DNA of 64,000 nucleotides, from the NCBI RefSeq assembly GCF_002571385.2, contig NW_019217788.1:1768866-1832865 (forward strand), in the 5' to 3' direction. The position numbers were made by a program, and so were the translations under genes. Numbering within the stretch: the stretch's first letter is position 1; every line of letters starts with the position of its first letter. The notes beneath the pieces were generated by a model, which saw only the letters and a program-made list of their open reading frames with translations, was not told the origin of the DNA and ran no database searches. Shown here in pieces: positions 1 to 64,000 of the stretch. The DNA is from Stylophora pistillata (Eukaryota).

Positions 1-92
1 TATTTTCTGCATTTGTTGTAAGTGAACAACTTCTTTTAATACAGAAAGTCATAATTGAATAAGTAATGTGAAGTCTTCTTTGTATCTGACAG

Positions 93-790
93 GCTCAAAG
101 CAGAATTCTCCCAAATAATGGTGGTGTTGATGTTCAATTTAAAGGAATGACTGGTGCATTTGTTCAGACAGTGAAAGTGAATGGAATCACTGGTTTGTGG
201 AGAGGTCTATCAGCTAACCTGCTGAAGGTGAGAATGATTGCCTCATCTTAGGCTGTACTCAACACCTCTGGACAGTTTTTTCCCAATATGAACCTCGTGT
301 CCAGTAACATAAACATCCGTACACTGGAAACTTAGTTAGGAATTCTGTGATTGAGACCTGCTCAGGTCTTTGTGTTGGGTTTGTGGACAAAATACTGAAC
401 TCCCATAGTTCCTTGGTCCACCAAAAAATGTAAATGGGTACCAAGAAACCTATGAGGGAAATCTAATTGGAGCTCTAGCCTATTCTAGGAAATAACTGCT
501 GATGGACCATGGTACCATTGAGGGGAAGAAACTTTACTTCTAGTTGCTTTGATGTTACCTTTTTTTCACCTTCTGTTTTTCCCATCTTAACCAACTTCTC
601 TTTTATGTAGATTGCTCCAAATGCTGGGATTATGTTTTTATCATTTGAATACAGTAAAAGAATATTCCTCTTCTACAATGGATTCACAGAGTCACCATTT
701 TCTCATGTTCCAAAAGTTTACGTTGATCAGAGTATGTCGCCAAAGGAATTGCGTCATCATGCTTTGAAGAAGAAAGGGCACAACAGATGA
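93..790 (+). CDS. SLC25A43: Mitochondrial carrier SLC25A43, last two coding exons (93-227, 611-790); gene begins upstream of the window
   Basis: AG/GT-bounded exons splice in frame to AQSRILPNNGGVDVQFKGMTGAFVQTVKVNGITGLWRGLSANLLK-IAPNAGIMFLSFEYSKRIFLFYNGFTESPFS...VDQSMSPKELR...*. This matches the distinctive SLC25A43 C-terminus as I recall it (GGVDV, GLW.GL.ANLLK, VDQS..P.EL). Confidence 0.88.
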
Positions 791-1774
791 CACAGGACAC
801 TAACCAAATGCTCCAGAGTGGCTAGCCTGTGGTAGACAGTAGTGTTTAAGAAGAATTTCTGTACAGCTTAAATTCTTAAATTGAAGTTTAGAAAGAAATT
901 GATCCCAAAATAACTTTTGATTTTATGGTGATATCAGAGAAATATATCTTTCATAGAATGCTCAGTTGTTAAATTACAAATTAAATTTATTTATTTAGTA
1001 CAATTTTGCCTTATGTCAACCAAACAATATTGGCAAGGTGGATAAATGTTTTATCTCCTTAAATTATGCTACTAAAGAACTGATTTGTTGGTTATATACG
1101 GTTATGACTAGGAAAAAGGTCCCTTCAACCCCTAATATGGTTGTCTAGTCTTACCAGAGAAGCATCTGTCTTAGAATGTTCAGTTCATCAAACTGCAAAC
1201 TGATGTTAGGGTATAGAGGATTGAGTCAGTGCTTCTCCCAGTTTGGAAAAATTAGGTCACAGCTTAATTAAAGAAAAAAAGTTATGTCTCGTCACAAGCT
1301 TAGGGGCAAGGGGTTTCCTTTAGTCAGAAGACAATTTGCACACAGGTAGGGCATAATCTACAATACAATTGCAGGGTTCATTAGTTTATTTCTGTGTATT
1401 TACACCACTTTAACATACTGAATCTAGTACATGAAGCACAGCCCAGAATATCTTACCAATCTAGGCCTCATTTCTAACATGACACAAAACGTGATTAATT
1501 AAAAAGCCATACTATACAAATCTCATTAATGCTTAAATACTGAAAAGTTTACATTTACCATTGCCTACACCATATTACGTTGCTTTTGTTAGCAGAAACA
1601 ATTCTCCCCATCAACTGTTCAAAGTCCAGTTGAAAATTTTCTGCCTTTTCTTAACATGCTTTTGTTGAAAATTAAAAAAACAAAACAAAACACACACAAA
1701 CAAATAATGAAGAAGAGAGCACCAGGAGAAATTCACATACAAACATGCCAGAGTAGAAAACAGAAAGAAAGAAA

Positions 1775-1932
1775 TTAACTTGATTGCCAACTTTGCTCAA
1801 CAATGGCGATGACTTTTTTCTCATACTCTCGTTTGTTCTCTTGGTAAAGTTGAGCAGCTAAGCTGTTAGCAGGACTATTTGGATTTGGCTCATCTAATAA
1901 TGACTGCAAGATAGAAAGTATATTATTAGATG

Positions 1933-1977
<45 letters not shown>

Positions 1978-4900
1978 AGTACACGAGGACAGACAACTTC
2001 GAGCTAAGAAAGGCATATACTCAAATAAAAAGTCTAAGAAAGTTTAATAAACTACGTTTCGGGCCGAGACCTTCATCAGTTCCACAGCGTCACTGTTGGC
2101 TCGAGGCCTCTTAACTTGTTATATATATATATATATATATAACACACTCAAACGAGACTTTCAGAGCTATCAATAAGAGCTACTTGCCCACCAAAACCAG
2201 CACCAGATCTGCCATTTTTAGCCAGCTACTTCCAACTCATTTTGCCATACTTAACAAAAAATTGTACAATTATTGAAATACTTTCGATAAAGTTTTCGTA
2301 GCAGCCATTTCCCAATTTGGGCAGAATTGAATACATAATTTACCAGTAACTGGTTTAGGTGTGATAATCATGTGAACCTCCCTGGTGGAATTGCACTGTG
2401 TTCACCCCTACCTTATACCGTGTTTGCCCCCACACTTTTCGAGTCTGACCCTACCAAGTCAAGTTCACCCCCAGATTGAGTAATGTCCAGATGAGTTGAT
2501 TTGTGACAAAAATTGCTCAAGATTGAGGGCACTAGCAGATAGCACCAAATGTCAAGTCAGCAACAACCATTCTGAATTTAGGCAATTGCATGGAATCTGC
2601 TTGGGAACTGGGTTGGCGGAATCAACTAAATACTCTGTGTGGGATCTGGGGTTTACCAAAAACAATGGTATATATACTGAAGTTGTGATAATGTGAATCA
2701 CACTGTCTTAAATCAAAACATTGCTTAACTTATTATTTGGACTGGAAAAGATGAGAAACAACCTCGGTTAATCTAACGAACATGAAATGTGTCTATCGTA
2801 ACAACCACACTTGAGAAGATGCAAACCACACTTTCATCACAACAGCACTGCTTAAGTTGTTAGACTTATAATAAACGTGTAACAGTTTTAATGATACTTA
2901 CCTCGTTTCGCTTTATTCAAGAAAATAAGATTGAAGAATTTACAAAACCATGATTAGATCATGCTTTTGATTATTTAAGACTTAATAAGAGAATGCATTC
3001 CACACTTCATAGGGTTTTTAATCGTAGCAACCAGACTTGAGAAAATGCAAACCTTGCTTTCCTTGCGACAATGACTTGTAACAAATGTGTAAAATTTTTA
3101 CTGATACTTCGCTTAACTTTATTTGTGAATGTAAGACTCACACTTGATAATTTTTACCAACAGACTTAAAGTTAATTTATTTATTGTTTCAGGTTGCCCC
3201 AGCTCCCACACACATAAACTTTCAAAATGGCTGTCAGCCAATTAAAATTCAAAACTTGTCTTGGTTTTAACTTATTTGTAATTTTCAACAGAAACTAATT
3301 TAGGCATTACTCAATCTGGGGGTGAACTCAAATTGGTGGGGTCAACCTCAAAAATATTGGGGGCAAAACATGGTATAAGGTTGGGGCAAACTCGATAGGG
3401 GGCAAATGCGGTGGATACCCCATGGTGATTCTGATAGTTGAGTCATGAAAATGCAGAGGGACTTTAGAAAATGTTTTGGCCAAGGCAGCTTTGGTAAAGC
3501 TCTTCACAATAATCAATCATCATTCATAACAAGACCCTATGTTACTGGAACACAAACCTGTATTGAAGTAAGAATTGCTGCCACATCATATGTAGGACTC
3601 CATCTGTTTTGAAGAATATCTAAGCAAATGCCTCCATCAGCATAAACTGAAAGATAAGTCATTGAAGAAAGTAGTTAATAACTTTCCCACTTTATTGTAA
3701 TTAAAAATACATTGTTGATCATATATGTGCAGTCTGAGGCATGGATTGGACTTTCTCAGTTCAAGCAGTAATGTTGTGTTCTTACTGGCTGAAAGGGAAA
3801 ATTGCATGTTATGTATTGGGAGTAGAAAGGTAGAAGGTAATAAATACCTCTAACCTAGTTCAAGGTCTATACTGTAAGTTATGGACTGAGTATTATCTGC
3901 TCAGATTTATGGTCCACGTGAGCAGTGTGCAGTCTATAGATTTCATCAGAAAAAGTTGTTCCATATCTCACAGTATGCATGAAGAAAATTAGGTAAGTTA
4001 GATATTCATTAATAATTTTTTCTCAGTTCATCAGCTGGCAGTATTCTACAAATCCTGCCATCTGATTAGTTCTGAGAGTGTGCAGTATTCTGCCATCCAG
4101 CCTGCTAAATTGTTCAGTTTATGGAGGATCTTCTTGTAATTAAAATCATAATTGTAGTCCAAAATCATTTGTGTCCTTTTGGCAAGCATTTTGTTAAGTG
4201 TTACAAAAATATAAAAGTGTTATTCACCAGCCTAGGTCAATCCATATTGGGAAAAACTGTGCCCTCTATCTTGAGTACCCTCTGAGGTTCTAGGCCGAGA
4301 GCAGTATCCAAAACCTCTGGCACAGTTTTTCCCAATACGGACCTCCCAGAAAGTGAATAATATATATGTCTCTGGGTTCAAATAGAGAGGGAAGATTTCA
4401 AATCAAACAAACTTCTCAATTCAGTGTGCCAAACAGCAAAATGTTATCAGTTAAATTAACCACGTGTAGAGCACATACTAAATGGTGAATGTGAACCCTC
4501 ACTGGAGCCACTCTGACAGTGACTTCCACACTACTGTCGACAGTCCTTTTGAGCACTACTCTCACCAAAATGATCCACCTGAACTATTAAATGGGAATCA
4601 CTGGGAGCTCTATTCACTTGTTAATGTGTGGCAATGATTGTTGTAGACTGACATTGACTAATTACATAAACTCACAACACACATGAAGAAATACTATGTC
4701 AGTTATCCATATTTACTGTAACATCTACTGGTAGATACATGTTGTTAAAGTGTGAAAAAGAGAGGCTAAGGTTTGTCATCGATGAGTTACATAACAAGAA
4801 TGTCTTATCATTTTTCTTGCAATTTTAGAAATTCATGATGTAGATTGTGAGTCATTAGCACAAAAATGAAACTGCAATAGTACTTTTCTTCACAGTGCCA

Positions 4901-5840
4901 TTTCCATCCCAACTTCATACATCAAAATAATATCGTCGATTGTCAAAGCTAAAATTGTTTTGATACTAGTTAACACATAGGTAGTGGTAGTAATGATGTA
5001 TTAAAACTCTTTAGAGCCACCTTAAAGTTTATTTCAGAACACCAGCCTGTGTGGTCTATTACTTCACTTGGTGAAATTTATTTCAGTCGTAAAATTGTTA
5101 GTAAAAAAATACGATCCGTTTACAGTCTCAATATAAACGAAATGAAAGACCGCACGACCATCTTTAGAAGTGAGTCTAAGATAACTAGTGTTCAGACAAA
5201 AGCAACACTTACCGTTAGGATGAAACATTTTTGAAATAAATTTAACAGTAGGTGCTTTATTGGGGTATTCTTCGGTGAATTCCATGGTTAGTCTAAATGT
5301 TCCTGTGGCGAAAAACACGAGTCTTAGAAATATACTACAATTTCAAGACGTACAGACAAAATCGACGAAAAGACATTGAAGTTTCATCTTGTACAGGATT
5401 TAAAAATGGGAGGAAAGCAAAACAGTTGGATTGAAAACAAACCTCCTTCAAACGGAGTGTCGTCTGGTCTGGGTAAGAGACAAAAAGCAAAGCGTTAGAA
5501 AGAAAAACTTTCAGCCTGTCTCCGATGATAACTTTCCCTAGACATTCTGATCTCCACTTACCCGAAAATAACTGCATTCCACAACATTATATTGTTTTCT
5601 GTCGGAGCACCGGTAACTCCAGTAGGGGGGTCATCTTGAAGCCTAGGAAATGATGAAAGAGATGAACGCACATTGCAGGCATATACAGTCAACAAGAACA
5701 TTCAACACGAAACCATCTTCACAACCAAATTTGCGACAGCAACTGGTCCGTGTGTAGAGACAAAGGTACTTAAAATAGCGAGGAAAGGTGCCTTACTTTT
5801 TAAAATCTCTCATTAGGCGTCTTCTAGCCGAAGTTGTCAT
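1775..5840 (-). CDS. UBE2A: Ubiquitin-conjugating enzyme E2 A/B (Rad6), 6 exons: 5797-5840, 5562-5642, 5443-5468, 5213-5302, 3558-3646, 1775-1903
   Basis: Exons of 44+81+26+90+89+129 nt = 459 nt (152 aa + stop) with GT-AG junctions. Translation [14 protein letters not shown]...[26 protein letters not shown]...[13 protein letters not shown]...EQSW; catalytic Cys in GICLDIL. Confidence 0.97.
1935..1973. repeat. (TA)n microsatellite (second run about 2120-2140)
   Basis: Directly visible perfect TA run in the last UBE2A intron. Confidence 0.95.
4030..4362. mobile_element. Non-autonomous repeat with terminal imperfect palindrome; related fragments at about 240-310 and 19405-19590
   Basis: ttattcacc...attgggaaaaactgtgcc...ggcacagtttttcccaata...gtgaataa fold-back. 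The motif tattctacaaatcctgc.atctgatt.gttc is shared with 19411. Confidence 0.6.
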
Positions 5841-5928
5841 GCTAGATTTTGGTTGAATAACAACACAAAATTCACTGACTTGTAGTTCACTGGCTCACTA
5901 CAATTTGCGATCGAAGTATCGAGACCTG

Positions 5929-6006
5929 TGACGTCATCTACCGTGTCATCGTCTTATGATGCAATCTGCTGACCGGAATTGAAAGTGAAAAAAGTAAACC
6001 GAAAGT
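5929..6006 (+). promoter_or_regulatory. CRE (TGACGTCA 5929-5936) plus Ets/IRF composite cluster GGAATTGAAAGTGAAA...AAACCGAAAGT (5975-6006) in the divergent UBE2A / Mab21-1 promoter region
   Basis: Literal matches to the CRE, EICE (GGAANNGAAA) and ISRE (GAAANNGAAA) consensus sequences; function untested. Confidence 0.4.
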
Positions 6007-7227
6007 TGTCCTTATGAATAACTCGGCCTGAAAACAAGATTTGGTGTTAAGAGAGGACGATATCATGGCATGGTCTCTTTGTCATGACTTAGTTTTGAAT
6101 GTCTTCCAAAGTTTAGTGCATTTTTTTTGCCATCTTTTCTTTCCCAGTAAGGAAGTTTTCGCTCCAGCACAGAGGACACTTTACCATCTCTTGCTTTTGA
6201 AAAACTGATAAACCTTTCTTCTTCTCGTCATTTGAATTTCCTAAAATAAAAGCGCATCATCACAGATCATTTGCAGAATATAAACATAAAAAAATATCAT
6301 TCTTCTTTGGTATCATGTAATGATCTCAAATGAAAATATTTATTTCACGTGTTAAGATAATCATTTGAAAATTGGCTATGAAAGCCTACACAGAAAAACT
6401 TCCGGCAATATTTTCGGTTTCCATGAATTCAAGGGTTTCATCTGATTGTAGGATGCGATTTCTCTTCTTTTCTTAAATCGAAAACAGTTTTTAAAAAGTG
6501 GGAAATGAAGTCTCTTGAATTTGATTATTGATACACTTTTTAAAAGCTGATGAAGAACGAGAAAAAACATAAGAGTGGATTTTACCGGTGCAACTTACCA
6601 AGAAAGATCTATGTCTGTCAATTTACCGATGAAAGACGGGGGAATGAAAAGAAACTCTAAAAAACAGCACAACGAAAAGCAATTCATTTATCATTAAATT
6701 AAAAGCATTTCGGAAAGTATCTTAGCAACTACCAACTATTTTGTTTCTGTCCGTCTGCTTAATTTATTCTTGAGAAACTATCAAAGGGTCATTTTACCCT
6801 CAACAGACATAATCTGTCTGCAAAGAAGGGCTCTCTTCAGTATTTATTTGTCATTTTGAGAAACTTCGTGTATATAAGTTGTCTTCTGCATTTTGTCAAG
6901 GTTTAGCCCAAATTGAAGCATTAGCGTAATTATAAATTGATAGCAAGAAAAAAAAAAACCGAAGAGGAATTTCTTTTATTTTTTCTAATAATTCTAATGC
7001 GCAGAATATGAAAATGAGAGGAGCGAACGTTTTAAACTGCAGCTCGAAGGCGCGACACGAGTGCCAAAATACCCGTTAATGTGGTCATTTGCGTCTCCAA
7101 GCTGCATGTTTAAGTCACGTGACTACGTCTCGACAGGTGAAAGGTGTTTGAACAGTTGCTGTTTACACGCGGAGAATATTAACACAAATTTTCATTCAAA
7201 ATAGCTTTTCTTGCCGTTCAAAGCAAA

Positions 7228-8502
7228 ATGAAAGCGTTCAAGACGAGAAGCGAAACGGGGAATAGAAATGGAAATGATAGGAGCTATATGCGACGATTTC
7301 CTTCCGATTCTGACCTTTACAGGAAAGTCCTACAAAAAAAGGCTATGTCGCATGCAAATCTGCATAAAAGGTTCGCTTCTTGTACGCAGTTAAACAAGCT
7401 ACCGTCGCCCCAGCACCATCAAAACTGCAAAGAATATAAATATGAAGAGAAGCTTACTAGCGAGCTTAACAGGTTTTATTCCCGTCGGGTCAGGCAGACA
7501 AGAGCTGAGGTCAAACGAAACAAACAACTGGCTTTTTCTCTCACGTTTAAAATGTTGATTAATGCTCAAGTCGTTAACGATCGCTTTACGGTCGGGGGAA
7601 TTCTACGCAGTGGGGCAAGTTACGGCGACATGGTGGAGATAGAAAGTGATCGGTTTGAGTTTGGTGTCCCTGTGTACCTCGATGAAAATGCAAGCTTTTC
7701 CATCCATCGTGCCGAAGAAGATGGCTTTGTGAGACTGCAACTTGATGATTGCGAAACTTGGGAAGATTGTCTTGACGACGATGGATTTCTCTCGGCAAAT
7801 CTGGTTCGGTCCAAGCTTCACTTAACAATGAAAAACACTTTGAAATCCCTAAAAAATAACATTGAAGAAGGAAGCGATGAGTATCCAAATGATGTCCAGG
7901 ATGTGGATATTTTCTGCGAAGGTTCAACTATACTTCTACAAATAAAAGAGATAAGTGGATTCATAGTAGTAGAGTTGATCCCCACGATTGTGATATCACG
8001 GGAAAATTTGGAGTGGTGTCGGAGATTTTCCAAATCTGCGCCACCATCTTTCGTTGCCGGTAAAGCGTGTCCTTTGCCTTTGAGTGATCCGGAAACGCTT
8101 TGGCAATTGTCATTCTCTTCTGCCGAAAAGCAAAAATTCCGCACTTTGGGTACAACGAAATATCGTTTGTTTTTAACATTGGCTGAAATAAGAGGGCGTG
8201 ATAAAACTCTGCGAGAGTTGTCGCTGTACCATTTACAAACCGTTCTGTTCCATATTGGGGATCTGATCAGTGATCCAATGAAATGGAGTAAGGATAAGAT
8301 GGGGGAGCGTTTCTTGGATGTACTTCGCTGTTTGAAAAAATTTCTAGAAAATAAAAACTGTCCGCATTACTATATGCCGAATAACAATCTATTTGCAAGT
8401 GTTAATGCTGTCACTATTGCTACTCTCAAGGACAGGCTGAGGAAAATGGTAAAACCAACATGTGTAGCTTGTGGCGTGGCGACAATTTGTAACAGTGACT
8501 GA
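7228..8502 (+). CDS. Mab-21/cGAS-like receptor (cGLR) family nucleotidyltransferase-fold protein, intronless (Mab21-1)
   Basis: 424 aa ORF with family motifs SGASYGDM...RFEFGVPVYL, WEDCLDDDGFLSA, IVVELIPTI, WQLSFSSAEK, LSLYHLQTVLFH, W....GERFLDVL..L...L....CPHYYMPNNNLF. Confidence 0.9.
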   Translation: MKAFKTRSETGNRNGNDRSYMRRFPSDSDLYRKVLQKKAMSHANLHKRFASCTQLNKLPSPQHHQNCKEYKYEEKLTSELNRFYSRRVRQTRAEVKRNKQLAFSLTFKMLINAQVVNDRFTVGGILRSGASYGDMVEIESDRFEFGVPVYLDENASFSIHRAEEDGFVRLQLDDCETWEDCLDDDGFLSANLVRSKLHLTMKNTLKSLKNNIEEGSDEYPNDVQDVDIFCEGSTILLQIKEISGFIVVELIPTIVISRENLEWCRRFSKSAPPSFVAGKACPLPLSDPETLWQLSFSSAEKQKFRTLGTTKYRLFLTLAEIRGRDKTLRELSLYHLQTVLFHIGDLISDPMKWSKDKMGERFLDVLRCLKKFLENKNCPHYYMPNNNLFASVNAVTIATLKDRLRKMVKPTCVACGVATICNSD

Positions 8503-8527
8503 GGCCAGGGGATAGGAAATGGCCATT

Positions 8528-8650
8528 CGTGGTCACTCGCCTTCCCTCGTGGTCATTCGGGGCTGGGTCGTGGTCACTTACGGTCAGTCGTGGTCATTCG
8601 ACGTCATTCGTGGCAGTTCGTAATTATTCGTGGTTACCCGTGGTCCCTTT
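8528..8650 (+). repeat. Degenerate tandem repeat of (C)GTGGTCA(C/T)TC units
   Basis: Several visible gtggtcactc/gtggtcattc-like units just 3' of the Mab21-1 stop. Confidence 0.7.
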
Positions 8651-9433
8651 TATGTGCGTATGCCCTTTTATATGCCCTTTTATTTGCTGTAGAGGCAATC
8701 CTATATATCATGTCTTGGCTTGTCTGAATAAGGTAACCAAGTCCTAGCTGTGAGAAGAATGGGGACAGAGGGAGTTGTTTAGGAAGAATATTACACTTTC
8801 GACTTTCGTATTCTTTGCGATGCTACCAATCGAGATTCTCGTAAGCGGTTGTTTCCAACTTAACAGTGAAAGGATATTTCTTGTGAGGTGTGAAGCCATT
8901 TTTCAAACTGGTAAGTAAATTGCTGTGAACTTTGGCTTCTTAAAGATAGCGAACTGTGGGCATGTAAACTAAAAATATAGTGACAATTCAGTAAGGATTT
9001 CAGACCGTGTTTTGACTTCGAATCCCATCTCGGTTTAGTCGTTTAGAGTTTGAACAAAGTCATAGCTTTATAATTAAGCATAGTTTTAATTCAGTCGTGT
9101 CAGTGTGTCCGACACATACAGAGCCGTTGTAACACAAATATTTGCTCCTCTCTAGTTTTTATTCTGTAAGATTAACGCATGATATTCATCATATATGGCT
9201 TCGTTTTAGCGTCAAAATATGAAACTTTTGATCGACCATTTATGTTCCTAATTAGTAATATAGCCGAAGGATTTTGTACCATGCTTAAGTGTCTCCTGCT
9301 TTTATTTCGTTGCCTTGTTTGTGGTTTGATGTTAAGAGAATAGAAGGTGAATCACACAGCTAGTCACAAGTAATAAATCTATTCTGTTGAAATTGAATTG
9401 ATGGAAAGTCTAATATATACTGTTTTGGCTCTC

Positions 9434-9480
9434 TATTTCCGCGCTCACTTTCGGTAATATTAAGGGACTTTCCCCAGGAA
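9434..9480 (+). promoter_or_regulatory. NF-kB site GGGACTTTCC (9464-9473) with adjacent IRF-like motif, upstream of HEPN-STAND copy 1
   Basis: Exact canonical kB decamer. The same block recurs at 21890 and 29490 upstream of the paralogues. Confidence 0.7.
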
Positions 9481-10461
9481 TCTTACACTTTTATGAAATG
9501 TTCGATCAGTGACCTTATCCTAACTTTTGTCGGCCGGAAATAATGGAAATTTATGTGAATTTGATAATATACTCAAGAAATATAGTAGCCAACTCTGGAA
9601 ATCTTTGCTCTTCTTTCACGAGGGGAATAAGTCATAACGCGTTTAGAATTGAGATGATTTGTTGTTGACCTACGGTAATGATTTATGTTCCCTGCAGAAG
9701 GAAATAAGCTTCAAATTGTTTAAGCTACGCCGAAAATGTCGGTAAAACTTATTAATTCTCTGCTGATATCACGAGAAATGGGTGGTGCATTTTAAATCCA
9801 AAATTTGTTGCTCAGTAAACTTAATATTTCGTGACATTGCAATGAAGTATTGTTCGGACTTAAATCGACGCTGAGGACTACGGGAAATTGTTCATGTAAC
9901 AAAGAGAGCGGTTGTACTTTTTGTTTTGTTTTCTCTTATTTGGTTTTGTTTATCTCTAATTGTGCAGAGACAGTAAATACCGAGTGTAAGCTAGAATGCC
10001 AAGAGCCTAGTAGCCTCACCAGCCGTGCTTTAGGATTTACGCATTGCTCCTTTAGCTGAGCAGGGGCGTTGCGTGACATTCCAAATACGAGCTGCCCGCC
10101 ATTCGCCCTTGCTCTGGCGAATGACCAACGCTCGAAACGTTGGCAGGATTGGTTATTTCCAGGTCCTCCTAAGATCTTCAAAAGCTTCGCCCCGAAGGGA
10201 AAGAGAAAGAAGCAACAAAATTAAATTTATCGTAGAGATACTTAAAGTTCGTTGGAAAATTTTCAATAGTTAAAGTATTTAAGGTTGTCTCTCCCGGATT
10301 GATTGGTAGTGTTTCGTTTTAGAGCTTTCTTTGGACGTCATCAAAACTTCCTTTTCTTTTCAGATACAAGCCTTAGTAAACTGAATATGCTTTGGATAGA
10401 CTGACATGATGTAAACAAGATTATGGGTTGTTAGCTGAATATATGCGCCGAATTCCTTGCT

Positions 10462-13400
10462 ATGGTATTTACTCCTGAGCAACTGAACTTTTTTAAGTTC
10501 TCTTCTGTTGTACTGGATGAGTTTCCAGTCGCTCTTCGCCAAGTCTTTATCTACATGTGGGACACTCTAGTCGCTTCTCCACCTGGTGCCCCAAAATGGG
10601 ACGACAGTGTGACGGTTCTCAACAATTTCCTCGCAAGAGAAGGTGGTGCAAAGAAAGTACCAATGCTAAGCAAATCCTCTAAGGAATGGGGCTGCACAGC
10701 TCTGTTTAACGCTACTCTGTTTGCGCAAACCTTTGCGTTACCAGACGGGACTGGTGGTATGAGCACTTTGGGTAAACTTTACGTCAAACCCCGTGCATTG
10801 CCTCCTGGTGCATTTCATTCATCTGTTATCAGCCCCTCTGGAGACTCGGCAGAGACTTACGCTTTAGCACTGGACCAGCTGCGCTTGCTACGAAATGCTC
10901 TCTGCCATCCAATGAACACTAAAGTAATGGATAAGGTAACTTTTGATCGCCACATTGCTTTTGCGAAAGAGGCATTCACTGCACTTGGTCAAAGTACCAC
11001 AAAAATCGATGAAATTGGAAATTTAGGCGAAGAAGACTTCCCTACTTCAAAAACCCAACAATTGGAAGACAAATTGAACAGAGAAAAAGCTGCTCAAATT
11101 TAAGCAGATCGACGATCATCTCAACAAAATCGAGTCACAAGTAAAAGATTTGACTACTGGAGTTTTGGAAGTCCAAACACGAGTGGAAGATGTCGGGTTA
11201 GACGTAAAAGATTTAGGGACAGAAATGTCAGACGTCAGAAAAGGATTGGAAGATTTCACATTAGTTGTAAAGACCACATTGGACAGTGTCGGCTCAGAAA
11301 TGAAACATGTGAAGACACGAGTAGAAGCGGTCCAGTTGGATGTCAAAAACCTGCACACCCCTCTTGGAGATATCTTGAAAGATGCGAAGACTGAAGTAAC
11401 AGATGTAATAACACGAGTGGAAGATGTATGGTCAGAAGTGAAAGATGTGAAGACAGGTATCAAAGCACAAACTGCAGAAGTAGGATCACTTGCTTCACAT
11501 ATGATGGAACTAAAAGCGAATGTTCCTTTCATGAAAGACGTTTTACAAGCAGAAAAGTCAACAGGTAGGCTAAATTAAACAGCGCTAGCGTTTCTGTTAA
11601 ATCTATCCTTCAGTGGTCTTGCCAGGCAGGCCGGCTTCCACTAAGACTTGGATTAAAAATACTGACGTCAAAGCAGACTGTCCACTGGTAAAGCAAACCT
11701 ACGGAACAAGTAGCAAATTATGCTTTCCTGGCCGCCAGAAAGGAAACCTTTAATTTGCGGATAATTTTTCGTAGTATCACTGTATCAATATTCTTAAACG
11801 ATAGTTTTTACTCATGCGTACTAATTGATCACATCCTTTACCTAACAGCCATTTGAACCACGACATAATTAGTTTCGCCGAGGATGTCGAATTGCCTATT
11901 CTCGTGAGTGGCCACCAGATGTCAGCTATGTTAATTTACGAGTTTCTCTTTATTTAAGGTCCACCATTTCCTGAGTCCTGTATCCCTTATAAAATCCCAC
12001 ACTTTGTTGGTCGCAAAGAAGAGTGCCAAAACATTTTAGATCAGTTGACAAATGGATCCACTCGACTGGTTGATGTTTGTGGTCCACCGGGATTTGGAAA
12101 GACCTCCGTGGCCATTCAGGTGGCACATGAGTTGCGAGAGAGAAAGATTCCGGTGTACTTTATATCCCTTCACGGCTTAAAAACCAGGGATGATTTAGTC
12201 TCAAATCTACTTGGAATACTTGTCGATGCCAAGCAGGCATTTTATGTATCACCCTCTGACTGGCTCATGCAATGTTTACAGAAATGGCAGTCACCTTTTG
12301 TCCTTATTCTAGACAATGCTGACGATCTACTTGAATCTGGAGATACCCAAGTGAGAGAAGATGTCCTTAGGTTTATCGAAGAGCTCCAAGCCAAATGTAA
12401 GCACATAAAACTTCTCGTCACTACCCCTGAATCCCTCGAAGATTTAAGTCATAAGCTCCCCATTCATCCGGAGAGAGTTGGTGTTCTGGATGAAGCCTCT
12501 TCTGATGAATTGGTGAGGACCCTGCTATCGAAGGTCTCTGAAAGCGACTGTAATTGCATATTGAAGAAGTGTGGATGTGTACCCCTGGCCATGAGATTGA
12601 TGTGTAGCATCATTACAGAACAAAATGTTTCGGTTGGTGAACTTTTAGAAGAACTAAATGATTCGCCTCTAGTTGAAGTTTTAGATAATGAAAGTTTGAC
12701 CAATGATGCGCGTCTGAAGACCATAATAAACACATCTTTTCAAAGACTTACAACCCTCGAAAGACATGCCTTTGTCGCCATCGCGGTATTTCCAGGTTGT
12801 TTTAGCAAGGATGAAGCTAGAGCTGTGTTGAATTCGAAAACTGTCGTTCAGGCAGGGAAAATTCTTCGATCGCTGAAACGAAAATCTTTACTAGACTGCA
12901 GCGACGATTTTGAGAACTTCACAATCCATTCTCTCCTACGATCCTTCGTCGAGCAACGTAGAATAGCGGAAGATGAAATTAAAAAACATTTCGCCGCAGC
13001 GCAACTTCGTTTTTACGATTATCACATTTCTAACTTCAGAGAGGCTAACGAAAAGTTTTTAACCGGTTCTTCAAATGAAGCATTTGAAGCCTTCCACAGC
13101 CAGCGGGAGAACATCCAGCTAGCTATTGTAAACGGAAGTAAAAATGACGATCTTTATTCTAAAGTCGTCGAGGCATTGTCGAAAGCCGAGTTATTTGTCT
13201 ATGCTGTACTACCCTGTCAAGAGCCACTACTCGATATCTACTCCACCTCAATAGAGGAAGCAAAGAAAAGACAACGTCGAGACGATGAATGCAAGTTACT
13301 TGCTGCCAAGTCCTTCAGCCTCTTGGGTGGGTTTTACTCGCGCCCTCGGAGTTGGGATCATTCCTTAAAAGGTGGTAATGAAAATGCCGAAAATCCTCCC

Positions 13401-15287
13401 GCAAAGTATTTGGTTTACCTTGGCATTCATCAACTGCTATCCCGAAATATTGAAGACGGCATATCGTCCCTCAGAGCGTCTGCGGATCGTCTTGGTAGTG
13501 ACAATGACGAAAGAATTCTCAAAATCCTTGCCTGTCATGTACTTGCTGTTTGTTACAGAAAAAAGATGGACAAGGAAAAGGCGTCTAAATTTGAAACCTT
13601 ATGTGTCAAAGAATGTGAATTGTCTTCATGTTGTCCTGCATTTCTTGATCTTTTTTTACCAAACAATGACAACGATGCAACCAGTGTCATCGAAAAAGAT
13701 GTATTCGTTTTCGCTGTTATGGCCGAGCTGTTACCGTTACTTTACAATAGACTCGAATTTGACCAGCAGACGGTAACTGAACTGTCCTTTATGACCCGTC
13801 ACTTCAAAAGATTTCAGAATGTCATACTTAAGTTATTTGATGAAGGAATTCTCTGTACCAGGGTGCTTGAGGCTTGCTGCAATGCATTATTTAATTTAAA
13901 GTGTTACAGGGAAGCTGCTGAAGGCTTTCAAAGGATAACAGACAAACTAGAAGCCCTCGAAAGCAGGAGCAAAAGTGCAAGTGAAACTTACTTTGTCCAT
14001 GGCTCAGCGCTCGAACAACTGAAGAACTTCAAGGAGGCTTTCCACTATTACGAGAAATCGGTAGCCATCAAAATGGAACTTTTGAATCGACCTGAAGGAA
14101 CACACGACATCGAAGAAATTGATGATTTTGTTTCGACACTCTTGAGTTGTCTCAAAACCCAATATCTTTGCAACGCTACCGCTGTTGGTCATCCTGACAG
14201 TCTCAAAGCCACCTTTGAAGAGCTGAAAACTGTTGTACAGTCTGAGTCACTGAATGTTTCCAGTAAAAATCACGATGAGATTTCTAATCGTTGCAAGATG
14301 TTCGCAGACTGTCAGTTTTGGATGAAGGACTTCGCTGGGGCACTCGAGTCATATCAGCAGGCGATAGCCATAACAGAAGAGCATGACAGTGATCAAGTCA
14401 AATTAGCAGCGTGTCTTTTTAGTAAAGGAACTACGCATTTCGAAATGGAAAACTACACTGAAGCTATCAAAGCATGTCAAAGTGCTTTGAATTTGGGAAT
14501 TTTGGACGGCCAAGATACAGCTAATATCTACCATAAACTTGGATTGAGTTACTGTGCGCTTAATGACTTTAGCAAATCTCTAGAAGGACATCAACAAGCC
14601 TTAAAGCTCATGAAGACACATTTAGGTGACCACGATCTGACAGCTTCGAGTCTCAAGGAAATTGGAGTTGTGTACTTCAGAATGGGACGTTATGATGCTG
14701 CTGAAGAGAAACTTCAAAATGCTGCCGACCTTATGACAGAAATATCCAAAACAGAACATGAAGAAACCGCCAATGCGCTGTTTTACCTCGGCGAAGTATA
14801 TTTGGCACTGGGAAAGCACAAGGAAGCTTGTGACTCTGGTAAAGAGGCTCTGAAAATTAGACTGAGATTACTGGGTGAGCACATAGATACAGCTGTAAGC
14901 TTTCACTCTTTGGGATCTATCTATTTCGAGATGAATGATGTCAGAAGAGCTGTTTCGTGCTTTCAGAGAGCATCGGAGCTCAAACAAAAGCTTCTTGGAG
15001 AACATTTAGAGACAGCACGGAGCCATCACTGCCTTGGTGAGGCGCAGATGCTCCAGGGTAATACTGTGGATGCTATAGGTTCCCTGCGCACTGCCTTGAG
15101 TATCAGAGAGAAGAATTTCGGATCCCATTCTGACACGGCTGCGACTTTAGAACTGCTAGGGCGCGCTTTTAGAGCCGAGGGACAATCTGATTCAGCTTGC
15201 TTTTGTACCAGACGCGCACTTGAAATGAAGAGGCAGCGACAAGCAGAGCAGAAAAGTCACACGAATGATAATTGCACTATCATGTAA
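10462..15287 (+). pseudogene. HEPN-coiled coil-STAND(NB-ARC)-TPR gene copy 1; exons 10462-11564 and 11959-15287; frameshift at about 11093 separates HEPN from the rest
   Basis: HEPN motif LRLLRNALCH; phase-1 intron (ACAG|gtaggc...tttaag|GT); Walker A GPPGFGKT, Walker B LILDNADD, GCVPLAM, IHSLL; C-terminal 42-aa TPRs (LGEH.DTA.S.H.LG). Net 5-nt deletion versus the paralogues gives TAA at 11101-11103. Confidence 0.85.
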
Positions 15288-16023
15288 AAGTATTCTCTGG
15301 AGTATTATTTCAAGGTGCAAACTGGTATGCTATTCTTCCCTTTTGATAATTTTATCCCTAACCGGTCACAGTAAAAGTTCTTTATAATTTTCATGTTTGT
15401 GAAAAGTTAAGAAATTTAGAACTTATATCATGTGAGCTGACAGAAGTAACGAACGAAAATTGAAAAGTGTTACGATTTTTTCGAGGAGAAGTGATTGAGA
15501 ACACTTATAATGCTTATTGATTTAAGGTAATTCCTCAGTATTGCAGTGCACATCCTGAACTGCGCATAGAAATCTAATACTCATTCGAATAAGTCCGCGC
15601 GCATTCCGTGAACACGGTAATGTTTTTCAATAAATGGACCATTGGAAGAAAAGTGATACAGCGGTCTTTAGCTCTTAAATGAGCACAGTGACCTATATCT
15701 TTTATTGCACAGTTTTGATGTACAAATTATCCTCGTAAAGTATGAGAAATTAAAAACAAATTCATCTAAAAATATATATATAGCTAAAAGTGTGCACGAA
15801 GCCCGTTAATCGACGATGCAAATTATTACCTTAAAAGCGGTGACTTCAGTTAAGGAACGTTTTGAGTCGATGTCGTCTAAAATTTCGGGATTTTTCTACA
15901 AATTTTGCATCTGATATCGATTTTCTAAAGTAAATTCCACCTATTAGTTTGACTCACATAATGAAGGATTTCATCTCATACCTCATTCATAAAACTTGTT
16001 TAGTTAAACCGGGTTTATCTGAA

Positions 16024-16474
16024 TTAATAATATACATGAAAACATTTCTCAGTTCTGATTGGTTAAGATGAATGCAGTTTTCAATTAATTCAGTGCAGAA
16101 GAGGGTTAATTCAGTGCACAGAAAGAAACAAACCAGACATTCTGATTGGTCAGAATGATTAGTCAATGGCAATGTAAAGGTCAATGTAAAGGTCAATGTA
16201 AAGGTCAATGTAAAGGTCAATGTAAAGGTCAATGTCAAGGTCAATGTCAAGGTCGATGTCACTTGCAGGGTTTGAATAAATTATTTTTGCACGTGATGCG
16301 CGCGCTTTTCTTCTGCGTAGTTATGAGAAGCTACCTCGTATTTTTCATGTATATTATTAATAGATAATCACATGATTTCTCGTGCAATTTGGAATAAATA
16401 AGCACTTGTAAATTTTTTCAAAGACCACAAATTGCACTCGCCCTACGGGCTCATGCAATTTTGTTTGTCTTTGA

Positions 16475-16510
<36 letters not shown>

Positions 16511-16530
16511 TCGAAATCATGTGATTACCT
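16024..16530. mobile_element. Non-autonomous element: subterminal inverted repeats, internal 12-bp tandem array (CAATGTAAAGGT, about 16170-16260) and about 165-bp terminal hairpin (16365-16527)
   Basis: taataatatacatgaaaa / tttttcatgtatattatta inverted pair; taatcacatgatttc...gccctacgggc...gaaatcatgtgatta fold-back. Confidence 0.8.
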
Positions 16531-18499
16531 TTACGAAACTCAGGAACAGAAAAACTGAATTTTCCACAGGTTTCAAAAAGTAACTAATTTGCATTTTGCA
16601 TGTGCACAAAAGAAACTTAAATCGTGTTTAATAAAATAGCTTTTAAATATAGTTAAGCTTTAGTGTGAATGAGGTATTAAAGAAAAATGTTTTCCCCTCA
16701 GAGACATCAAGCGAAACTCTAAACCCTCCGCACACCGTGACATATCGCCGCTTGGAGATTTTCGATTGGATACTGTTTTGTTGTGTGCCTCTCCTGAAAA
16801 ATGAATAGAAGCGAATAGAAATTAACAAAGTCACAAGCTTTCCTTATTTAGCTCGACCGTCCTTCAGCTTGTTCGCGATCGCGACGTTCAGTTTCTTAAC
16901 AGTACCAAGCAACCTCTCTACGTTATCAGATATAGCATCGCGCGTGCGTTAGTTTGGTTAGAAATGTTTTTTAAAGCTATTCTTGATGATAAACTAGTGA
17001 GCGACACTTTGCGAATTATAACGATAAAAACTTTTCTTTAGTCTCCCACCGGTATGATGCTTACTAGGAAAAAATCGCGCTGCTGTGACGCACCTGTGTA
17101 CAGATTACGGCACTACCTTTCAAGGGTAGATGCAAGAAGCAGCCGAAAATTCTTTCGGCGCAATCACAACATCGATTGGCGTTCACAATGCGACATAATT
17201 TCTGACATGACTAGGCATAAAATGAATACTACTGATTACGGAACTGCCCTGCAACCATTAACAAGAATACTAAGCCAGCCACAAATTGATCAATTTAGCA
17301 TTTCAGCAGACATTGTCTTACAGAAGAACGAAGCTAACCACAACGCAATGTCGCACCTGAAAAACAATAGCTGATACTTCAATTTTGAAATCATCATTCA
17401 CTTGTTTACAACAGTATTTAGACAGGGCAACTGTGAGTAATATATAGGAATGTTTCGATCACGGTACATATCGGTGACCGATAAATTCAGTTGTGAAATA
17501 AACTTTTGGCTCCACAATTCAGCGGGTTCGTCTATTGTAATAAAAGTTGCACTTTTTTACCGTAGCAACTGACATTTTGTCCAATCCATACGATATGTCA
17601 GCATAAGATAATGCCTGCTAGATATAAAGAAATCCCATACGATAACTTCAAGTCAGATTGATCATTGCTGTTGTTTTAAAGATTAAAGATAGCACAATCG
17701 GTTCCACTGGCATAGGGCACTCAGTATGCTCGAGATCTTCTTTTACCCTCTCCCTCTCCCTGTCACGTGATCCTATTGCGTAATTTTAATTTCCTCATCA
17801 TTAGGCCTCATCAACCACATGCGGCTCAAGCGTACTGTGTGTGATTTTGGGGTCTAAAGGTCATTAACGGGAATACCTAAAATAAGCAACAGTGTATACA
17901 CACTTTGATAATAGCACAACACGCACTACACAGAAAGTCGCCAAAGCAGCTCTCCATAGCTCTTCACACGTACGAGATACGTGAACGTGGTTGCTGGTTG
18001 CGCGTGTCGTGGCATTTTACACTCAGTCATAAACTTCCTTCCATTCTCAATATTTTAGCACCATTCAGTCTTAGAAAGCATGAAGGAAATCAAATCTAAC
18101 GAGGGAATTTTAGAAGGGCCCTGCTCCCTCACACAGGGACATGTTCGAGGTGCTGCCAACAGAGTTAGCAGAAATAAACAATTGATAATTAAAATTCAGT
18201 TACCCGCACAAATATTCGACAAAAAAACTACTACTTAAGCTTTGTTTCTGCCTCACGCCTTCCCTCATGGAAAGAAGCTGATCTCATTATCAGCCTATAA
18301 TTCCCAGAAGTGAAAAACATTTGACTTATCAAAAAACATACATATAATTTTTAAATGTTGCATGGACACAATGATCAATAATATATAAAATTATGTTGTC
18401 TTTTTTTTTTCTTTTTTTTTTTTCTAACCATTTTCACTGCATTACCGCAGTAGGGTAGGACTAGAACGGAACATATGCGAACCATGCGAGTAGTCCACC

Positions 18500-18790
18500 C
18501 AATAAATCCCACCCATCCAACCCAGGGGAGGACATCCATCACACAGTAATCTCGTGCGTGGGAAATAAACGTCTCCTACCCCTAGCCCTGTAGGAGACGG
18601 GACCTCCATTTGTTCGTCCCTATCCGAGAAGACTAGAATATCTAACCATTTCTTGATGTTTGAGAAATGTAGCATATTATTCTCAACTATTTTAAGACCT
18701 CGAGTGTTGGTCCGGCCGGGGCTTGAACCCTCGACCTCCCACACAACAGTCCAGTTCCATATCCGTTGAGCGAACCGGGAGGCGGTTAGC
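18500..18790 (-). mobile_element. tRNA-derived SINE (second copy about 43110-43390)
   Basis: The two loci share tatccgagaagactagaat.tcta.ccatttc...ttttaagacc..gagtgttggtcc.gcc.gggct. A B-box-like GGTTCAAGCCC is on the minus strand. Confidence 0.75.
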
Positions 18791-18799
18791 CGGTCTGCA

Positions 18800-19240
18800 T
18801 CTTATAGCAGATGCAGATGTACATTTGAACTTAAAGTCTTTAAAATAATCTTCAGAACTGACTCGCTTCCTAAGCTGATTAAAATTGAGGGACGCCGATG
18901 CTTCCTTATCATTGTAGTTAACAAAGTTCCATAACGAAGCTGCTCTATATGAGAGAGAGTGTTTCATATGTCTTGACTCATACCTTGGTGCGAGAAGACG
19001 ATTCTGGTCTCGAGTGAAGTAAGTGCCAACTCGTTTTCGGCCAATATTCTCATACAATTTATGTAACGAAGAATTGTTCGTACATGTATAGGTGGAAGAC
19101 TTAAAAGTGTTAGATTGTCTTTGTTTGACAGGATGGGTGATATTTCTGTACGGTAAACGAGAAAGAACGGAGAGGAAATTCTGAATTGTGACTTTTCTAT
19201 AGCTGTTCTTCACCCTGGACGGTAAGTTCTGATGCATCTA
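18800..19240 (-). mobile_element. LINE (CR1/L2-type) ORF2 3' relic
   Basis: Translation YFTRDQNRLLAPRYESRHMKHSLSYRAASLWNFV resembles the Y.LR....L..P........SF.YR.A.LWN C-terminal signature of L2/CR1 reverse transcriptase ORFs. Confidence 0.6.
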
Positions 19241-21865
19241 GTCTTTTTATCCTAGAGGTCTTGTCTTCCCCTCTGAAAGTACGCGTAAGTTGAAAAATTT
19301 TCGGTCTTTTGCTGTTGAAATTTTGGTGTCATTCTGTGAGACGTGTCTATCGAGAGCAGCTATGATTACTTATGTTGATTTGGCAAACGATAGCAGTTCG
19401 TGAGCAGGTGGTATTCTACAAATCCTGCGATCTGATTGGTTCCAATAGCTGCCAATATTTTTCCTTCCGGCCCGTTTTGTGTTAAGTCGCCTTGCAGAAT
19501 ATTTTTAGCTTTGTTGCAATATATCTTGTTTTTGCCGGCTAGGCAGCACTTTTAAGCAAATACTTCGGTCACGACCTTTAGCTGATGAATAACCACATAA
19601 TTCTTTCTTCTCTCTCTGCCAAATTACTCTGGTTTTTCCGCAAAAAAATGATTTCGAAATAAATTTAAACTGTTAGTTTTTTTAAAAAGATTGACACAGC
19701 CTGAAATCATTTGTAATTTGATAATCCCACAGGGGGCCCATACAATCTGTTTGTGTAGTAAATGTATCAGATTTACCGTTTGCCTCACCTCTAGCGATAT
19801 ATTGCTGACCATGTAAATGAATCAAAGATAAATAAACGTTGAATTACCTTACCTGTGGTGTATAGTCGTCCTTTTGCTTCAAAAAATGATTTTTTAGCGA
19901 TTTTGAATAAGTTTGAGTTCGTCGTTGATTGTCACTTATTGTAGAAGGACAAGGGTGGAAACCTTGTTTTGAAAGGGTTCCAGCGCACGAGCGATTTTTC
20001 CCCCGAAAATCGCATTGCTCCGCTTTCAAACTTCGCAGCATTAAGGCCAAAAGAACTTTCCGTGTAAGACTCCTGTCCAAATATACCTCAATGTTCTCAT
20101 TGCGTCAGAGTTTTTCATGGATGGTTATGTTGGTGAAACCTTAAAGTTGAAACAAATCTACGAAGGTAAATTTTTCTTGGCGAAAGGTGAGGACTCGCGC
20201 TTACCTCTACGCACATGAAAACTGAAAAAAAAAACTTTTTTTGTTCACTATCAAGTTATTGACTTTAAGTAGAATTTTAGAAACAACTGCGAAAGTGTGG
20301 AAAAAAGTCTCAATTTTCCTTTTTATTAGGGAATTTGACATGAATACAATGTGGCCACCAATTTCCTGCTAATACCGTTGCTGTATCATTTATTGACAAA
20401 AGTGTTGTTGCACCTTTTCCCGGGTATGGCCGCCATTCCAACCTTTATCGTAAAAAGATAGGTAGAAGAGGATCAAGTCAATAGACTCAAATACGATCTT
20501 ATTCCCGTGGTTATCTCCCTTCGATGATTTTCGGACTTCCAACATCTGGTCTCCTGAGAATTATACGACAAATGCCATGTCCATTGATACTATGTTCACG
20601 CGAATAAAATCTGCGACACAGGATTGGTTCTTTCCAGGTCTTCCTGAGATCTCAGGAAACTGCATTGAAGGGAAAGTAGTAACGAAATGACATCATCTTA
20701 AATTCCATGGAAATATTAAGTTTTAAGGCATTCAGACTGATTGTTCAGGAAAGATTATCTCAAGAAAATGGTGAGAAAACACAAGGTTAGCAAAATGTTC
20801 CTGGATACTCGTGGAAAAGCATGAAAAAGAGTATGTTCTTTTCCCTAATTCTCTCATTGAATGAGGATAGTCCTGAAAAGAGGGTCTCATTAGGGTGGTT
20901 GAAATTTTGGCCAATTTTCGGCCAAAGTGTGTCATCTCTCCATTGATGCCAACAAAAAAGTTTTGAGGGTTAATCTTTTGTTACGACTGACGAATAAAAT
21001 TGGTAAATTTTTATGACCAACGGTTACATTTGTTGTCATTTGTTGGCCATTTTACGACAAACGGTCAACCCCATTTAGACCCTCTCTTCAGTCTCTCTCG
21101 TTGAGTGAGATTGAAGGTTCCACGACATGAGTAAAGATCAGCATTATTACAAACGCGCTTTTTCCACACTGTTGATCGCGATCTCAAGGATTTTTGGGAT
21201 ACCTGTGTTTGCGCACATGATCTAAACCGTTGGAAGGAGAGGAACAAATTAAAGGGAAGTTGTTTGCCACATATCGAGTTACTTCAGCCTCCCTGCTCGC
21301 AAGAACAATCGCCCGACGTTCTCGCAAGCGCGTTTCATCAGCTCAGAGGTGATTAAGAGGAAAGCTTTAAACATTTTTGCATGCCGGTGAGTGAGACGCA
21401 GTAAACTTCGTGCTCTCTCTGGTTTTCTGAATGTAAATAAGATGTTTATGTTGCAGAGGAAGGGACTCTGGACAAAAATGTGGATAATAATGAAGCCTAG
21501 CCTCTAAGTGGATCTTAGGCGACAAAATTACATCTGTTCTGAAGATTCCCTGAGCTTTCTCTGAATTTAGGTAGGCGAGTATCGATTTGTTTTCCATCAC
21601 GCAGGATTTGTCGGATATGTCATACTCTACCTTCAAAATAGACAATTTCTGCTCGATTTTGTTGTCACTTAACTTAAGCCAAAAATATTGTAATAAAACG
21701 TAGTCTCTTCTTATGTTTGCATTTCCCCCACACTTTGACTTAAGTCAGGAGGACAAAACACGACTCTCTCAGGTAAAGTCGAGTAAGATAGTCACTCTGT
21801 CAAAGTTGGAATTTCTCGATCATCGAAAAGGTTGAAATTTACTTTGTGCGCGCATATTAGATACG

Positions 21866-21910
21866 TATTTCCGCTTTCGGTTATGGGTTGGGACTTTCCC
21901 CAAAAGTTCT
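21866..21910 (+). promoter_or_regulatory. IRF/Ets-like TTTCCGCTTTCGG plus NF-kB GGGACTTTCC (21890-21899) upstream of HEPN-STAND copy 2
   Basis: Exact kB decamer 976 bp upstream of the ATG at 22866, inside a block homologous to about 9420-9780. Confidence 0.7.
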
Positions 21911-22865
21911 ACACCTCTCTGGAACGTTTGATCAATAACCTCATTCTAAATGGTAGTTGCAGTAAAGAAATGGAAATTAGAGTCAAAATCGCAACATCTT
22001 CGAGGAATTGATATGATGCCCCTTAAGGACTTTTCTCGCTTTCGCGAAGGGAATGTTATGAGAGGGTAATTTATTAAATTCAGATGATCAGTCGTGGACC
22101 GTACCGTATGATCATTTCCTTCAGAAAGTAATAGCTTCAAATTCCTAAGTTTTCCCTAACGCTAAACTGAAATTTAAGTATAGAACTTAATGATTCTTTG
22201 TGAATCATTGTCCTATCGTATGCCTTGATTTTCTAGTAGTGAGATGTGGCTGTAGGGGGAAGAGGACAAGGCGGGAGCCTCGCTTCCTTTCCACAACCTG
22301 GGATCTCTCTGGATCCCCGCTGCTTCGTGGTCGATTCCCTATTAACTGAGCAATAAAAATACTCAGCTAGGATCAAAATTAAGAAGGGTGTTTGGGATTT
22401 TATCACGAACGATGACCCTGAGCAAGATTATTGTAGTAATCATTTCATCGTTTTAAACCTTACTCCTGTCCGTCTTGTTTCATTTCTGCTTAGCTCAGGA
22501 ATGATGTAAACAATGTTACAGTGCCCTAAAGACGACTTCTAAGTTATCCAGCAAACCAATAGATCAAAATCGGAAGTGTTACACGCACTTTATTTAATTG
22601 AATTTCACGAATCACTTTGTAGGATCTTACTCATAACGTTCCAATAACAAAATATTCTACTGCAGAAATATTTTTTTAGTCGACCATGCAGCCGTGTAGA
22701 GATAGTTGTAGGTGACTGTTTCAGTTTGGATATTAGTACAAAATTTGCTGACTCAAGTTTTTAAGAAGTTAGCAGAACAACAAACGCACCACTTATTTCT
22801 CTACTTGCAGGTCCCTACGGTTTCTTCGCCGCTCGTTAAAAACATACGTCGCATGCCCTACAATC

Positions 22866-25800
22866 ATGGAATTTAATCCTGAACAACTAAACCATTTTAA
22901 GTTCTCTTCTGTTGTACTGGATGAGTTTCCAGTCGCCCTTCGTCAAGTTTTTGTGTACATGTGGGATACACTGGTCGCTTCTCCACCTGGCGTTCCAAAA
23001 TGGGACGATTCCGTAACAGTTCTGAATATTTTCATCGCAAAAGAAGGTGGTGCAAAGAAGGTACCAATGCTGAACAAATCCTCTGAGGAATGGGACTGCA
23101 CAGCTTTGTTCAAAGCTACTCTGTTTGCACAAACCTTTGCGATGCCAGACGGGACTGGTGGTGTGAGTTCTTTGGACAAACTTTACGTCAAACCCCGTGC
23201 ATTACCTCCTGGCACATTTCATCCATCTGTTATCAGCCCCACTGGAAACTCGGCAGAGACTAGCGCTTTAGCACTGGACCAGCTACGTTTGTTACGAAAC
23301 ACACTTTGCCATCAGGTAACTACGAGAAAGATTGACAAAGCTACCTTTGATCATTACATTGTGCTGGCAAAAGATGCCTTCACTGCATTGGGACAAAGCA
23401 CCACTAAAATCGATGAGATTGGAAACCTGGGCGAAGAAGAGTTTCCTACTTCAAGACTTCAAAAGCTAGAAGACGAACTGAAGAAAGAAAAAAATGCTGC
23501 CATCAAGTTTAAGCAGATCGACGATCATCTCAACAAGATAGAGTCACAAGTAGAAGACGTCGGGTCAGATGTGAAAGATGTGAAGACGGAAGTTAAAAAT
23601 GTCAACACCCGGCTAGTAGAAATCCACTCAAATCTACAGGATTTAGAGAGGAAAGTGGTTGATGAAAGAAAACCAATGCAAGAGGAAAGAGCGAAAGGTA
23701 AGAATGAATCTCAGGTCGGTAACGCAAGGCTTGATTACGGTAGAAAATGCAACAACAAAGCGTAGTGGTTTTCCAAACCAAGTAAAACTCTCAAAACCCA
23801 GTTCGGAAAACAGGTTTCGCGCATAGAGGCGGCCGGGCATAAAATCAAAGTGAAACCATGGTGAACTCGTGAATGTATTGTGTCATGAAGATAATTAATC
23901 CTAACCGCTGGAATAAACAGCACTGAAAGCCAATGATCCTGTGATTCCAAGAAACAGAATTGAACTGCCACACTATTTGCATATAGAATCCCCACATTAA
24001 TCGTTCAGATGCCTTGTATGTCCACGAGTAAAAATGCTTGGGGTTCCTTGTCCCAAGAATGCGTTCGTTAGTGAACATATGTGCATATAAAAGAGGATGA
24101 TTCCCCTTTTGGTGCAAGCTAGAGAGCCATTTTGCAGCTTCGTTACCTTACAATTTCTTTATTTCAATTCAAGGTTATTCGACTCCCAAGTCTGGCATAC
24201 CCGAGAAAAAACGAAATTTGTGCGTCGTAAGAGAGCGAACTTAGTTCGTTACTTAGTTCTTCTGGTGAACATAAGCGCATAAAAAAGAGGATGAGTGCAA
24301 GCTAGGGAACCATTTAAAACCTTCTTTACCTTTCAAATTCTTTCGTTTTACTTTAAGGACATCCGACTGCTCCCAAGTCCTGCATACCCGACAAAAAAAC
24401 GCAATTTGTGGGTCGTAGGAGAGAGATAGAAAACATTCTAAGTCATTTTAAGGATAAAGATACTCGATTTATCAATGTATGTGGTCCACCAGCATTTGGA
24501 AAGACGTGGTTGATCACAGAGATAGCGCATCAGCTAGAAACACCAGTCTTTTATGCATCGCTTCGTGGCATGATCACAATAGATGATGAGGTCTCAAGGC
24601 TGCTCAGTATATTCACTGACAGGAATTCGGCCTTTCAAATTAACTTGAAACCCATTGATTGGCTTATTGATTGTTTAAAACAAGTTCAGGAGCCATTTGC
24701 TTTGCTTCTGGATGATGCAGACGACTTACTGGAAAGTGGAGATCTTAAGATACAAGAACAATTGTTCGTTTTAATCAAGAAAATCTTACAACGCAACGAC
24801 GTCAAGCTTCTCATTGCCTCTCGTGATTGGCTTGATTGCTTAAGCGATGACCACACCATTCATTTAGAGAAAGTTGGTATACTGGATGAAGTTGCCTCGG
24901 TAGAGTTGGTGAAGACCTTATTGTCAGATATCTCAGGCAGCGACTGCAATAAAATTGTAAAAATCAGTGGACAAGTTCCTCTTGTCATGCGATTGATGTG
25001 CTGCACAGTGAAACAACTACATTTTTCTATTGATGACCTTTTACAAGCTCTTGAAGATTCACCTCTCCTTGAAGTTTTGGACAATAAACGTCTCTCTAAC
25101 ATCATCGGCACGTGTTTTGAGAGGCTTACGACCCAAGACAGGGATACGTTCGTATCACTGGCTGCTATTTCTACGGGAGGTTTCGATTTGGAAGAAGCAA
25201 GGAGCGTTTTAAATTTGAAGACAATCCAGAAAACAAAGCTAAAGATTCGGTCACTGAAACGAAAATCGCTGGTAGACTGCAGCGAAGATTTCCAACACTG
25301 CACAATTCATGCTCTTTTCCGGTCCTTCATTGAAGAAAAGAGGCAAACTCATCAAGAAATTGAAGATGTCTTTGAGACGGCTCAACGTTGTTTTTACCAC
25401 GATAATCTCACGATTTTTCAAGCGAATACAGAAAAATTTCTCACAGGTCGTTCTAACGAAGCAATCGCTGCATTTCAAAGTCGACGAGAGAAGATCATTT
25501 CATCGCTTCATAACGGAGCAAAAGATGATGAGCTCTACGACAAAGTTGTTGAATTATTGTCAACAGGAGAACTGTTTCTTCATACTGTGTTAATAAATGA
25601 AGAAACGCTTTTTAAGGCGATTTATGACGCAGCACTGGAAGAAGCAAGGCGGAGAAAAAACTCTTTTGACGAACAGAATTTGTTGGCCGCCAAATCCTTT
25701 GAGATGTGGGGTTGGTTTTCTCCGGATCGCCAAACTAGCGACTACTCTATCTACAGTGACTACATTTGTACTGCGGATTGTCCAATAAAGCTTTTTTGTT

Positions 25801-27514
25801 ACCACGGCATTCATCAAGTATTATGCGACAAGCCGAACGAGGGCGTGCTTTTGCTTAAAATCTGTGTTGAGCGTCTTGGTGAACGTTGTGATGAAAGAGT
25901 TCTGAAATCAATTGTTTTAGATATTCTAAGTGAATTTCAGGAGAAGGGGCGAGTAACTATCGAGGGATTGGAGCTTCTGAATCTACCTGGTTATAAACGC
26001 AGAACTACGCCAATAAAGGTGGAAAATTTTTGGTCATCGTTGATTGACGATAACGCCTTTAAATGCGTTAGTGACAGGTTAAGATTACTTGTTTCTAAAG
26101 GAAGAGATATCGCATCTGAGGGATTTGGTTTTCAGATGTTACGGGGGATTTCCGCGTTCTTTGGCCGTTGCCATGCCGATGGTCTCGGAGAGCTAAGTTT
26201 TGAAAAATGCTTTCAGGAGGTTCAAGAAGAATTGAAAAAGTTGGGCCCAGACGCCTTTAACGGTCTTCTAGATCCTTTGGGAGTACTACAAATAAATTTA
26301 TCTCACCTACCGGACTTGGTGTCAGTACCAAATTTTGACGTGATAGCAGAATTCATTGATTTCTGGTCACTATTCTTGGCCACATTTGGTGGTATTTTCC
26401 ATAAATGGTACTCTCCGTTCACTAAAATCGCCGTGTCATGTTTTAAAAGAAGTTTCGAAAACTCATTGAAATCACACGAAGCGGCTCCTGGAATAGACTT
26501 TGAAGCTCTTGCAGGAACGTACGACAAGTTTGGCTCCCTCCTAGGCGAATTGTATGATTACAATGGGGCAATAGCTTCATACGAGCAGGCGAACCGAGTG
26601 AGGAACGAACATGCTGGTAACTCTGTGGAGACAGCGTCAAGTCTCATAAGGATCGGATTGCTTCATTTAGAAATGAAAAACCATGTGTAAGCTGAAAAGG
26701 CATTTCAAAAAGCTCAGAAACTAAAGAAAGTGTTATTTGTGAGGATAAAGATGTCAGTTCCTATCTTCCAAGAGATTTAAATGCTATGGCCGAATTCGCG
26801 AGGCTCTGCGGAACGCTGTATTTGTTGAATGGCGAGTTTGAAGCTGCGAAGGTACAATTTCAAGAAATAGTGAAATTTTTCAGTAAGTTGAGTCTTGCAG
26901 ACCCCGACTTTACGGCCTTTTGTCACGTGGGGCTTGCTGAGTGTTATTTTCGTTCTGAGTCCCACAAAAACTTAGACATGGCTCTTCAGTCGTGCCGAAA
27001 CGCTGTGAGAAGATATGTGGAGTCACTGGGACAGCACAAAAAAACAGCTGTAAGCTTGCATTTGGAAGGACTTATTCATAAAGAGATGAACGATAACCAG
27101 TCAGCGATTGAAGCCTTTCAAAAAGCCTCCAAGATGAGGTCAGATATCTTTGGTGATCACGAAGATACAGCAATCAGCTTCTGTTGTTTAGGAGAGTGTC
27201 ACTATTACCAAGATGAACACGAAGCAGCTGTCAAAGCATTTCACGAGGCCGTGCGCATAAGATCCAACATGCTAGGAAATCGAGAAGGAGTCGCCGAGCT
27301 GGTGGAGGTCTATAAACTAACAGCATCAACATATCATCGGCTTGGTAAAGCACAGTACAGATTAGGAGACCTTCGTGGAGCTCTAGAATCTTTACAGGAG
27401 GCCTCGCGACTGAGGAGGGAAGCTTCAGTGGAGGACCAAAATACAGATGAAGCCTTGGAGCTCATTAACCGTATCTGTGAAGCTCTGAGTGCAGACGAAC
27501 TGGACTGTGATTAA
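22866..27514 (+). pseudogene. HEPN-coiled coil-STAND-TPR gene copy 2; exons 22866-23697 and 24358-27514; premature TAA at 26688-26690 and a frameshift about 26735-26745 in the TPR region (may encode a TPR-truncated protein)
   Basis: EWDCTALF and LRLLRNTLCH in HEPN; AAAG|gtaag...tttaag|GA phase-1 intron; GPPAFGKT, LLLDDADD, GQVPLVM. TPR-like NHV*AEKAFQKA continues past the stop, and the remaining TPRs (26786-27514) are in another frame. Confidence 0.85.
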
Positions 27515-28590
27515 AGTTCAAAGCGAAGCTTGCTGGAAAGAGCGATTAAGGCACGTGCGAAAGCTCCATGATTTCTAATTAACCAGTTTATAACGTTGTT
27601 TTGATAGAGTTTGAACCGTTAGAATCAAACAAGGACTCAAAGAATTCTCCTTTGCCCCGGCAGGTGGCTGTACCCGGAGGAGTAGCATTGTGGTCAATCA
27701 AGGTCCTCAACATTCAGTGACTTGTTTGATTACAACCCATAACCTGAACTAAGATTTTCAGAAACGTTTGTAGGTTAGTTCGTAAAAACGATCAAGAAAT
27801 AGAAAAAATATTTTAGCAAATAGTTAGATTAAAACGCACTAAGGGGAGGTAAATCTCTCTTGCAAACCCTTTCCTTCGCTGGATTTGCTTTGGTTCTTAT
27901 TTATTCGCGCATATTCATCAAAAGTCTTGGAACAGGACACAAAAAAGGATACGATAAAGTTAAAACTCTCTTGCAGGAAATCAAATTTTCAAGCAACTGA
28001 ATATCATGATCTAATTAGCAAATTATGAAATTCTAGGACACAGAAACGAGACGTAACAGGCAAACAATGATCACCTTTTATCGTTGAAAGCCATCTGGAA
28101 GAACATTTTTTGATCACCACTGGAATGTATTTCAATGAATTAGGCCGCCGTCTATGGAAGGCAAGCCACTCTTTTTAGTTTTGAATACAGCTATCTCTCA
28201 ATCAGTCTAGTTTATTGTCCGTCTTGCTACACTAAAATCAGTCAAGTGCTGTCTGGAGCTGTATTTGTGGAGTAAATTTAATCCTGGCAAAGGCTCAGCG
28301 AATTTTTATTTCTTTTTAGTTAATTCAATCCTGGAAAAGGGGCGCGAAATTTTATTTCTCTTGAAGTTAACCTGCTTCACAAATGTTACAAATTTGCAGT
28401 TATGTAAGGCAGAGTTGCAAGTCAATGTTAGAAACGTTTTGAATTTTCAAACCATTTTTAAAGAAAGGAATCTGTTTTTCAGCAAAGAGAATAAAACTCT
28501 TTTCTAAATCAATACTGGATTTTAATCTTAGCACTAGAATGAGGGGGTACTTGGCGTGTCTGTGACCCTCCTTTGTAAGTCTTTTTTTTA

Positions 28591-29229
28591 AGTGCACCTA
28601 AACCCAAAAATTTTTTTTCGCTTAACGAAATAAGCTTATTTTTTGGAGTATTTCTGTGCAAAAATTTTTTAATTTGCTTAAATCTTAAATTTTCTGTGCC
28701 CAGTCAAAATACGGAAAATCGGCCGCCATCTTGCCCCACGGCCGAGTTCAAAGAGGAATGGCTCTAGCGGATAATGTGACGTCAAATCGAGAACACGAAA
28801 GTCTGCTTTTCACACATTTTCACTTGTTTGAGAAGGTTGTGGTCGATATTGTCCGAAATATGCCGACCAGGTGTGTTGTATGAGGAATGTATGAAGCGTG
28901 ATACCCTCTTGCAAATTTCGCACGTTGCTACATCCTCCTACGACACACTTAGTGGGCATATTTTCGGACAAAATCGACTACAACCTTCCCAAACAAGCGA
29001 AAATGTGTGAAATGCAGACTTTCGTGTTCTCGATTTGACGTCACATTATCCGCTAGAGCCATTCCTCTTTAAACTCGGCCGTGGGGCAAGATGGCGGCCG
29101 ATTTTCCGTATTTTGACTGGGCACAGACAATTGAGGATTTGAGCAAATAAAAAAATGTTTGCACAGAAATACTCCAAAAAATACGCTTATTTCGTTAAGC
29201 GAAAAAAAATTTTTGGGTTTAGGTGCACT
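28591..29229. mobile_element. Palindromic MITE (Kolobok-like: AG...CT termini, TTAA-type target) nested in an older repeat (about 28540-29325)
   Basis: About 240-bp near-perfect inverted repeats AGTGCACCTAAACCCAAAA... / ...TTTTGGGTTTAGGTGCACT; flanks TTTA and TTAA. Confidence 0.85.
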
Positions 29230-29465
29230 TTAAACAATCAACTACAATATTCAGGTGGCGAAAACTGATGACTACCCTTTGTTTGTCACAATGAGACCCC
29301 CCCTTTGAAAAATCTTGGCACAGCTTTTGCGCCCGGGCGCTTATTCGAGGAAATAAGGTCAATATCACAAGTTTTTCACGACCATGACTATGACTAAACA
29401 ACGTAACAAAATTTTCCTTTATTTTTTTTGCGAAATTTACTTAGTTTATTGGTGTATTAGATACC

Positions 29466-29510
29466 TATTTCCGCTTTCGGTTATGAGTTGGGACTTTCCC
29501 TAGAAATTCT
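29466..29510 (+). promoter_or_regulatory. IRF/Ets-like TTTCCGCTTTCGG plus NF-kB GGGACTTTCC (29490-29499) upstream of HEPN-STAND copy 3
   Basis: Exact kB decamer in the third copy of the conserved block. It overlaps TTCCCTAGAA (TTC-N4-GAA, STAT-like). Confidence 0.7.
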
Positions 29511-31031
29511 ATACCATTCTGGAACATTCGATCAATAACCTCATCCCAAATGGTAGTTGCAGTAAATAAATGGAAATTAGAGTGAAAATCGCAACATCTT
29601 TGAGAAATATTATATGCTGCAATTTAAAGGTTTGCTAGCTTTCACGAGGGGAATGTTATGAAAGGGTAGTTAACCAAACTTATTGACCGCATTGTGTGAT
29701 CATTCCCATAGGAAGTTAATAGCTTCAAATTTCAAACTTCCGCCTTAAACGTGATCTGAAATTTTAGGTAGAACTTAATGATTCTCTGGGAAAAATGTGT
29801 ACATCGTACATTTTGCACTTAACGCCCGTATAACTTAATATTTCGTGACAATTTGATTTATGCGAAGTGACGTCATTAAATTGATTCCATTCATCAAAGC
29901 GAGGCTTGTAGTTTGATAGTTGTAGTTAACCCACCGGGGAGAGTTAGCTGCTAGAATGTTGATATCTTACTTAAAATGCCTTACTGGTGCATCGCCTAAG
30001 CGTGTAAAAAAATCTTCCGAAAAGGGGTGTAACCCACCGTGGCATCGGAAATACACTCTGTTTAGCATGAAATATTTTTGCTCCCAATTTTGTTCAAACT
30101 CATAATTAAAATGAAAGTTATACCTGAGGCACTGTCATGCAAGTCTTGTAGAGGTACTTGGCTCCCTAAAATAAATGCAAATAATACCGTTGAAAAAAAA
30201 AAAAGAACCCAAGGTAAAATGCTAAACACTTGGAGGGAATTTGAGGTCCCTAACGAGAATTGTATTTATCTACGACGAGTTCCATGGAAGGCAAGGGGGG
30301 AGGGGAAGGAGGTGGGAATTTCGGCGGGGGCACCGCACCGCACCCCTCTTCTTTTCTTTTACTTTTTTAAAAGTTTTGTGACCAAACGCCTTTCGATTAG
30401 AGTATAATGGATCAATTTCTTTTTCTAAGGCTTTTCCCCTTTCGGAAGCAGTTTGTGTGAATAAAGATACACAATCAAATTTGAAAATTTGTAATTTTAA
30501 AGAAGCTCAGTGCTGTTCAAACAATGTTATTTACCTAAATTGGCATTAAACGCCTGATGTAACAGACTAGACATGCAATCCTTTTTTTTCGGAAATGATG
30601 AGGAGTACTGGACACGAATATTGTCCTATGGTTTGTCTTGATGTTCCAGCACAGTTAAGAGTGGGTGTAGTGGGGAAGGGGATAAAGGGCGAGGCGGGAG
30701 CCTCGCCTCCTTTCCACAACCTCGGATTTCTCTGGGTCCAACCTACTTCGTGGTCGGATGCCTTATTAACTGAGCTACGAAGAAACTCAGCTCGGCTAGA
30801 CTAGACTCAAACTTAAGAAAGGTGTTTGGTATTTATCACGAATGTGGAGCAACGAAGAAGTCGAAGTTTCCCCGCCAATGACTCTAAGCAAGAATATTGT
30901 TGTAATCATTTCATCGCTTCTAACCTTACTACTGTCCGTGTTTTGATTTCCGGTAAACTCAGGAATGATGTCAACAATATTGCAGCGCCCAATAAACGAC
31001 TTGTAAGGTATCCAGCGAGTCGGAATTCGAA

Positions 31032-31414
31032 TTATAACATAACCAAAGTAAAGCGCGCGCTCTGATTGGTCAATTTAGCGTCCCCCATTTGCCCATGGGT
31101 GTACGCTGCTGACGTGAGCAAATGCAAAGACTATTTTTCCGCGCGCGCTTGTTTTTTCTGGTCACGTAAGATTTGTTAAATAAAAGGGAACTCTTTAGCT
31201 ACAATGTATCAATGTTATGTTATAAAACAAATGGTAAACACCACACCGTACACTATTGAGTTATGGATGCACTTGGGAGGTTTGCTAAGCACTCAAGAAG
31301 CTAGAGTCGCTCTCGGCTATCGCCTCGAGCGACTCTTACGCTTCTTTCTTGCTTAGCAACCTCCCGCGTACATCCATAACTCAATAGTGTACGCTGTGGT
31401 GTTTACCATTTGTT
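31032..31414. mobile_element. Non-autonomous element with subterminal inverted repeats and about 190-bp terminal hairpin (31226-31414), inserted upstream of the copy 3 coding exon
   Basis: ttataacataac / gttatgttataa inverted pair; aacaaatggtaaacaccac...gtggtgtttaccatttgtt fold-back. Absent from the homologous region of copy 2 (about 22550-22600). Confidence 0.8.
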
Positions 31415-31683
31415 AAGTTCAAACGGCTCTTAATTTAATTCAATTTGAAGAATCACCTTTAGGATCTGACTCAAAACGTTGCACAAAGAACTTCTTAGTC
31501 AAGCCAGCCGTCAAGAGATAGTTGAAGGCGATTGTTTGCATTTGGATATCAGTAAAACATTTGTTGACTCAAACTTTTTAACAAGTTAGTTGAACAACAA
31601 ACGCACCACCTATTCCTATTCCTTCCAGGTCCGTACGGTTTCTTCGCCGCTCGTTAAAAGCATCCGTTGCATGCCCTACAATC

Positions 31684-34600
31684 ATGGAATTTAATCCTGA
31701 ACAACTAAACTTTTTCAAGTTCTCCTCTGTTGTACTGGATGAGTTTCCAGTTTTCCTTCGTCAAGTCTTCGTTTACATGTGGGACACTCTAGTCGCTTCT
31801 CCACCTGGCGCCCCAAAATGGGACGATAGCGTGACGGTTCTAAACAATTTCCTGGGAAGAGAAGGTGGAGCAAAGAAAGTACCAATGCTGAACAAATCCT
31901 CTAAGGAATAGGACTGCACAGCTCTTTTCAAAGCTACTCTGTTTGCGCAAACCTTTGCGAAGCCAGACGGGACTGGTGGTATGAGCACTTTGGATAAACT
32001 TTACGTCAAACCCCGTGCATTGCCACCTGGAACATTTCATTGGTCTGTTATCAGCCCCATTGGAGACTCGGCAGAGACTTACACTTTAGCACTGGACCAA
32101 CTGCGTTTGTTACGAAATACACTTTGCCATCAGGTAACTACGAGAAAGATTGACAAAGCAACCTTTGATAATTACATTGTGCTGGCAAAAGATGCCTTTA
32201 CTGCATTGGGACAAAGCACCACTAAACTCGATGAGATTGGAAACATGGGCGAGGAAGAGTTTCCTACTACAAGACTTCAAAAGCTAGAAGACGAACTGAA
32301 GAAAGAAAAAGATGCTGCCATCAAGTTTGAGCTGATCGATGAACACCTCAATAAAATCGATTCAAACGTAGAAAATGTGAGGGCTGAGGTAACTGATGTC
32401 AAGACAAGAGTACATGATGTTGGGTTAGACATGAAGGAACTGAAGTTGGAAATACAAGATGTCGGGAGAAGAATGGAAAATAATGCATCAGATATGAAGA
32501 CCGAAGTAACAGGTGTGATGACTCGAGTAGGCGATGTTGGATCAGAAATTAACGATGTTAAGACACGAGTAGAAGCAGTCTGGTCAGACATCAAAAATCT
32601 AGAAGCTCCAGTGGGGAATGTTCGCGCAGAAATGAAAGATGTTAAGACTCAAGTGGAAGATGTCGGGTCAAACGTAAAAGATATGAAGACAAGAGTAGAA
32701 GACGTAAATTCCGAAGTAAAAGATCTTTCGAAGGAGGTAAAGGTTTTGAAGACTGAGTTTGTTGACATGAAACAAGAAATGCAAGGAGAATGTTCTAGAG
32801 GTAAGCTTGAATATCAAGTCTGCCTAGATTAGTACAAACTTTCAAAACTGCGGAGCGATGGTTAAGTTACACTCAAGTAACCGTGCCGATCATCCTTTCG
32901 TCTGAATGACTGAATGCANNNNNNNNNNNNNNNNNNNNNNNNNNNNNNNNNNNNNNNNNNNNNNNNNNNNNNNNNNNNNNNNNNNNNNNNNNNNNNNNNN
33001 NNNNNNNNNNNNNNNNNNNNNNNNNNNNNNNNNNNNNNNNNNNNNNNNNNNNNNNNNNNNNNNNNNNNNNNNNNNNNNNNNNNNNNNNNNNNNNNNNNNN
33101 NNNNNNNNNNNNNNNNNNNNNNNNNNNNNNNNNNNNNNNNNNNNNNNNNNNNNNNNNNNNNNNNNNNNNNNNNNNNNNNNNNNNNNNNNNNNNNNNNNNN
33201 NNNNNNNNNNNNNNNNNNNNNNNNNNNNNNNNNNNNNNNNNNNNNNNNNNNNNNNNNNNNNNNNNNNNNNNNNNNNNNNNNNNNNNNNNNNNNNNNNNNN
33301 NNNNNNNNNNNNNNNNNNNNNNNNNNNNNNNNNNNNNNNNNNNNNNNNNNNNNNNNNNNNNNNNNNNNNNNNNNNNNNNNNNNNNNNNNNNNNNNNNNNN
33401 NNNNNNNNNNNNNNNNNNNNNNNNNNNNNNNNNNNNNNNNNNNNNNNNNNNNNNNNNNNNNNNNNNNNNNNNNNNNNNNNNNNNNNNNNNNNNNNNNNNN
33501 NNNNNNNNNNNNNNNNNNNNGGTAACTACGAGAAAGATTGACAAAGCAACCTTTGATAATTACATTGTGCTGGCAAAAGATGCCTTTACTGCATTGGGAC
33601 AAAGCACCACTAAACTCGATGAGATTGGAAACATGGGCGAGGAAGAGTTTCCTACTACAAGACTTCAAAAGCTAGAAGACGAACTGAAGAAAGAAAAAGA
33701 TGCTGCCATCAAGTTTGAGCTGATCGATGAACACCTCAATAAAATCGATTCAAACGTAGAAAATGTGAGGGCTGAGGTAACTGATGTCAAGACAAGAGTA
33801 CATGATGTTGGGTTAGACATGAAGGAACTGAAGTTGGAAATACAAGATGTCGGGAGAAGAATGGAAAATAATGCATCAGATATGAAGACCGAAGTAACAG
33901 GTGTGATGACTCGAGTAGGCGATGTTGGATCAGAAATTAACGATGTTAAGACACGAGTAGAAGCAGTCTGGTCAGACATCAAAAATCTAGAAGCTCCAGT
34001 GGGGAATGTTCGCGCAGAAATGAAAGATGTTAAGACTCAAGTGGAAGATGTCGGGTCAAACGTAAAAGATATGAAGACAAGAGTAGAAGACGTAAATTTC
34101 GAAGTAAAAAGATCTTTCGAAGGAGGTAAAGGTTTTGAAGACTGAGTTTGTTGACATGAAACAAGAAATGCAAGGAGAATGTTCTAGAGGTAAGCTTGAA
34201 TATCAAGTCTGCCTAGATTAGTACAAACTTTCAAAACTGCGGAGCGATGGTTAAGTTACACTCAAGTAACCGTGCCGATCATCCTTTCGTCTGAATGACT
34301 GAATGCAGTGAACTGAGAAGTATTTTTTACTAATTCTAGACACAGCCTTCGCGTGCCGTCAGAGGGTTTCTGAAACCTTACGACGACCTTAAGGAGGAAG
34401 GCTTTTAAATAAATTTGTGACGCAGGGAGTTCAGAAAAGCGTTTATTAAGATCGTGGTCTCAAATAAAACGGCGCAGGTCCATGTGATCCTTTAAGGCGT
34501 GAGATACCGGAGTAACTAAGTTACGAATATCTTGCCGGTTAATGCTCTCTTATATACCCTTTACTGACGATTATTGAAAGAGGCTCATATCGCATTTAAA

Positions 34601-36496
34601 AATTTGTCCTTTAGGTCAATTTCTACCGGAATCCTGTGTGCCTGATAAAATACCTCATTTCGTTGGTCGTGAAGCCGAATGCAATGCAATTGTGGATCAT
34701 TTAACCAATGGGACCACTCGACTTGTTGATGTCTGGGGATCTCCAGGATTTGGAAAGACGTCTGTGGCCATTAACGTGGCACATTACCTACGAGAGATGA
34801 AGCATATTCCAGTGTACTTTACTTCCTGCGTGGAATGGAAAGTAAAGATGACCTGGTTTCAAGGTTGCTCTGCATATTCTCGGACGCAAATCAGGTGCCG
34901 CATATTTCACCCGCTGATTGTCTTTTTCGGTGTTTGCGACGATTTCAAGATCCATTTGTCTTAATCTTAGACAATGCGGATGATCTGTTAGAATCTGGAG
35001 ATGTCACAATTAAAGACCGAGTTATGACGTTCATCACCGAGATTGTTGCCCAATGCAATCATTTGAAGCTTATTATCACTTCGCGTGAGTCCCTTGACTC
35101 TTTGAACCTGAAGCTTCCTATGCATCAGGAGAAAATTTGTGGACTGGATGAGATTGCTTCAGGTGCACTGGTAAGGCTTCTTATACCGATTGTTTCTGAC
35201 GGTGACTGCAATGGAGTAGTAAAGATATGCGAACGAGTCCCTCTAGCCATACGATTAATGTGTATTACGATGACCGAAGAAAATGTTTCGGTCAGGGAAT
35301 TCCTAAAAGAACTAGAGGTTTCACCTCTGGTTGAGGTTTTGGACAATGAACATTATTCCGATGATGCTCGATTGAAAGTCATTATCGAAAAATCACTTAA
35401 AAGACTCACACCCATCGAGAAAGATGCGTTCGTTTCCTTAGCTGTTTTCCCAAGTTACTTTTCATTGAAGGAAGCCTTGGAAGTGTTAGATTTACCAACC
35501 GAAATGAAAGCCAAGAGAGTTTTTCGTTCATTGGAAAGAAAGGCATTAATAGATTCCACAGACAGCTTTAGTCGCTTTACTATGCATTCTATTCTCCGCT
35601 CTTTTGTCGAAGAGCAAAGAACCCACCGCAGAGAGATTGATACTGTATTTTCTGCAACACAATTCCGGTTCTATGACTATTACATTTCCCTATTCGGTAT
35701 CGCTAATGAAAAATTCCTAACAGGCAATTCTAGCGAAGCGTTCGAAGAATTTTTTGATCGGCGGGAGAGCATTATGTTATCGCTTACTAATGGAACAACA
35801 GAAGACAAGCTCTACTCAAAGGTGGTGGATATACTGTCTAAGTCAGAGCTGTTTCTTTACGGTTTGCTAACAGAAGACAAATGCAACTTTTGTAACCTCT
35901 ACAATTCCGCGTTGATGGAAGCAAGGAAAAGACAAAACGTTGACGATGAATGCAAACTTTTAGGTGCAAAAGCCTTCGGATACTGGGGATGGTTCTCCTC
36001 AGAACAAAACCCAGATCAAACGTGGGAAGATACACTGCAGGAACTCTGTATCCGCACTGATTGTCCAATGAAGTTAAGATGTTACCAAGGAGTTCACCAG
36101 GCACTCTGTGGCTTCGTGGACGAAGGAATATCGTTACTTACTGAATGTGTGTTTTTGTTAGGCGATGGTTGTGACGAAGTGGTTCTCAAACAATTGGTTT
36201 ATGGTGTTCTTTCAGAATTACACAGCAAACGACAAGACACCGGAATGAATTCATATTATGACTACCTCGCTAGTAGTTCAGGGTTTAATACAAAAAGTGG
36301 GATTTTATGCCTTGGAGACCTGCTGGATGACACTTCAGTTAATTTTACATTCTTACACCATTTTCCCTTCATTGTGGTTCTTGTGAGGTTATTATTTTTT
36401 TTTGACGATGAAATTAGGCAATTAAGGAGACCGATAGAGTCAGAAATTTTTTTAATTGAAAACCACATGACCAAAGTTATTGACTCCCTTTCATAA
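31684..36496 (+). pseudogene. HEPN-coiled coil-STAND gene copy 3; exon 31684-32800, second exon from 34615; TGG>TAG at 31909-31911, 1-nt deletion about 34827, no C-terminal TPR array
   Basis: KSSKE*DCTALF where copy 2 has EWDCTALF; RNTLCH; GSPGFGKT; FTS(L)RGMESKDD broken by a frameshift; ORF 34835-36496 ends before the TPR array. Confidence 0.85.
32919..33520. other. Assembly gap flanked by a near-identical duplication (32133-32918 = 33521-34307); smaller gaps at 38105-38115 and 49632-49653
   Basis: N run. The flanking 786/787-bp segments differ only near the 3' end (one substitution and one extra A by eye). Confidence 0.9.
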
Positions 36497-39160
36497 GAGG
36501 AGCAGCTTTCAAGAGACGTTTCACGTTTCATTCATTTATTTCAAGAGGCACCAGAACTCTTGCGTTTTCTAAGCAAGTTTTGATAAATAATAACTCCTCA
36601 ACGGTCTGGAGTGAAAGGAAACCGAGAGTTTATTTGCGCGCTCTCACCAATTGGTTCTTCGGGGTTCTTGGGTAACATTACCTGACTCGATTATCCAAGC
36701 TGTATTTAGGTCAGTGGACCCATCCAAAATGTTTTCAACGGAAATGTTTTCAATGTTTTCAGGCCTTCACCGATGATCTCGAATTTAGTAAACTACGATT
36801 GAGTTATACCGTTTCACGAGTCAAGTTTGAGTCACGTTCGAGTCACGAGTCAAGTTCGAGTCAATTCAATTTTTTTCTTTTTTTTATAAAATCATCGATA
36901 GGCAATACACTATTATTGTAGCCTTAAAAAGGAGAAAGCTAAGCAAAACAAACAAGCACTATAAATCGCTACTTTAGCGTTGTTACGGTGCTACAAAATT
37001 ATCGCGAAGTTTTCAAAACGTTTCAAAAGGTGTTACTGATGTTCAGTAGAACCCTAGTGAAAGCCATAACTGATAACAACGAAAGAATTGGACCGTATTG
37101 TTTTACAACGTCCTTTTCATACACATGGCAAAGAATATATCATGCGTTATGTATTCCACAAATTTCGTAACGATGTATCCGGCCATAACTTTGTGATGCT
37201 TCGAATATCTTGAAAAGTGAAACCTGTAACAAACAAGAAAAGTAGGACAAGATCATTTCGGTGACACAAAAATTTTACAGGTAAATATCTGTTCTCCTCA
37301 ATTTTATTCGGGGCTTGTAGTGTTGTTTTTCAATGGGATCCCAGTAGATGCAACAAAATGGCGGTCGTGAGCGAGAAAAGCCGAGATTCTTTTTTACGCT
37401 TCGAGTCCATTTACACAGTCACTGAAATAAGACTTCTACCTCAGGTGTGAGTAATTAAAAGAGGTAATCTACGAGAACAACTCGTAGATGCCTACGAATG
37501 TTTACTTTTTTGACCGCAGCTGTGAACCGATGCTGGATCAGCCCTAGCAAACGGCTGTAAGAAAATGGAAAGTTTCAAGTCTCAAATTAGGTGTTCTGTA
37601 GACATTAGTGCATCATTTTCACGCATAAAAGAAAAACTTGACTCTTGACCCGGACTTTACTCGTAAAACGGTAGAACTCCACCACGACTTGATGATAGTT
37701 ATTTTCACTCCCAGACACATTTGTTGGGACACCTTCTGGCCTCCCCTGACCCTCTCAATATTGTTCAGTAAGATGGCATAGAAACATTGGCAACATTGGA
37801 TAGGGGGAGAGGGGTGAAAGAAAATAATAAAATTCATTTCCTTTGAATAATTTCCTAAAATGATAGTGAGCCTCACTGTGAATACATTCTAGTGTTGGAT
37901 TTACAGCCTTGAACTTTTCAAATTTTCTTCCCTGGGATAGACGGCACAGGTATTTGATGGGGTCAAATAAAGACTCAAATGAACTTTTAAACTGCTGTTA
38001 ATTCTTGGCCTCAAATTATTTAAACCATTTCGAATAAGCGCTTCGGTCACTGTCTCGCTTTCGACGCGCTTTCTCACGCAGTTGAGTTTTAAATTTTCGG
38101 TAAANNNNNNNNNNNTGTAAAAATTCGTCTGAGACTTTGTTTACGTAAGTAAATGTAACCATTCGCATATCTCATAAAAATTAAAAATTTTTTGTGGTTT
38201 AATCAACAAAGACATCATTTCTGGTCTTTACTCTGCAAAGAGTATCACTCAATTGCAGTGGTAAAAAGACGAGATAAAAAATCGCTCAGCTACGAACAGT
38301 CGTTTATCTGGGCCCTGGATTCAACGAACCTCTCCTTGCAAATACTTGATTATCATCTTGTTTATTTCTGGTTTATAAATTGTTTGAGTAATTACCATTT
38401 CCCACGTGAAATTGCCCGACGTGGTTTTGATTGCAGCCTCTTACAATTTATTACCGCAGTTTATTTTTAAATGTGATTTTCGAGAAGGTTAACAAGTTCA
38501 AAGGGTCTGAAGTGAGCAGAAAATTGTTACAAGTACCGCGTAAAAAAAGAAAACACAACTTTACTCTAACTATTCACATGGGCTTATCACTTATGTCATC
38601 TGAAAAGATGAAGCCATGGCAAAACTTGACAAGAAACGTCTGAAATGCTCGTGTCTTCTCGTCACACTAATTTACTCGTGGCAGACAGAAATAGACAGCC
38701 TTCGGATATGATTAAAGAGCACTGGAATAGAATAACTTCTCTGTTGCCATAGAAACTTTTGTTTAAAGGCGACGAATCGTGACAAAACCGCTCAATTCAT
38801 TGGTCAAAAGCTTTTCAACATTGAAAAGGGAGCTAATCACTAGAGCATTTTTACCGTCACCTTATTTGCCGAGATTAACTGGATGGCCGAGCAAAGGAAT
38901 GCATTTTGTATTGGGTACCTTAGAAATACGTGCTGGTAAAAATTCCTGTTTTAATTTCGAGAGAAATTCACCTCAGCTGTTCAAAAGAAACGTAATCAGA
39001 CCGGAAATATCTGAAATTTGTGTGTATGGTTTGATAACAGCTTGTACACCACACGAACTGGTTCAAATTCACTCACGCTAAACTTTTCGCAAACAACTGC
39101 TACGTTTGCTCACTGAGGCAAAAGCGTCGAAAAACAAACAGTTGTACTTGTCGCCGTTGA

Positions 39161-40540
39161 ATGACCACCGAGCAAATGTCGAACGCGCGCGAACGAAAGA
39201 ATAGAGGTGGCCAGATTTTCGACGAAAACAGCAACGGAATAAAAGATGCGAAATTCCTGAGTCCGAATTCATCCACGAAAAGTCTCGATGTGTCCTCTGC
39301 TTCAGACAACGACTCCTGGGCCTCAGAAGATTCGTACCCAGACGAGCTACCCTCACCGCCAGTCCAGTGGAAATCGGAAATTCCCTGGACACCCGATCGC
39401 CGCAAAAGTTCTATAAAAAAACCTCAATTTCAACTCGACCCAATCGCGGTTCAGCTAAATGAATTCTACGAGAATCGTGTGAGAATAAGCTTGGAGCGTA
39501 AGGAAATCTGTGAAGAAATCGCTTACAATGCAGTGCACAAATGTTTCCGTAAAATCCAAATGGTGGATAGACGATTCCGTGCCAATAGCGTCGTTTCTCA
39601 GGGAATTCCGTACGATGGATTACAAGCTGAAGAAGCCATCCAGATGGACATGCTTGTTCAATTGTCCCCAGGAAGAAGTTCAGCCATGTACACCGCGTAC
39701 GATGAGCGGACGGGCGGAATGCGCGTGCAGCCGAGCTCCGAAGATTATGCTGTCTGGGAGGACTGCATAACAACCAATGGCTTTTTGTCGGCTGGGAAGA
39801 TCAACTCACTGCTTCGAAAGTACGTCAAGAAAGCTGTGAAGATTTTAAACTTTCACATCAAGGAGGGTCGCGCAGATAAACTGCCGAAGAATCTGAGTAG
39901 CATCTCGGTCGAGAAAGGACCTGTCATTCGATTGATCGTGAATAAAGACATATCAGTCGATATTCTACCAGCGTTTGTTATTCCCGACTCTCGCTCAGAC
40001 CCGTCTCGTAGAGATTGCCCGTCTTCGTCGCACGTGGTTTGCAAACCGCACGTTCAAAACGAGATGATCTGGCGCCTGTCATTTCACGTGGCGGAGAAAA
40101 ACCGCATACGAGCTCTCAGCGAGGGATGCCGTATACAGTTGTTACGAATCTTGACCGAAATTCGCGACAACGAGGATCAGCTGAAGAAGCTTTCATCGTA
40201 TCACGTCAAGACATTGCTGTTCCACGAATCTGACGTTTATCCGGACTTCGACGAGTGGAGCGCGGAAAAGACGTCGCGCCGTTTCTTTGGCTTGTTAGAA
40301 CGACTGAAAAAAGCCCTGAAAGAAGGAAATCTACCGCATTATTTCATGCAACCACCAGATTTTAAGCAAGTGAATTTATTCGCCGATCTCGATGGGAAAA
40401 CTCTGTCGGACATGTTAGACGTTGTAGAAGACATAATGGAAAACCCAATGGGTGTTCTTAGGACTGTGGGCCGAGAGCGAAGACAGACTATGTGGCCGTG
40501 GGAATTAGGCTTATTTTTACCTGCGGGACTAACCTCCTAA
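39161..40540 (+). CDS. Mab-21/cGAS-like receptor (cGLR) family protein, single coding exon (Mab21-2)
   Basis: 459 aa: Ser/Pro-rich N-terminal tail, SQGIPYDGLQAEEAIQMDMLVQL, WEDCITTNGFLSAGKI, ISVDILPAF, WRLSFHVAEK, LSSYHVKTLLFH, LPHYFM...VNLF. Confidence 0.92.
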   Translation: MTTEQMSNARERKNRGGQIFDENSNGIKDAKFLSPNSSTKSLDVSSASDNDSWASEDSYPDELPSPPVQWKSEIPWTPDRRKSSIKKPQFQLDPIAVQLNEFYENRVRISLERKEICEEIAYNAVHKCFRKIQMVDRRFRANSVVSQGIPYDGLQAEEAIQMDMLVQLSPGRSSAMYTAYDERTGGMRVQPSSEDYAVWEDCITTNGFLSAGKINSLLRKYVKKAVKILNFHIKEGRADKLPKNLSSISVEKGPVIRLIVNKDISVDILPAFVIPDSRSDPSRRDCPSSSHVVCKPHVQNEMIWRLSFHVAEKNRIRALSEGCRIQLLRILTEIRDNEDQLKKLSSYHVKTLLFHESDVYPDFDEWSAEKTSRRFFGLLERLKKALKEGNLPHYFMQPPDFKQVNLFADLDGKTLSDMLDVVEDIMENPMGVLRTVGRERRQTMWPWELGLFLPAGLTS

Positions 40541-42796
40541 AGCAGGACAGGTAAGTCTCGTTGCAACCGCCTATTTCACCTGTTTGCTGTATATAAGCGA
40601 CGCTTTGATCATTGAAAATCTAATGTTTAAAATTCATTGGCAATATGTTTTCGATCTGTTGTTCTCATTTTGAGGTTTACTTTCTATTAAGTTATTCGAC
40701 GCAACTTCTTTCACACGATCTTTACTCCGGGTCAATATTAATACTAATCCAGTTTTCAAAAATCTTTTGTCCTTTTCAGCAAATGCGCTAAATACTTTTG
40801 CTAAAATCGTTTAAAGGCTGACGTAGTTAAATAAGAACTCTTTGAAATATGTGTTGTTTTAGCTGCTATATGAGACTTCGGTCGACGAGTTTGTTTGCCA
40901 GTGCAATGTAATCATTGAAATATTTGCGCGGAAAAATGTGAATTTAATCTCGCTAGATCATTTGATGTAAATAAAAATATATTTTCTCCGTTTTTACCAT
41001 GCTCTCAAAATATCATAGGACTTTTATAATGATAAATTTATCTCTGGTTGGAAAAAATTCATTAAAAACAGATGTTTTGCTGTCCCGCCAGATAACGGGA
41101 ATCGGTGACGTTAAAAAGGAAAGAACTTGTTTTGGCCTTGCGGTAAAATTTCAAGACGGAAATCGAAATTCTATTTGAATGCCAACATTTGACATCTTTA
41201 TCGTCTAAAACAACACAGATCTGCAATGGGAAATAGTTCATTTAATGTTTGACAAGTTATTTACGAGCAGTTTGCGATCGGCTTAGGTATTTTTGTCTTA
41301 GCAGAAAAGTCTTCAAACTCACGAAGCGCTGATATTTACATGTTCCTTTGTTGAGCTATAATTAACTCAAGAATTATAAAAGCCCAGAGCTCTTTTGAAG
41401 GTCAAAACCGTCGTTGCTGTGTGATATAAATAATCTGGGCGCTTAGATTGTCACTAAAACACTTTTGCTCCAGAAGAAACTCTAGGTTTTCCCAAGTAAA
41501 TAATTTTAACCTTAACATGCTGTAGTTACTCAAGCCTGTCAGTAAATCAGAGAAAGTGATGCAAATTGGCAAAAATTTGTGAACATTCCAGTGCTGCGTA
41601 TGAAAAAGATTAGAAATTATTCTATATTGCAGCTCCGTTCACCCGACATAACATCGCATCCTATGAGCAAATATTTCCCAGTCAATCCACTTTACAAAGA
41701 AAACAAACCAAAGAACAGGAATTAATTAAATCGAAAACCATGACATTGCTGTCAAATTCAGAATGCATGGAATGTAAATTGCTCTTCACAAACTTCACTA
41801 ATGGAATTTAATGACAAATGATGTAAGGAGCTTTCATAAATTTTTATGATTTGTTACAGATCAATACATTTGCAATGTGATTGACGACAGGGTAAATAAA
41901 ATCGACAATTTGAACGTCAAAACATTTTAAAGTAGGTTTCCAAACTACGTGTTATTGGCTTTAACTCGTACAGTAACGCGCGTGCAAATACCGCGTGAAT
42001 GGATTCCGTCCATTAAGTTCATCTTTCAAACTAAACACCACTGTTTATTAATTTCTTTTTTTTAGAAATTCATTTTCAATGACCCTTGAAATCACAGCTG
42101 GCTGGCGAGAAACCAAATCATGACACTCATCCACCTCAAGTGAAGAGTCAAAACAGTATGTGTGAACCGGATAAACTTGATGGAAGGCACTTCAGCGAGA
42201 GCTGCAAACTTGACGAATTCAAGAAATCGTCAGAGGATCAGAAAACAATCTAGAAATACTTGACATTTGCCACAAATTTCGTGCTGAGAAGAATTCACAC
42301 TCTTTTACTAAATATCATATTTCCAAGTCATGTAGAGTGTAAAATCTATTTGCGATCAAGAACGGTGTGCCTCACAAGACAGCCACAAGACACATATTTT
42401 GGCTCAACGTTTTCAAGTTTCCGCGATTTAAATCAAGTTCTGGCTTTCAGGGAAGTTTACAAAGAATGTTTGGTCTTTGTCTGTTTGCACGAGGCATATT
42501 TGAAGTTATTTTCGTCGAAAACAGTCTAGAAAAAAAAATATAAAAGAGTAAGAGATTTGATTGCTGCATCAACGCGCAATTTAACAACATGCATCTTCAC
42601 TTGTTTGTTTGTTTGTTTTTTGTTTTTTCAGAGTGAATCGATATGTAAGTTCAAGAATAAGGATACTCTAGGTTTCTAATAGTACATTATTTTAATGTTT
42701 TACCATTGTTCCTATCTTGAAAATAACCAATGGAAAAATAACATAAATTCCTCATCATAACTTATTGAAAGATACAAATGTCTGCTTTTTGTGTCA

Positions 42797-45700
42797 TCAA
42801 ATCATGTCTGGTCTCTGAGGCATACACATGTTGTAGTGGACCTGTTGATTCCAGAAATCAGGTCCTTTCCATCCACACCACCCCTGTGACAAATAATAGG
42901 AACAACTAAATTACTGGGTATCAACAGCCTGGTCATGGACCCACCCCTTTCATAACTTCAAGCAATCCATGTCCAAGGCCACCTGTACAACAATATATGT
43001 AGCTTTGCCCAATTATCTCAGGCAGGGAGACCACTACAGCTTCAGCCAATTACAGTGGATCTTACATTAACAATGAAAAGGCCACACTCCCCCCTCTCCC
43101 CAATCCCCAGTAAACAGGCCAGACCACATCACAGTAATCTCCTGAGTGGGTTCTTTAATGTTCCATGTCTGACCAAATTAACTAATTAATAGAAGCAGGA
43201 GATGGGACATATGATTATTTGTCCTTATCCGAGAAGACTAGAATGTCTATCCATTTCTTGGTATTATAGAGAAAGGTAGCAAATTCTCCTCAGTTATTTT
43301 AAGACCTTGAGTGTTGGTCCAGCCAGGGCTGAAGCCCTCAACCTCCCACACAACAGTCCGGCGCTCTAACCAATTGAGCTTACCGATAGAATAGATTCAT
43401 TCATCACCTCACCTTGTCTAATATAACTTTGAGATCTTCTCCACCAGTGTAATGTGGATCAAGAATTAAAAACCTGTACAGAATGGAAAGAAATATGAGA
43501 ATCCACTCTTTTATAAAGGAAAATACAAGGAATACCCATGGTCCCCTTCAGTCCCCATCAAGATAGGGAAGGAATTCATGTGGAAAAACTGGGAAGCCAG
43601 TCAACAACATTTGGTGTCCTCTTGATTTTTGGAAGATTAATTATTGCCATAATCAATGCAAGGGGTAATGGTTAGATGACTGTAAAGACACAAAGATTTT
43701 TGATTCTGTTTCTCTAGCAGGTATGTTTGAGAGAAACACACTATGATATACTAATTGGAGTGGTGTATAAAAATGTAACCCTAAACCTAACCCTTGGTAG
43801 CTCCTGATAGAATGATAGATTCTCGTCTCAAATCTTTTAGTGCCTCCTACTGAAGTACAAGGAGAATTTGACTTTGTATCAAGTCACTTTAGGCTTTTTC
43901 CCCACACCCCTTCATTTCTTCAGAAAACAAACAGCATACTTCTGAGTGGTCACAGGCAAATTGCTAAGTTGACAATCTCACTAACCTTATGTCCCCTGTT
44001 TGATCATTAAAATCAACTCCTAGAATGGTGTGCGCTAAAACTCCACCTCCTGTTTGACAAAGCAAAACATAAAAAGAAAAACTCTCAAGGAGAAATTCTC
44101 AAATAAGTGTCTTAATTCTCCCATTAACCCTTCACTCCCATGAGTGACCAAGACAGAATTTCTCCTTACAATATCAAAACAATATTGAGTAGACAAGTGA
44201 TGAGAACAAACAAAAACGTCAGTAAGGGGATTATTAGTTGATTCAGTACCAAATTCTCCAAAGTAATATCATAGGAACTGTATGACAGATAGTAAGGAGA
44301 GTTACTGATGACATCTGACAGCAAAAGGGTTACAACAACATACCAATCATAATAGGAGTTCCTTGAGTCTGAAAATGATGCAACAGGTCTCGTCCTTTGG
44401 TGCGCATTTCTGCTCCAGTGCTGACAAACATGATCTTCGATGTGACTCCCAAAAGATGTTCCAGACACATGCTGACTTCAAAGGAGCCTATCCACTGCCG
44501 AGAACCCACAAACTCTTTGCCTTTGTCTTGGAGATCAACAAGTGCTTGTTGAATTTCATGATGGCTCGGGACTGGCTTGGATGTGTAGCCTTGGTGAGCA
44601 AACCAGGAAGCGATGGTCTGAAGTGATCGATATGCACAACCCCACCCCTGAACAGAACAAGAATATTGTATCAGTCACTAATAATAAAAATCCTATTATT
44701 CATAAGAGGAACTTCTGCTGAAGGGACACCACTGGCACGACAAAGAGTGTTGCCCGAAAAGAGGTGTCCCTTAAATGAAGGAAACAAATTCAAAGGTTAA
44801 TGGTCAGGGGTATTTGTCAGGTGCAACGAAAGTCTGTGTCCTGTGAAAGGCAGTGATCCCTGAATTCAAACATTTCCCTTCACAGTATAACTATTAGTGA
44901 TTAACAAACAGAAAGGTCGTCTGAATAAAGGAAAAGTTTGCTAACTAAAGAAACTTAAGCTTGTTAAGCAAATTCTCCTTGTTTGTATTATAAAAAATGT
45001 AGAGAGAACAGTATGAAGAACATGCATACGAATGTAAGGGTTTGCGAGAATTTCCATTACATTCAGGTGTTTTCATATCCCAAAGTTTGTGGCTCATGTT
45101 TGCAGTCTTGTTATATTGGAGCCACATGAGACTGAACAAGTTTCATCATACAACTCTGTGCCTCTAAAATTTTTCAGAGGAGCAACCTACCAGCCATCAA
45201 CCAAGCCCCCTCCCCCCTCCCCCCTCCCTGAAAAACTCTCATCTGGAAGTCCTGATTTAGATACATACATCATCATTGAAGTTATCCTGCATGTAATGGT
45301 GGTAGGAATATGTTCCATCAACAACTGCTACTGTGCCACAAACCCCTGAAAATCAAAAGAAAGTGATAAAAGACTTTTTCAATCAATGTACTCTGATGAA
45401 ACAGTTTAAACTCCACTGTGTGACTGGGATATAATTTCTCCTTACCTTATCAATACAATATCAAGCAGACAAGTGATGAGAATAAAGAAAAATACAAATT
45501 TGGGGAGCAGAAGTTGATCCATATGAAATTCTCCAAGTTAAGATCATAAAAATTGTCTGAATGGCAGACAGTATTAAAAGTAATTTACAAATGAGATCTT
45601 GAGAGCAAAAGGGTCAATAAAAAGTAATCAATCTAACTGAGCATACCTCCTACCAATCCAGTGTGAGGATTTGTTAAGTAGATACCTGTAACAGATTGAA

Positions 45701-48700
45701 AAGGATTGTGTACAATGCACAAAAATGCCATTCTGGATAACAAACCCTTTAAGATACCAAGTGTTGAGAGTTCTGAATACACATCTGAGAACCCTTTTGT
45801 TGCCCCCCTCCCCCCCCCCACCGATTCCTCTACTGAAGGTTACTAATGACTTGTGTCCCCCATCTAAACTTCTGCTACACACGCTAACTTTAATTGTTAC
45901 TAACAGTACTGAAACAGCATTTTTAGATATTAATTGGTTGAATATTTCTTCAACCCCAAAAGGCCCTTAAATATGACTAACCTGGTTTACAAAGAAAAAA
46001 GGCTGATAGTTTCGAAAGAAACTGTTTGGGGCTGCGTTGGTGGGGGTAACGAAATAATTTGGATATATCAACAAAGTTGAAATGGTAAATTGGCCACCGT
46101 AACAATTACAAAAGCTGACGTTTCGAGCGTTAGCCCTTTGTCGGAGTGAACAGAGGAACTGTGGGTTGTGTGCTTTTAAAGGCAGAAAATGGAGCTACGT
46201 TATTGGTGGGAACATGGCAACAAGAAAAACAAGAATAAATTAGTGGAATGAAAAGCGTTCGTTGATCCCTGGTTTACAAAGCACGTGAGAAATAGAAGCA
46301 TGCCCCTTCCCTGATTCTGAGGCTGTTTATTCTCAGGTTGACTTTCCCAGGCCTCCCCTCCCCCACCACTCTGAGACATTTTTTTCAAGTTTCCATTATT
46401 TGCTTTAGAAGCATTTTCTAAGGTGTTCAATACTAAAAACATCCACTACAAAGTAATCACGTAGAGTAAAAATCTTCAAGGAATTGGTCTCCATAACTGT
46501 TCCTTTCAGCAGATACTAAGTTGTGTTATCCACTTCTTACTTATAAGAAAGAAACCAAAAAAAATTCATGTAAAAAAACTTTGGAAGTCCAATCATTCTA
46601 TCTACTAATAAATAACTCATTCATGCAACCACTTCTGGTAGTAATGAGAAACCTGCAAACCTTGCTGCCCGTCGTTCTCAAACTGGTATCTATTGGAGGG
46701 TCTCATAAGAGGTCTGTTTTCTGGTAGAAGAAGTCTTTTGTGAAGTTTCAACCTGTATGATGCTGCCAGAAAATAAAAATGTCATATTACAACAACAAAA
46801 AAAGTATAACCTTTCAACTACCTTATAATGAAAATTCTAAAAGGTTAAAAGATTTGAACAATGTGATCATGATGTGGATTTCTTCAATGAATGCCCATTT
46901 TGGTACTTGGTGTTGCTGATTTTGAAAGTGCCGCGTTGTTAAAATAATTTCAAACTAGGTTGATTTAACTTTTACTTTTTTAATGAAAAACATGAATTAG
47001 ACTAGTTTTAAGTCATAGTGACCTTGACTCATCTATAACTACCAAATAAATAAATGTACTGACCAAGTTTATCATCTTCTATTGGTTCACCATCTCCTTT
47101 AATGCTGGGATAAACAGCGGTCACCAAATGACAAAACCCAGGAAGCTTGAAGTGGTGTGCCTTAACGAGAGCTAACGAGCTTCCCTGGAATAAGAAAGAT
47201 CAGGAATGATTGCAAACTTTGTCTCAACTTACCATTCTTCAGTTACTCTCTGTTACCTTATCACAGGATTGGACAGTTTTTGTAATTACAACTCCAGCTT
47301 CAATGCTTTCACTTCAAAGATCTACATAGAAATTCTCTCATGATACTATCTCCCACACATCTCTGATAATTTCAGTTCTGAGAATTTGTTTTTGAATCAT
47401 ACAATTCATAGAATTCAGTTCTGAGAATTTGTTTTTGAATCATACTGCTTAGCAGTCTGGTAAAGTCCCCTGCACAGTGTTGTAAAGCACCATGAGCTAA
47501 GGATATAAGTGCTATATAAATAAAAGTTATTATTATTATATTATTATTATTATTATTAATATCCCCTGGTTGACATTTTCCCATATTCTCATCACCTTCC
47601 TGCTTAAAATTGTACTAATATTGTAAGGAGAAATTACATTTTGGTCACTCCTGAAAGGGTTAAAGGAAGATGGAAAACATTTATCACAAGTGAATGACAA
47701 AGGAAAATCTTTTGTTCCAAAAAAATTGAGATTTAATGCAGAAATACATGACTGAGGTAATTCCAATTGGTAGAAAGTTTCAGTAACCATACCTTGGAAA
47801 ACTGTGCCATAACTGAGGCCATCTTTCTAAGCTGACTGCACAGGGCAGAAATAAATAACTTCGGCAGACTCTTCAATGGAGTGTCTCTTGATAAATTTAA
47901 CACCACATCAAGTGCCAAGTTGCAAATTGTTTTAGACTTTGCCTCTACAAATAATAAAGTAAAACAGCTGGGGAAACTTTTCTCACAGCCTAGGTTATAA
48001 TTTTGAATACTAGACAGTGACATAATGATAATCATTTGCCAGATTAAATCCCTTAAATATGGGGGCTTGATTACTATGTATTTGTGAAAGTGTAGTGTGA
48101 TTGTGTGGGTGAGTGTAGTCCTGAGAAGGACTGTTGTCAATGGTGGTGACTGATGTTTTGACAGCCTGTGCGGAAGTCATCATCAGAGTCAAGTGAATAG
48201 TTGTTGTCAGTAGAATGTTCTTAGTCCAGTTCGTGTAAAATGATTGGTCAGTTTTGCCATGGTGTTATTGGCTGTAAGACTCACAAGTGGCATAAGTCGG
48301 TTATGATTGGTCTGTTTTGATCTGTCCGTAAAGTTAGGCTGTTCTGTCTGGTTCGTTTGTAATGTTAATGTCATGAATGAGTCAATTACTATATACTTGT
48401 TGAGTGAGTGAAAAGGGCTGTAGGGGAACATTTAGCTGAAGTTCAGAACAGAGCATGAGGTGTCACCTTTCCTGTATTGGATAACTGGTACAAATGCTTC
48501 CTCATCCTTGTTATTGTCTGTCAGCTGATATAAGTATCGTACATCCAATACATCCTAGGATAGAGAGAAGGATACCATTGTGAATAGAAGACCAGTGCCA
48601 CATGACAACATCTATTTCTAGACTGGCCTGGCCTGTATATTAAAGCAAAAGCAAAGCCTCAAACCTTAAGTTTCAGTGAACCAGAAGAGGAAACCGACTT

Positions 48701-51700
48701 GGCACTTTTCTGTTTTCCTTTACTCTTGCCTGATCCATGCATGCTTTGCAGTTTTTCTTGTCCTAATTCAATCCTTGCCAGAAGTGATTCACAGCTTTCT
48801 GATTCATCGCTTCCATGATCCACATTTTTAAGCAACAGTTTACAGTCTTTTATGTGGAAGGCAGTTGACGTGGAATCTAACTCTTTGCAAGTCTTTTCAA
48901 TATTGTTTGTAATTTCTGATGTATCTGTTGGAAAAAAAAGAACTAGATTGTCACATATCTTTCAAATATCCTGATAACTTTGTTTCTGTTTTTATCTTGC
49001 GTAGGGTTAGGATTTTTCAACTGTTCAGTTGTTCATATATCAGGACATTTTAAGTTTGCATGTACTCCATTCTCTATTTCAGAAGTTCTATGTTAAATTT
49101 AATTTAATCGAGTTTGCTTGATTTAGAGTTCTGTTCACTATGATGGGAACAATCATGGTAAGTAATGACAGAGCTTGAAATGATGGGCCCATCAACAGAT
49201 AAAGCCCAGTCAAATGTGGGTTTTGTTTGATTACCTGTAAATTCCTTTTTATATTTCTTCCAGTTGTTTACATCCTCGAAGACCCAGGGGCTGAGTCGAT
49301 TTCAAGTTAGGGCATGAAGAGCCCCTGGGGACATTGTCTTACAAGACTAGTTGCAAACGGTCGCAGTCGTTCTGCCATCTGATTGGTGCCAGAAAATCTT
49401 TGTGTTTTTCTGCCCTATCAGAGTGAAGTGTACTTTAGAAACCCTTCGTGTGTTTTAACACAGACATATATGCAAGTAGCTCAGTTGCTCGCTATGATTG
49501 TTTGGACCGTGCGACGGAGATTTGCTTGAGGTGAAAAGTTTCAGTCTCAGCACACAATGTAAGAGAGATCGATCAGATTGTCCGCGAAAATTTTACCGGA
49601 AATTATACTGAATACTTTCGCAGGTATCACGNNNNNNNNNNNNNNNNNNNNNNTCCGAGGATGAGTTGTTTACAAAATAATTGTTACAATACTGGAATGT
49701 GGAATGCTCAAGATTTATATATAGAATGTTTAGTGTATCGCCAAGTAAGTTTAGCTTTTGTGGAATAAAAGTTTGGTACTCTAAAAGACTGTAAGGCAGA
49801 GAAGCATGAGGAAATAATAATGGGAAGAAGAATTCAATTCTGAACAGAGCTCAGGTTTTAAACACTTTTCCTGCATTGAGTTTGAAACTACTTGTATAAC
49901 AAAAGCACCATCATGGTAAATATAGGAGGGGGGAGGGATTTACTGAGTTCTGACTTAATGGCTATTAGTCCTGTCAAAAACAGTTTTGTCCAGTGCCAAC
50001 TGGAGATTGTTTCACACCTTAAATGGCAACATTTTTACTGTCCCCTATTGAGTTATTAAAATAATTGTGATGTCACAAATGCTTTGCATTAACAAGGGAC
50101 GTTTAGCCATCTTGAGAACATACCATTTTGATCCTTGGAGACAGATAGAGGTATGCTTGCTTGAACTCGAAAGCAAATCCTCTTTTCTAGAAATTCTCCC
50201 TGGATACTTGCTTCTTGCCACTCACACTCAGATACTGATTCAAGATCCTTGTTGTAGATAAAACACCTTTTTCTTTCACCATCACTGGTATTAACATGCT
50301 GTAAAACCACTAGAGAATTGTTGGTTACTGAAGCATCCTGTGAAATAAGAAAAGTCTACATGTAAATATGTAAGATACTATAATATTATACCTTTTACTC
50401 TGGCAAATGACCAACATATTAAGTCCCTTACAAATAAACTGACCCTTTAAACGAGCATCAGTTTGCATATCCTCTATACTGTTCTCTATGCATTTCCTAG
50501 GGTTCTGTCAAAGAGAATTTGTTTAATAATAAAGAGCTTCTTTAGTTGTTGATTATTTCCTTTATTCTCATTAACTTAATGTTTAATTCAGGGTAACAAC
50601 GTAAGGAGAACTTAGATCCCAGTGATCCTTACATGTTTACATTTCTAAATTGAGTTCTAGAAAATATGCTTAGAGATTTACAATCTCACCTTTAAAAATG
50701 TTCCATTAAATATTTTTTTAAGCTCACAGGGTTCAAGATTTGTAGGTTTAACACAAGAATAATGAATTCCAACCAGACGTATCCCTAAAAGAGAAAAGAA
50801 TCAGGAAAATTAATACTACAATGATAACATCGATCTTTATTTTTCCTTGTTAAAATAAAAGTTACATACTATCAGTCAATGCAAATCTAAAAAGGTATTA
50901 ATAGTAAAATAATCCTAAATACCTAAATAATATTATTATCCAACTGTGCTTGGTAGAATACAAATAATGCGCAAATTGAGTACAAAGTATTTGTACCCCA
51001 GACAACCAGTTAGAAATTTGCTTGCACTGAAATAACAATTTGGCATGTAGGTAGGATAATAAATCTCTGATTAAACATTTTGTTGTGTTACTCATTGTAT
51101 TAGTTTAACTCACCCTATAGGCTCATCAAAAAAGAGCACAACTCATAAAAATACTCAAAACATTTAATAAGATATATATACTCAATAATTACAAAATAAC
51201 AAAGAAGATTATTACTATAAACAATAAAATAAGAGGAGGGAGCACTGCTTGGTGGAAGGATTCAAGAAAGAATTGAAAGGACTTGGATATATATTATAAA
51301 TACTTGTGGGAGATTTTATTCAGGAAAGATCTTATGCATGTCAAGAGAGGAATTATGCTAGTTCCATTCATTTTTATTTCAAATTTTTATTTTTTTCAGT
51401 AACTCCCAAAAAGAGGATGGTATCTCATTTTATAGTCTGGCGCTAATTCTTGAGAAGACAATTTTTGGTACCTCACGCTTTGAGTTTTGTGTAGAAAGTA
51501 CAATTTATATTAATTTTATTGAGACATTTCCTTATTACTAACAGACAGTGGAGCTTCACCAAGAACAGAGAGACAGACTGTCAAACAATAGACGACGTGA
51601 TAAATGACTGGTTGGCTGGCTGGATGAATAGAAGGGATGAGGGATGAATAGTTGGAGACATGATAGAATGGGTTAATGAACCAATGGAAAAGACTGAAAA

Positions 51701-52486
51701 GAGGTCAATAAAAAGTGGGATAAGAGAAAAATTTAAACAGAAAGACCAACAGACCGACAGACTGATGGACAGACATTCAAATGAACAGACAGACAGATAA
51801 ATGGATTACCCAAAAGGTGAAAAAAATTAATGATTTGGATAAGACTAACAGAATATTTAAGCATTACATAAGACAGAAAGAGTTCCATATAACCCCATAC
51901 ATTAATTATGCATTCCATTTCATAAAGACTCACTATAAAATTAAGGTTTCTTGGCAACACTCTGTGCATAATTAATGTAAGTGGTTATATGGAACTCTTG
52001 CCCTTAAGACCCCTAGAATAAAAAAAGTTGACTTGTGTTACAAATATTAATTTAAAGGAAAATACGTTCTTGTCTTTGTGCAACTATAGGCAATAGAATA
52101 TCACATGAAGATAAATTTAAGACTTATGTACAAACCGTTGGGGATAAGAGAATATAATTCTGATTTCTCATTTTTCCAGTCAGGGACTGCTGGATACCCT
52201 GTCTTAGCGGGTGGATGACTTTCTGTACAAGCTGCACAACCAATTATGTGAATTTTATTTGGGAACACCTCGCCAAAAACATATCCAAGAAAATTGTCGT
52301 CTTTTCCTTCCTCTAGGTTCTTCGTTCGTTGAAGCAATGTCTTGAAAAATAAAATATACCAGATATTTATCTCATTGAGTAAATTATGTCATGCCAGCTA
52401 TACTTATTGAAAAAAGTAAGGAAAGCAGATATTTTTACCTGTTTTATTGAATAATCGATAAAAACCTGCATGTTCTCGTCCTCCAT
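42797..52486 (-). CDS. UFSP2: Ufm1-specific protease 2 (peptidase C78), about 15 exons (e.g. 52439-52486, about 52135-52341, about 50690-50784, about 50125-50337, about 48697-48925, about 48467-48554, about 47793-47944, about 47065-47185, about 46661-46762, 45647-45685, 45269-45345, 44344-44647, 43986-44049, 43413-43473, 42797-42883)
   Basis: Spliced translation gives [27 protein letters not shown]...[13 protein letters not shown]...[17 protein letters not shown]...[10 protein letters not shown]...[11 protein letters not shown]...YNMCMPQRP. Catalytic Cys and the DPH box are intact. Confidence 0.93.
44125..44315. mobile_element. piggyBac-like MITE family (TTAA-CCCT ends); other copies at about 45405-45617, 47560-47663, 50440-50630, 58100-58301, 59334-59540, 62560-62820, 63530-63740
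   Basis: Recurring ttaaccct...gaccaagacagaatttctcctt...agacaagtgatgaga...aaattctcc...agggttaa pattern. Confidence 0.7.
46058..46290 (-). mobile_element. Penelope/retrozyme-like repeat carrying a decayed hammerhead motif; copies at 55588-55681 and about 62125-62440
   Basis: Near-identical tttggatatatcaacaaagttgaaatggtaaattggccaccgtaac.attacaaaagctgacgtttcgagcgttagccctt at 46058 and 55588; longer homology with 62125-62330. Confidence 0.7.
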
Positions 52487-52737
52487 GTTTTCTTATGGAG
52501 CCCGCAGCACTAATATCTGCGGTTTCCACCCTAACCATCATAGTGCTCATGGAAGTGCTCATGTAATTGTTGCGTTGTTAAAGATTACTTCTTATTGTGT
52601 CCTACTGTGATGCTCTGTGTGATGATCAAAGCGTTTCTCTTGAACAAAGCTTGTTTTACCGTCCCTAAACACCTAAAATTACCACAGGAACTAGTACTAA
52701 AGGGGTATTACGTCTACTGAATCTTTATGGAAAGCTT

Positions 52738-54258
52738 ATGGAATCAAAACGTCGTTGGAATTTTTTTCTATTTTTCTTTAGCATCGGAAAACTCGCGGAT
52801 ATCCGCAGACTTGACTCCAGACTGGTCCCAACGATTCATTTGTGTCGTCCTTTAAAAAACATTTCATCAGCAATACACGCTACTGAAAACTTTGCAGGGA
52901 GAGAGTCCTCATCTCGTCCGTTTTCTCATCCAAAGAAAAAGAACGTGATACTAAGAACTATTCTCGGTCATTTCTTGTCCATTGGCCATGAGCCAAATAC
53001 GTTCCCCGAAATATATAAAGTCGAAACTGAAAGAGTTGGTGGTTCTTGGAAAATGAAGGAAGACAGTGACTCAATTGAGGAGATTAGGAACGTTGAGCAG
53101 ATGATAAGAGGCGATCAAATGACAGATGTCAATAAAAGTAGCTATTCTGCCAACCAGAGTGGTGGTATTACCCATCAAGAACAAGATGTTGAAAATCATC
53201 AGCGTCATGGTGAAAATATGAATACTTTGGAACAATTTGGGGGATTTTTGGAGTCACCATCTAGACAAGAAACACACAGCTTTATCTGTCCTGGTGGTAA
53301 TGATGTGGAGTACACCAATTCATCTACAATGAACGCTGAGAGATCTGAATCCTCTCAGAGTCTTACAAATAAAAAAGAAACTGATGAAAGTCCTGATATT
53401 AAACCACTTGTCTTGGATACTCCCTTTGATCCAAAGCCAGAGAGTGCACTTGACAATGCAGAATGGACAATTGTGAACAGAGCAAAATACGAACAAAGAA
53501 TGGGAGACAAACGGAAGGAGAAACCTCAGCTGAATGCATCATTAGAAGATGGCAAATCAGATGCTGCTGGTACATGTGTGAATGGAGACAATGGACTCTT
53601 TTCCCCAAGAAACAAGAGGCCTAAAAGGATACAACCAAACTTTTTCTTGGCTGTGCGCATTCATAATCCTCAGATACACACTGGTATCAAGGTTATCCAA
53701 GACTCTATTGCCACACACAATAAGAAACTTAAGCCTGCCTTTGTCTCCTTGGCGACATTGCATGTTACCCTAATGGTCATGCACCTTGAGGATGCTAAGG
53801 AAATTGAGAAAGCAGGAAGAATATTGCATCAGTGCAAGACATCTTTGGAACCCATCCTAGCCAAAAGTGCAATGATGCTAAGATTTTCTGGTCTTGGCCA
53901 CTTTCGACAACAAGTTCTCTATGCAAAACTTGAGGAAGAGGGAAGAGACTTTTTGAAATCAGTTGCGGAAATTTTGCGAGAAATATTTACAAAAGAAGGC
54001 ATCCCTTCCACTGATTCTCGAGAGTACAATCCTCACATGACTGTCATGAAATTAACAGGCCATAACCCACAGTTGAGGAGGAATGGGGTGAAGAAAATCC
54101 CAGAGGAGAGTTATTCAAGCTGGGTTGATTTGAATTTTGGGGAAGAGCAAGTGACAGCTTTGCACTTATGTGCAATGGGTGAGAAAGATAGAGATGGATT
54201 TTATAAGTGTATGGCAACAGTGACATTTGGTGACTCAGATAAAACATCTTTCAGTTGA
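52738..54258 (+). CDS. AKAP7-like 2H phosphoesterase (2',5'-phosphodiesterase fold) with long disordered N-terminus and basic NLS; intronless; true start could be a downstream ATG
   Basis: PRNKRPKRIQPNFFLAVRI, then two HxT motifs (LHVTL, PHMTV), F.GLGHF..QVLYAK, LHLCAM......GFY. No C-terminal PKA-anchoring helix is evident. Confidence 0.9.
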   Translation: MESKRRWNFFLFFFSIGKLADIRRLDSRLVPTIHLCRPLKNISSAIHATENFAGRESSSRPFSHPKKKNVILRTILGHFLSIGHEPNTFPEIYKVETERVGGSWKMKEDSDSIEEIRNVEQMIRGDQMTDVNKSSYSANQSGGITHQEQDVENHQRHGENMNTLEQFGGFLESPSRQETHSFICPGGNDVEYTNSSTMNAERSESSQSLTNKKETDESPDIKPLVLDTPFDPKPESALDNAEWTIVNRAKYEQRMGDKRKEKPQLNASLEDGKSDAAGTCVNGDNGLFSPRNKRPKRIQPNFFLAVRIHNPQIHTGIKVIQDSIATHNKKLKPAFVSLATLHVTLMVMHLEDAKEIEKAGRILHQCKTSLEPILAKSAMMLRFSGLGHFRQQVLYAKLEEEGRDFLKSVAEILREIFTKEGIPSTDSREYNPHMTVMKLTGHNPQLRRNGVKKIPEESYSSWVDLNFGEEQVTALHLCAMGEKDRDGFYKCMATVTFGDSDKTSFS

Positions 54259-55820
54259 ACAGAGAAAGAACACAGTCAGTGACATCAAAGGGAAGTCTAT
54301 GGAACACAAAATATCCTTGGCCAAAATTTGAACTATGATCTCACCATCTAGATTACAGCATGCTTGCTCAGTAGGCCTCCATGTCTGCCAAAGAGTAAAA
54401 TAGTTAAAAAAAAGGGATTCCATCAGTGCTCCAAAATTTTTTCAGTTATATGTCCTTGTAAATATTACTTTTACTCTCAAGGTTGTGCTTTTTTAAGTAC
54501 ACTATTTTAAAAATAAGCACGTACAGGAAGTGTAATTCAATACACATCAAAGAAGTCACACCAGATCACAAATCGTTCATTTTTTTCCTTTTATGGAGTG
54601 ATTCTTTTTTACCAAATTTCATTATTGAAATATTTAAGAGAAATAATAATAAAAGGTCTTAGATAAAAATAAGGATTATCACAATTGTAAGTCTGAGACT
54701 GTACTAGTTCAATTTTAGGAAGTCACTGAAATAGAACCTGCAATGAGCCAAGTTTAACACAAAAAGGATATTTGATAAAACTATGTGTGGTGAAGACTTA
54801 GCCAATATTAAAAAACATTTACCAAAGGGAATTTCAGAAAATCTGGAGTCAATTCTACATATTTTGTCAGGCTGATGTCACAAAAATCTGAAAAACATTC
54901 ACATGCTTTATGTTTTTGTCCTCATGCAAACACACATACCAGCCAAAAAACATGTGTTCATTCATTACTGCAAACACGTTTGCACACAAACCATTTTGAA
55001 TCATCAAGGGCATCTGGTCTAAAACTCTTAGGAACCTCCTAACTTGGATTATTTGTTTTCAGTTACTTGAGCTCATTCAATTCCTACCAAAGCACAAAAA
55101 TCTGAGCAACACAAATTAAAAACAAAATATTGTGAAAACCTGAAGTGAAACGAAAAAAAATCATTACCTTTTTTTAAACCAAAATCAATAAGTTATTTCT
55201 CCACAGTTGCAGATACGACTCACTCGAATGTAACTAGACACACCAAAAAATTGACCCTCTCCAATATTATTGATAAAGTAACACGTGTGTAAAGAAGGCT
55301 CTCATTCGTTTTATTTACTGACAATGAAACACGTTGATAATGATTAAAATATGGGTGAAATATAAATAGATTTAGCTCTCCATTCCTAAACAATCTTCTC
55401 TATAACCCTACACTAAAAACAGTTTATTGCAGGAGTTTTTCACTTAGGGTTTATTTAGGATAGGATAAACATCACTCGGGACTAGCCAGCATAACATATT
55501 TGATGGAAAAATTTGAGCAAAGTTTGAAAAGTGTGGAAAACTACAAAACTGCTCTCACCCCATAGCGGAGCAACTGATAAGGATTTAATTTGGATATATC
55601 AACAAAGTTGAAATGGTAAATTGGCCACCGTAACGATTACAAAAGCTGACGTTTCGAGCGTTAGCCCTTCGTTGGAGCGAATGATAAGGATTTAGCTGAC
55701 GACGAAGATATTGATGACACATACTACATGACACATTCTACATGACACACGGAGCAAAACTCCATAAAAAGCCCATCAGGACCTATCGGCGATTCTCAAA
55801 CTTGTATCATCAAGATTTAC

Positions 55821-56135
55821 CAGGGTTAGTACCCTTTTTCAGAGACAAATTTCAAGGAATTTTCCAGGACTTTTCCAGGCTCAGAATGATCTTTCCAGGA
55901 CTCCAAATTTCACCTTTAACCCCGTTTCATTCACAAGATTTCAAAATCAATACTCCTCTTTACGGTCTACACACATTTCTTTTAACGTAAATTTTGAAAC
56001 TTTATTGAATGATTTTAGCAAATTTCCAGGACTAATCCAGACCCTGTAGTCTTTTTCCAGGACTTCCCAGTCCTGGAAAGTCTCAAAAGAAAATTCCAGG
56101 ACTTTCCAGGTTTTCTAGGACCCGTTCGTACCCTG
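55821..56135. mobile_element. hAT5-like MITE with CAGGGT termini, 5-bp TSD (TTTAC) and internal TTCCAGGAC repeats
   Basis: TTTAC|CAGGGTT ... ACCCTG|TTTAC; many ttccaggac units inside. Confidence 0.7.
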
Positions 56136-56815
56136 TTTACCAACGGTCAACGGAATACTATAAAATAAACAAGATCAAGTAGATCAGTCCCGTTTCTAAA
56201 CGCTTTCCTACCGGTGGAGACCCAACTAAATTAAATCCCACTCAAAACGAAAATAGAAGCTGTCCGCCACCCTTTTCGCACCCTATATTATTTGTCACAC
56301 TCATTTAAAACACGTACTCGTTTAATTCAATTGGCACGGAGGGATCAGAAATAATCTGGATCAACCGAAAGTACAAATGAGTTTAATTTCTTCGTCACAT
56401 GTGCTTGAACGATAACTCGATCAGTTTTTTGTGTTAGCGCATAAACACATGTTACGTCATGTTTGTTAGCCAATCAGCGGTTTTTCAGCCGCGTTACTCC
56501 AGACTGACCTTAAAGGTTCAAATCGTTTTCAGTTGATTGTGTGCGGTCAGCCACCTGAAGAGCAAGATCACAAGCAGTCCTCCTTTTCGGTGAAATCCTT
56601 TGCGCGAGGTAAAAAAATTAGTGAAAAATAATCTGCTGTTAGCGCAGATATTTGCGTTGAGCGCAATGCATAATGCAAACTCTTGGACTTTGTCTCTACT
56701 AGTGCCTCACTCGTGGAACACGTGGGGCACATCACTGATTTTCCACGACTCACACGCGACGGACTTAGCCGAAAAGGAGGAACTACTCAAAACTTATCAT
56801 CATTGTGGTTAAGGT

Positions 56816-57451
56816 ATGAGTACTAGCCCAAAAGCAAGAACATTTTTCGTGGCTCTGCGCATTTCTAACCCTCAGATATATGACTGTATCAAGAAAATCC
56901 AAGATTCCATCGCCGCACACGATCAGAATCTAAAAGGACGTCCCTTGGCGAAATTGCACGTTACCCTAATGTTCATGTATCTTGAAGGTGCAGAGGAAAT
57001 TGCCAAAGCAGAAAGAATACTGCTGAATCAATGCAAGACAGCATTGGAACCCATGTTTTCCAAAAGGCCCACGACGCTTAGGTTTAAGGGCCTTGACCAC
57101 TTTTCAGATGCACATCCCCCGGTAATCTACGCAAATCTTGAACAAGAGGGAAGAGACTTTTTGAAATTAGTTAATAAAACTGTGAGTGAAATTTTCACTA
57201 AAGAAGGCATCCCTCCCAAAGATTCACCAGAGTTCATTCCTCACATGACTGTTATGAAATCAAAAAGGTATAATGGAGAAATCTCCAACGAGAGCTACAA
57301 AAGCTTTGTCGAATGTTGTATGGGAGAACAACCATTGACAAAGCTAACTTTGCACCTATGTCCAGCAAATGGTGAGACAGAAGCAGATGGGTTTTACAAG
57401 AGTATGGCAACAATGACCCTTGGTGACCCAGATGAAACATATTCCAGTTGA
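56816..57451 (+). CDS. Second AKAP7-like 2H phosphoesterase, catalytic domain only (tandem duplicate)
   Basis: 211 aa colinear with the C-terminal domain of 52738-54258. LHVTL and PHMTV are intact, and the 3' flanks are also homologous. Confidence 0.88.
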   Translation: MSTSPKARTFFVALRISNPQIYDCIKKIQDSIAAHDQNLKGRPLAKLHVTLMFMYLEGAEEIAKAERILLNQCKTALEPMFSKRPTTLRFKGLDHFSDAHPPVIYANLEQEGRDFLKLVNKTVSEIFTKEGIPPKDSPEFIPHMTVMKSKRYNGEISNESYKSFVECCMGEQPLTKLTLHLCPANGETEADGFYKSMATMTLGDPDETYSS

Positions 57452-59618
57452 ATAGGAAAATATAAGAACAAAGGGATGAGAACGCATCAACTCACATCAC
57501 ACTAACCTTGGCTAGAGAACAACATGCTGGTCATGTCTGCGATAGGATGCTCTAGAATAGTCCAAAAAATAATGGGATTCCTTCAGTAATGCGAAAATTC
57601 GTATTTTTAGTTATAAATCCTTGTAATTTTATCTTTAATCTTAATGATGGCATTAAATTAGGAAGTTCATTAGTCGTTAAATTTTAAGCATTTAGTCAGT
57701 AATTTTTACATCGAATTTTTAACTGCAAAAATGCTCATGTATGCTTTGGTCTGTTTTTTTTTTAAATGTAAATATGGTGCCTGAAAAAGCATCACTTAAG
57801 CTTGTTGAGAGACAAAATGGTTTGCCAAATCCTTAAAAGTTCTTTTCTTGATTTTTCTCATTTCACCACCTGTCAATCACCTGTTGGTTACCTGTCTGGT
57901 CTGTTGATTTAGCTGGATAGGTTTTAAATAACTTTGAGAGTTTAAAATGTTTTTTTTTCATTAAATAATATTGTAAAAAGTAGGTTAGATATCCTTCTCT
58001 TTCATATTGTAAAGCACCGAAAGGCTTGTGATAAGTGCTATGTAAATTTTACATATTGCTATATATGTGATTTTTGTTATATAACACTTTTTTGACCATT
58101 TAACCCTTGGACTGACTAGCATCTAATTTCCTTTTAAAACATCACTCCTGAATCAAAATTTAAGGTCAGAAGAATATAGAAAATAATCACGAACCAAAGA
58201 AGCTCTTGATTGTTAAACAAATTCTCCTTATCAGCACCATAGGAAATGTATAGAGAACAGTATGGAGAATATGCATGCAGATGTTAGGATGTAAAGGGTA
58301 AGACTGTGCACGAACAGGAAGCATAACACATCAAAGAGTTCACACCAAACTGTTTTTTTCCCAATAACAAACTGATTCTGTGTAATCACATTTCCTTGTA
58401 GAACCAATAAATGTCCAAGAGAAAAAGGAAGATTACCACTGACATCTATGCTGCTTTAGTTCAATTTTTGTGAAGTCCCATTTCTCTGAAATAGAACCTG
58501 CAAACAGATTTTTGTTAAACTTTACCTATGCACTGTTCATCTCACAGGAATGTTAATTCAGAGGCAATATATATGAGTGGCTGATCTAGACCTTGAGCTA
58601 AAGGAGGGGGGGGGGCACCTGGTTTTTGTGTGTGTACATGTGCCAGCTCTTCTTCCTTCTTCATTTTTTTCCCCAAATTGGGTGGGGTCCTGGCCCCTCT
58701 CCTTGATCTGCCACTGTACATACCTTGTAGATATCCATACAGTCCTAAAATAACAATTATTTTTTTGTATTTGCCAATTTAATGTTTCCAAAAATTGTTC
58801 CTTTTATATCTACACTGAAAAGTGTTTTATATTTATTTCTCCCTAATGACTGAGAGCTTAGAACCATCTAGCCCAGTTGCCTTATGACAATCCTATCATA
58901 TTCTAGGCAAATAAAATATAAGTTGTATTTTCAACTGAAAAAATTTTTCTTCTTGTTTAGTATCCAGTAAATGAAACCAAGGACAAATTTTCAAATTTAA
59001 ACACCATAAATAATTTTTTTTGTAGTTTTTACAAACTTCTTTTGGCTGTTGATGGTCAGTGGTCCGCTGAAATCAGTTGTTAGTCAGTTATCAAATATAT
59101 AAATCTGTTTCATAATTGGTGAATAGTCGGCCAAAATTCTACTACCAAATAGTTGCTTGTCAAGTAACTCACAATCAGCACTGTATTGATGTTTTTGGGT
59201 ATTTATGGTTGGCCAACATTTCATGCGACAATGGCTAGCAATCAGTTAAGTGTTGGTCACCTATTGCCTGACTCTCACTCAGTCATAAGCCAACAATCAG
59301 TTAATGATTCCCTGACTACTGTATAACTTTTGGTTAACCCTACCATTACTGACCAAGACAGAATTTCTCCTTAAAATATCGCTAAAATGTCAAGCAAACA
59401 AGTGATGAGATTAAAAAAAATATATCAATCAGGGGATTGGTAGTTGATCCAATACTAAATTCTCTAAACTAACATCATAAAAATTGTATAGTAAACAGTT
59501 AGGAGAATTATCGATGAGATTTTGGGAGTGGAAGTGCTAATTATGAAGCTACTTTTGACCTAGTATCAACTAAGATATGGATCAAACATTCATCTCTCAG
59601 CACACATGATCTGAATAA

Positions 59619-61031
59619 TTAACACCAATTTAAATATGACAAGATTTCCTTAGGGACATCATGTTGCCGTAGGCTTTGTACAACACAGTATTTCTTTATT
59701 GTCATGCGGCAAAGAACCCTTAACTCAGCAGGGGAGTCATTCATTTTGTAAACCAACAGATTGGAGACATCTTGGCTTCGATCTTCAATGTTCACATTAC
59801 AACAGTGAGTGACCAGGAGCTGATGTCCATTCGGAGAAATTGCACAACTTGTATAATTGTCTGTTCCCTTGCTGTGATCCATTCGCAAAAGTTCTTCAGA
59901 ATCAAATTCAGCCTCGCCCTTTGAAAGGTTGATTTGATGCTTCAAAAAGACTGAAAGTTGTCTCTTGTTGGAGTCAGTTCCACTTTGAGGAATCACAATA
60001 TAGTTATCATGGGGCGATAGAAAGAACTCATACACTGAAGATGCCAAATGTCCTTCAATGCTCACTTTCTGCAGAAGATTGCCATAAGTGTCCCAAATCA
60101 ACACTGACTTGCAGTCTTCAAAATCCATCGCTGCCCGATTTTCATTATTTGAGGGCAATTTTATTCGCTGACCACTACACAGTGCAAGAAAGAAATTTCC
60201 ACTTTGGGAATATTTCGCATCAGCTACAAAGTGATAGCCTTTTAGCTGTGTCTCTGCAGTAACTTTGAGCGACTCCACGTCGATAAAAACCAAACCAATG
60301 AAAAACACATAGGAACCCCTCCCTGTGATGGCTATGCTCTTCTGATCAGGGCTAAAATCTAGCAACTTCCATGAGAATGGATGATTCATTAACTCCATTT
60401 CACTACTTCTGATATGACGAACACAATGGATTTGAAAACAATTCGACTCTGCTGATCTCTTTTCTTCGACAGTCATTTCCAACAAAATGAATTGCCCGCC
60501 GTTTAAAATCGCACCAAGCCAGTAGCCACCATTCCGCAACGCTGATACTTTCATGAGGTTGATGCTACCTCCCCAGTGAAAATTATTACTATTTTGTCGC
60601 TGACACTTGTCCAATATCAGTTCCATTTCTTTGAGAAGGTTTCCATCTTTGCAATCTGTATCAGGGCATGAGAACACAAGAACACAAATTCGAAAATCTT
60701 CTAAACGAGCGAAAACGTTCAACAGTGGACAATCGAAAGTCGCAGTTAAATCGCAAAAGATTTCAAGCACAGCGCAAGGAAAGACCAAATTACAGCAAAA
60801 TTCACTTTCAATGTTTGCACTTAGTAAGTTCAGAAATTTTAAACTGACGTCGACTCGTCTAGTAGCTCCTGGTGAAAAATCATCTTCCAGTCGATCCGTG
60901 GTGCGAACTATAACTGCAAGGTTGATATCTTCGCGTGTTATCCAAGCAACTTTGTCGTTGGTTTTGAAGTAAAAAGGTACCTGTGCTTCAGTGAGAAGTT
61001 TTAGTGTTCCTTCGTCCCCGCTGTCCTCCAT
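59619..61031 (-). CDS. Intronless WD40-like beta-propeller protein with C-terminal SOCS box
   Basis: 470 aa; blade motifs FSPDQKSIA, YSQSGNFF, LSPHDNYI, CAISPNGHQLLV; C-terminus PAELRVLCRMTIKKY...VPKEILSYL fits a BC-box/cullin-box. Confidence 0.75.
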   Translation of the reverse strand: MEDSGDEGTLKLLTEAQVPFYFKTNDKVAWITREDINLAVIVRTTDRLEDDFSPGATRRVDVSLKFLNLLSANIESEFCCNLVFPCAVLEIFCDLTATFDCPLLNVFARLEDFRICVLVFSCPDTDCKDGNLLKEMELILDKCQRQNSNNFHWGGSINLMKVSALRNGGYWLGAILNGGQFILLEMTVEEKRSAESNCFQIHCVRHIRSSEMELMNHPFSWKLLDFSPDQKSIAITGRGSYVFFIGLVFIDVESLKVTAETQLKGYHFVADAKYSQSGNFFLALCSGQRIKLPSNNENRAAMDFEDCKSVLIWDTYGNLLQKVSIEGHLASSVYEFFLSPHDNYIVIPQSGTDSNKRQLSVFLKHQINLSKGEAEFDSEELLRMDHSKGTDNYTSCAISPNGHQLLVTHCCNVNIEDRSQDVSNLLVYKMNDSPAELRVLCRMTIKKYCVVQSLRQHDVPKEILSYLNWC

Positions 61032-61311
61032 GTTCGATCACACAAAACACGTCACGCCAACTATCAATTTCTAAATTGTGAAAAAATGTTCTCCACCTGC
61101 TTCCATACTTGGGACGTTTTACCTTAATATTGCGACATCGAAAAAGAAATGTTTCAACAAAATTACAACTGGTTGCGAACGACCAATACAGCATTCGGGA
61201 AATTGTAACATAATTCTTGGTTACACTATTACGCAATGCTTTGCATGACGGTGACCGTGATGGTCACGCAAACATTACAACTTCGCTCCCAGGGTCTTTT
61301 GCCTCCCCAAG

Positions 61312-63378
61312 ATGGAACCCAGACAGTTTCATCATACTACTTCACAAGCTGGATTTTCTGGCTTTGTCTTAATGTGTTTAATGATCTGTACATCAAATGG
61401 ATTCTCCCAAGACAAAGTTAACGTTCTATTTATAGTAGCAGACGATCTGAGACCTGCGCTAGGCAGCTATGGGAATACTGTGGTACAAACTCCGAACCTT
61501 GACAAGCTTGCACAGCGTTCGATTCGCTTTACCACAGCTGCTTCGCAGCAAGCTGTCTGTGCTCCGAGCCGAATCTCATTCCTTACTGGCAGGAGGCCAG
61601 ACACAACGAAGCTACTGGGCAACAAGGGGGCTATCTATTGGAGGGTGAACGCAGGAAATTTCACCTCTTTACCACAACATTTCAAGGATGCTGGTTATTT
61701 TACCGCTTCTGCAGGAAAAGTTTTTCATCCAGGTATACCAAAATGTGATTAACCGCATGGTGCAGCCACATGTCGTGCTAATTAATTTTCTAACGTTGCA
61801 ATTTTGGAGAATTCACATTCCCATTTTCGTGTTTTAGATTTTAATTTCAAGTGGGCCTTATTATCTTCCATTCTCAACCATGAAAAAAGCTAGTCCACAG
61901 ACCCCCAACTATGGAACAGATTCCCTACTTCCATTAGGTATGACTTCACCAATAACAGAATTTTTCCTGTTGCCAAAGCGAGATATCTTCACTGCATGCT
62001 GCATACAGCATAATATTTCAATTTCTCCTATGGTTTGGCTTCCCTTGTTCATTAATCTTTCAGTATTAACTACCACTATATGGCCCCTCACTATTTTATT
62101 ATTGGAGTTTTATCAATTGAGTTAGTGATGTAAGTTGGCTACCGTAAAGAGTTTTAAAAGCTGATGTTTCAAGCGTTAGCTAGCCCCTCGTCAGAGCGAA
62201 TGGAAGAATGTTGGGTTGTGTGCCTGTTTGTGTGCAGAAACTGGAGCTCTGTTATTGGTGGAAACATGGCCACAAGGAAAACAAGAATAAATTAGTAGAA
62301 TGAAAAGTGTTGGTTGATACCATTGGGATTAAGAGTGATGATTTGAAAGATAAAGTTTTGTTGTGTTTTGCGGCTTTCCAAACTACCTGAATGTAGGGAA
62401 AGGCCATAGACCACCATATGTTGCTTGGTTACCCTGGTTGTTTGTTTCAGGGAGAGCATCAAACTTCACTGATGACTATCCATATAGTTGGTCCATTCCA
62501 CCTTATCATGCCTCAACGCATGCTTACAAAAATGCAGCGGTGAGTTTGTTTAGAATTACTCAGTATTGGAATTACTCAGTATTGGAATTCTCAATATATC
62601 TCAAGATCTCATTTACAGTCCTCCTTGCTGTCTACTATACAATTCCTAGGACATTAATTCAGAGAATTTGGTATTGGATCGATTAATACTCCTTTTTTTC
62701 AAATTTTTTTTTATTCTTATCACTTGTCTGCTTGATATTGTATTGAAATATATGGTATTGAAATATATTGGGGTTAGGAGAAATTATGTCTTAGTCACTC
62801 ATGATAGTTAGAGGGTTAACAAGTTATTACTGAGTACTAACCTTTCTTTCCTTTGATTTCCTCTTTTAAGGTGTGTCCAGGTGTAGACGGTAAACTACAC
62901 GTCAACATTGTATGTCCAGTTGATATTAAAAAGCAACCAGAGAAAACACTGCCAGACATTCAGAGCACTCAGTTTGCTTTAAATTTCTTAAAAAATTACA
63001 CAACTTCAAAAAACAGCAATCAACCATTTTTCCTGGCTGTTGGCTACCACAAGCCACACATCCCTCTGAAATTTCCCAAACAATTCCTTGACTTGTACCC
63101 CATAGAGAAGATCCAAGTGGCAGCAGACCCTTTACTTCCCTTTCACTTACCGCCAGTGGCTTATGAACCATGGACTGACCTGCGATGGAGAGATGACATT
63201 GCAGCACTAAATCTGAGTTTTCCCTATGAACGCATGCCAGATTTTTATGCGAAAAGGATCATTCAAAGCTATTATGCTGCAACAACTTACATGGACAGTC
63301 TAGTCGGACAGTTACTGATAGCTTTAGATGAGTATGGCCTTGCAAGCAATACAATTGTGAGCTTTGTGGGAGATCATG
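61312..63378 (+). CDS. IDS: Iduronate 2-sulfatase, first three coding exons (61312-61732, 62451-62539, 62871-63378); continues beyond the window
   Basis: Signal-peptide-like N-terminus, [12 protein letters not shown], sulfatase signature [49 protein letters not shown]; GT-AG junctions in frame. Confidence 0.93.
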
Positions 63379-64000
63379 GTAAGATTTGGGGTGAACATTC
63401 CTGCTTTCTGATTTCATGAAGCGAAAGGACAATAACTAATAGCTTTATTGATTAGAAATAGTGCTCTCACATTATTATAACCTAATACACATTAGTAGAT
63501 GAATTTACCCCCACTGGTTTGCAATTCATTGAACCTTTTAAATCCCAGAGGTGATGAACATGTAACTTCTCCCAATATCCAACATTTTCCAGCAAATAGT
63601 TAATGACATTAGTACATAAACTTATCATGTGGAAGTCATTGTTTTAATCTGATGCTAAATTCCTGTAACTAATTTTCATGGAAATGTGCAGCATCTTGAA
63701 GGGAGAATTGACAATCACATCTTGAAGGTTTAAGGGTTAGGTGTGATCCACTGGGTGAATTAGAAGTGGAGTTTGAAAAAAACCCTCTTTTGTTGTCCTT
63801 CTGAAGTAGACTTTCCTGAACCATTGACTTTTTTTACTCACCAAAAGGAGAGAATATTATTTATCATATGACCTGTCTGGTCTGTGCACAATCCCATAGA
63901 AAACCATAGTGAAAGGTGATATGTGTAGGGCTGGATTGGTTGGTTTGAGCCAGTCCAGAAAAAGCCGTCTGGCTCTTTTGCACTGTTTAGTGTGACATTT

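What the first reader, a model, noticed from the sequence alone, without database searches (positions are those of the whole stretch)
9420..29850. A perfect NF-kB site is retained upstream of all three HEPN-STAND genes
A non-coding block of about 350 bp recurs at about 9420-9780, 21850-22200 and 29450-29790. Its flanks carry many substitutions and indels, yet GGGACTTTCC is exact at 9464, 21890 and 29490. Each time it sits just 3' of CTTTCGGT (an IRF half-site; copies 2 and 3 read GAAAGCGGAA on the minus strand, an IRF-Ets composite). The block probably lies in the 5'-UTR intron (candidate donors 8911 and 21773; acceptors 10363, 22810, 31628). Established: cnidarians have NF-kB, IRFs and STING, and 2'3'-cGAMP induces NF-kB-dependent genes in Nematostella. 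Inference: the array is an NF-kB/IRF-inducible output, possibly downstream of cGLR signalling.
Basis: partly seen in the sequence, partly recalled or inferred. Interest (0 to 1): 0.75.

Follow-up and report, generated by a model that had tools for sequence, protein, structure and literature searches.

The report
Conserved kappaB-type site in coral NLR introns
Three neighbouring immune-receptor-like genes of the coral Stylophora pistillata share a short non-coding block in their first intron that keeps a perfect NF-kappaB-type binding word, a plausible but still unproven switch for turning these genes on.

Summary
GGGACTTTCC is exact at 9464, 21890 and 29490 (3 found, 0.05 expected). It sits in a ~360-bp block found only upstream of the ATG exons of three tandem DZIP3-HEPN/STAND/TPR genes of Stylophora pistillata. 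RNA contigs from three runs prove that copy 1 lies in a GT-AG 5'-UTR intron (8911-10362).

Taken whole, the block drifts at the synonymous rate of the adjacent exon. Block identity is 62/62/78%; synonymous-site identity is 59/63/79%. Inside it, four or five short islands are perfect in all copies, more than chance gives (P about 0.001-0.004). The kappaB word is only one of them. The conserved unit is the 11-mer GGGACTTTCCC, the 11-bp layout preferred by p50 homodimers.

Genome-wide, this 11-mer is 1.9 times as frequent as its reversed control. It forms homotypic clusters and is invariant in a second, unrelated tandem array.

Against: 27 more distant paralogs and one metagenomic relative lack it, gene 3 carries a stop codon, no ortholog DNA could be reached, and inducibility is untested. 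The IRF-Ets composite reading fails the canonical patterns.

Verdict: a probable intronic cis-regulatory module with a kappaB-type site (about 0.5). The cGLR link is speculation.

The parts
7228..8502 (+). Mab-21 (cGLR-like) ORF directly upstream. Its 3' end is continuous with exon 1 of gene 1 in RNA contigs.
   Evidence: Pfam Mab-21 and Mab-21_C. Best PDB sequence match is 8gjy 'cGAS-like receptor 1', E 1.4e-17. The X5 contig runs 8282-8909 and is joined to 10363-10520.
8534..8910 (+). Non-coding exon 1 of gene 1. This is its minimum extent; the 5' end is not determined.
   Evidence: RNA contigs X1 8534-8909 and X5 8282-8909 are spliced to 10363. The X1 contig starts inside a 10-nt tandem repeat, so its start is not a mapped TSS.
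8911..10362 (+). Intron 1 (5'-UTR intron) of gene 1, GT..AG. It contains block copy 1.
   Evidence: The joint 8909/8910 to 10363 is seen in X1, X5 and X7.
9414..9775 (+). Block copy 1
   Evidence: Alignments A1 and A4 and the profile hit. Low-depth RNA contigs lie at 9410-9641 (X7) and 9503-9741 (X1).
9464..9474 (+). kappaB-type 11-mer GGGACTTTCCC, copy 1
9434..9455 (+). TATTTCCG, then a 6-nt insertion, then CTTTCGGT. The two words are contiguous in copies 2 and 3.
9542..9551 (+). Conserved island AATGGAAATT. In copies 2 and 3 it is at 21969 and 29569.
9707..9717 (+). Conserved island AGCTTCAAATT. In copies 2 and 3 it is at 22133 and 29721.
10363..11562 (+). Exon 2 of gene 1: 99-nt 5'-UTR, ATG at 10462, HEPN domain and coiled coil.
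   Evidence: Joints at 10363 and at 11562/11957. ORFs. The RNA contigs carry 5 extra letters after 11093 compared with the assembly.
11957..15287 (+). Exon 3 of gene 1: P-loop STAND NTPase and TPR.
   Evidence: It is 100% identical to NCBI LOC111327429 of Stylophora pistillata.
21840..22205 (+). Block copy 2, with the kappaB 11-mer at 21890-21900.
22866..27514 (+). Gene 2 coding region (HEPN, STAND, TPR ORFs).
29440..29800 (+). Block copy 3, with the kappaB 11-mer at 29490-29500.
31684..36496 (+). Gene 3 coding region. It has an in-frame TAG at 31909-31911 and an N gap at 32919-33520.

Best explanation
The three exact sites are copies by descent of one site. That site belongs to a 5' cassette (a short pre-block stretch, the ~360-bp block, and the HEPN-coding exon) shared by three tandem DZIP3-HEPN/STAND/TPR NLR-like genes of Stylophora pistillata. 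The block lies in the first, 5'-UTR intron; this is shown for gene 1 and inferred for genes 2 and 3. Most of the block is free to drift. Four or five short words at fixed spacing are held constant, which is the pattern expected of a small cis-regulatory module. One of these words is the 11-bp GGGACTTTCCC, with a G-triplet and a C-triplet 11 bp apart. This is the layout that p50-type NF-kB homodimers prefer. I infer that the coral's single Rel-homology protein binds it, together with unidentified factors on the neighbouring islands, and raises transcription of these genes from within the intron. Shown here: the sequence, the intron position, the patchy conservation, and the genome-wide excess of the 11-mer. 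Inferred: binding, direction of effect, inducibility, and any upstream pathway.
For: The motif occurs 3 times against 0.05 expected. The block is not a dispersed repeat: a search of the own genome with copy 2 finds only copies 2 and 3, and the profile finds only the three copies. The intron is proven by GT-AG joints in 3 RNA runs. Conserved islands: 3 runs of 10 or more identical columns. Column shuffles reach this in 0 of 20,000, in 0.12% of shuffles with gaps removed, and in 0.39% when stratified by CpG. Each of the five island words occurs 3 times in the 64-kb window, only in the blocks. Spacings are 16 nt (all three copies), 78/79/79 nt and 243/243/231 nt. The 3' half of intron 1 in gene 1 has no homology to that of gene 2 (z 0.1), while the block has z 33-36. 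Genome-wide, GGGACTTTCCC is found 187 times, against 97 for the reversed control and 45 for a composition-matched scramble. Of the 466 10-mers, 40% are followed by C, against 19% in the control. Homotypic clusters exist: 4 kappaB-type sites within about 70 nt at L036 and 2 sites 19 nt apart at L037. In a second tandem array, of TMEM121-family genes, AGGGACTTTCCC is invariant in 4 of 4 copies although the flanks have diverged. The genome has one RHD locus. Literature (passages read): cnidarian NF-kB proteins have site specificity similar to other NF-kBs by protein-binding microarray, and coral NF-kB has the p100/p105-like RHD-GRR-ANK build (PMC13042239). p50 homodimers prefer 11-bp spacing (PMC10527052).
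Against: Block identity (0.62, 0.62, 0.785) equals synonymous-site identity of the adjacent exon (0.59, 0.63, 0.79), so there is no overall constraint. A single conserved 10-mer arises by chance in 25-35% of shuffles. In the pairwise c1-c2 comparison the excess of islands is only P 0.02. The three copies amount to about two independent lineages, and gene 3 has an in-frame stop. None of 27 more distant paralog loci has the exact word or the block in 37,064 nt of upstream DNA. Two of the 27 have some GGGRNNYYCC, and none has GGGRNNNYCCC. The one metagenomic relative, L035, has no kappaB consensus anywhere in 8,621 nt. The general class GGGRNNNYCCC is not enriched: 5,705 against 8,101 for the reversed control. 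The site lies at least 930 nt downstream of the 5'-most transcribed base seen for gene 1. There are no binding, chromatin or induction data. Gene 1 is expressed in all 4 runs laid.
Confidence: 0.5

Rival explanations
1. Passive retention. The site was present by chance in the ancestral intron and has simply not yet been hit by mutation in the three young copies. It has no function.
For: The block's average divergence equals the synonymous divergence. c2 and c3 are only 21% apart, and their homology continues at 72-77% through the rest of the intron. At least one conserved 10-mer appears in 25-35% of shuffles. Gene 3 looks like a pseudogene yet keeps the site. Wider paralogs and L035 lack it. 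The scan looked at very many windows, so some chance cases are expected.
Against: Three or four islands together are improbable (P 0.00005 to 0.004). The chance that one of so few islands matches GGGRNNYYCC is about 10 tests at 1/8192 each (my arithmetic). The 11-mer is over-represented in the genome, clusters homotypically, and is invariant in an unrelated array.
Confidence: 0.3
2. The block is itself transcribed, either as an alternative or ancestral first exon with its promoter, or as an enhancer RNA unit. The islands would then reflect promoter or exon signals rather than an intronic enhancer.
For: Low-depth RNA contigs lie on the block in two studies: X7 at 9410-9641 and X1 at 9503-9741. 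The rest of the intron, 9758-10348, has zero depth in all four runs. The X1 contig ends one base before a GT that is present in all three copies. c2-c3 homology starts exactly at the block's 5' edge, so the duplicated unit began there. An AATAAA at 9372 could end the upstream Mab-21 transcript just before the block.
Against: No joint from the block to exon 2 was reported. Depth is about 2. X7 also has declining intronic coverage from the donor onwards, which fits unspliced RNA. The X7 contig starts upstream of the kappaB word, which would put the site inside the transcript. The GT alone is not significant.
Confidence: 0.1
3. The word is functional but is read by a factor other than NF-kB.
For: No binding data exist. 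The neighbouring islands match no motif that I could assign. The broader kappaB class is not enriched in the genome.
Against: It is an exact match to the classical site, with the extra C that fits 11-bp p50 spacing. Tandem arrays of the same and of variant kappaB words occur at L036.
Confidence: 0.08
4. The block is a transposon remnant or a structured non-coding RNA hosted in the intron.
For: It is a repeated non-coding block within a tandem array.
Against: The genome holds only the local copies. No Rfam match falls in the blocks at E up to 1. The RNAalifold covariation term is unfavourable, +2.34.
Confidence: 0.02

Closest known systems
Classical kappaB site GGGACTTTCC of the mouse Ig-kappa intronic enhancer and the HIV-1 LTR (recalled, not from a call)
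   Same: The 10-mer is identical. As in the Ig-kappa case, it lies in an intron downstream of the promoter.
   Different: The host is a coral, and the conserved unit is 11 bp (with an added 3' C). There is a single site per gene, not a tandem pair. No binding or activity data exist.
11-bp p50-homodimer sites such as MHC-I and IL-6 kappaB DNA (PMC10527052, passages read)
   Same: A G-triplet and a C-triplet lie 11 bp apart. Coral NF-kB is of the p100/p105 type (PMC13042239).
   Different: Binding by the coral protein to this word was not tested.
Predicted NF-kB sites near stress- or cGAMP-induced genes in Exaiptasia and Nematostella (PMC13042239; PMC8713801; passages read)
   Same: These are cnidarian defence-type genes with kappaB-type words nearby.
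   Different: Those predictions are tied to expression or knock-down data and to proximal promoters. Here the site is intronic, there are no expression data, and the gene family is different.
DZIP3-like-HEPN N-termini on NACHT/NB-ARC-TPR proteins expanded in corals and oysters (PMC10236652; PMC9646362; passages read)
   Same: The domain order is the same, the Rx4H motif is present, and the genes stand in tandem arrays.
   Different: Those papers do not describe regulatory elements. One of them states that gene conversion is very rare in corals, whereas this cluster has a young 5' cassette on old 3' parts.
ISRE and Ets-IRF composite element (consensus patterns recalled)
   Same: GAAA and GGAA cores are present next to the kappaB word.
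   Different: Order and spacing do not fit (GAAA-N3-GAAA, and no GGAANNGAAA), and the element is split by 6 nt in copy 1.

Membership tests
kappaB (NF-kB/Rel) response element | Match to the consensus GGGRNWYYCC (consensus recalled) | tested here: met
   Exact GGGACTTTCC in 3 of 3 copies. The extension to GGGACTTTCCC is also in 3 of 3.
kappaB (NF-kB/Rel) response element | A Rel-homology transcription factor is encoded by the organism | tested here: met
   PF00554 matches at one locus, G000:C125, two exons, 110.6 and 48 bits.
kappaB (NF-kB/Rel) response element | The site is conserved beyond neutral expectation | tested here: inconclusive
   It is one of 3-4 islands, jointly P 0.00005-0.004. 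A single island arises by chance in 25-35% of shuffles. Only about two independent lineages are compared. Ortholog DNA could not be reached.
kappaB (NF-kB/Rel) response element | Bound by NF-kB and needed for NF-kB-dependent transcription | not testable with these tools
   This needs EMSA or PBM, ChIP, and a reporter or knock-down.
ISRE / Ets-IRF composite element | GAAANNGAAA or GGAANNGAAA at the conserved spot (patterns recalled) | tested here: not met
   GGAANNGAAA has no hits in any of the three upstream regions. The element reads GAAAGCGGAAA (N3) in copies 2 and 3, and it is interrupted in copy 1.
Intronic enhancer in a 5'-UTR intron | It lies inside a spliced intron upstream of the start codon | tested here: met
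   Gene 1: the joint 8910 to 10363 is seen in 3 runs, and the ATG is at 10462. Genes 2 and 3 have splice-site-like sequences only.
Intronic enhancer in a 5'-UTR intron | Enhancer activity or open chromatin | not testable with these tools
   No chromatin or reporter data are at hand.
DZIP3-like HEPN / STAND / TPR NLR-like genes | HEPN domain with the Rx4-6H motif | tested here: met
   R144 and N145 are invariant and H149 is at 90% or more in 16 family N-termini. PF18738 is matched by 12 of 16 at E up to 0.01, best 9.9e-6. No E-value is strong, and the one bit score seen, for the gene 2 ORF, is below Pfam's cut-off (17.5 against 27). The PDB profile search gave nothing significant.
DZIP3-like HEPN / STAND / TPR NLR-like genes | P-loop STAND NTPase followed by TPR repeats | tested here: met
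   Gene 1 matches AAA_22, AAA, NACHT (28.9 bits against a cut-off of 26.7) and TPR_12 (E 2e-55). Gene 2 matches AAA-type P-loop families and TPR_12.
Dispersed repeat / transposon | Many copies elsewhere in the genome | tested here: not met
   Only the local copies were found.
Structured non-coding RNA | Rfam match or covarying helices | tested here: not met
   No Rfam hit falls in the blocks. The covariation term is +2.34.

The most novel reading that the evidence does not exclude
GGGACTTTCCC is the preferred word of the coral's single p50-like NF-kB and marks an inducible regulon of lineage-specific tandem arrays (HEPN-NLR-like genes here, TMEM121-like genes on another contig, and others). 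In this cluster the site travels together with the HEPN effector exon as one 5' cassette that has been copied or converted onto old, divergent STAND-TPR sensor parts. Regulation and effector would then be exchanged as a unit, while the sensors diversify.
Probability: 0.25. Interest if true: 0.65.

Novelty: new member of a known kind. Interest (0 to 1): 0.38.

Why it matters
Corals have hundreds of NLR-like genes, 42 cGLRs and 7 STINGs, but almost nothing is known about how any of them are switched on. A defined 11-bp word, with a specific intron to mutate and a short list of other loci that carry the same word, would give coral immunologists a concrete handle. They could run EMSA, reporter and ATAC experiments, and could predict an NF-kB regulon in a reef-building species. 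The mosaic age of the genes (a young HEPN cassette on old sensors) also bears on how such receptor families evolve. Without binding or induction data it remains a well-founded prediction.

Tried and rejected
Transposon origin was rejected: the own genome holds only the local copies.

Structured RNA or snoRNA was rejected: no Rfam hit, and no covariation.

The IRF-Ets composite and the ISRE were rejected on canonical spacing.

A general kappaB signature of the whole HEPN family was rejected. None of 27 paralog loci has the word or the block. Those loci reach only 238-1,503 nt upstream. Gene 3's own block, 2.2 kb upstream of its ATG, shows that such a reach can miss a site.

Cross-species footprinting could not be done. 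The single metagenome scan returned one relative, L035. It is not a 1:1 ortholog, since its STAND part is only 42-49% identical, and it lacks the block.

The PDB profile search gave nothing significant, and the Atlas was unavailable.

The genes next to the homotypic kappaB clusters at L036 and L037 could not be named from ORFs.

Two paper searches gave 0 papers: the motif together with 'cnidarian', and LOC111327429.

I did not open any supplements. Three sets may bear on this report. Tables S1 and S5 of 10.1101/2023.02.22.529553 may say whether the Mab-21 ORF here is one of the 42 listed cGLRs. The datasets of PMC8713801 may list NLR-like genes among the cGAMP-induced genes. The additional files of PMC10236652 list the domain compositions.

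The spliced gene models were searched exon by exon only. The step of joining the exons was left out.
Full report
**What is there.** The window is G000:C5:1768866-1832865 of a 397.6-Mb genome. The genome is that of Stylophora pistillata: the 1,080-aa exon-3 ORF of gene 1 is 100% identical to NCBI 'uncharacterized protein LOC111327429 [Stylophora pistillata]'.

GGGACTTTCC occurs three times in the window, at 9464, 21890 and 29490, all on the + strand. Shuffles give 0.05, and 0 of 100 shuffles reach 3. Each site sits in a ~360-bp non-coding block. A profile built from the three copies finds only 9403-9773, 21825-22209 and 29431-29803 in the window. A search of the whole genome with copy 2 finds only copies 2 and 3, so the block is local and not a dispersed repeat.

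**The genes.** Each block lies upstream of an ATG exon; the ATGs are at 10462, 22866 and 31684. The three paralogs have the same build:
- An N-terminal domain with an invariant RN and a nearly invariant H four residues on, which is the HEPN Rx4H motif.
- A coiled coil.
- A P-loop STAND NTPase. In gene 1 the NACHT match scores 28.9 bits against a cut-off of 26.7.
- TPR repeats, with TPR_12 at E 2e-55.

Twelve of 16 family N-termini match PF18738 (HEPN_DZIP3) at E up to 0.01, the best at 9.9e-6. No E-value is strong, and the one bit score seen, for the gene 2 ORF, is below Pfam's cut-off (17.5 against 27). This architecture is described for corals and oysters (PMC10236652 and PMC9646362, passages read). 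A Mab-21 (cGLR-like) ORF ends at 8502, directly upstream.

**Position of the block.** I laid Logan contigs of three runs and raw reads of one run on 7000-12900. A GT..AG joint from 8909/8910 to 10363 is present in X1, X5 and X7. Block copy 1 therefore lies inside intron 1 (8911-10362), and that is a 5'-UTR intron because the ATG is at 10462.
- The upstream exon reaches back to at least 8534 (X1). In X5 it is continuous with the Mab-21 ORF from 8282.
- A contig does not prove one molecule. The X1 contig starts inside a 10-nt tandem repeat. The start of gene 1 is therefore not mapped.
- A second intron, 11563-11956, is also supported.
- For genes 2 and 3 only splice-site-like sequences exist: GT at 21773, and AG at 22808-22809 and 31626-31627.

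**Is the motif more conserved than its flanks?** Over 375 core columns, 47% are identical in all three copies. Pairwise identity is 0.623 (c1-c2), 0.619 (c1-c3) and 0.785 (c2-c3). The adjacent HEPN exon has synonymous differences of 0.408, 0.372 and 0.212 (Nei-Gojobori). That gives neutral identities of 0.59, 0.63 and 0.79. The block as a whole therefore drifts at the neutral rate.

Within the block, the following words are perfect in all three copies:
- GGGACTTTCCC (11 nt)
- AGCTTCAAATT (11 nt)
- AATGGAAATT (10 nt)
- TATTTCCG (8 nt)
- CTTTCGGT (8 nt)

Each of these words occurs exactly three times in the 64-kb window, only in the blocks. The spacings are nearly fixed: 16 nt in all three copies from CTTTCGGT to the kappaB word, 78/79/79 nt to AATGGAAATT, and 243/243/231 nt to AGCTTCAAATT.

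The shuffle tests gave the following:
- Three runs of 10 or more were reached in 0 of 20,000 column shuffles.
- The same was reached in 0.12% of shuffles after removing gap columns, and in 0.39% when CpG columns were shuffled separately.
- A single run of 10 or more arises in 25-35% of shuffles.
- In the c1-c2 pair alone the excess is P 0.02.

So the motif is more conserved than its flanks, but it is one of several such islands. The evidence for constraint rests on the set of islands, not on this one word.

**How independent are the three copies?** They are not very independent. The HEPN exon is 82-90% identical, with dS of 0.25-0.59. The STAND exon is saturated (dS about 3) and only 40-46% identical at the protein level. 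The three genes thus share a young 5' cassette on old 3' parts.
- c2-c3 homology begins exactly at the block's 5' edge (21834/29432). It continues through the rest of the intron at 72-77%, with two large insertions in c3.
- c1-c2 homology covers 9175-9771, that is the block plus about 240 nt before it. In a global alignment the pre-block stretch has z 9.5 and the block z 35.8.
- The remaining 590 nt of the c1 intron has no similarity to c2 (z 0.1) and is unique in the genome.
- Gene 3 has an in-frame TAG at codon 76.

In effect the comparison is between c1 and the c2/c3 pair.

**The wider family.** The genome has at least 51 matches to the HEPN exon, and 30 loci were fetched. Among the 27 loci outside the window (37,064 nt of upstream DNA, 238-1,503 nt each):
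- 0 have the exact word.
- 2 have some GGGRNNYYCC.
- 0 have GGGRNNNYCCC, against 0.53 expected from genome density.
- 0 match the block profile at E below 1.

The metagenome scan matched 92 stretches to its peptide patterns, of which 1 encoded a relative, L035. L035 is 68-71% identical in the HEPN exon and 42-49% in the STAND part. It has no block and no kappaB consensus in its 8,621 nt. The element is therefore specific to this three-gene cassette as far as I could test.

**Is the word meaningful in this genome?** The counts are these:

| Word | Count | Reversed control |
|---|---|---|
| GGGACTTTCC (10-mer) | 466 | 518 |
| GGGACTTTCCC (11-mer) | 187 | 97 |
| GGGTTCATCCC (scramble with the same ends) | 45 | 50 |
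| GGGRNNNYCCC (class) | 5,705 | 8,101 |

- The 10-mer is not enriched, but the 11-mer is 1.9 times as frequent as its control.
- The scramble is a composition-matched word of my own making.
- Of the 10-mers, 40% are followed by C, against 19% in the control.
- The broad class is not enriched, so the excess is specific to this word.

The 11-mer also forms homotypic clusters. At L036 four kappaB-type words lie within about 70 nt, and at L037 two lie 19 nt apart. In a tandem array of four TMEM121/CECR6-family genes on another contig, AGGGACTTTCCC and a nearby TTTCYTAGAAAT are invariant in 4 of 4 copies, although one copy no longer aligns to the others by BLAST.

The genome has one RHD locus and five IRF loci. 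From the literature I read passages only. Cnidarian NF-kB proteins bind much the same sites as other NF-kBs in protein-binding microarrays, and coral NF-kB has the p100/p105-like build (PMC13042239). p50 homodimers prefer 11-bp spacing between the G-triplets (PMC10527052). The conserved 11-bp unit fits that preference.

**The IRF reading.** CTTTCGGT is conserved at a fixed distance from the kappaB word. However, the canonical Ets-IRF composite (GGAANNGAAA) is absent from all three upstream regions. The minus strand of copies 2 and 3 reads GAAA-N3-GAAA, not the ISRE N2 spacing. In copy 1 the two halves are separated by a 6-nt insertion. The consensus patterns are recalled from memory. In Nematostella, single IRF knock-downs did not change the cGAMP response, whereas NF-kB had a role (PMC8713801, passages read).

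**Expression.** Twenty listed runs from 7 studies hold the stretch, and 4 of them are on record as RNA. Gene 1 exons are covered in all 4 runs laid, so gene 1 has baseline expression. Inducibility is unknown.

Low-depth contigs lie on the block itself (X7 at 9410-9641 and X1 at 9503-9741), while 9758-10348 has no depth in any run. This could be an alternative exon, an enhancer RNA or unspliced background, and it stays unexplained.

No Rfam family matches the blocks, and there is no covariation support for an RNA structure.

**Verdict.** The most likely reading (about 0.5) is a small intronic cis-regulatory module whose kappaB-type 11-mer is bound by the coral NF-kB. Passive retention in a young duplicated cassette remains a serious rival (about 0.3). 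The links to IRF and to cGLR signalling are not supported by anything tested here. I did not test it.

Noticed in passing
window 10462-11148 versus 12045-15287, and the matching parts of genes 2 and 3: The genes have a mosaic age. The HEPN exon has dS of 0.25-0.59 among the three genes. The STAND-TPR exon is saturated (dS about 3; 40-46% protein identity). A young 5' cassette sits on old 3' parts, which points to gene conversion or cassette exchange. A coral genome paper calls gene conversion very rare in corals.
   Followed up: partly
window 11093: RNA contigs of three runs carry 5 extra letters after 11093 compared with the assembly. In the window this shifts the frame of gene 1 between the HEPN and coiled-coil parts. 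It is either an assembly error or an allele.
   Followed up: no
window 31909-31911 and 32133-33820: Gene 3 has an in-frame TAG at codon 76. The N gap at 32919-33520 is flanked by 100% identical stretches (32133-32432 equals 33521-33820), which suggests an assembly duplication around the gap.
   Followed up: partly
window 8902 to 11958: In run X7 a joint links exon 1 directly to exon 3 (depth 18), skipping the ATG/HEPN exon. This may be an isoform without the effector domain. Alternative donors at 11393 and 11454 also appear.
   Followed up: no
window 7228-8910: The Mab-21 (cGLR-like) ORF ends 32 nt before the first base seen for exon 1 of gene 1, and in X5 one contig runs from the ORF into the spliced exon 2. 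In a weak alignment to 8gjy, the first catalytic acidic position reads R.
   Followed up: partly
window about 8521-8648: About a dozen tandem 10-nt units of the type CGTGGTCAYT lie just after the Mab-21 stop, inside exon 1. Run X7 lacks one unit (10 letters left out at 8593).
   Followed up: no
window 8797-8811: The tandem ACTTTCGACTTTCG reads GAAAGTCGAAA on the minus strand, with N3 spacing. It lies inside the transcribed exon 1, not upstream of it.
   Followed up: partly
window 9410-9741: Low-depth RNA contigs from two studies fall on the block only. The rest of the intron downstream has no depth. The X1 contig ends one base before a GT shared by all three copies.
   Followed up: partly
L033 2759 and 5604; L034 2098 and 6283 (G000:C58:598758-612292): A tandem array of four TMEM121/CECR6-family genes. 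Each copy has invariant AGGGACTTTCCC, followed after a short, variable spacer (about 18-29 nt, longest in copy c; A2) by invariant TTTCYTAGAAAT, in otherwise diverged upstream DNA.
   Followed up: partly
L036 about 3905-3975 (G000:C93:~500429); L037 3886-3915 (G000:C180:~499885): These are homotypic clusters of kappaB-type words: GGGACTTTTCCC, GGGACTTTCCCC, GGGACTTTCCC and GGGAAATTTCCC within about 70 nt at L036, and two GGGACTTTCCC 19 nt apart at L037. The neighbouring genes were not identified.
   Followed up: partly
window 16362-16530 and 28800-29022: Hairpin-like elements give plant-miRNA Rfam hits below the gathering scores on both strands. They are probably MITE-type inverted repeats.
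   Followed up: no

Follow-up and report, generated by a model that had tools for sequence, protein, structure and literature searches.

The window analysed here, a 64-kb stretch of DNA from Stylophora pistillata, carries two single-exon AKAP7-like 2H phosphoesterase genes in tandem, PDE-1 and PDE-2. We give about an even chance to the reading that PDE-2 is a transcribed, 5'-truncated duplicate specifying a small untethered enzyme that would cut linear 2'-5' oligonucleotides, likely with an altered preference. An earlier note on this DNA had described the pair as tandem AKAP7-like phosphodiesterases; that observation is confirmed, and the interpretation put forward with it is supported in part. 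The features of PDE-1 are as follows:

52622..52720, + strand: out-of-frame upstream ORF, 32 codons long, with a match to residues 1-16 of the 532-aa relative P0006.
52738..54258, + strand: single-exon coding region of PDE-1, 506 aa (ORF, Pfam match, unspliced contigs).
53608..53628, + strand: basic patch RNKRPKR, a putative monopartite NLS by analogy with mouse AKAP7.
53635..54228, + strand: PDE-1 AKAP7-type 2H domain (Pfam search, tree, alignment).
53761-53769 and 54034-54042, + strand: PDE-1 HxT motifs, inside the 2H domain.
54019-54021, + strand: conserved Arg428 of PDE-1, inside the 2H domain.
54052-54099, + strand: PDE-1 basic loop, inside the 2H domain.

The PDE-1 protein consists of a long, low-complexity N-terminal part, then the basic patch, which lies directly before the domain as the earlier note had described and has a counterpart in 59 of 70 full-type homologue rows, and then the 2H domain. 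The PF10469 (AKAP7_NLS) model matched PDE-1 with 152 bits (E 2e-44) and PDE-2 with 107 bits (E 1.4e-30), the cut-off being 24.4 bits. Both chains stop ~9 residues past the domain, and a PKA-RII-binding C-terminal domain gave no Pfam match at E 0.1 in either. The longer N-terminus of the P0006 type is frameshifted in S. pistillata, and no indel was present there in the contigs. Among PDE-1 relatives the N-terminus is conserved, basic and poor in acidic residues; a mitochondrial presequence was considered, and the composition of the first 50 residues (4-14 K/R and 1-5 D/E in 25 proteins, against 5.6 and 3.0 in non-coding frames) did not discriminate.

Downstream, the following features define PDE-2 and its leader:

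56578..56781, no strand assigned: MITE-like dispersed element in the PDE-2 leader; its inverted arms are imperfect, 27 nt long and 81% complementary, and both occur in L029.
56666..56812, + strand: in-frame upstream ORF of 48 codons, its stop 3 nt before the PDE-2 ATG.
56816..57451, + strand: single-exon coding region of PDE-2, 211 aa (ORF, Pfam, alignment, structure model).
56957-56965 and 57242-57250, + strand: PDE-2 HxT motifs (His48/Thr50 and His143/Thr145).
57227-57229, + strand: Pro138 of PDE-2, replacing the conserved Arg (alignment).
57260-57283, + strand: shortened loop of PDE-2 (alignment).

The earlier note had staked its reading on expression of PDE-2, and transcripts were indeed found: unspliced contigs span the start in five of the eight runs aligned, from five studies (X1, X10, X11, X13, X6). 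The contigs of X1, X10, X11 and X13 behave as RNA, since the intron of a neighbouring gene was spliced in 4/4 of these runs and depth was zero in the bin 51234-51600. At the 5' end of the X10 contig, 23 letters within the repeat are unaligned. In run X15, PDE-1 was covered and most of PDE-2 was not, although such holes prove nothing, and the run contains 0.71 of the region's words; X23 and X24, with no alignment to either gene at 80%, were uninformative. The same note had called the PDE-2 start doubtful on account of a donor-like site at its ATG (AAG|GTATGA). This site is real in the DNA but is used by no contig among the joints listed, and the doubt has largely gone, given the unspliced contigs of five runs, the in-frame stop before the ATG and the identical start of the relative P0004. 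An upstream exon supplying PDE-2 with an NLS was likewise rejected, as no joint led into or out of the start among the contig joints listed. The leader is repeat-derived, and 24 of its 26 other genome matches fall on the dispersed element. Four PDE-2 contigs contain the upstream ORF in their 5' parts, and in the fifth it lies at the edge; together with a second upstream ATG at 56673, this ORF may hold down PDE-2 translation.

How the copy arose is addressed by the flanks. Coding homology between the two genes begins at the domain edge (53641/56843), with 71% DNA identity, and no homology was found between the 5' flanks, where 74/200 and 88/200 shuffles reached the score. Downstream, two further features are involved:

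54380..54743, + strand: blocks of the PDE-1 3' UTR that have homologous counterparts in the PDE-2 3' flank, including a common AATAAA (54648 / 58406).
57532..58503, + strand: PDE-2 3' flank, containing three homologues of PDE-1 3' UTR blocks, with ~650 nt of unrelated sequence, including a repeat, between blocks.

The homologous 3' flanks reported earlier (54400-54480 vs 57555-57640; 54705-54742 vs 58458-58503) are real, with scores of 62 and 48 that 0/200 shuffles reached in each case, and a further block (54508-54682 vs 58299-58439; 0/300 shuffles) joins them. PDE-1 contigs extend to 54796-55332, whereas flank homology ends at 54743, and none was found past the PDE-1 3' UTR (score reached by 182/300 and 145/300 shuffles). 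Thus, the tandem duplicate stands, but the claim that these flanks demonstrate a DNA-level duplication does not, because the blocks sit inside the transcribed 3' UTR of PDE-1. A 5'-truncated retrocopy fits the 3' flank homology equally well; tandem position alone favours DNA-level duplication. A poly(A) tract was looked for after the PDE-2 3' flank and was absent. As to timing, none of six constrained topologies was rejected by the AU test (p 0.058-0.75, 5000 replicates).

PDE-2 groups with PDE-1 and Pocillopora sequences in the tree with support of 100 and, judged by its sequence, is derived from its neighbour PDE-1 and not from a virus. Its relative P0004 (209 aa, 65% identical) has the same indels and keeps the conserved Arg. 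Two further groups of short, long-branch copies are of independent origin, monophyly being rejected, and bare AKAP7-like proteins occur in other invertebrates; short AKAP7-like copies seem to have originated repeatedly among related animals. A metagenome scan for the relatives' genomic loci returned 116 pattern matches, of which 0 were confirmed, and an incomplete literature collection yielded no relevant paper on AKAP7 in corals, in cnidarians or as paralogs.

The divergence of the pair is strongly one-sided. The two copies are 60% identical. Of the 59 polarisable amino-acid changes, 52 occurred along the PDE-2 line and 7 along that of PDE-1 (26 were ambiguous). The dN/dS comparison suggested in the earlier note gave dN 0.26, dS 0.53 and a ratio of 0.49 (0.31-0.75) over 196 codons; if dS splits evenly, arithmetic from these pairwise values would place the PDE-2 branch close to 0.9. 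Family-invariant columns were nevertheless kept in PDE-2 more often than variable ones (48/66 vs 25/48, p 0.03), and likewise between PDE-2 and P0004 (53/66 vs 26/48, p 0.004). In a neutral-copy simulation, only 8/1000 copies were stop-free at distance 0.26, and 45/1000 at 0.15. As the frame was preserved through six in-frame indels despite fast change, PDE-2 has been under selection.

Whether it still is bears on a possible, if unlikely, reading, namely that PDE-2 was once useful and is now a dispensable or inactive transcribed duplicate becoming a pseudogene in S. pistillata. Among eight full-length PDE-2 alleles, L51P and F193L (two each) fall at invariant columns, and six amino-acid variants segregate vs two in eight PDE-1 domain alleles. 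P0077/P0078 resemble, at the protein level, a PDE-2 allele split at codon 72 (five contigs each) and probably represent such an allele. Also in favour of decay are the upstream ORFs, an Arg loss particular to S. pistillata and a related shortened copy (P0112-P0116, P0137-P0174), incomplete in 43/43 members seen of about 200, which has six derived residues in common with PDE-2/P0004 vs one with Pocillopora PDE-1. Against this, 9 of 11 PDE-2 cluster members are full length, the frame survives its indels, invariant columns were preferentially kept and the structure model is confident. Present-day constraint thus appears relaxed, like that of a birth-and-death immune-type gene.

As the earlier note had stated, PDE-2 lacks both the basic patch and the basic loop (which becomes SKRYNGEI) and keeps both HxT motifs, whose His48/Thr50 and His143/Thr145 are invariant in alignment A1. 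The Arg shortly before the second His, which presumably has a nucleotide-stacking role, is shared by 57 of 70 full-type rows. The groove would be reshaped by the missing basic loop, by an insertion of three residues and, in S. pistillata, by the replacement of Arg with Pro near the second His. The PDE-2 model (pLDDT 91) best matched human AKAP18 (5jj2, TM 0.83); the description of PDE-2 as a "viral-style" bare domain therefore holds as an analogy only, viral phosphodiesterases reaching TM 0.43-0.66 at 12-19% identity. Intact HxT motifs are no guarantee of activity (PMC10835031), and it has been proposed that the AKAP18 domain, which binds USP4, is an AMP sensor (PMC12221368). That PDE-2 is a comparable non-catalytic nucleotide or protein binder, sensor or scaffold, is very improbable, since PDE-2 and P0004 retain both HxT motifs although basic residues have gone from the surface.

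The main reading of the earlier note, a pure division of compartments in which a nuclear PDE-1 and a cytoplasmic PDE-2 share substrate and kinetics, we consider distinctly improbable. It draws on the patch of PDE-1, on the absence of any K(K/R)x(K/R) match from PDE-2 and P0004, and on mouse facts that were cited correctly: as described in PMC4161237, nuclear AKAP7 does not block RNase L, its NLS-less domain replaces coronavirus ns2, and a natural NLS-less cytoplasmic isoform was speculated upon. However, that NLS-less domain occupied both compartments in macrophages (same source), a basic patch is kept in other short copies (P0179, P0200, P0201), the NLS of PDE-1 is putative, its relatives having a conserved N-terminus that is basic and poor in acidic residues, and 52 vs 7 changes far exceed what loss of an NLS needs. 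Because rapid change is one-sided, a change or loss of function is preferred over a simple split.

Regarding substrate, mouse AKAP7, whose cleavage is metal-independent, and an oyster relative cleave 2',5'- but not 3',5'-linked oligomers, and the 2'3'-cGAMP that had been named as a possible substrate is left uncut by mouse AKAP7, according to PMC8406329. This counts against a switch by which PDE-2 would cut cyclic dinucleotides and turn off cGLR-STING signals in the cell, a reading we find quite improbable. It is favoured by the remodelled groove loops, by the accelerated rate, by a pocilloporid coral with 42 cGLRs and 7 STINGs that makes 3'3'-cUA and 2'3'-cGAMP (10.1101/2023.02.22.529553), and by core changes that can set substrate choice in 2H enzymes (10.1101/2025.08.21.671373). 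Two Mab-21 genes also lie in the window, 16 and 48 kb away, but this proximity means little because cGLR genes are many. Moreover, 2H enzymes acting on cyclic dinucleotides have a terminal lid, often modelled poorly (10.1101/2025.08.21.671373), whereas the PDE-2 model has free termini of ~7 N-terminal and ~9 C-terminal residues, the last six of low confidence, and an Acb1-named viral model ranked only 28th (TM 0.45). Improbable, too, is the wider proposal that PDE-2 is an AKAP7-derived intracellular nuclease for cyclic dinucleotides or non-canonical 2'-5' messengers, and that corals and related animals repeatedly spawn short, fast-evolving AKAP7 copies with remodelled substrate loops, mirroring RNA viruses, as host off-switches retuned to expanded cGLR/OAS-like messengers.

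Returning to the preferred reading of a small enzyme for linear 2'-5' oligonucleotides, the copy starts at the domain edge, lacks the patch and the long N-terminus and has a new ATG behind the repeat-derived leader, having evolved much faster than its parent while keeping frame and both HxT motifs. By family resemblance, cleavage would be metal-free and two-histidine, leaving 2',3'-cyclic phosphate ends, and a protein of 24 kDa that lacks an NLS would spread by diffusion in both cytoplasm and nucleoplasm, dampening 2'-5' signals that may be sensed by RNase-L-like proteins. Three of the four long ORFs scanned in the genome are of the ankyrin-kinase-KEN (RNase-L-like) type. The source of 2-5A is uncertain: a genome search for OAS was empty at E 0.001 and at E 10 gave five candidates, four with nothing similar and one OAS-like locus, the sole one found, whose nucleotidyltransferase motif is atypical. 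A parent/daughter pair with one-sided divergence and independent parallels offers a small test set for asking which loops determine substrate choice in 2H enzymes and by what means cnidarians terminate nucleotide immune signalling; should PDE-2 only repeat AKAP7 chemistry or be decaying, it would count as an ordinary lineage-specific duplicate.

Among known systems, the mammalian AKAP7/AKAP18 gamma/delta central domain (PF10469; 5jj2, 2vfk) is like PDE-2 in predicted fold (TM 0.80-0.83) and in its two HxT motifs, and PDE-1 shares with it a basic patch ahead of the domain as well as a similar basic loop. Unlike the mammalian proteins, neither single-exon coral protein has a detected PKA-RII-binding domain, and PDE-2 is a gene of its own for the bare domain, not a splice form, without patch, loop or Arg. 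The Crassostrea gigas AKAP7-like 2H phosphoesterase is likewise from an invertebrate and is reported in PMC8406329 to be metal-free and 2',5'-specific; its cellular role, and that of invertebrate 2-5A-cleaving enzymes, is stated there as unknown. MHV ns2, rotavirus VP3-CTD, torovirus pp1a and MERS NS4b have, like PDE-2, a 2H fold without the host N-terminal NLS region, although NS4b carries its own NLS (PMC10835031), and these viral 2',5'-phosphodiesterases are far less like PDE-2 than AKAP7 is. The 209-aa Acanthaster planci protein XP_022111502.1 is also a near-bare domain without the basic loop, on a separate deep branch and, as far as tested, not a recent tandem copy. Finally, Acb1 and the poxvirus cGAMP phosphodiesterases have the 2H catalytic core in common with PDE-2, with a weak structural match, but depend on a terminal lid and act on cyclic substrates (10.1101/2025.08.21.671373).

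PDE-2 is a real, expressed and lineage-specific truncated duplicate within a known enzyme family. The genome harbouring the window is eukaryotic (398 Mb), some of the runs containing it are labelled coral metagenome, and the closest named protein is P0091 from Pocillopora damicornis, which points to a stony coral of pocilloporid type. The pair itself consists of two intronless ORFs matching PF10469:

Window 52738-54258, same strand as PDE-2: PDE-1 ORF, 506 aa, intronless, PF10469
Window 56816-57451, same strand as PDE-1: PDE-2 ORF, 211 aa, intronless, PF10469

Homology between them sets in at the edge of the domain, with 71% of the DNA identical across 649 columns, and continues on the 3' sides as three collinear blocks, whose score was reached by 0 of 200-300 shuffles; the same shuffle test revealed no homology between the 5' flanks. 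The tandem AKAP7-like duplicates proposed in the earlier note are thereby confirmed. A family search of the genome returned, besides the pair, a spliced gene with an extra AAA-type domain on contig C72, presumably LENG9-like, and spliced KH-PDE-like exons on contig C7, which we take to be ASCC1, so that PDE-1 is the sole full AKAP7-like gene found. A scan of PDE-1 for a PKA-binding domain was negative, and our literature search found no paper on coral AKAP7 paralogues. At window 52622-52855, the longer N-terminus present in the 532-aa relative P0006 is frameshifted in this species, and two upstream ORFs in other reading frames lie ahead of the PDE-1 start or run across it; a basic, acid-poor N-terminal region is common to the homologues. 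A spliced gene (50689-52570, minus strand) lies head-to-head with PDE-1, the two starts being a few hundred bases apart; it is probably a peptidase C78 (UFSP-type) gene with an exon at 44330-44674.

Eight sequencing runs were examined for contigs of either gene. PDE-2 contigs from five of them (X1, X6, X10, X11 and X13, from five studies) start at 56522-56654 and cross both the donor-like site at the PDE-2 ATG and the entire ORF with no joint. X10, X11 and X13 are recorded as RNA, the type of X1 and X6 being guessed; X1, X10, X11 and X13 behave as RNA, since all four skip the intron of the neighbouring gene and show zero depth in the intronic bin. X23 and X24 contain neither gene, and X15 has a hole, from which nothing is read. 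Just 3 nt upstream of the ATG there is a stop codon (TAA) in the same frame, and the relative P0004 (209 aa, 65% identity), which is known from one contig and probably comes from a different species, has the same first five residues and indels in common. The doubt that the donor-like site had cast on the PDE-2 start is thus mostly lifted. The leader is mostly a dispersed element with inverted arms, which supplies two upstream ATGs. Elsewhere in the window, four long palindromic elements (16362-16530, 28583-29237, 31226-31414 and 51878-51999; 72-90% self-complementary) are probably foldback or MITE-type repeats, and a 470-aa single-exon ORF (59619-61037, minus strand), with a weak beta-propeller match and a C-terminus resembling a SOCS box, is transcribed in 4/4 runs (X1, X10, X11, X13).

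Regarding the origin of the copy, the 3' flank matches noted earlier are real, but they do not demonstrate duplication at the DNA level, as the blocks stop at 54743, within the transcribed PDE-1 3' UTR (contig ends at 54796-55332). Because of this and of the intronless parent, a 5'-truncated retrocopy is a possible origin; the same orientation, the position 2.5 kb downstream and the missing poly(A) tract (none at the PDE-2 copy) would favour tandem DNA duplication. A quick tree of 72 rows (support 100) and a second one of 20 rows both pair PDE-2 with P0004 on a long stem, within a group that also contains PDE-1 and Pocillopora; AU tests rejected none of six constrained topologies for the branching order inside this group.

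Short copies are not confined to this lineage. A deep homologue search listed 150 of 489 matches, from which we took the best 22 by coral profile and 15 short ones picked by eye. Among the matches listed, the proteins of at least two further groups are short (179-281 aa) and sit on long branches, each group with a different full-length parent: P0177/P0200/P0201 nest with P0033, and P0117/P0179/P0218, whose longest contigs are equal in length and which are therefore probably one cluster, with P0070. AU tests (31 rows) rejected joining either group with PDE-2 (p 0.001 and 0.009), the two with each other (p 0.042) and all three together (p 0.005). The basic loop is shortened in five of these six short proteins, three retain the basic patch and two lack the second Thr; some may be partial gene calls. 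Near-bare AKAP7-like proteins were also found in a starfish. Taken together, the architecture is recurrent rather than unique. A further protein, P0175 (760 aa), carries three AKAP7-like domains in tandem and a hydrophobic C-terminal tail.

With P0008 as outgroup, 52 changes fell on PDE-2 and 7 on PDE-1 (26 ambiguous), and the pairwise dN/dS suggested earlier for the paralogues, now computed, was 0.49. Decay of PDE-2 would have to reconcile several observations: (i) its frame is intact despite six in-frame indels, (ii) a simulated neutral copy stayed stop-free in 8/1000 cases (distance 0.26, substitutions only), and (iii) invariant columns were preferentially retained (48/66 vs 25/48; 35 de-duplicated homologues). 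Counting against constraint, 18/66 invariant columns are altered, this species alone has Pro in place of the Arg preceding the second His, alleles with L51P and F193L occur and a split allele is probable. On balance we regard decay as unlikely, though the likeliest of the rival readings; a non-catalytic role would surprise us greatly. An additional truncated AKAP7-like family of ~200 members is widespread, and 43/43 members examined (P0112-P0116, P0137-P0174) are incomplete, with various distinct breaks close to the second catalytic motif. A related coral probably carries it as a pseudogene, and it may be a dead orthologue (derived residues shared: 6 with PDE-2/P0004 vs 1 with Pocillopora PDE-1; bootstrap 91 in the 31-row tree, but placed otherwise in the 20-row tree).

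Genes of types linked to nucleotide signalling lie in the genome and in the window:

L012:2427-6137: RNase-L-like ankyrin-kinase-KEN ORF, single exon
L013:2060-5938: RNase-L-like ankyrin-kinase-KEN ORF, single exon
L015:2088-5528: RNase-L-like ankyrin-kinase-KEN ORF, single exon
L022:720-6459 (G000:C82), minus strand: OAS-like locus, two exons matching OAS1_C
Window 7183-8502: Mab-21 (cGLR-type) nucleotidyltransferase gene, single ORF
Window 39161-40540: Mab-21 (cGLR-type) nucleotidyltransferase gene, single ORF

The three ankyrin-kinase-KEN candidates scanned have 1146-1292 codons, and L008 is a fourth candidate. At C82, an exon with two MATH domains lies upstream of the OAS-like exons, possibly a MATH-OAS fusion; the nucleotidyltransferase motif is atypical, with GA and E-x-E in the putative catalytic exon instead of the usual GS and D-x-D. 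An exon-by-exon, non-exhaustive search found no other OAS-like locus or C82 paralogue. Within window 10435-36496 there are also three NLR-like genes in tandem (HEPN-like/coiled-coil N-terminal part, NACHT/AAA ATPase, TPR repeats), with an assembly gap at ~32919-33520 and a duplicated 787-nt flank among them. In Nematostella, cGAMP is reported to induce RNase L and OAS homologues (PMC8713801), and an expanded cGLR-STING system is described for a pocilloporid coral (10.1101/2023.02.22.529553).

In this setting a switch of PDE-2 to cyclic dinucleotides might be considered; mouse AKAP7, however, leaves 2'3'-cGAMP uncut according to a main-text statement on Table S4 of PMC8406329, and we hold the switch to be improbable. 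The same source reports that the mouse enzyme cleaves all four 2'-5' homopentamers and spares the 3'-5' ones, metal-free, and that an oyster relative acts likewise. Full-length mouse AKAP7 is described as nuclear, and its bare domain, cytoplasmic or in both compartments, rescues an ns2-mutant virus, as the earlier note had cited (PMC4161237). These locations could suggest a pure compartment split between PDE-1 and PDE-2, which, beside the excess of changes on PDE-2, seems distinctly improbable. Based on the mouse and oyster specificity and on the location and rescue of the mouse bare domain, the most likely function, on which our confidence is evenly balanced, is that PDE-2 would diffuse freely and cut linear 2',5'-phosphodiester bonds in a reshaped groove.

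The predicted PDE-2 model (pLDDT 91, pTM 0.86) best matches human and rat AKAP18 (TM 0.80-0.83). Its resemblance to MHV ns2 (TM 0.58), the rotavirus VP3-CTD (TM 0.46) and predicted viral models (TM ≤0.66) is lower, and the label "viral-style" is an analogy. Whereas the rotavirus domains, reported as 115-142 aa (PMC10835031), are minimised, PDE-2 is not: in the predicted model it retains the entire AKAP7 fold.
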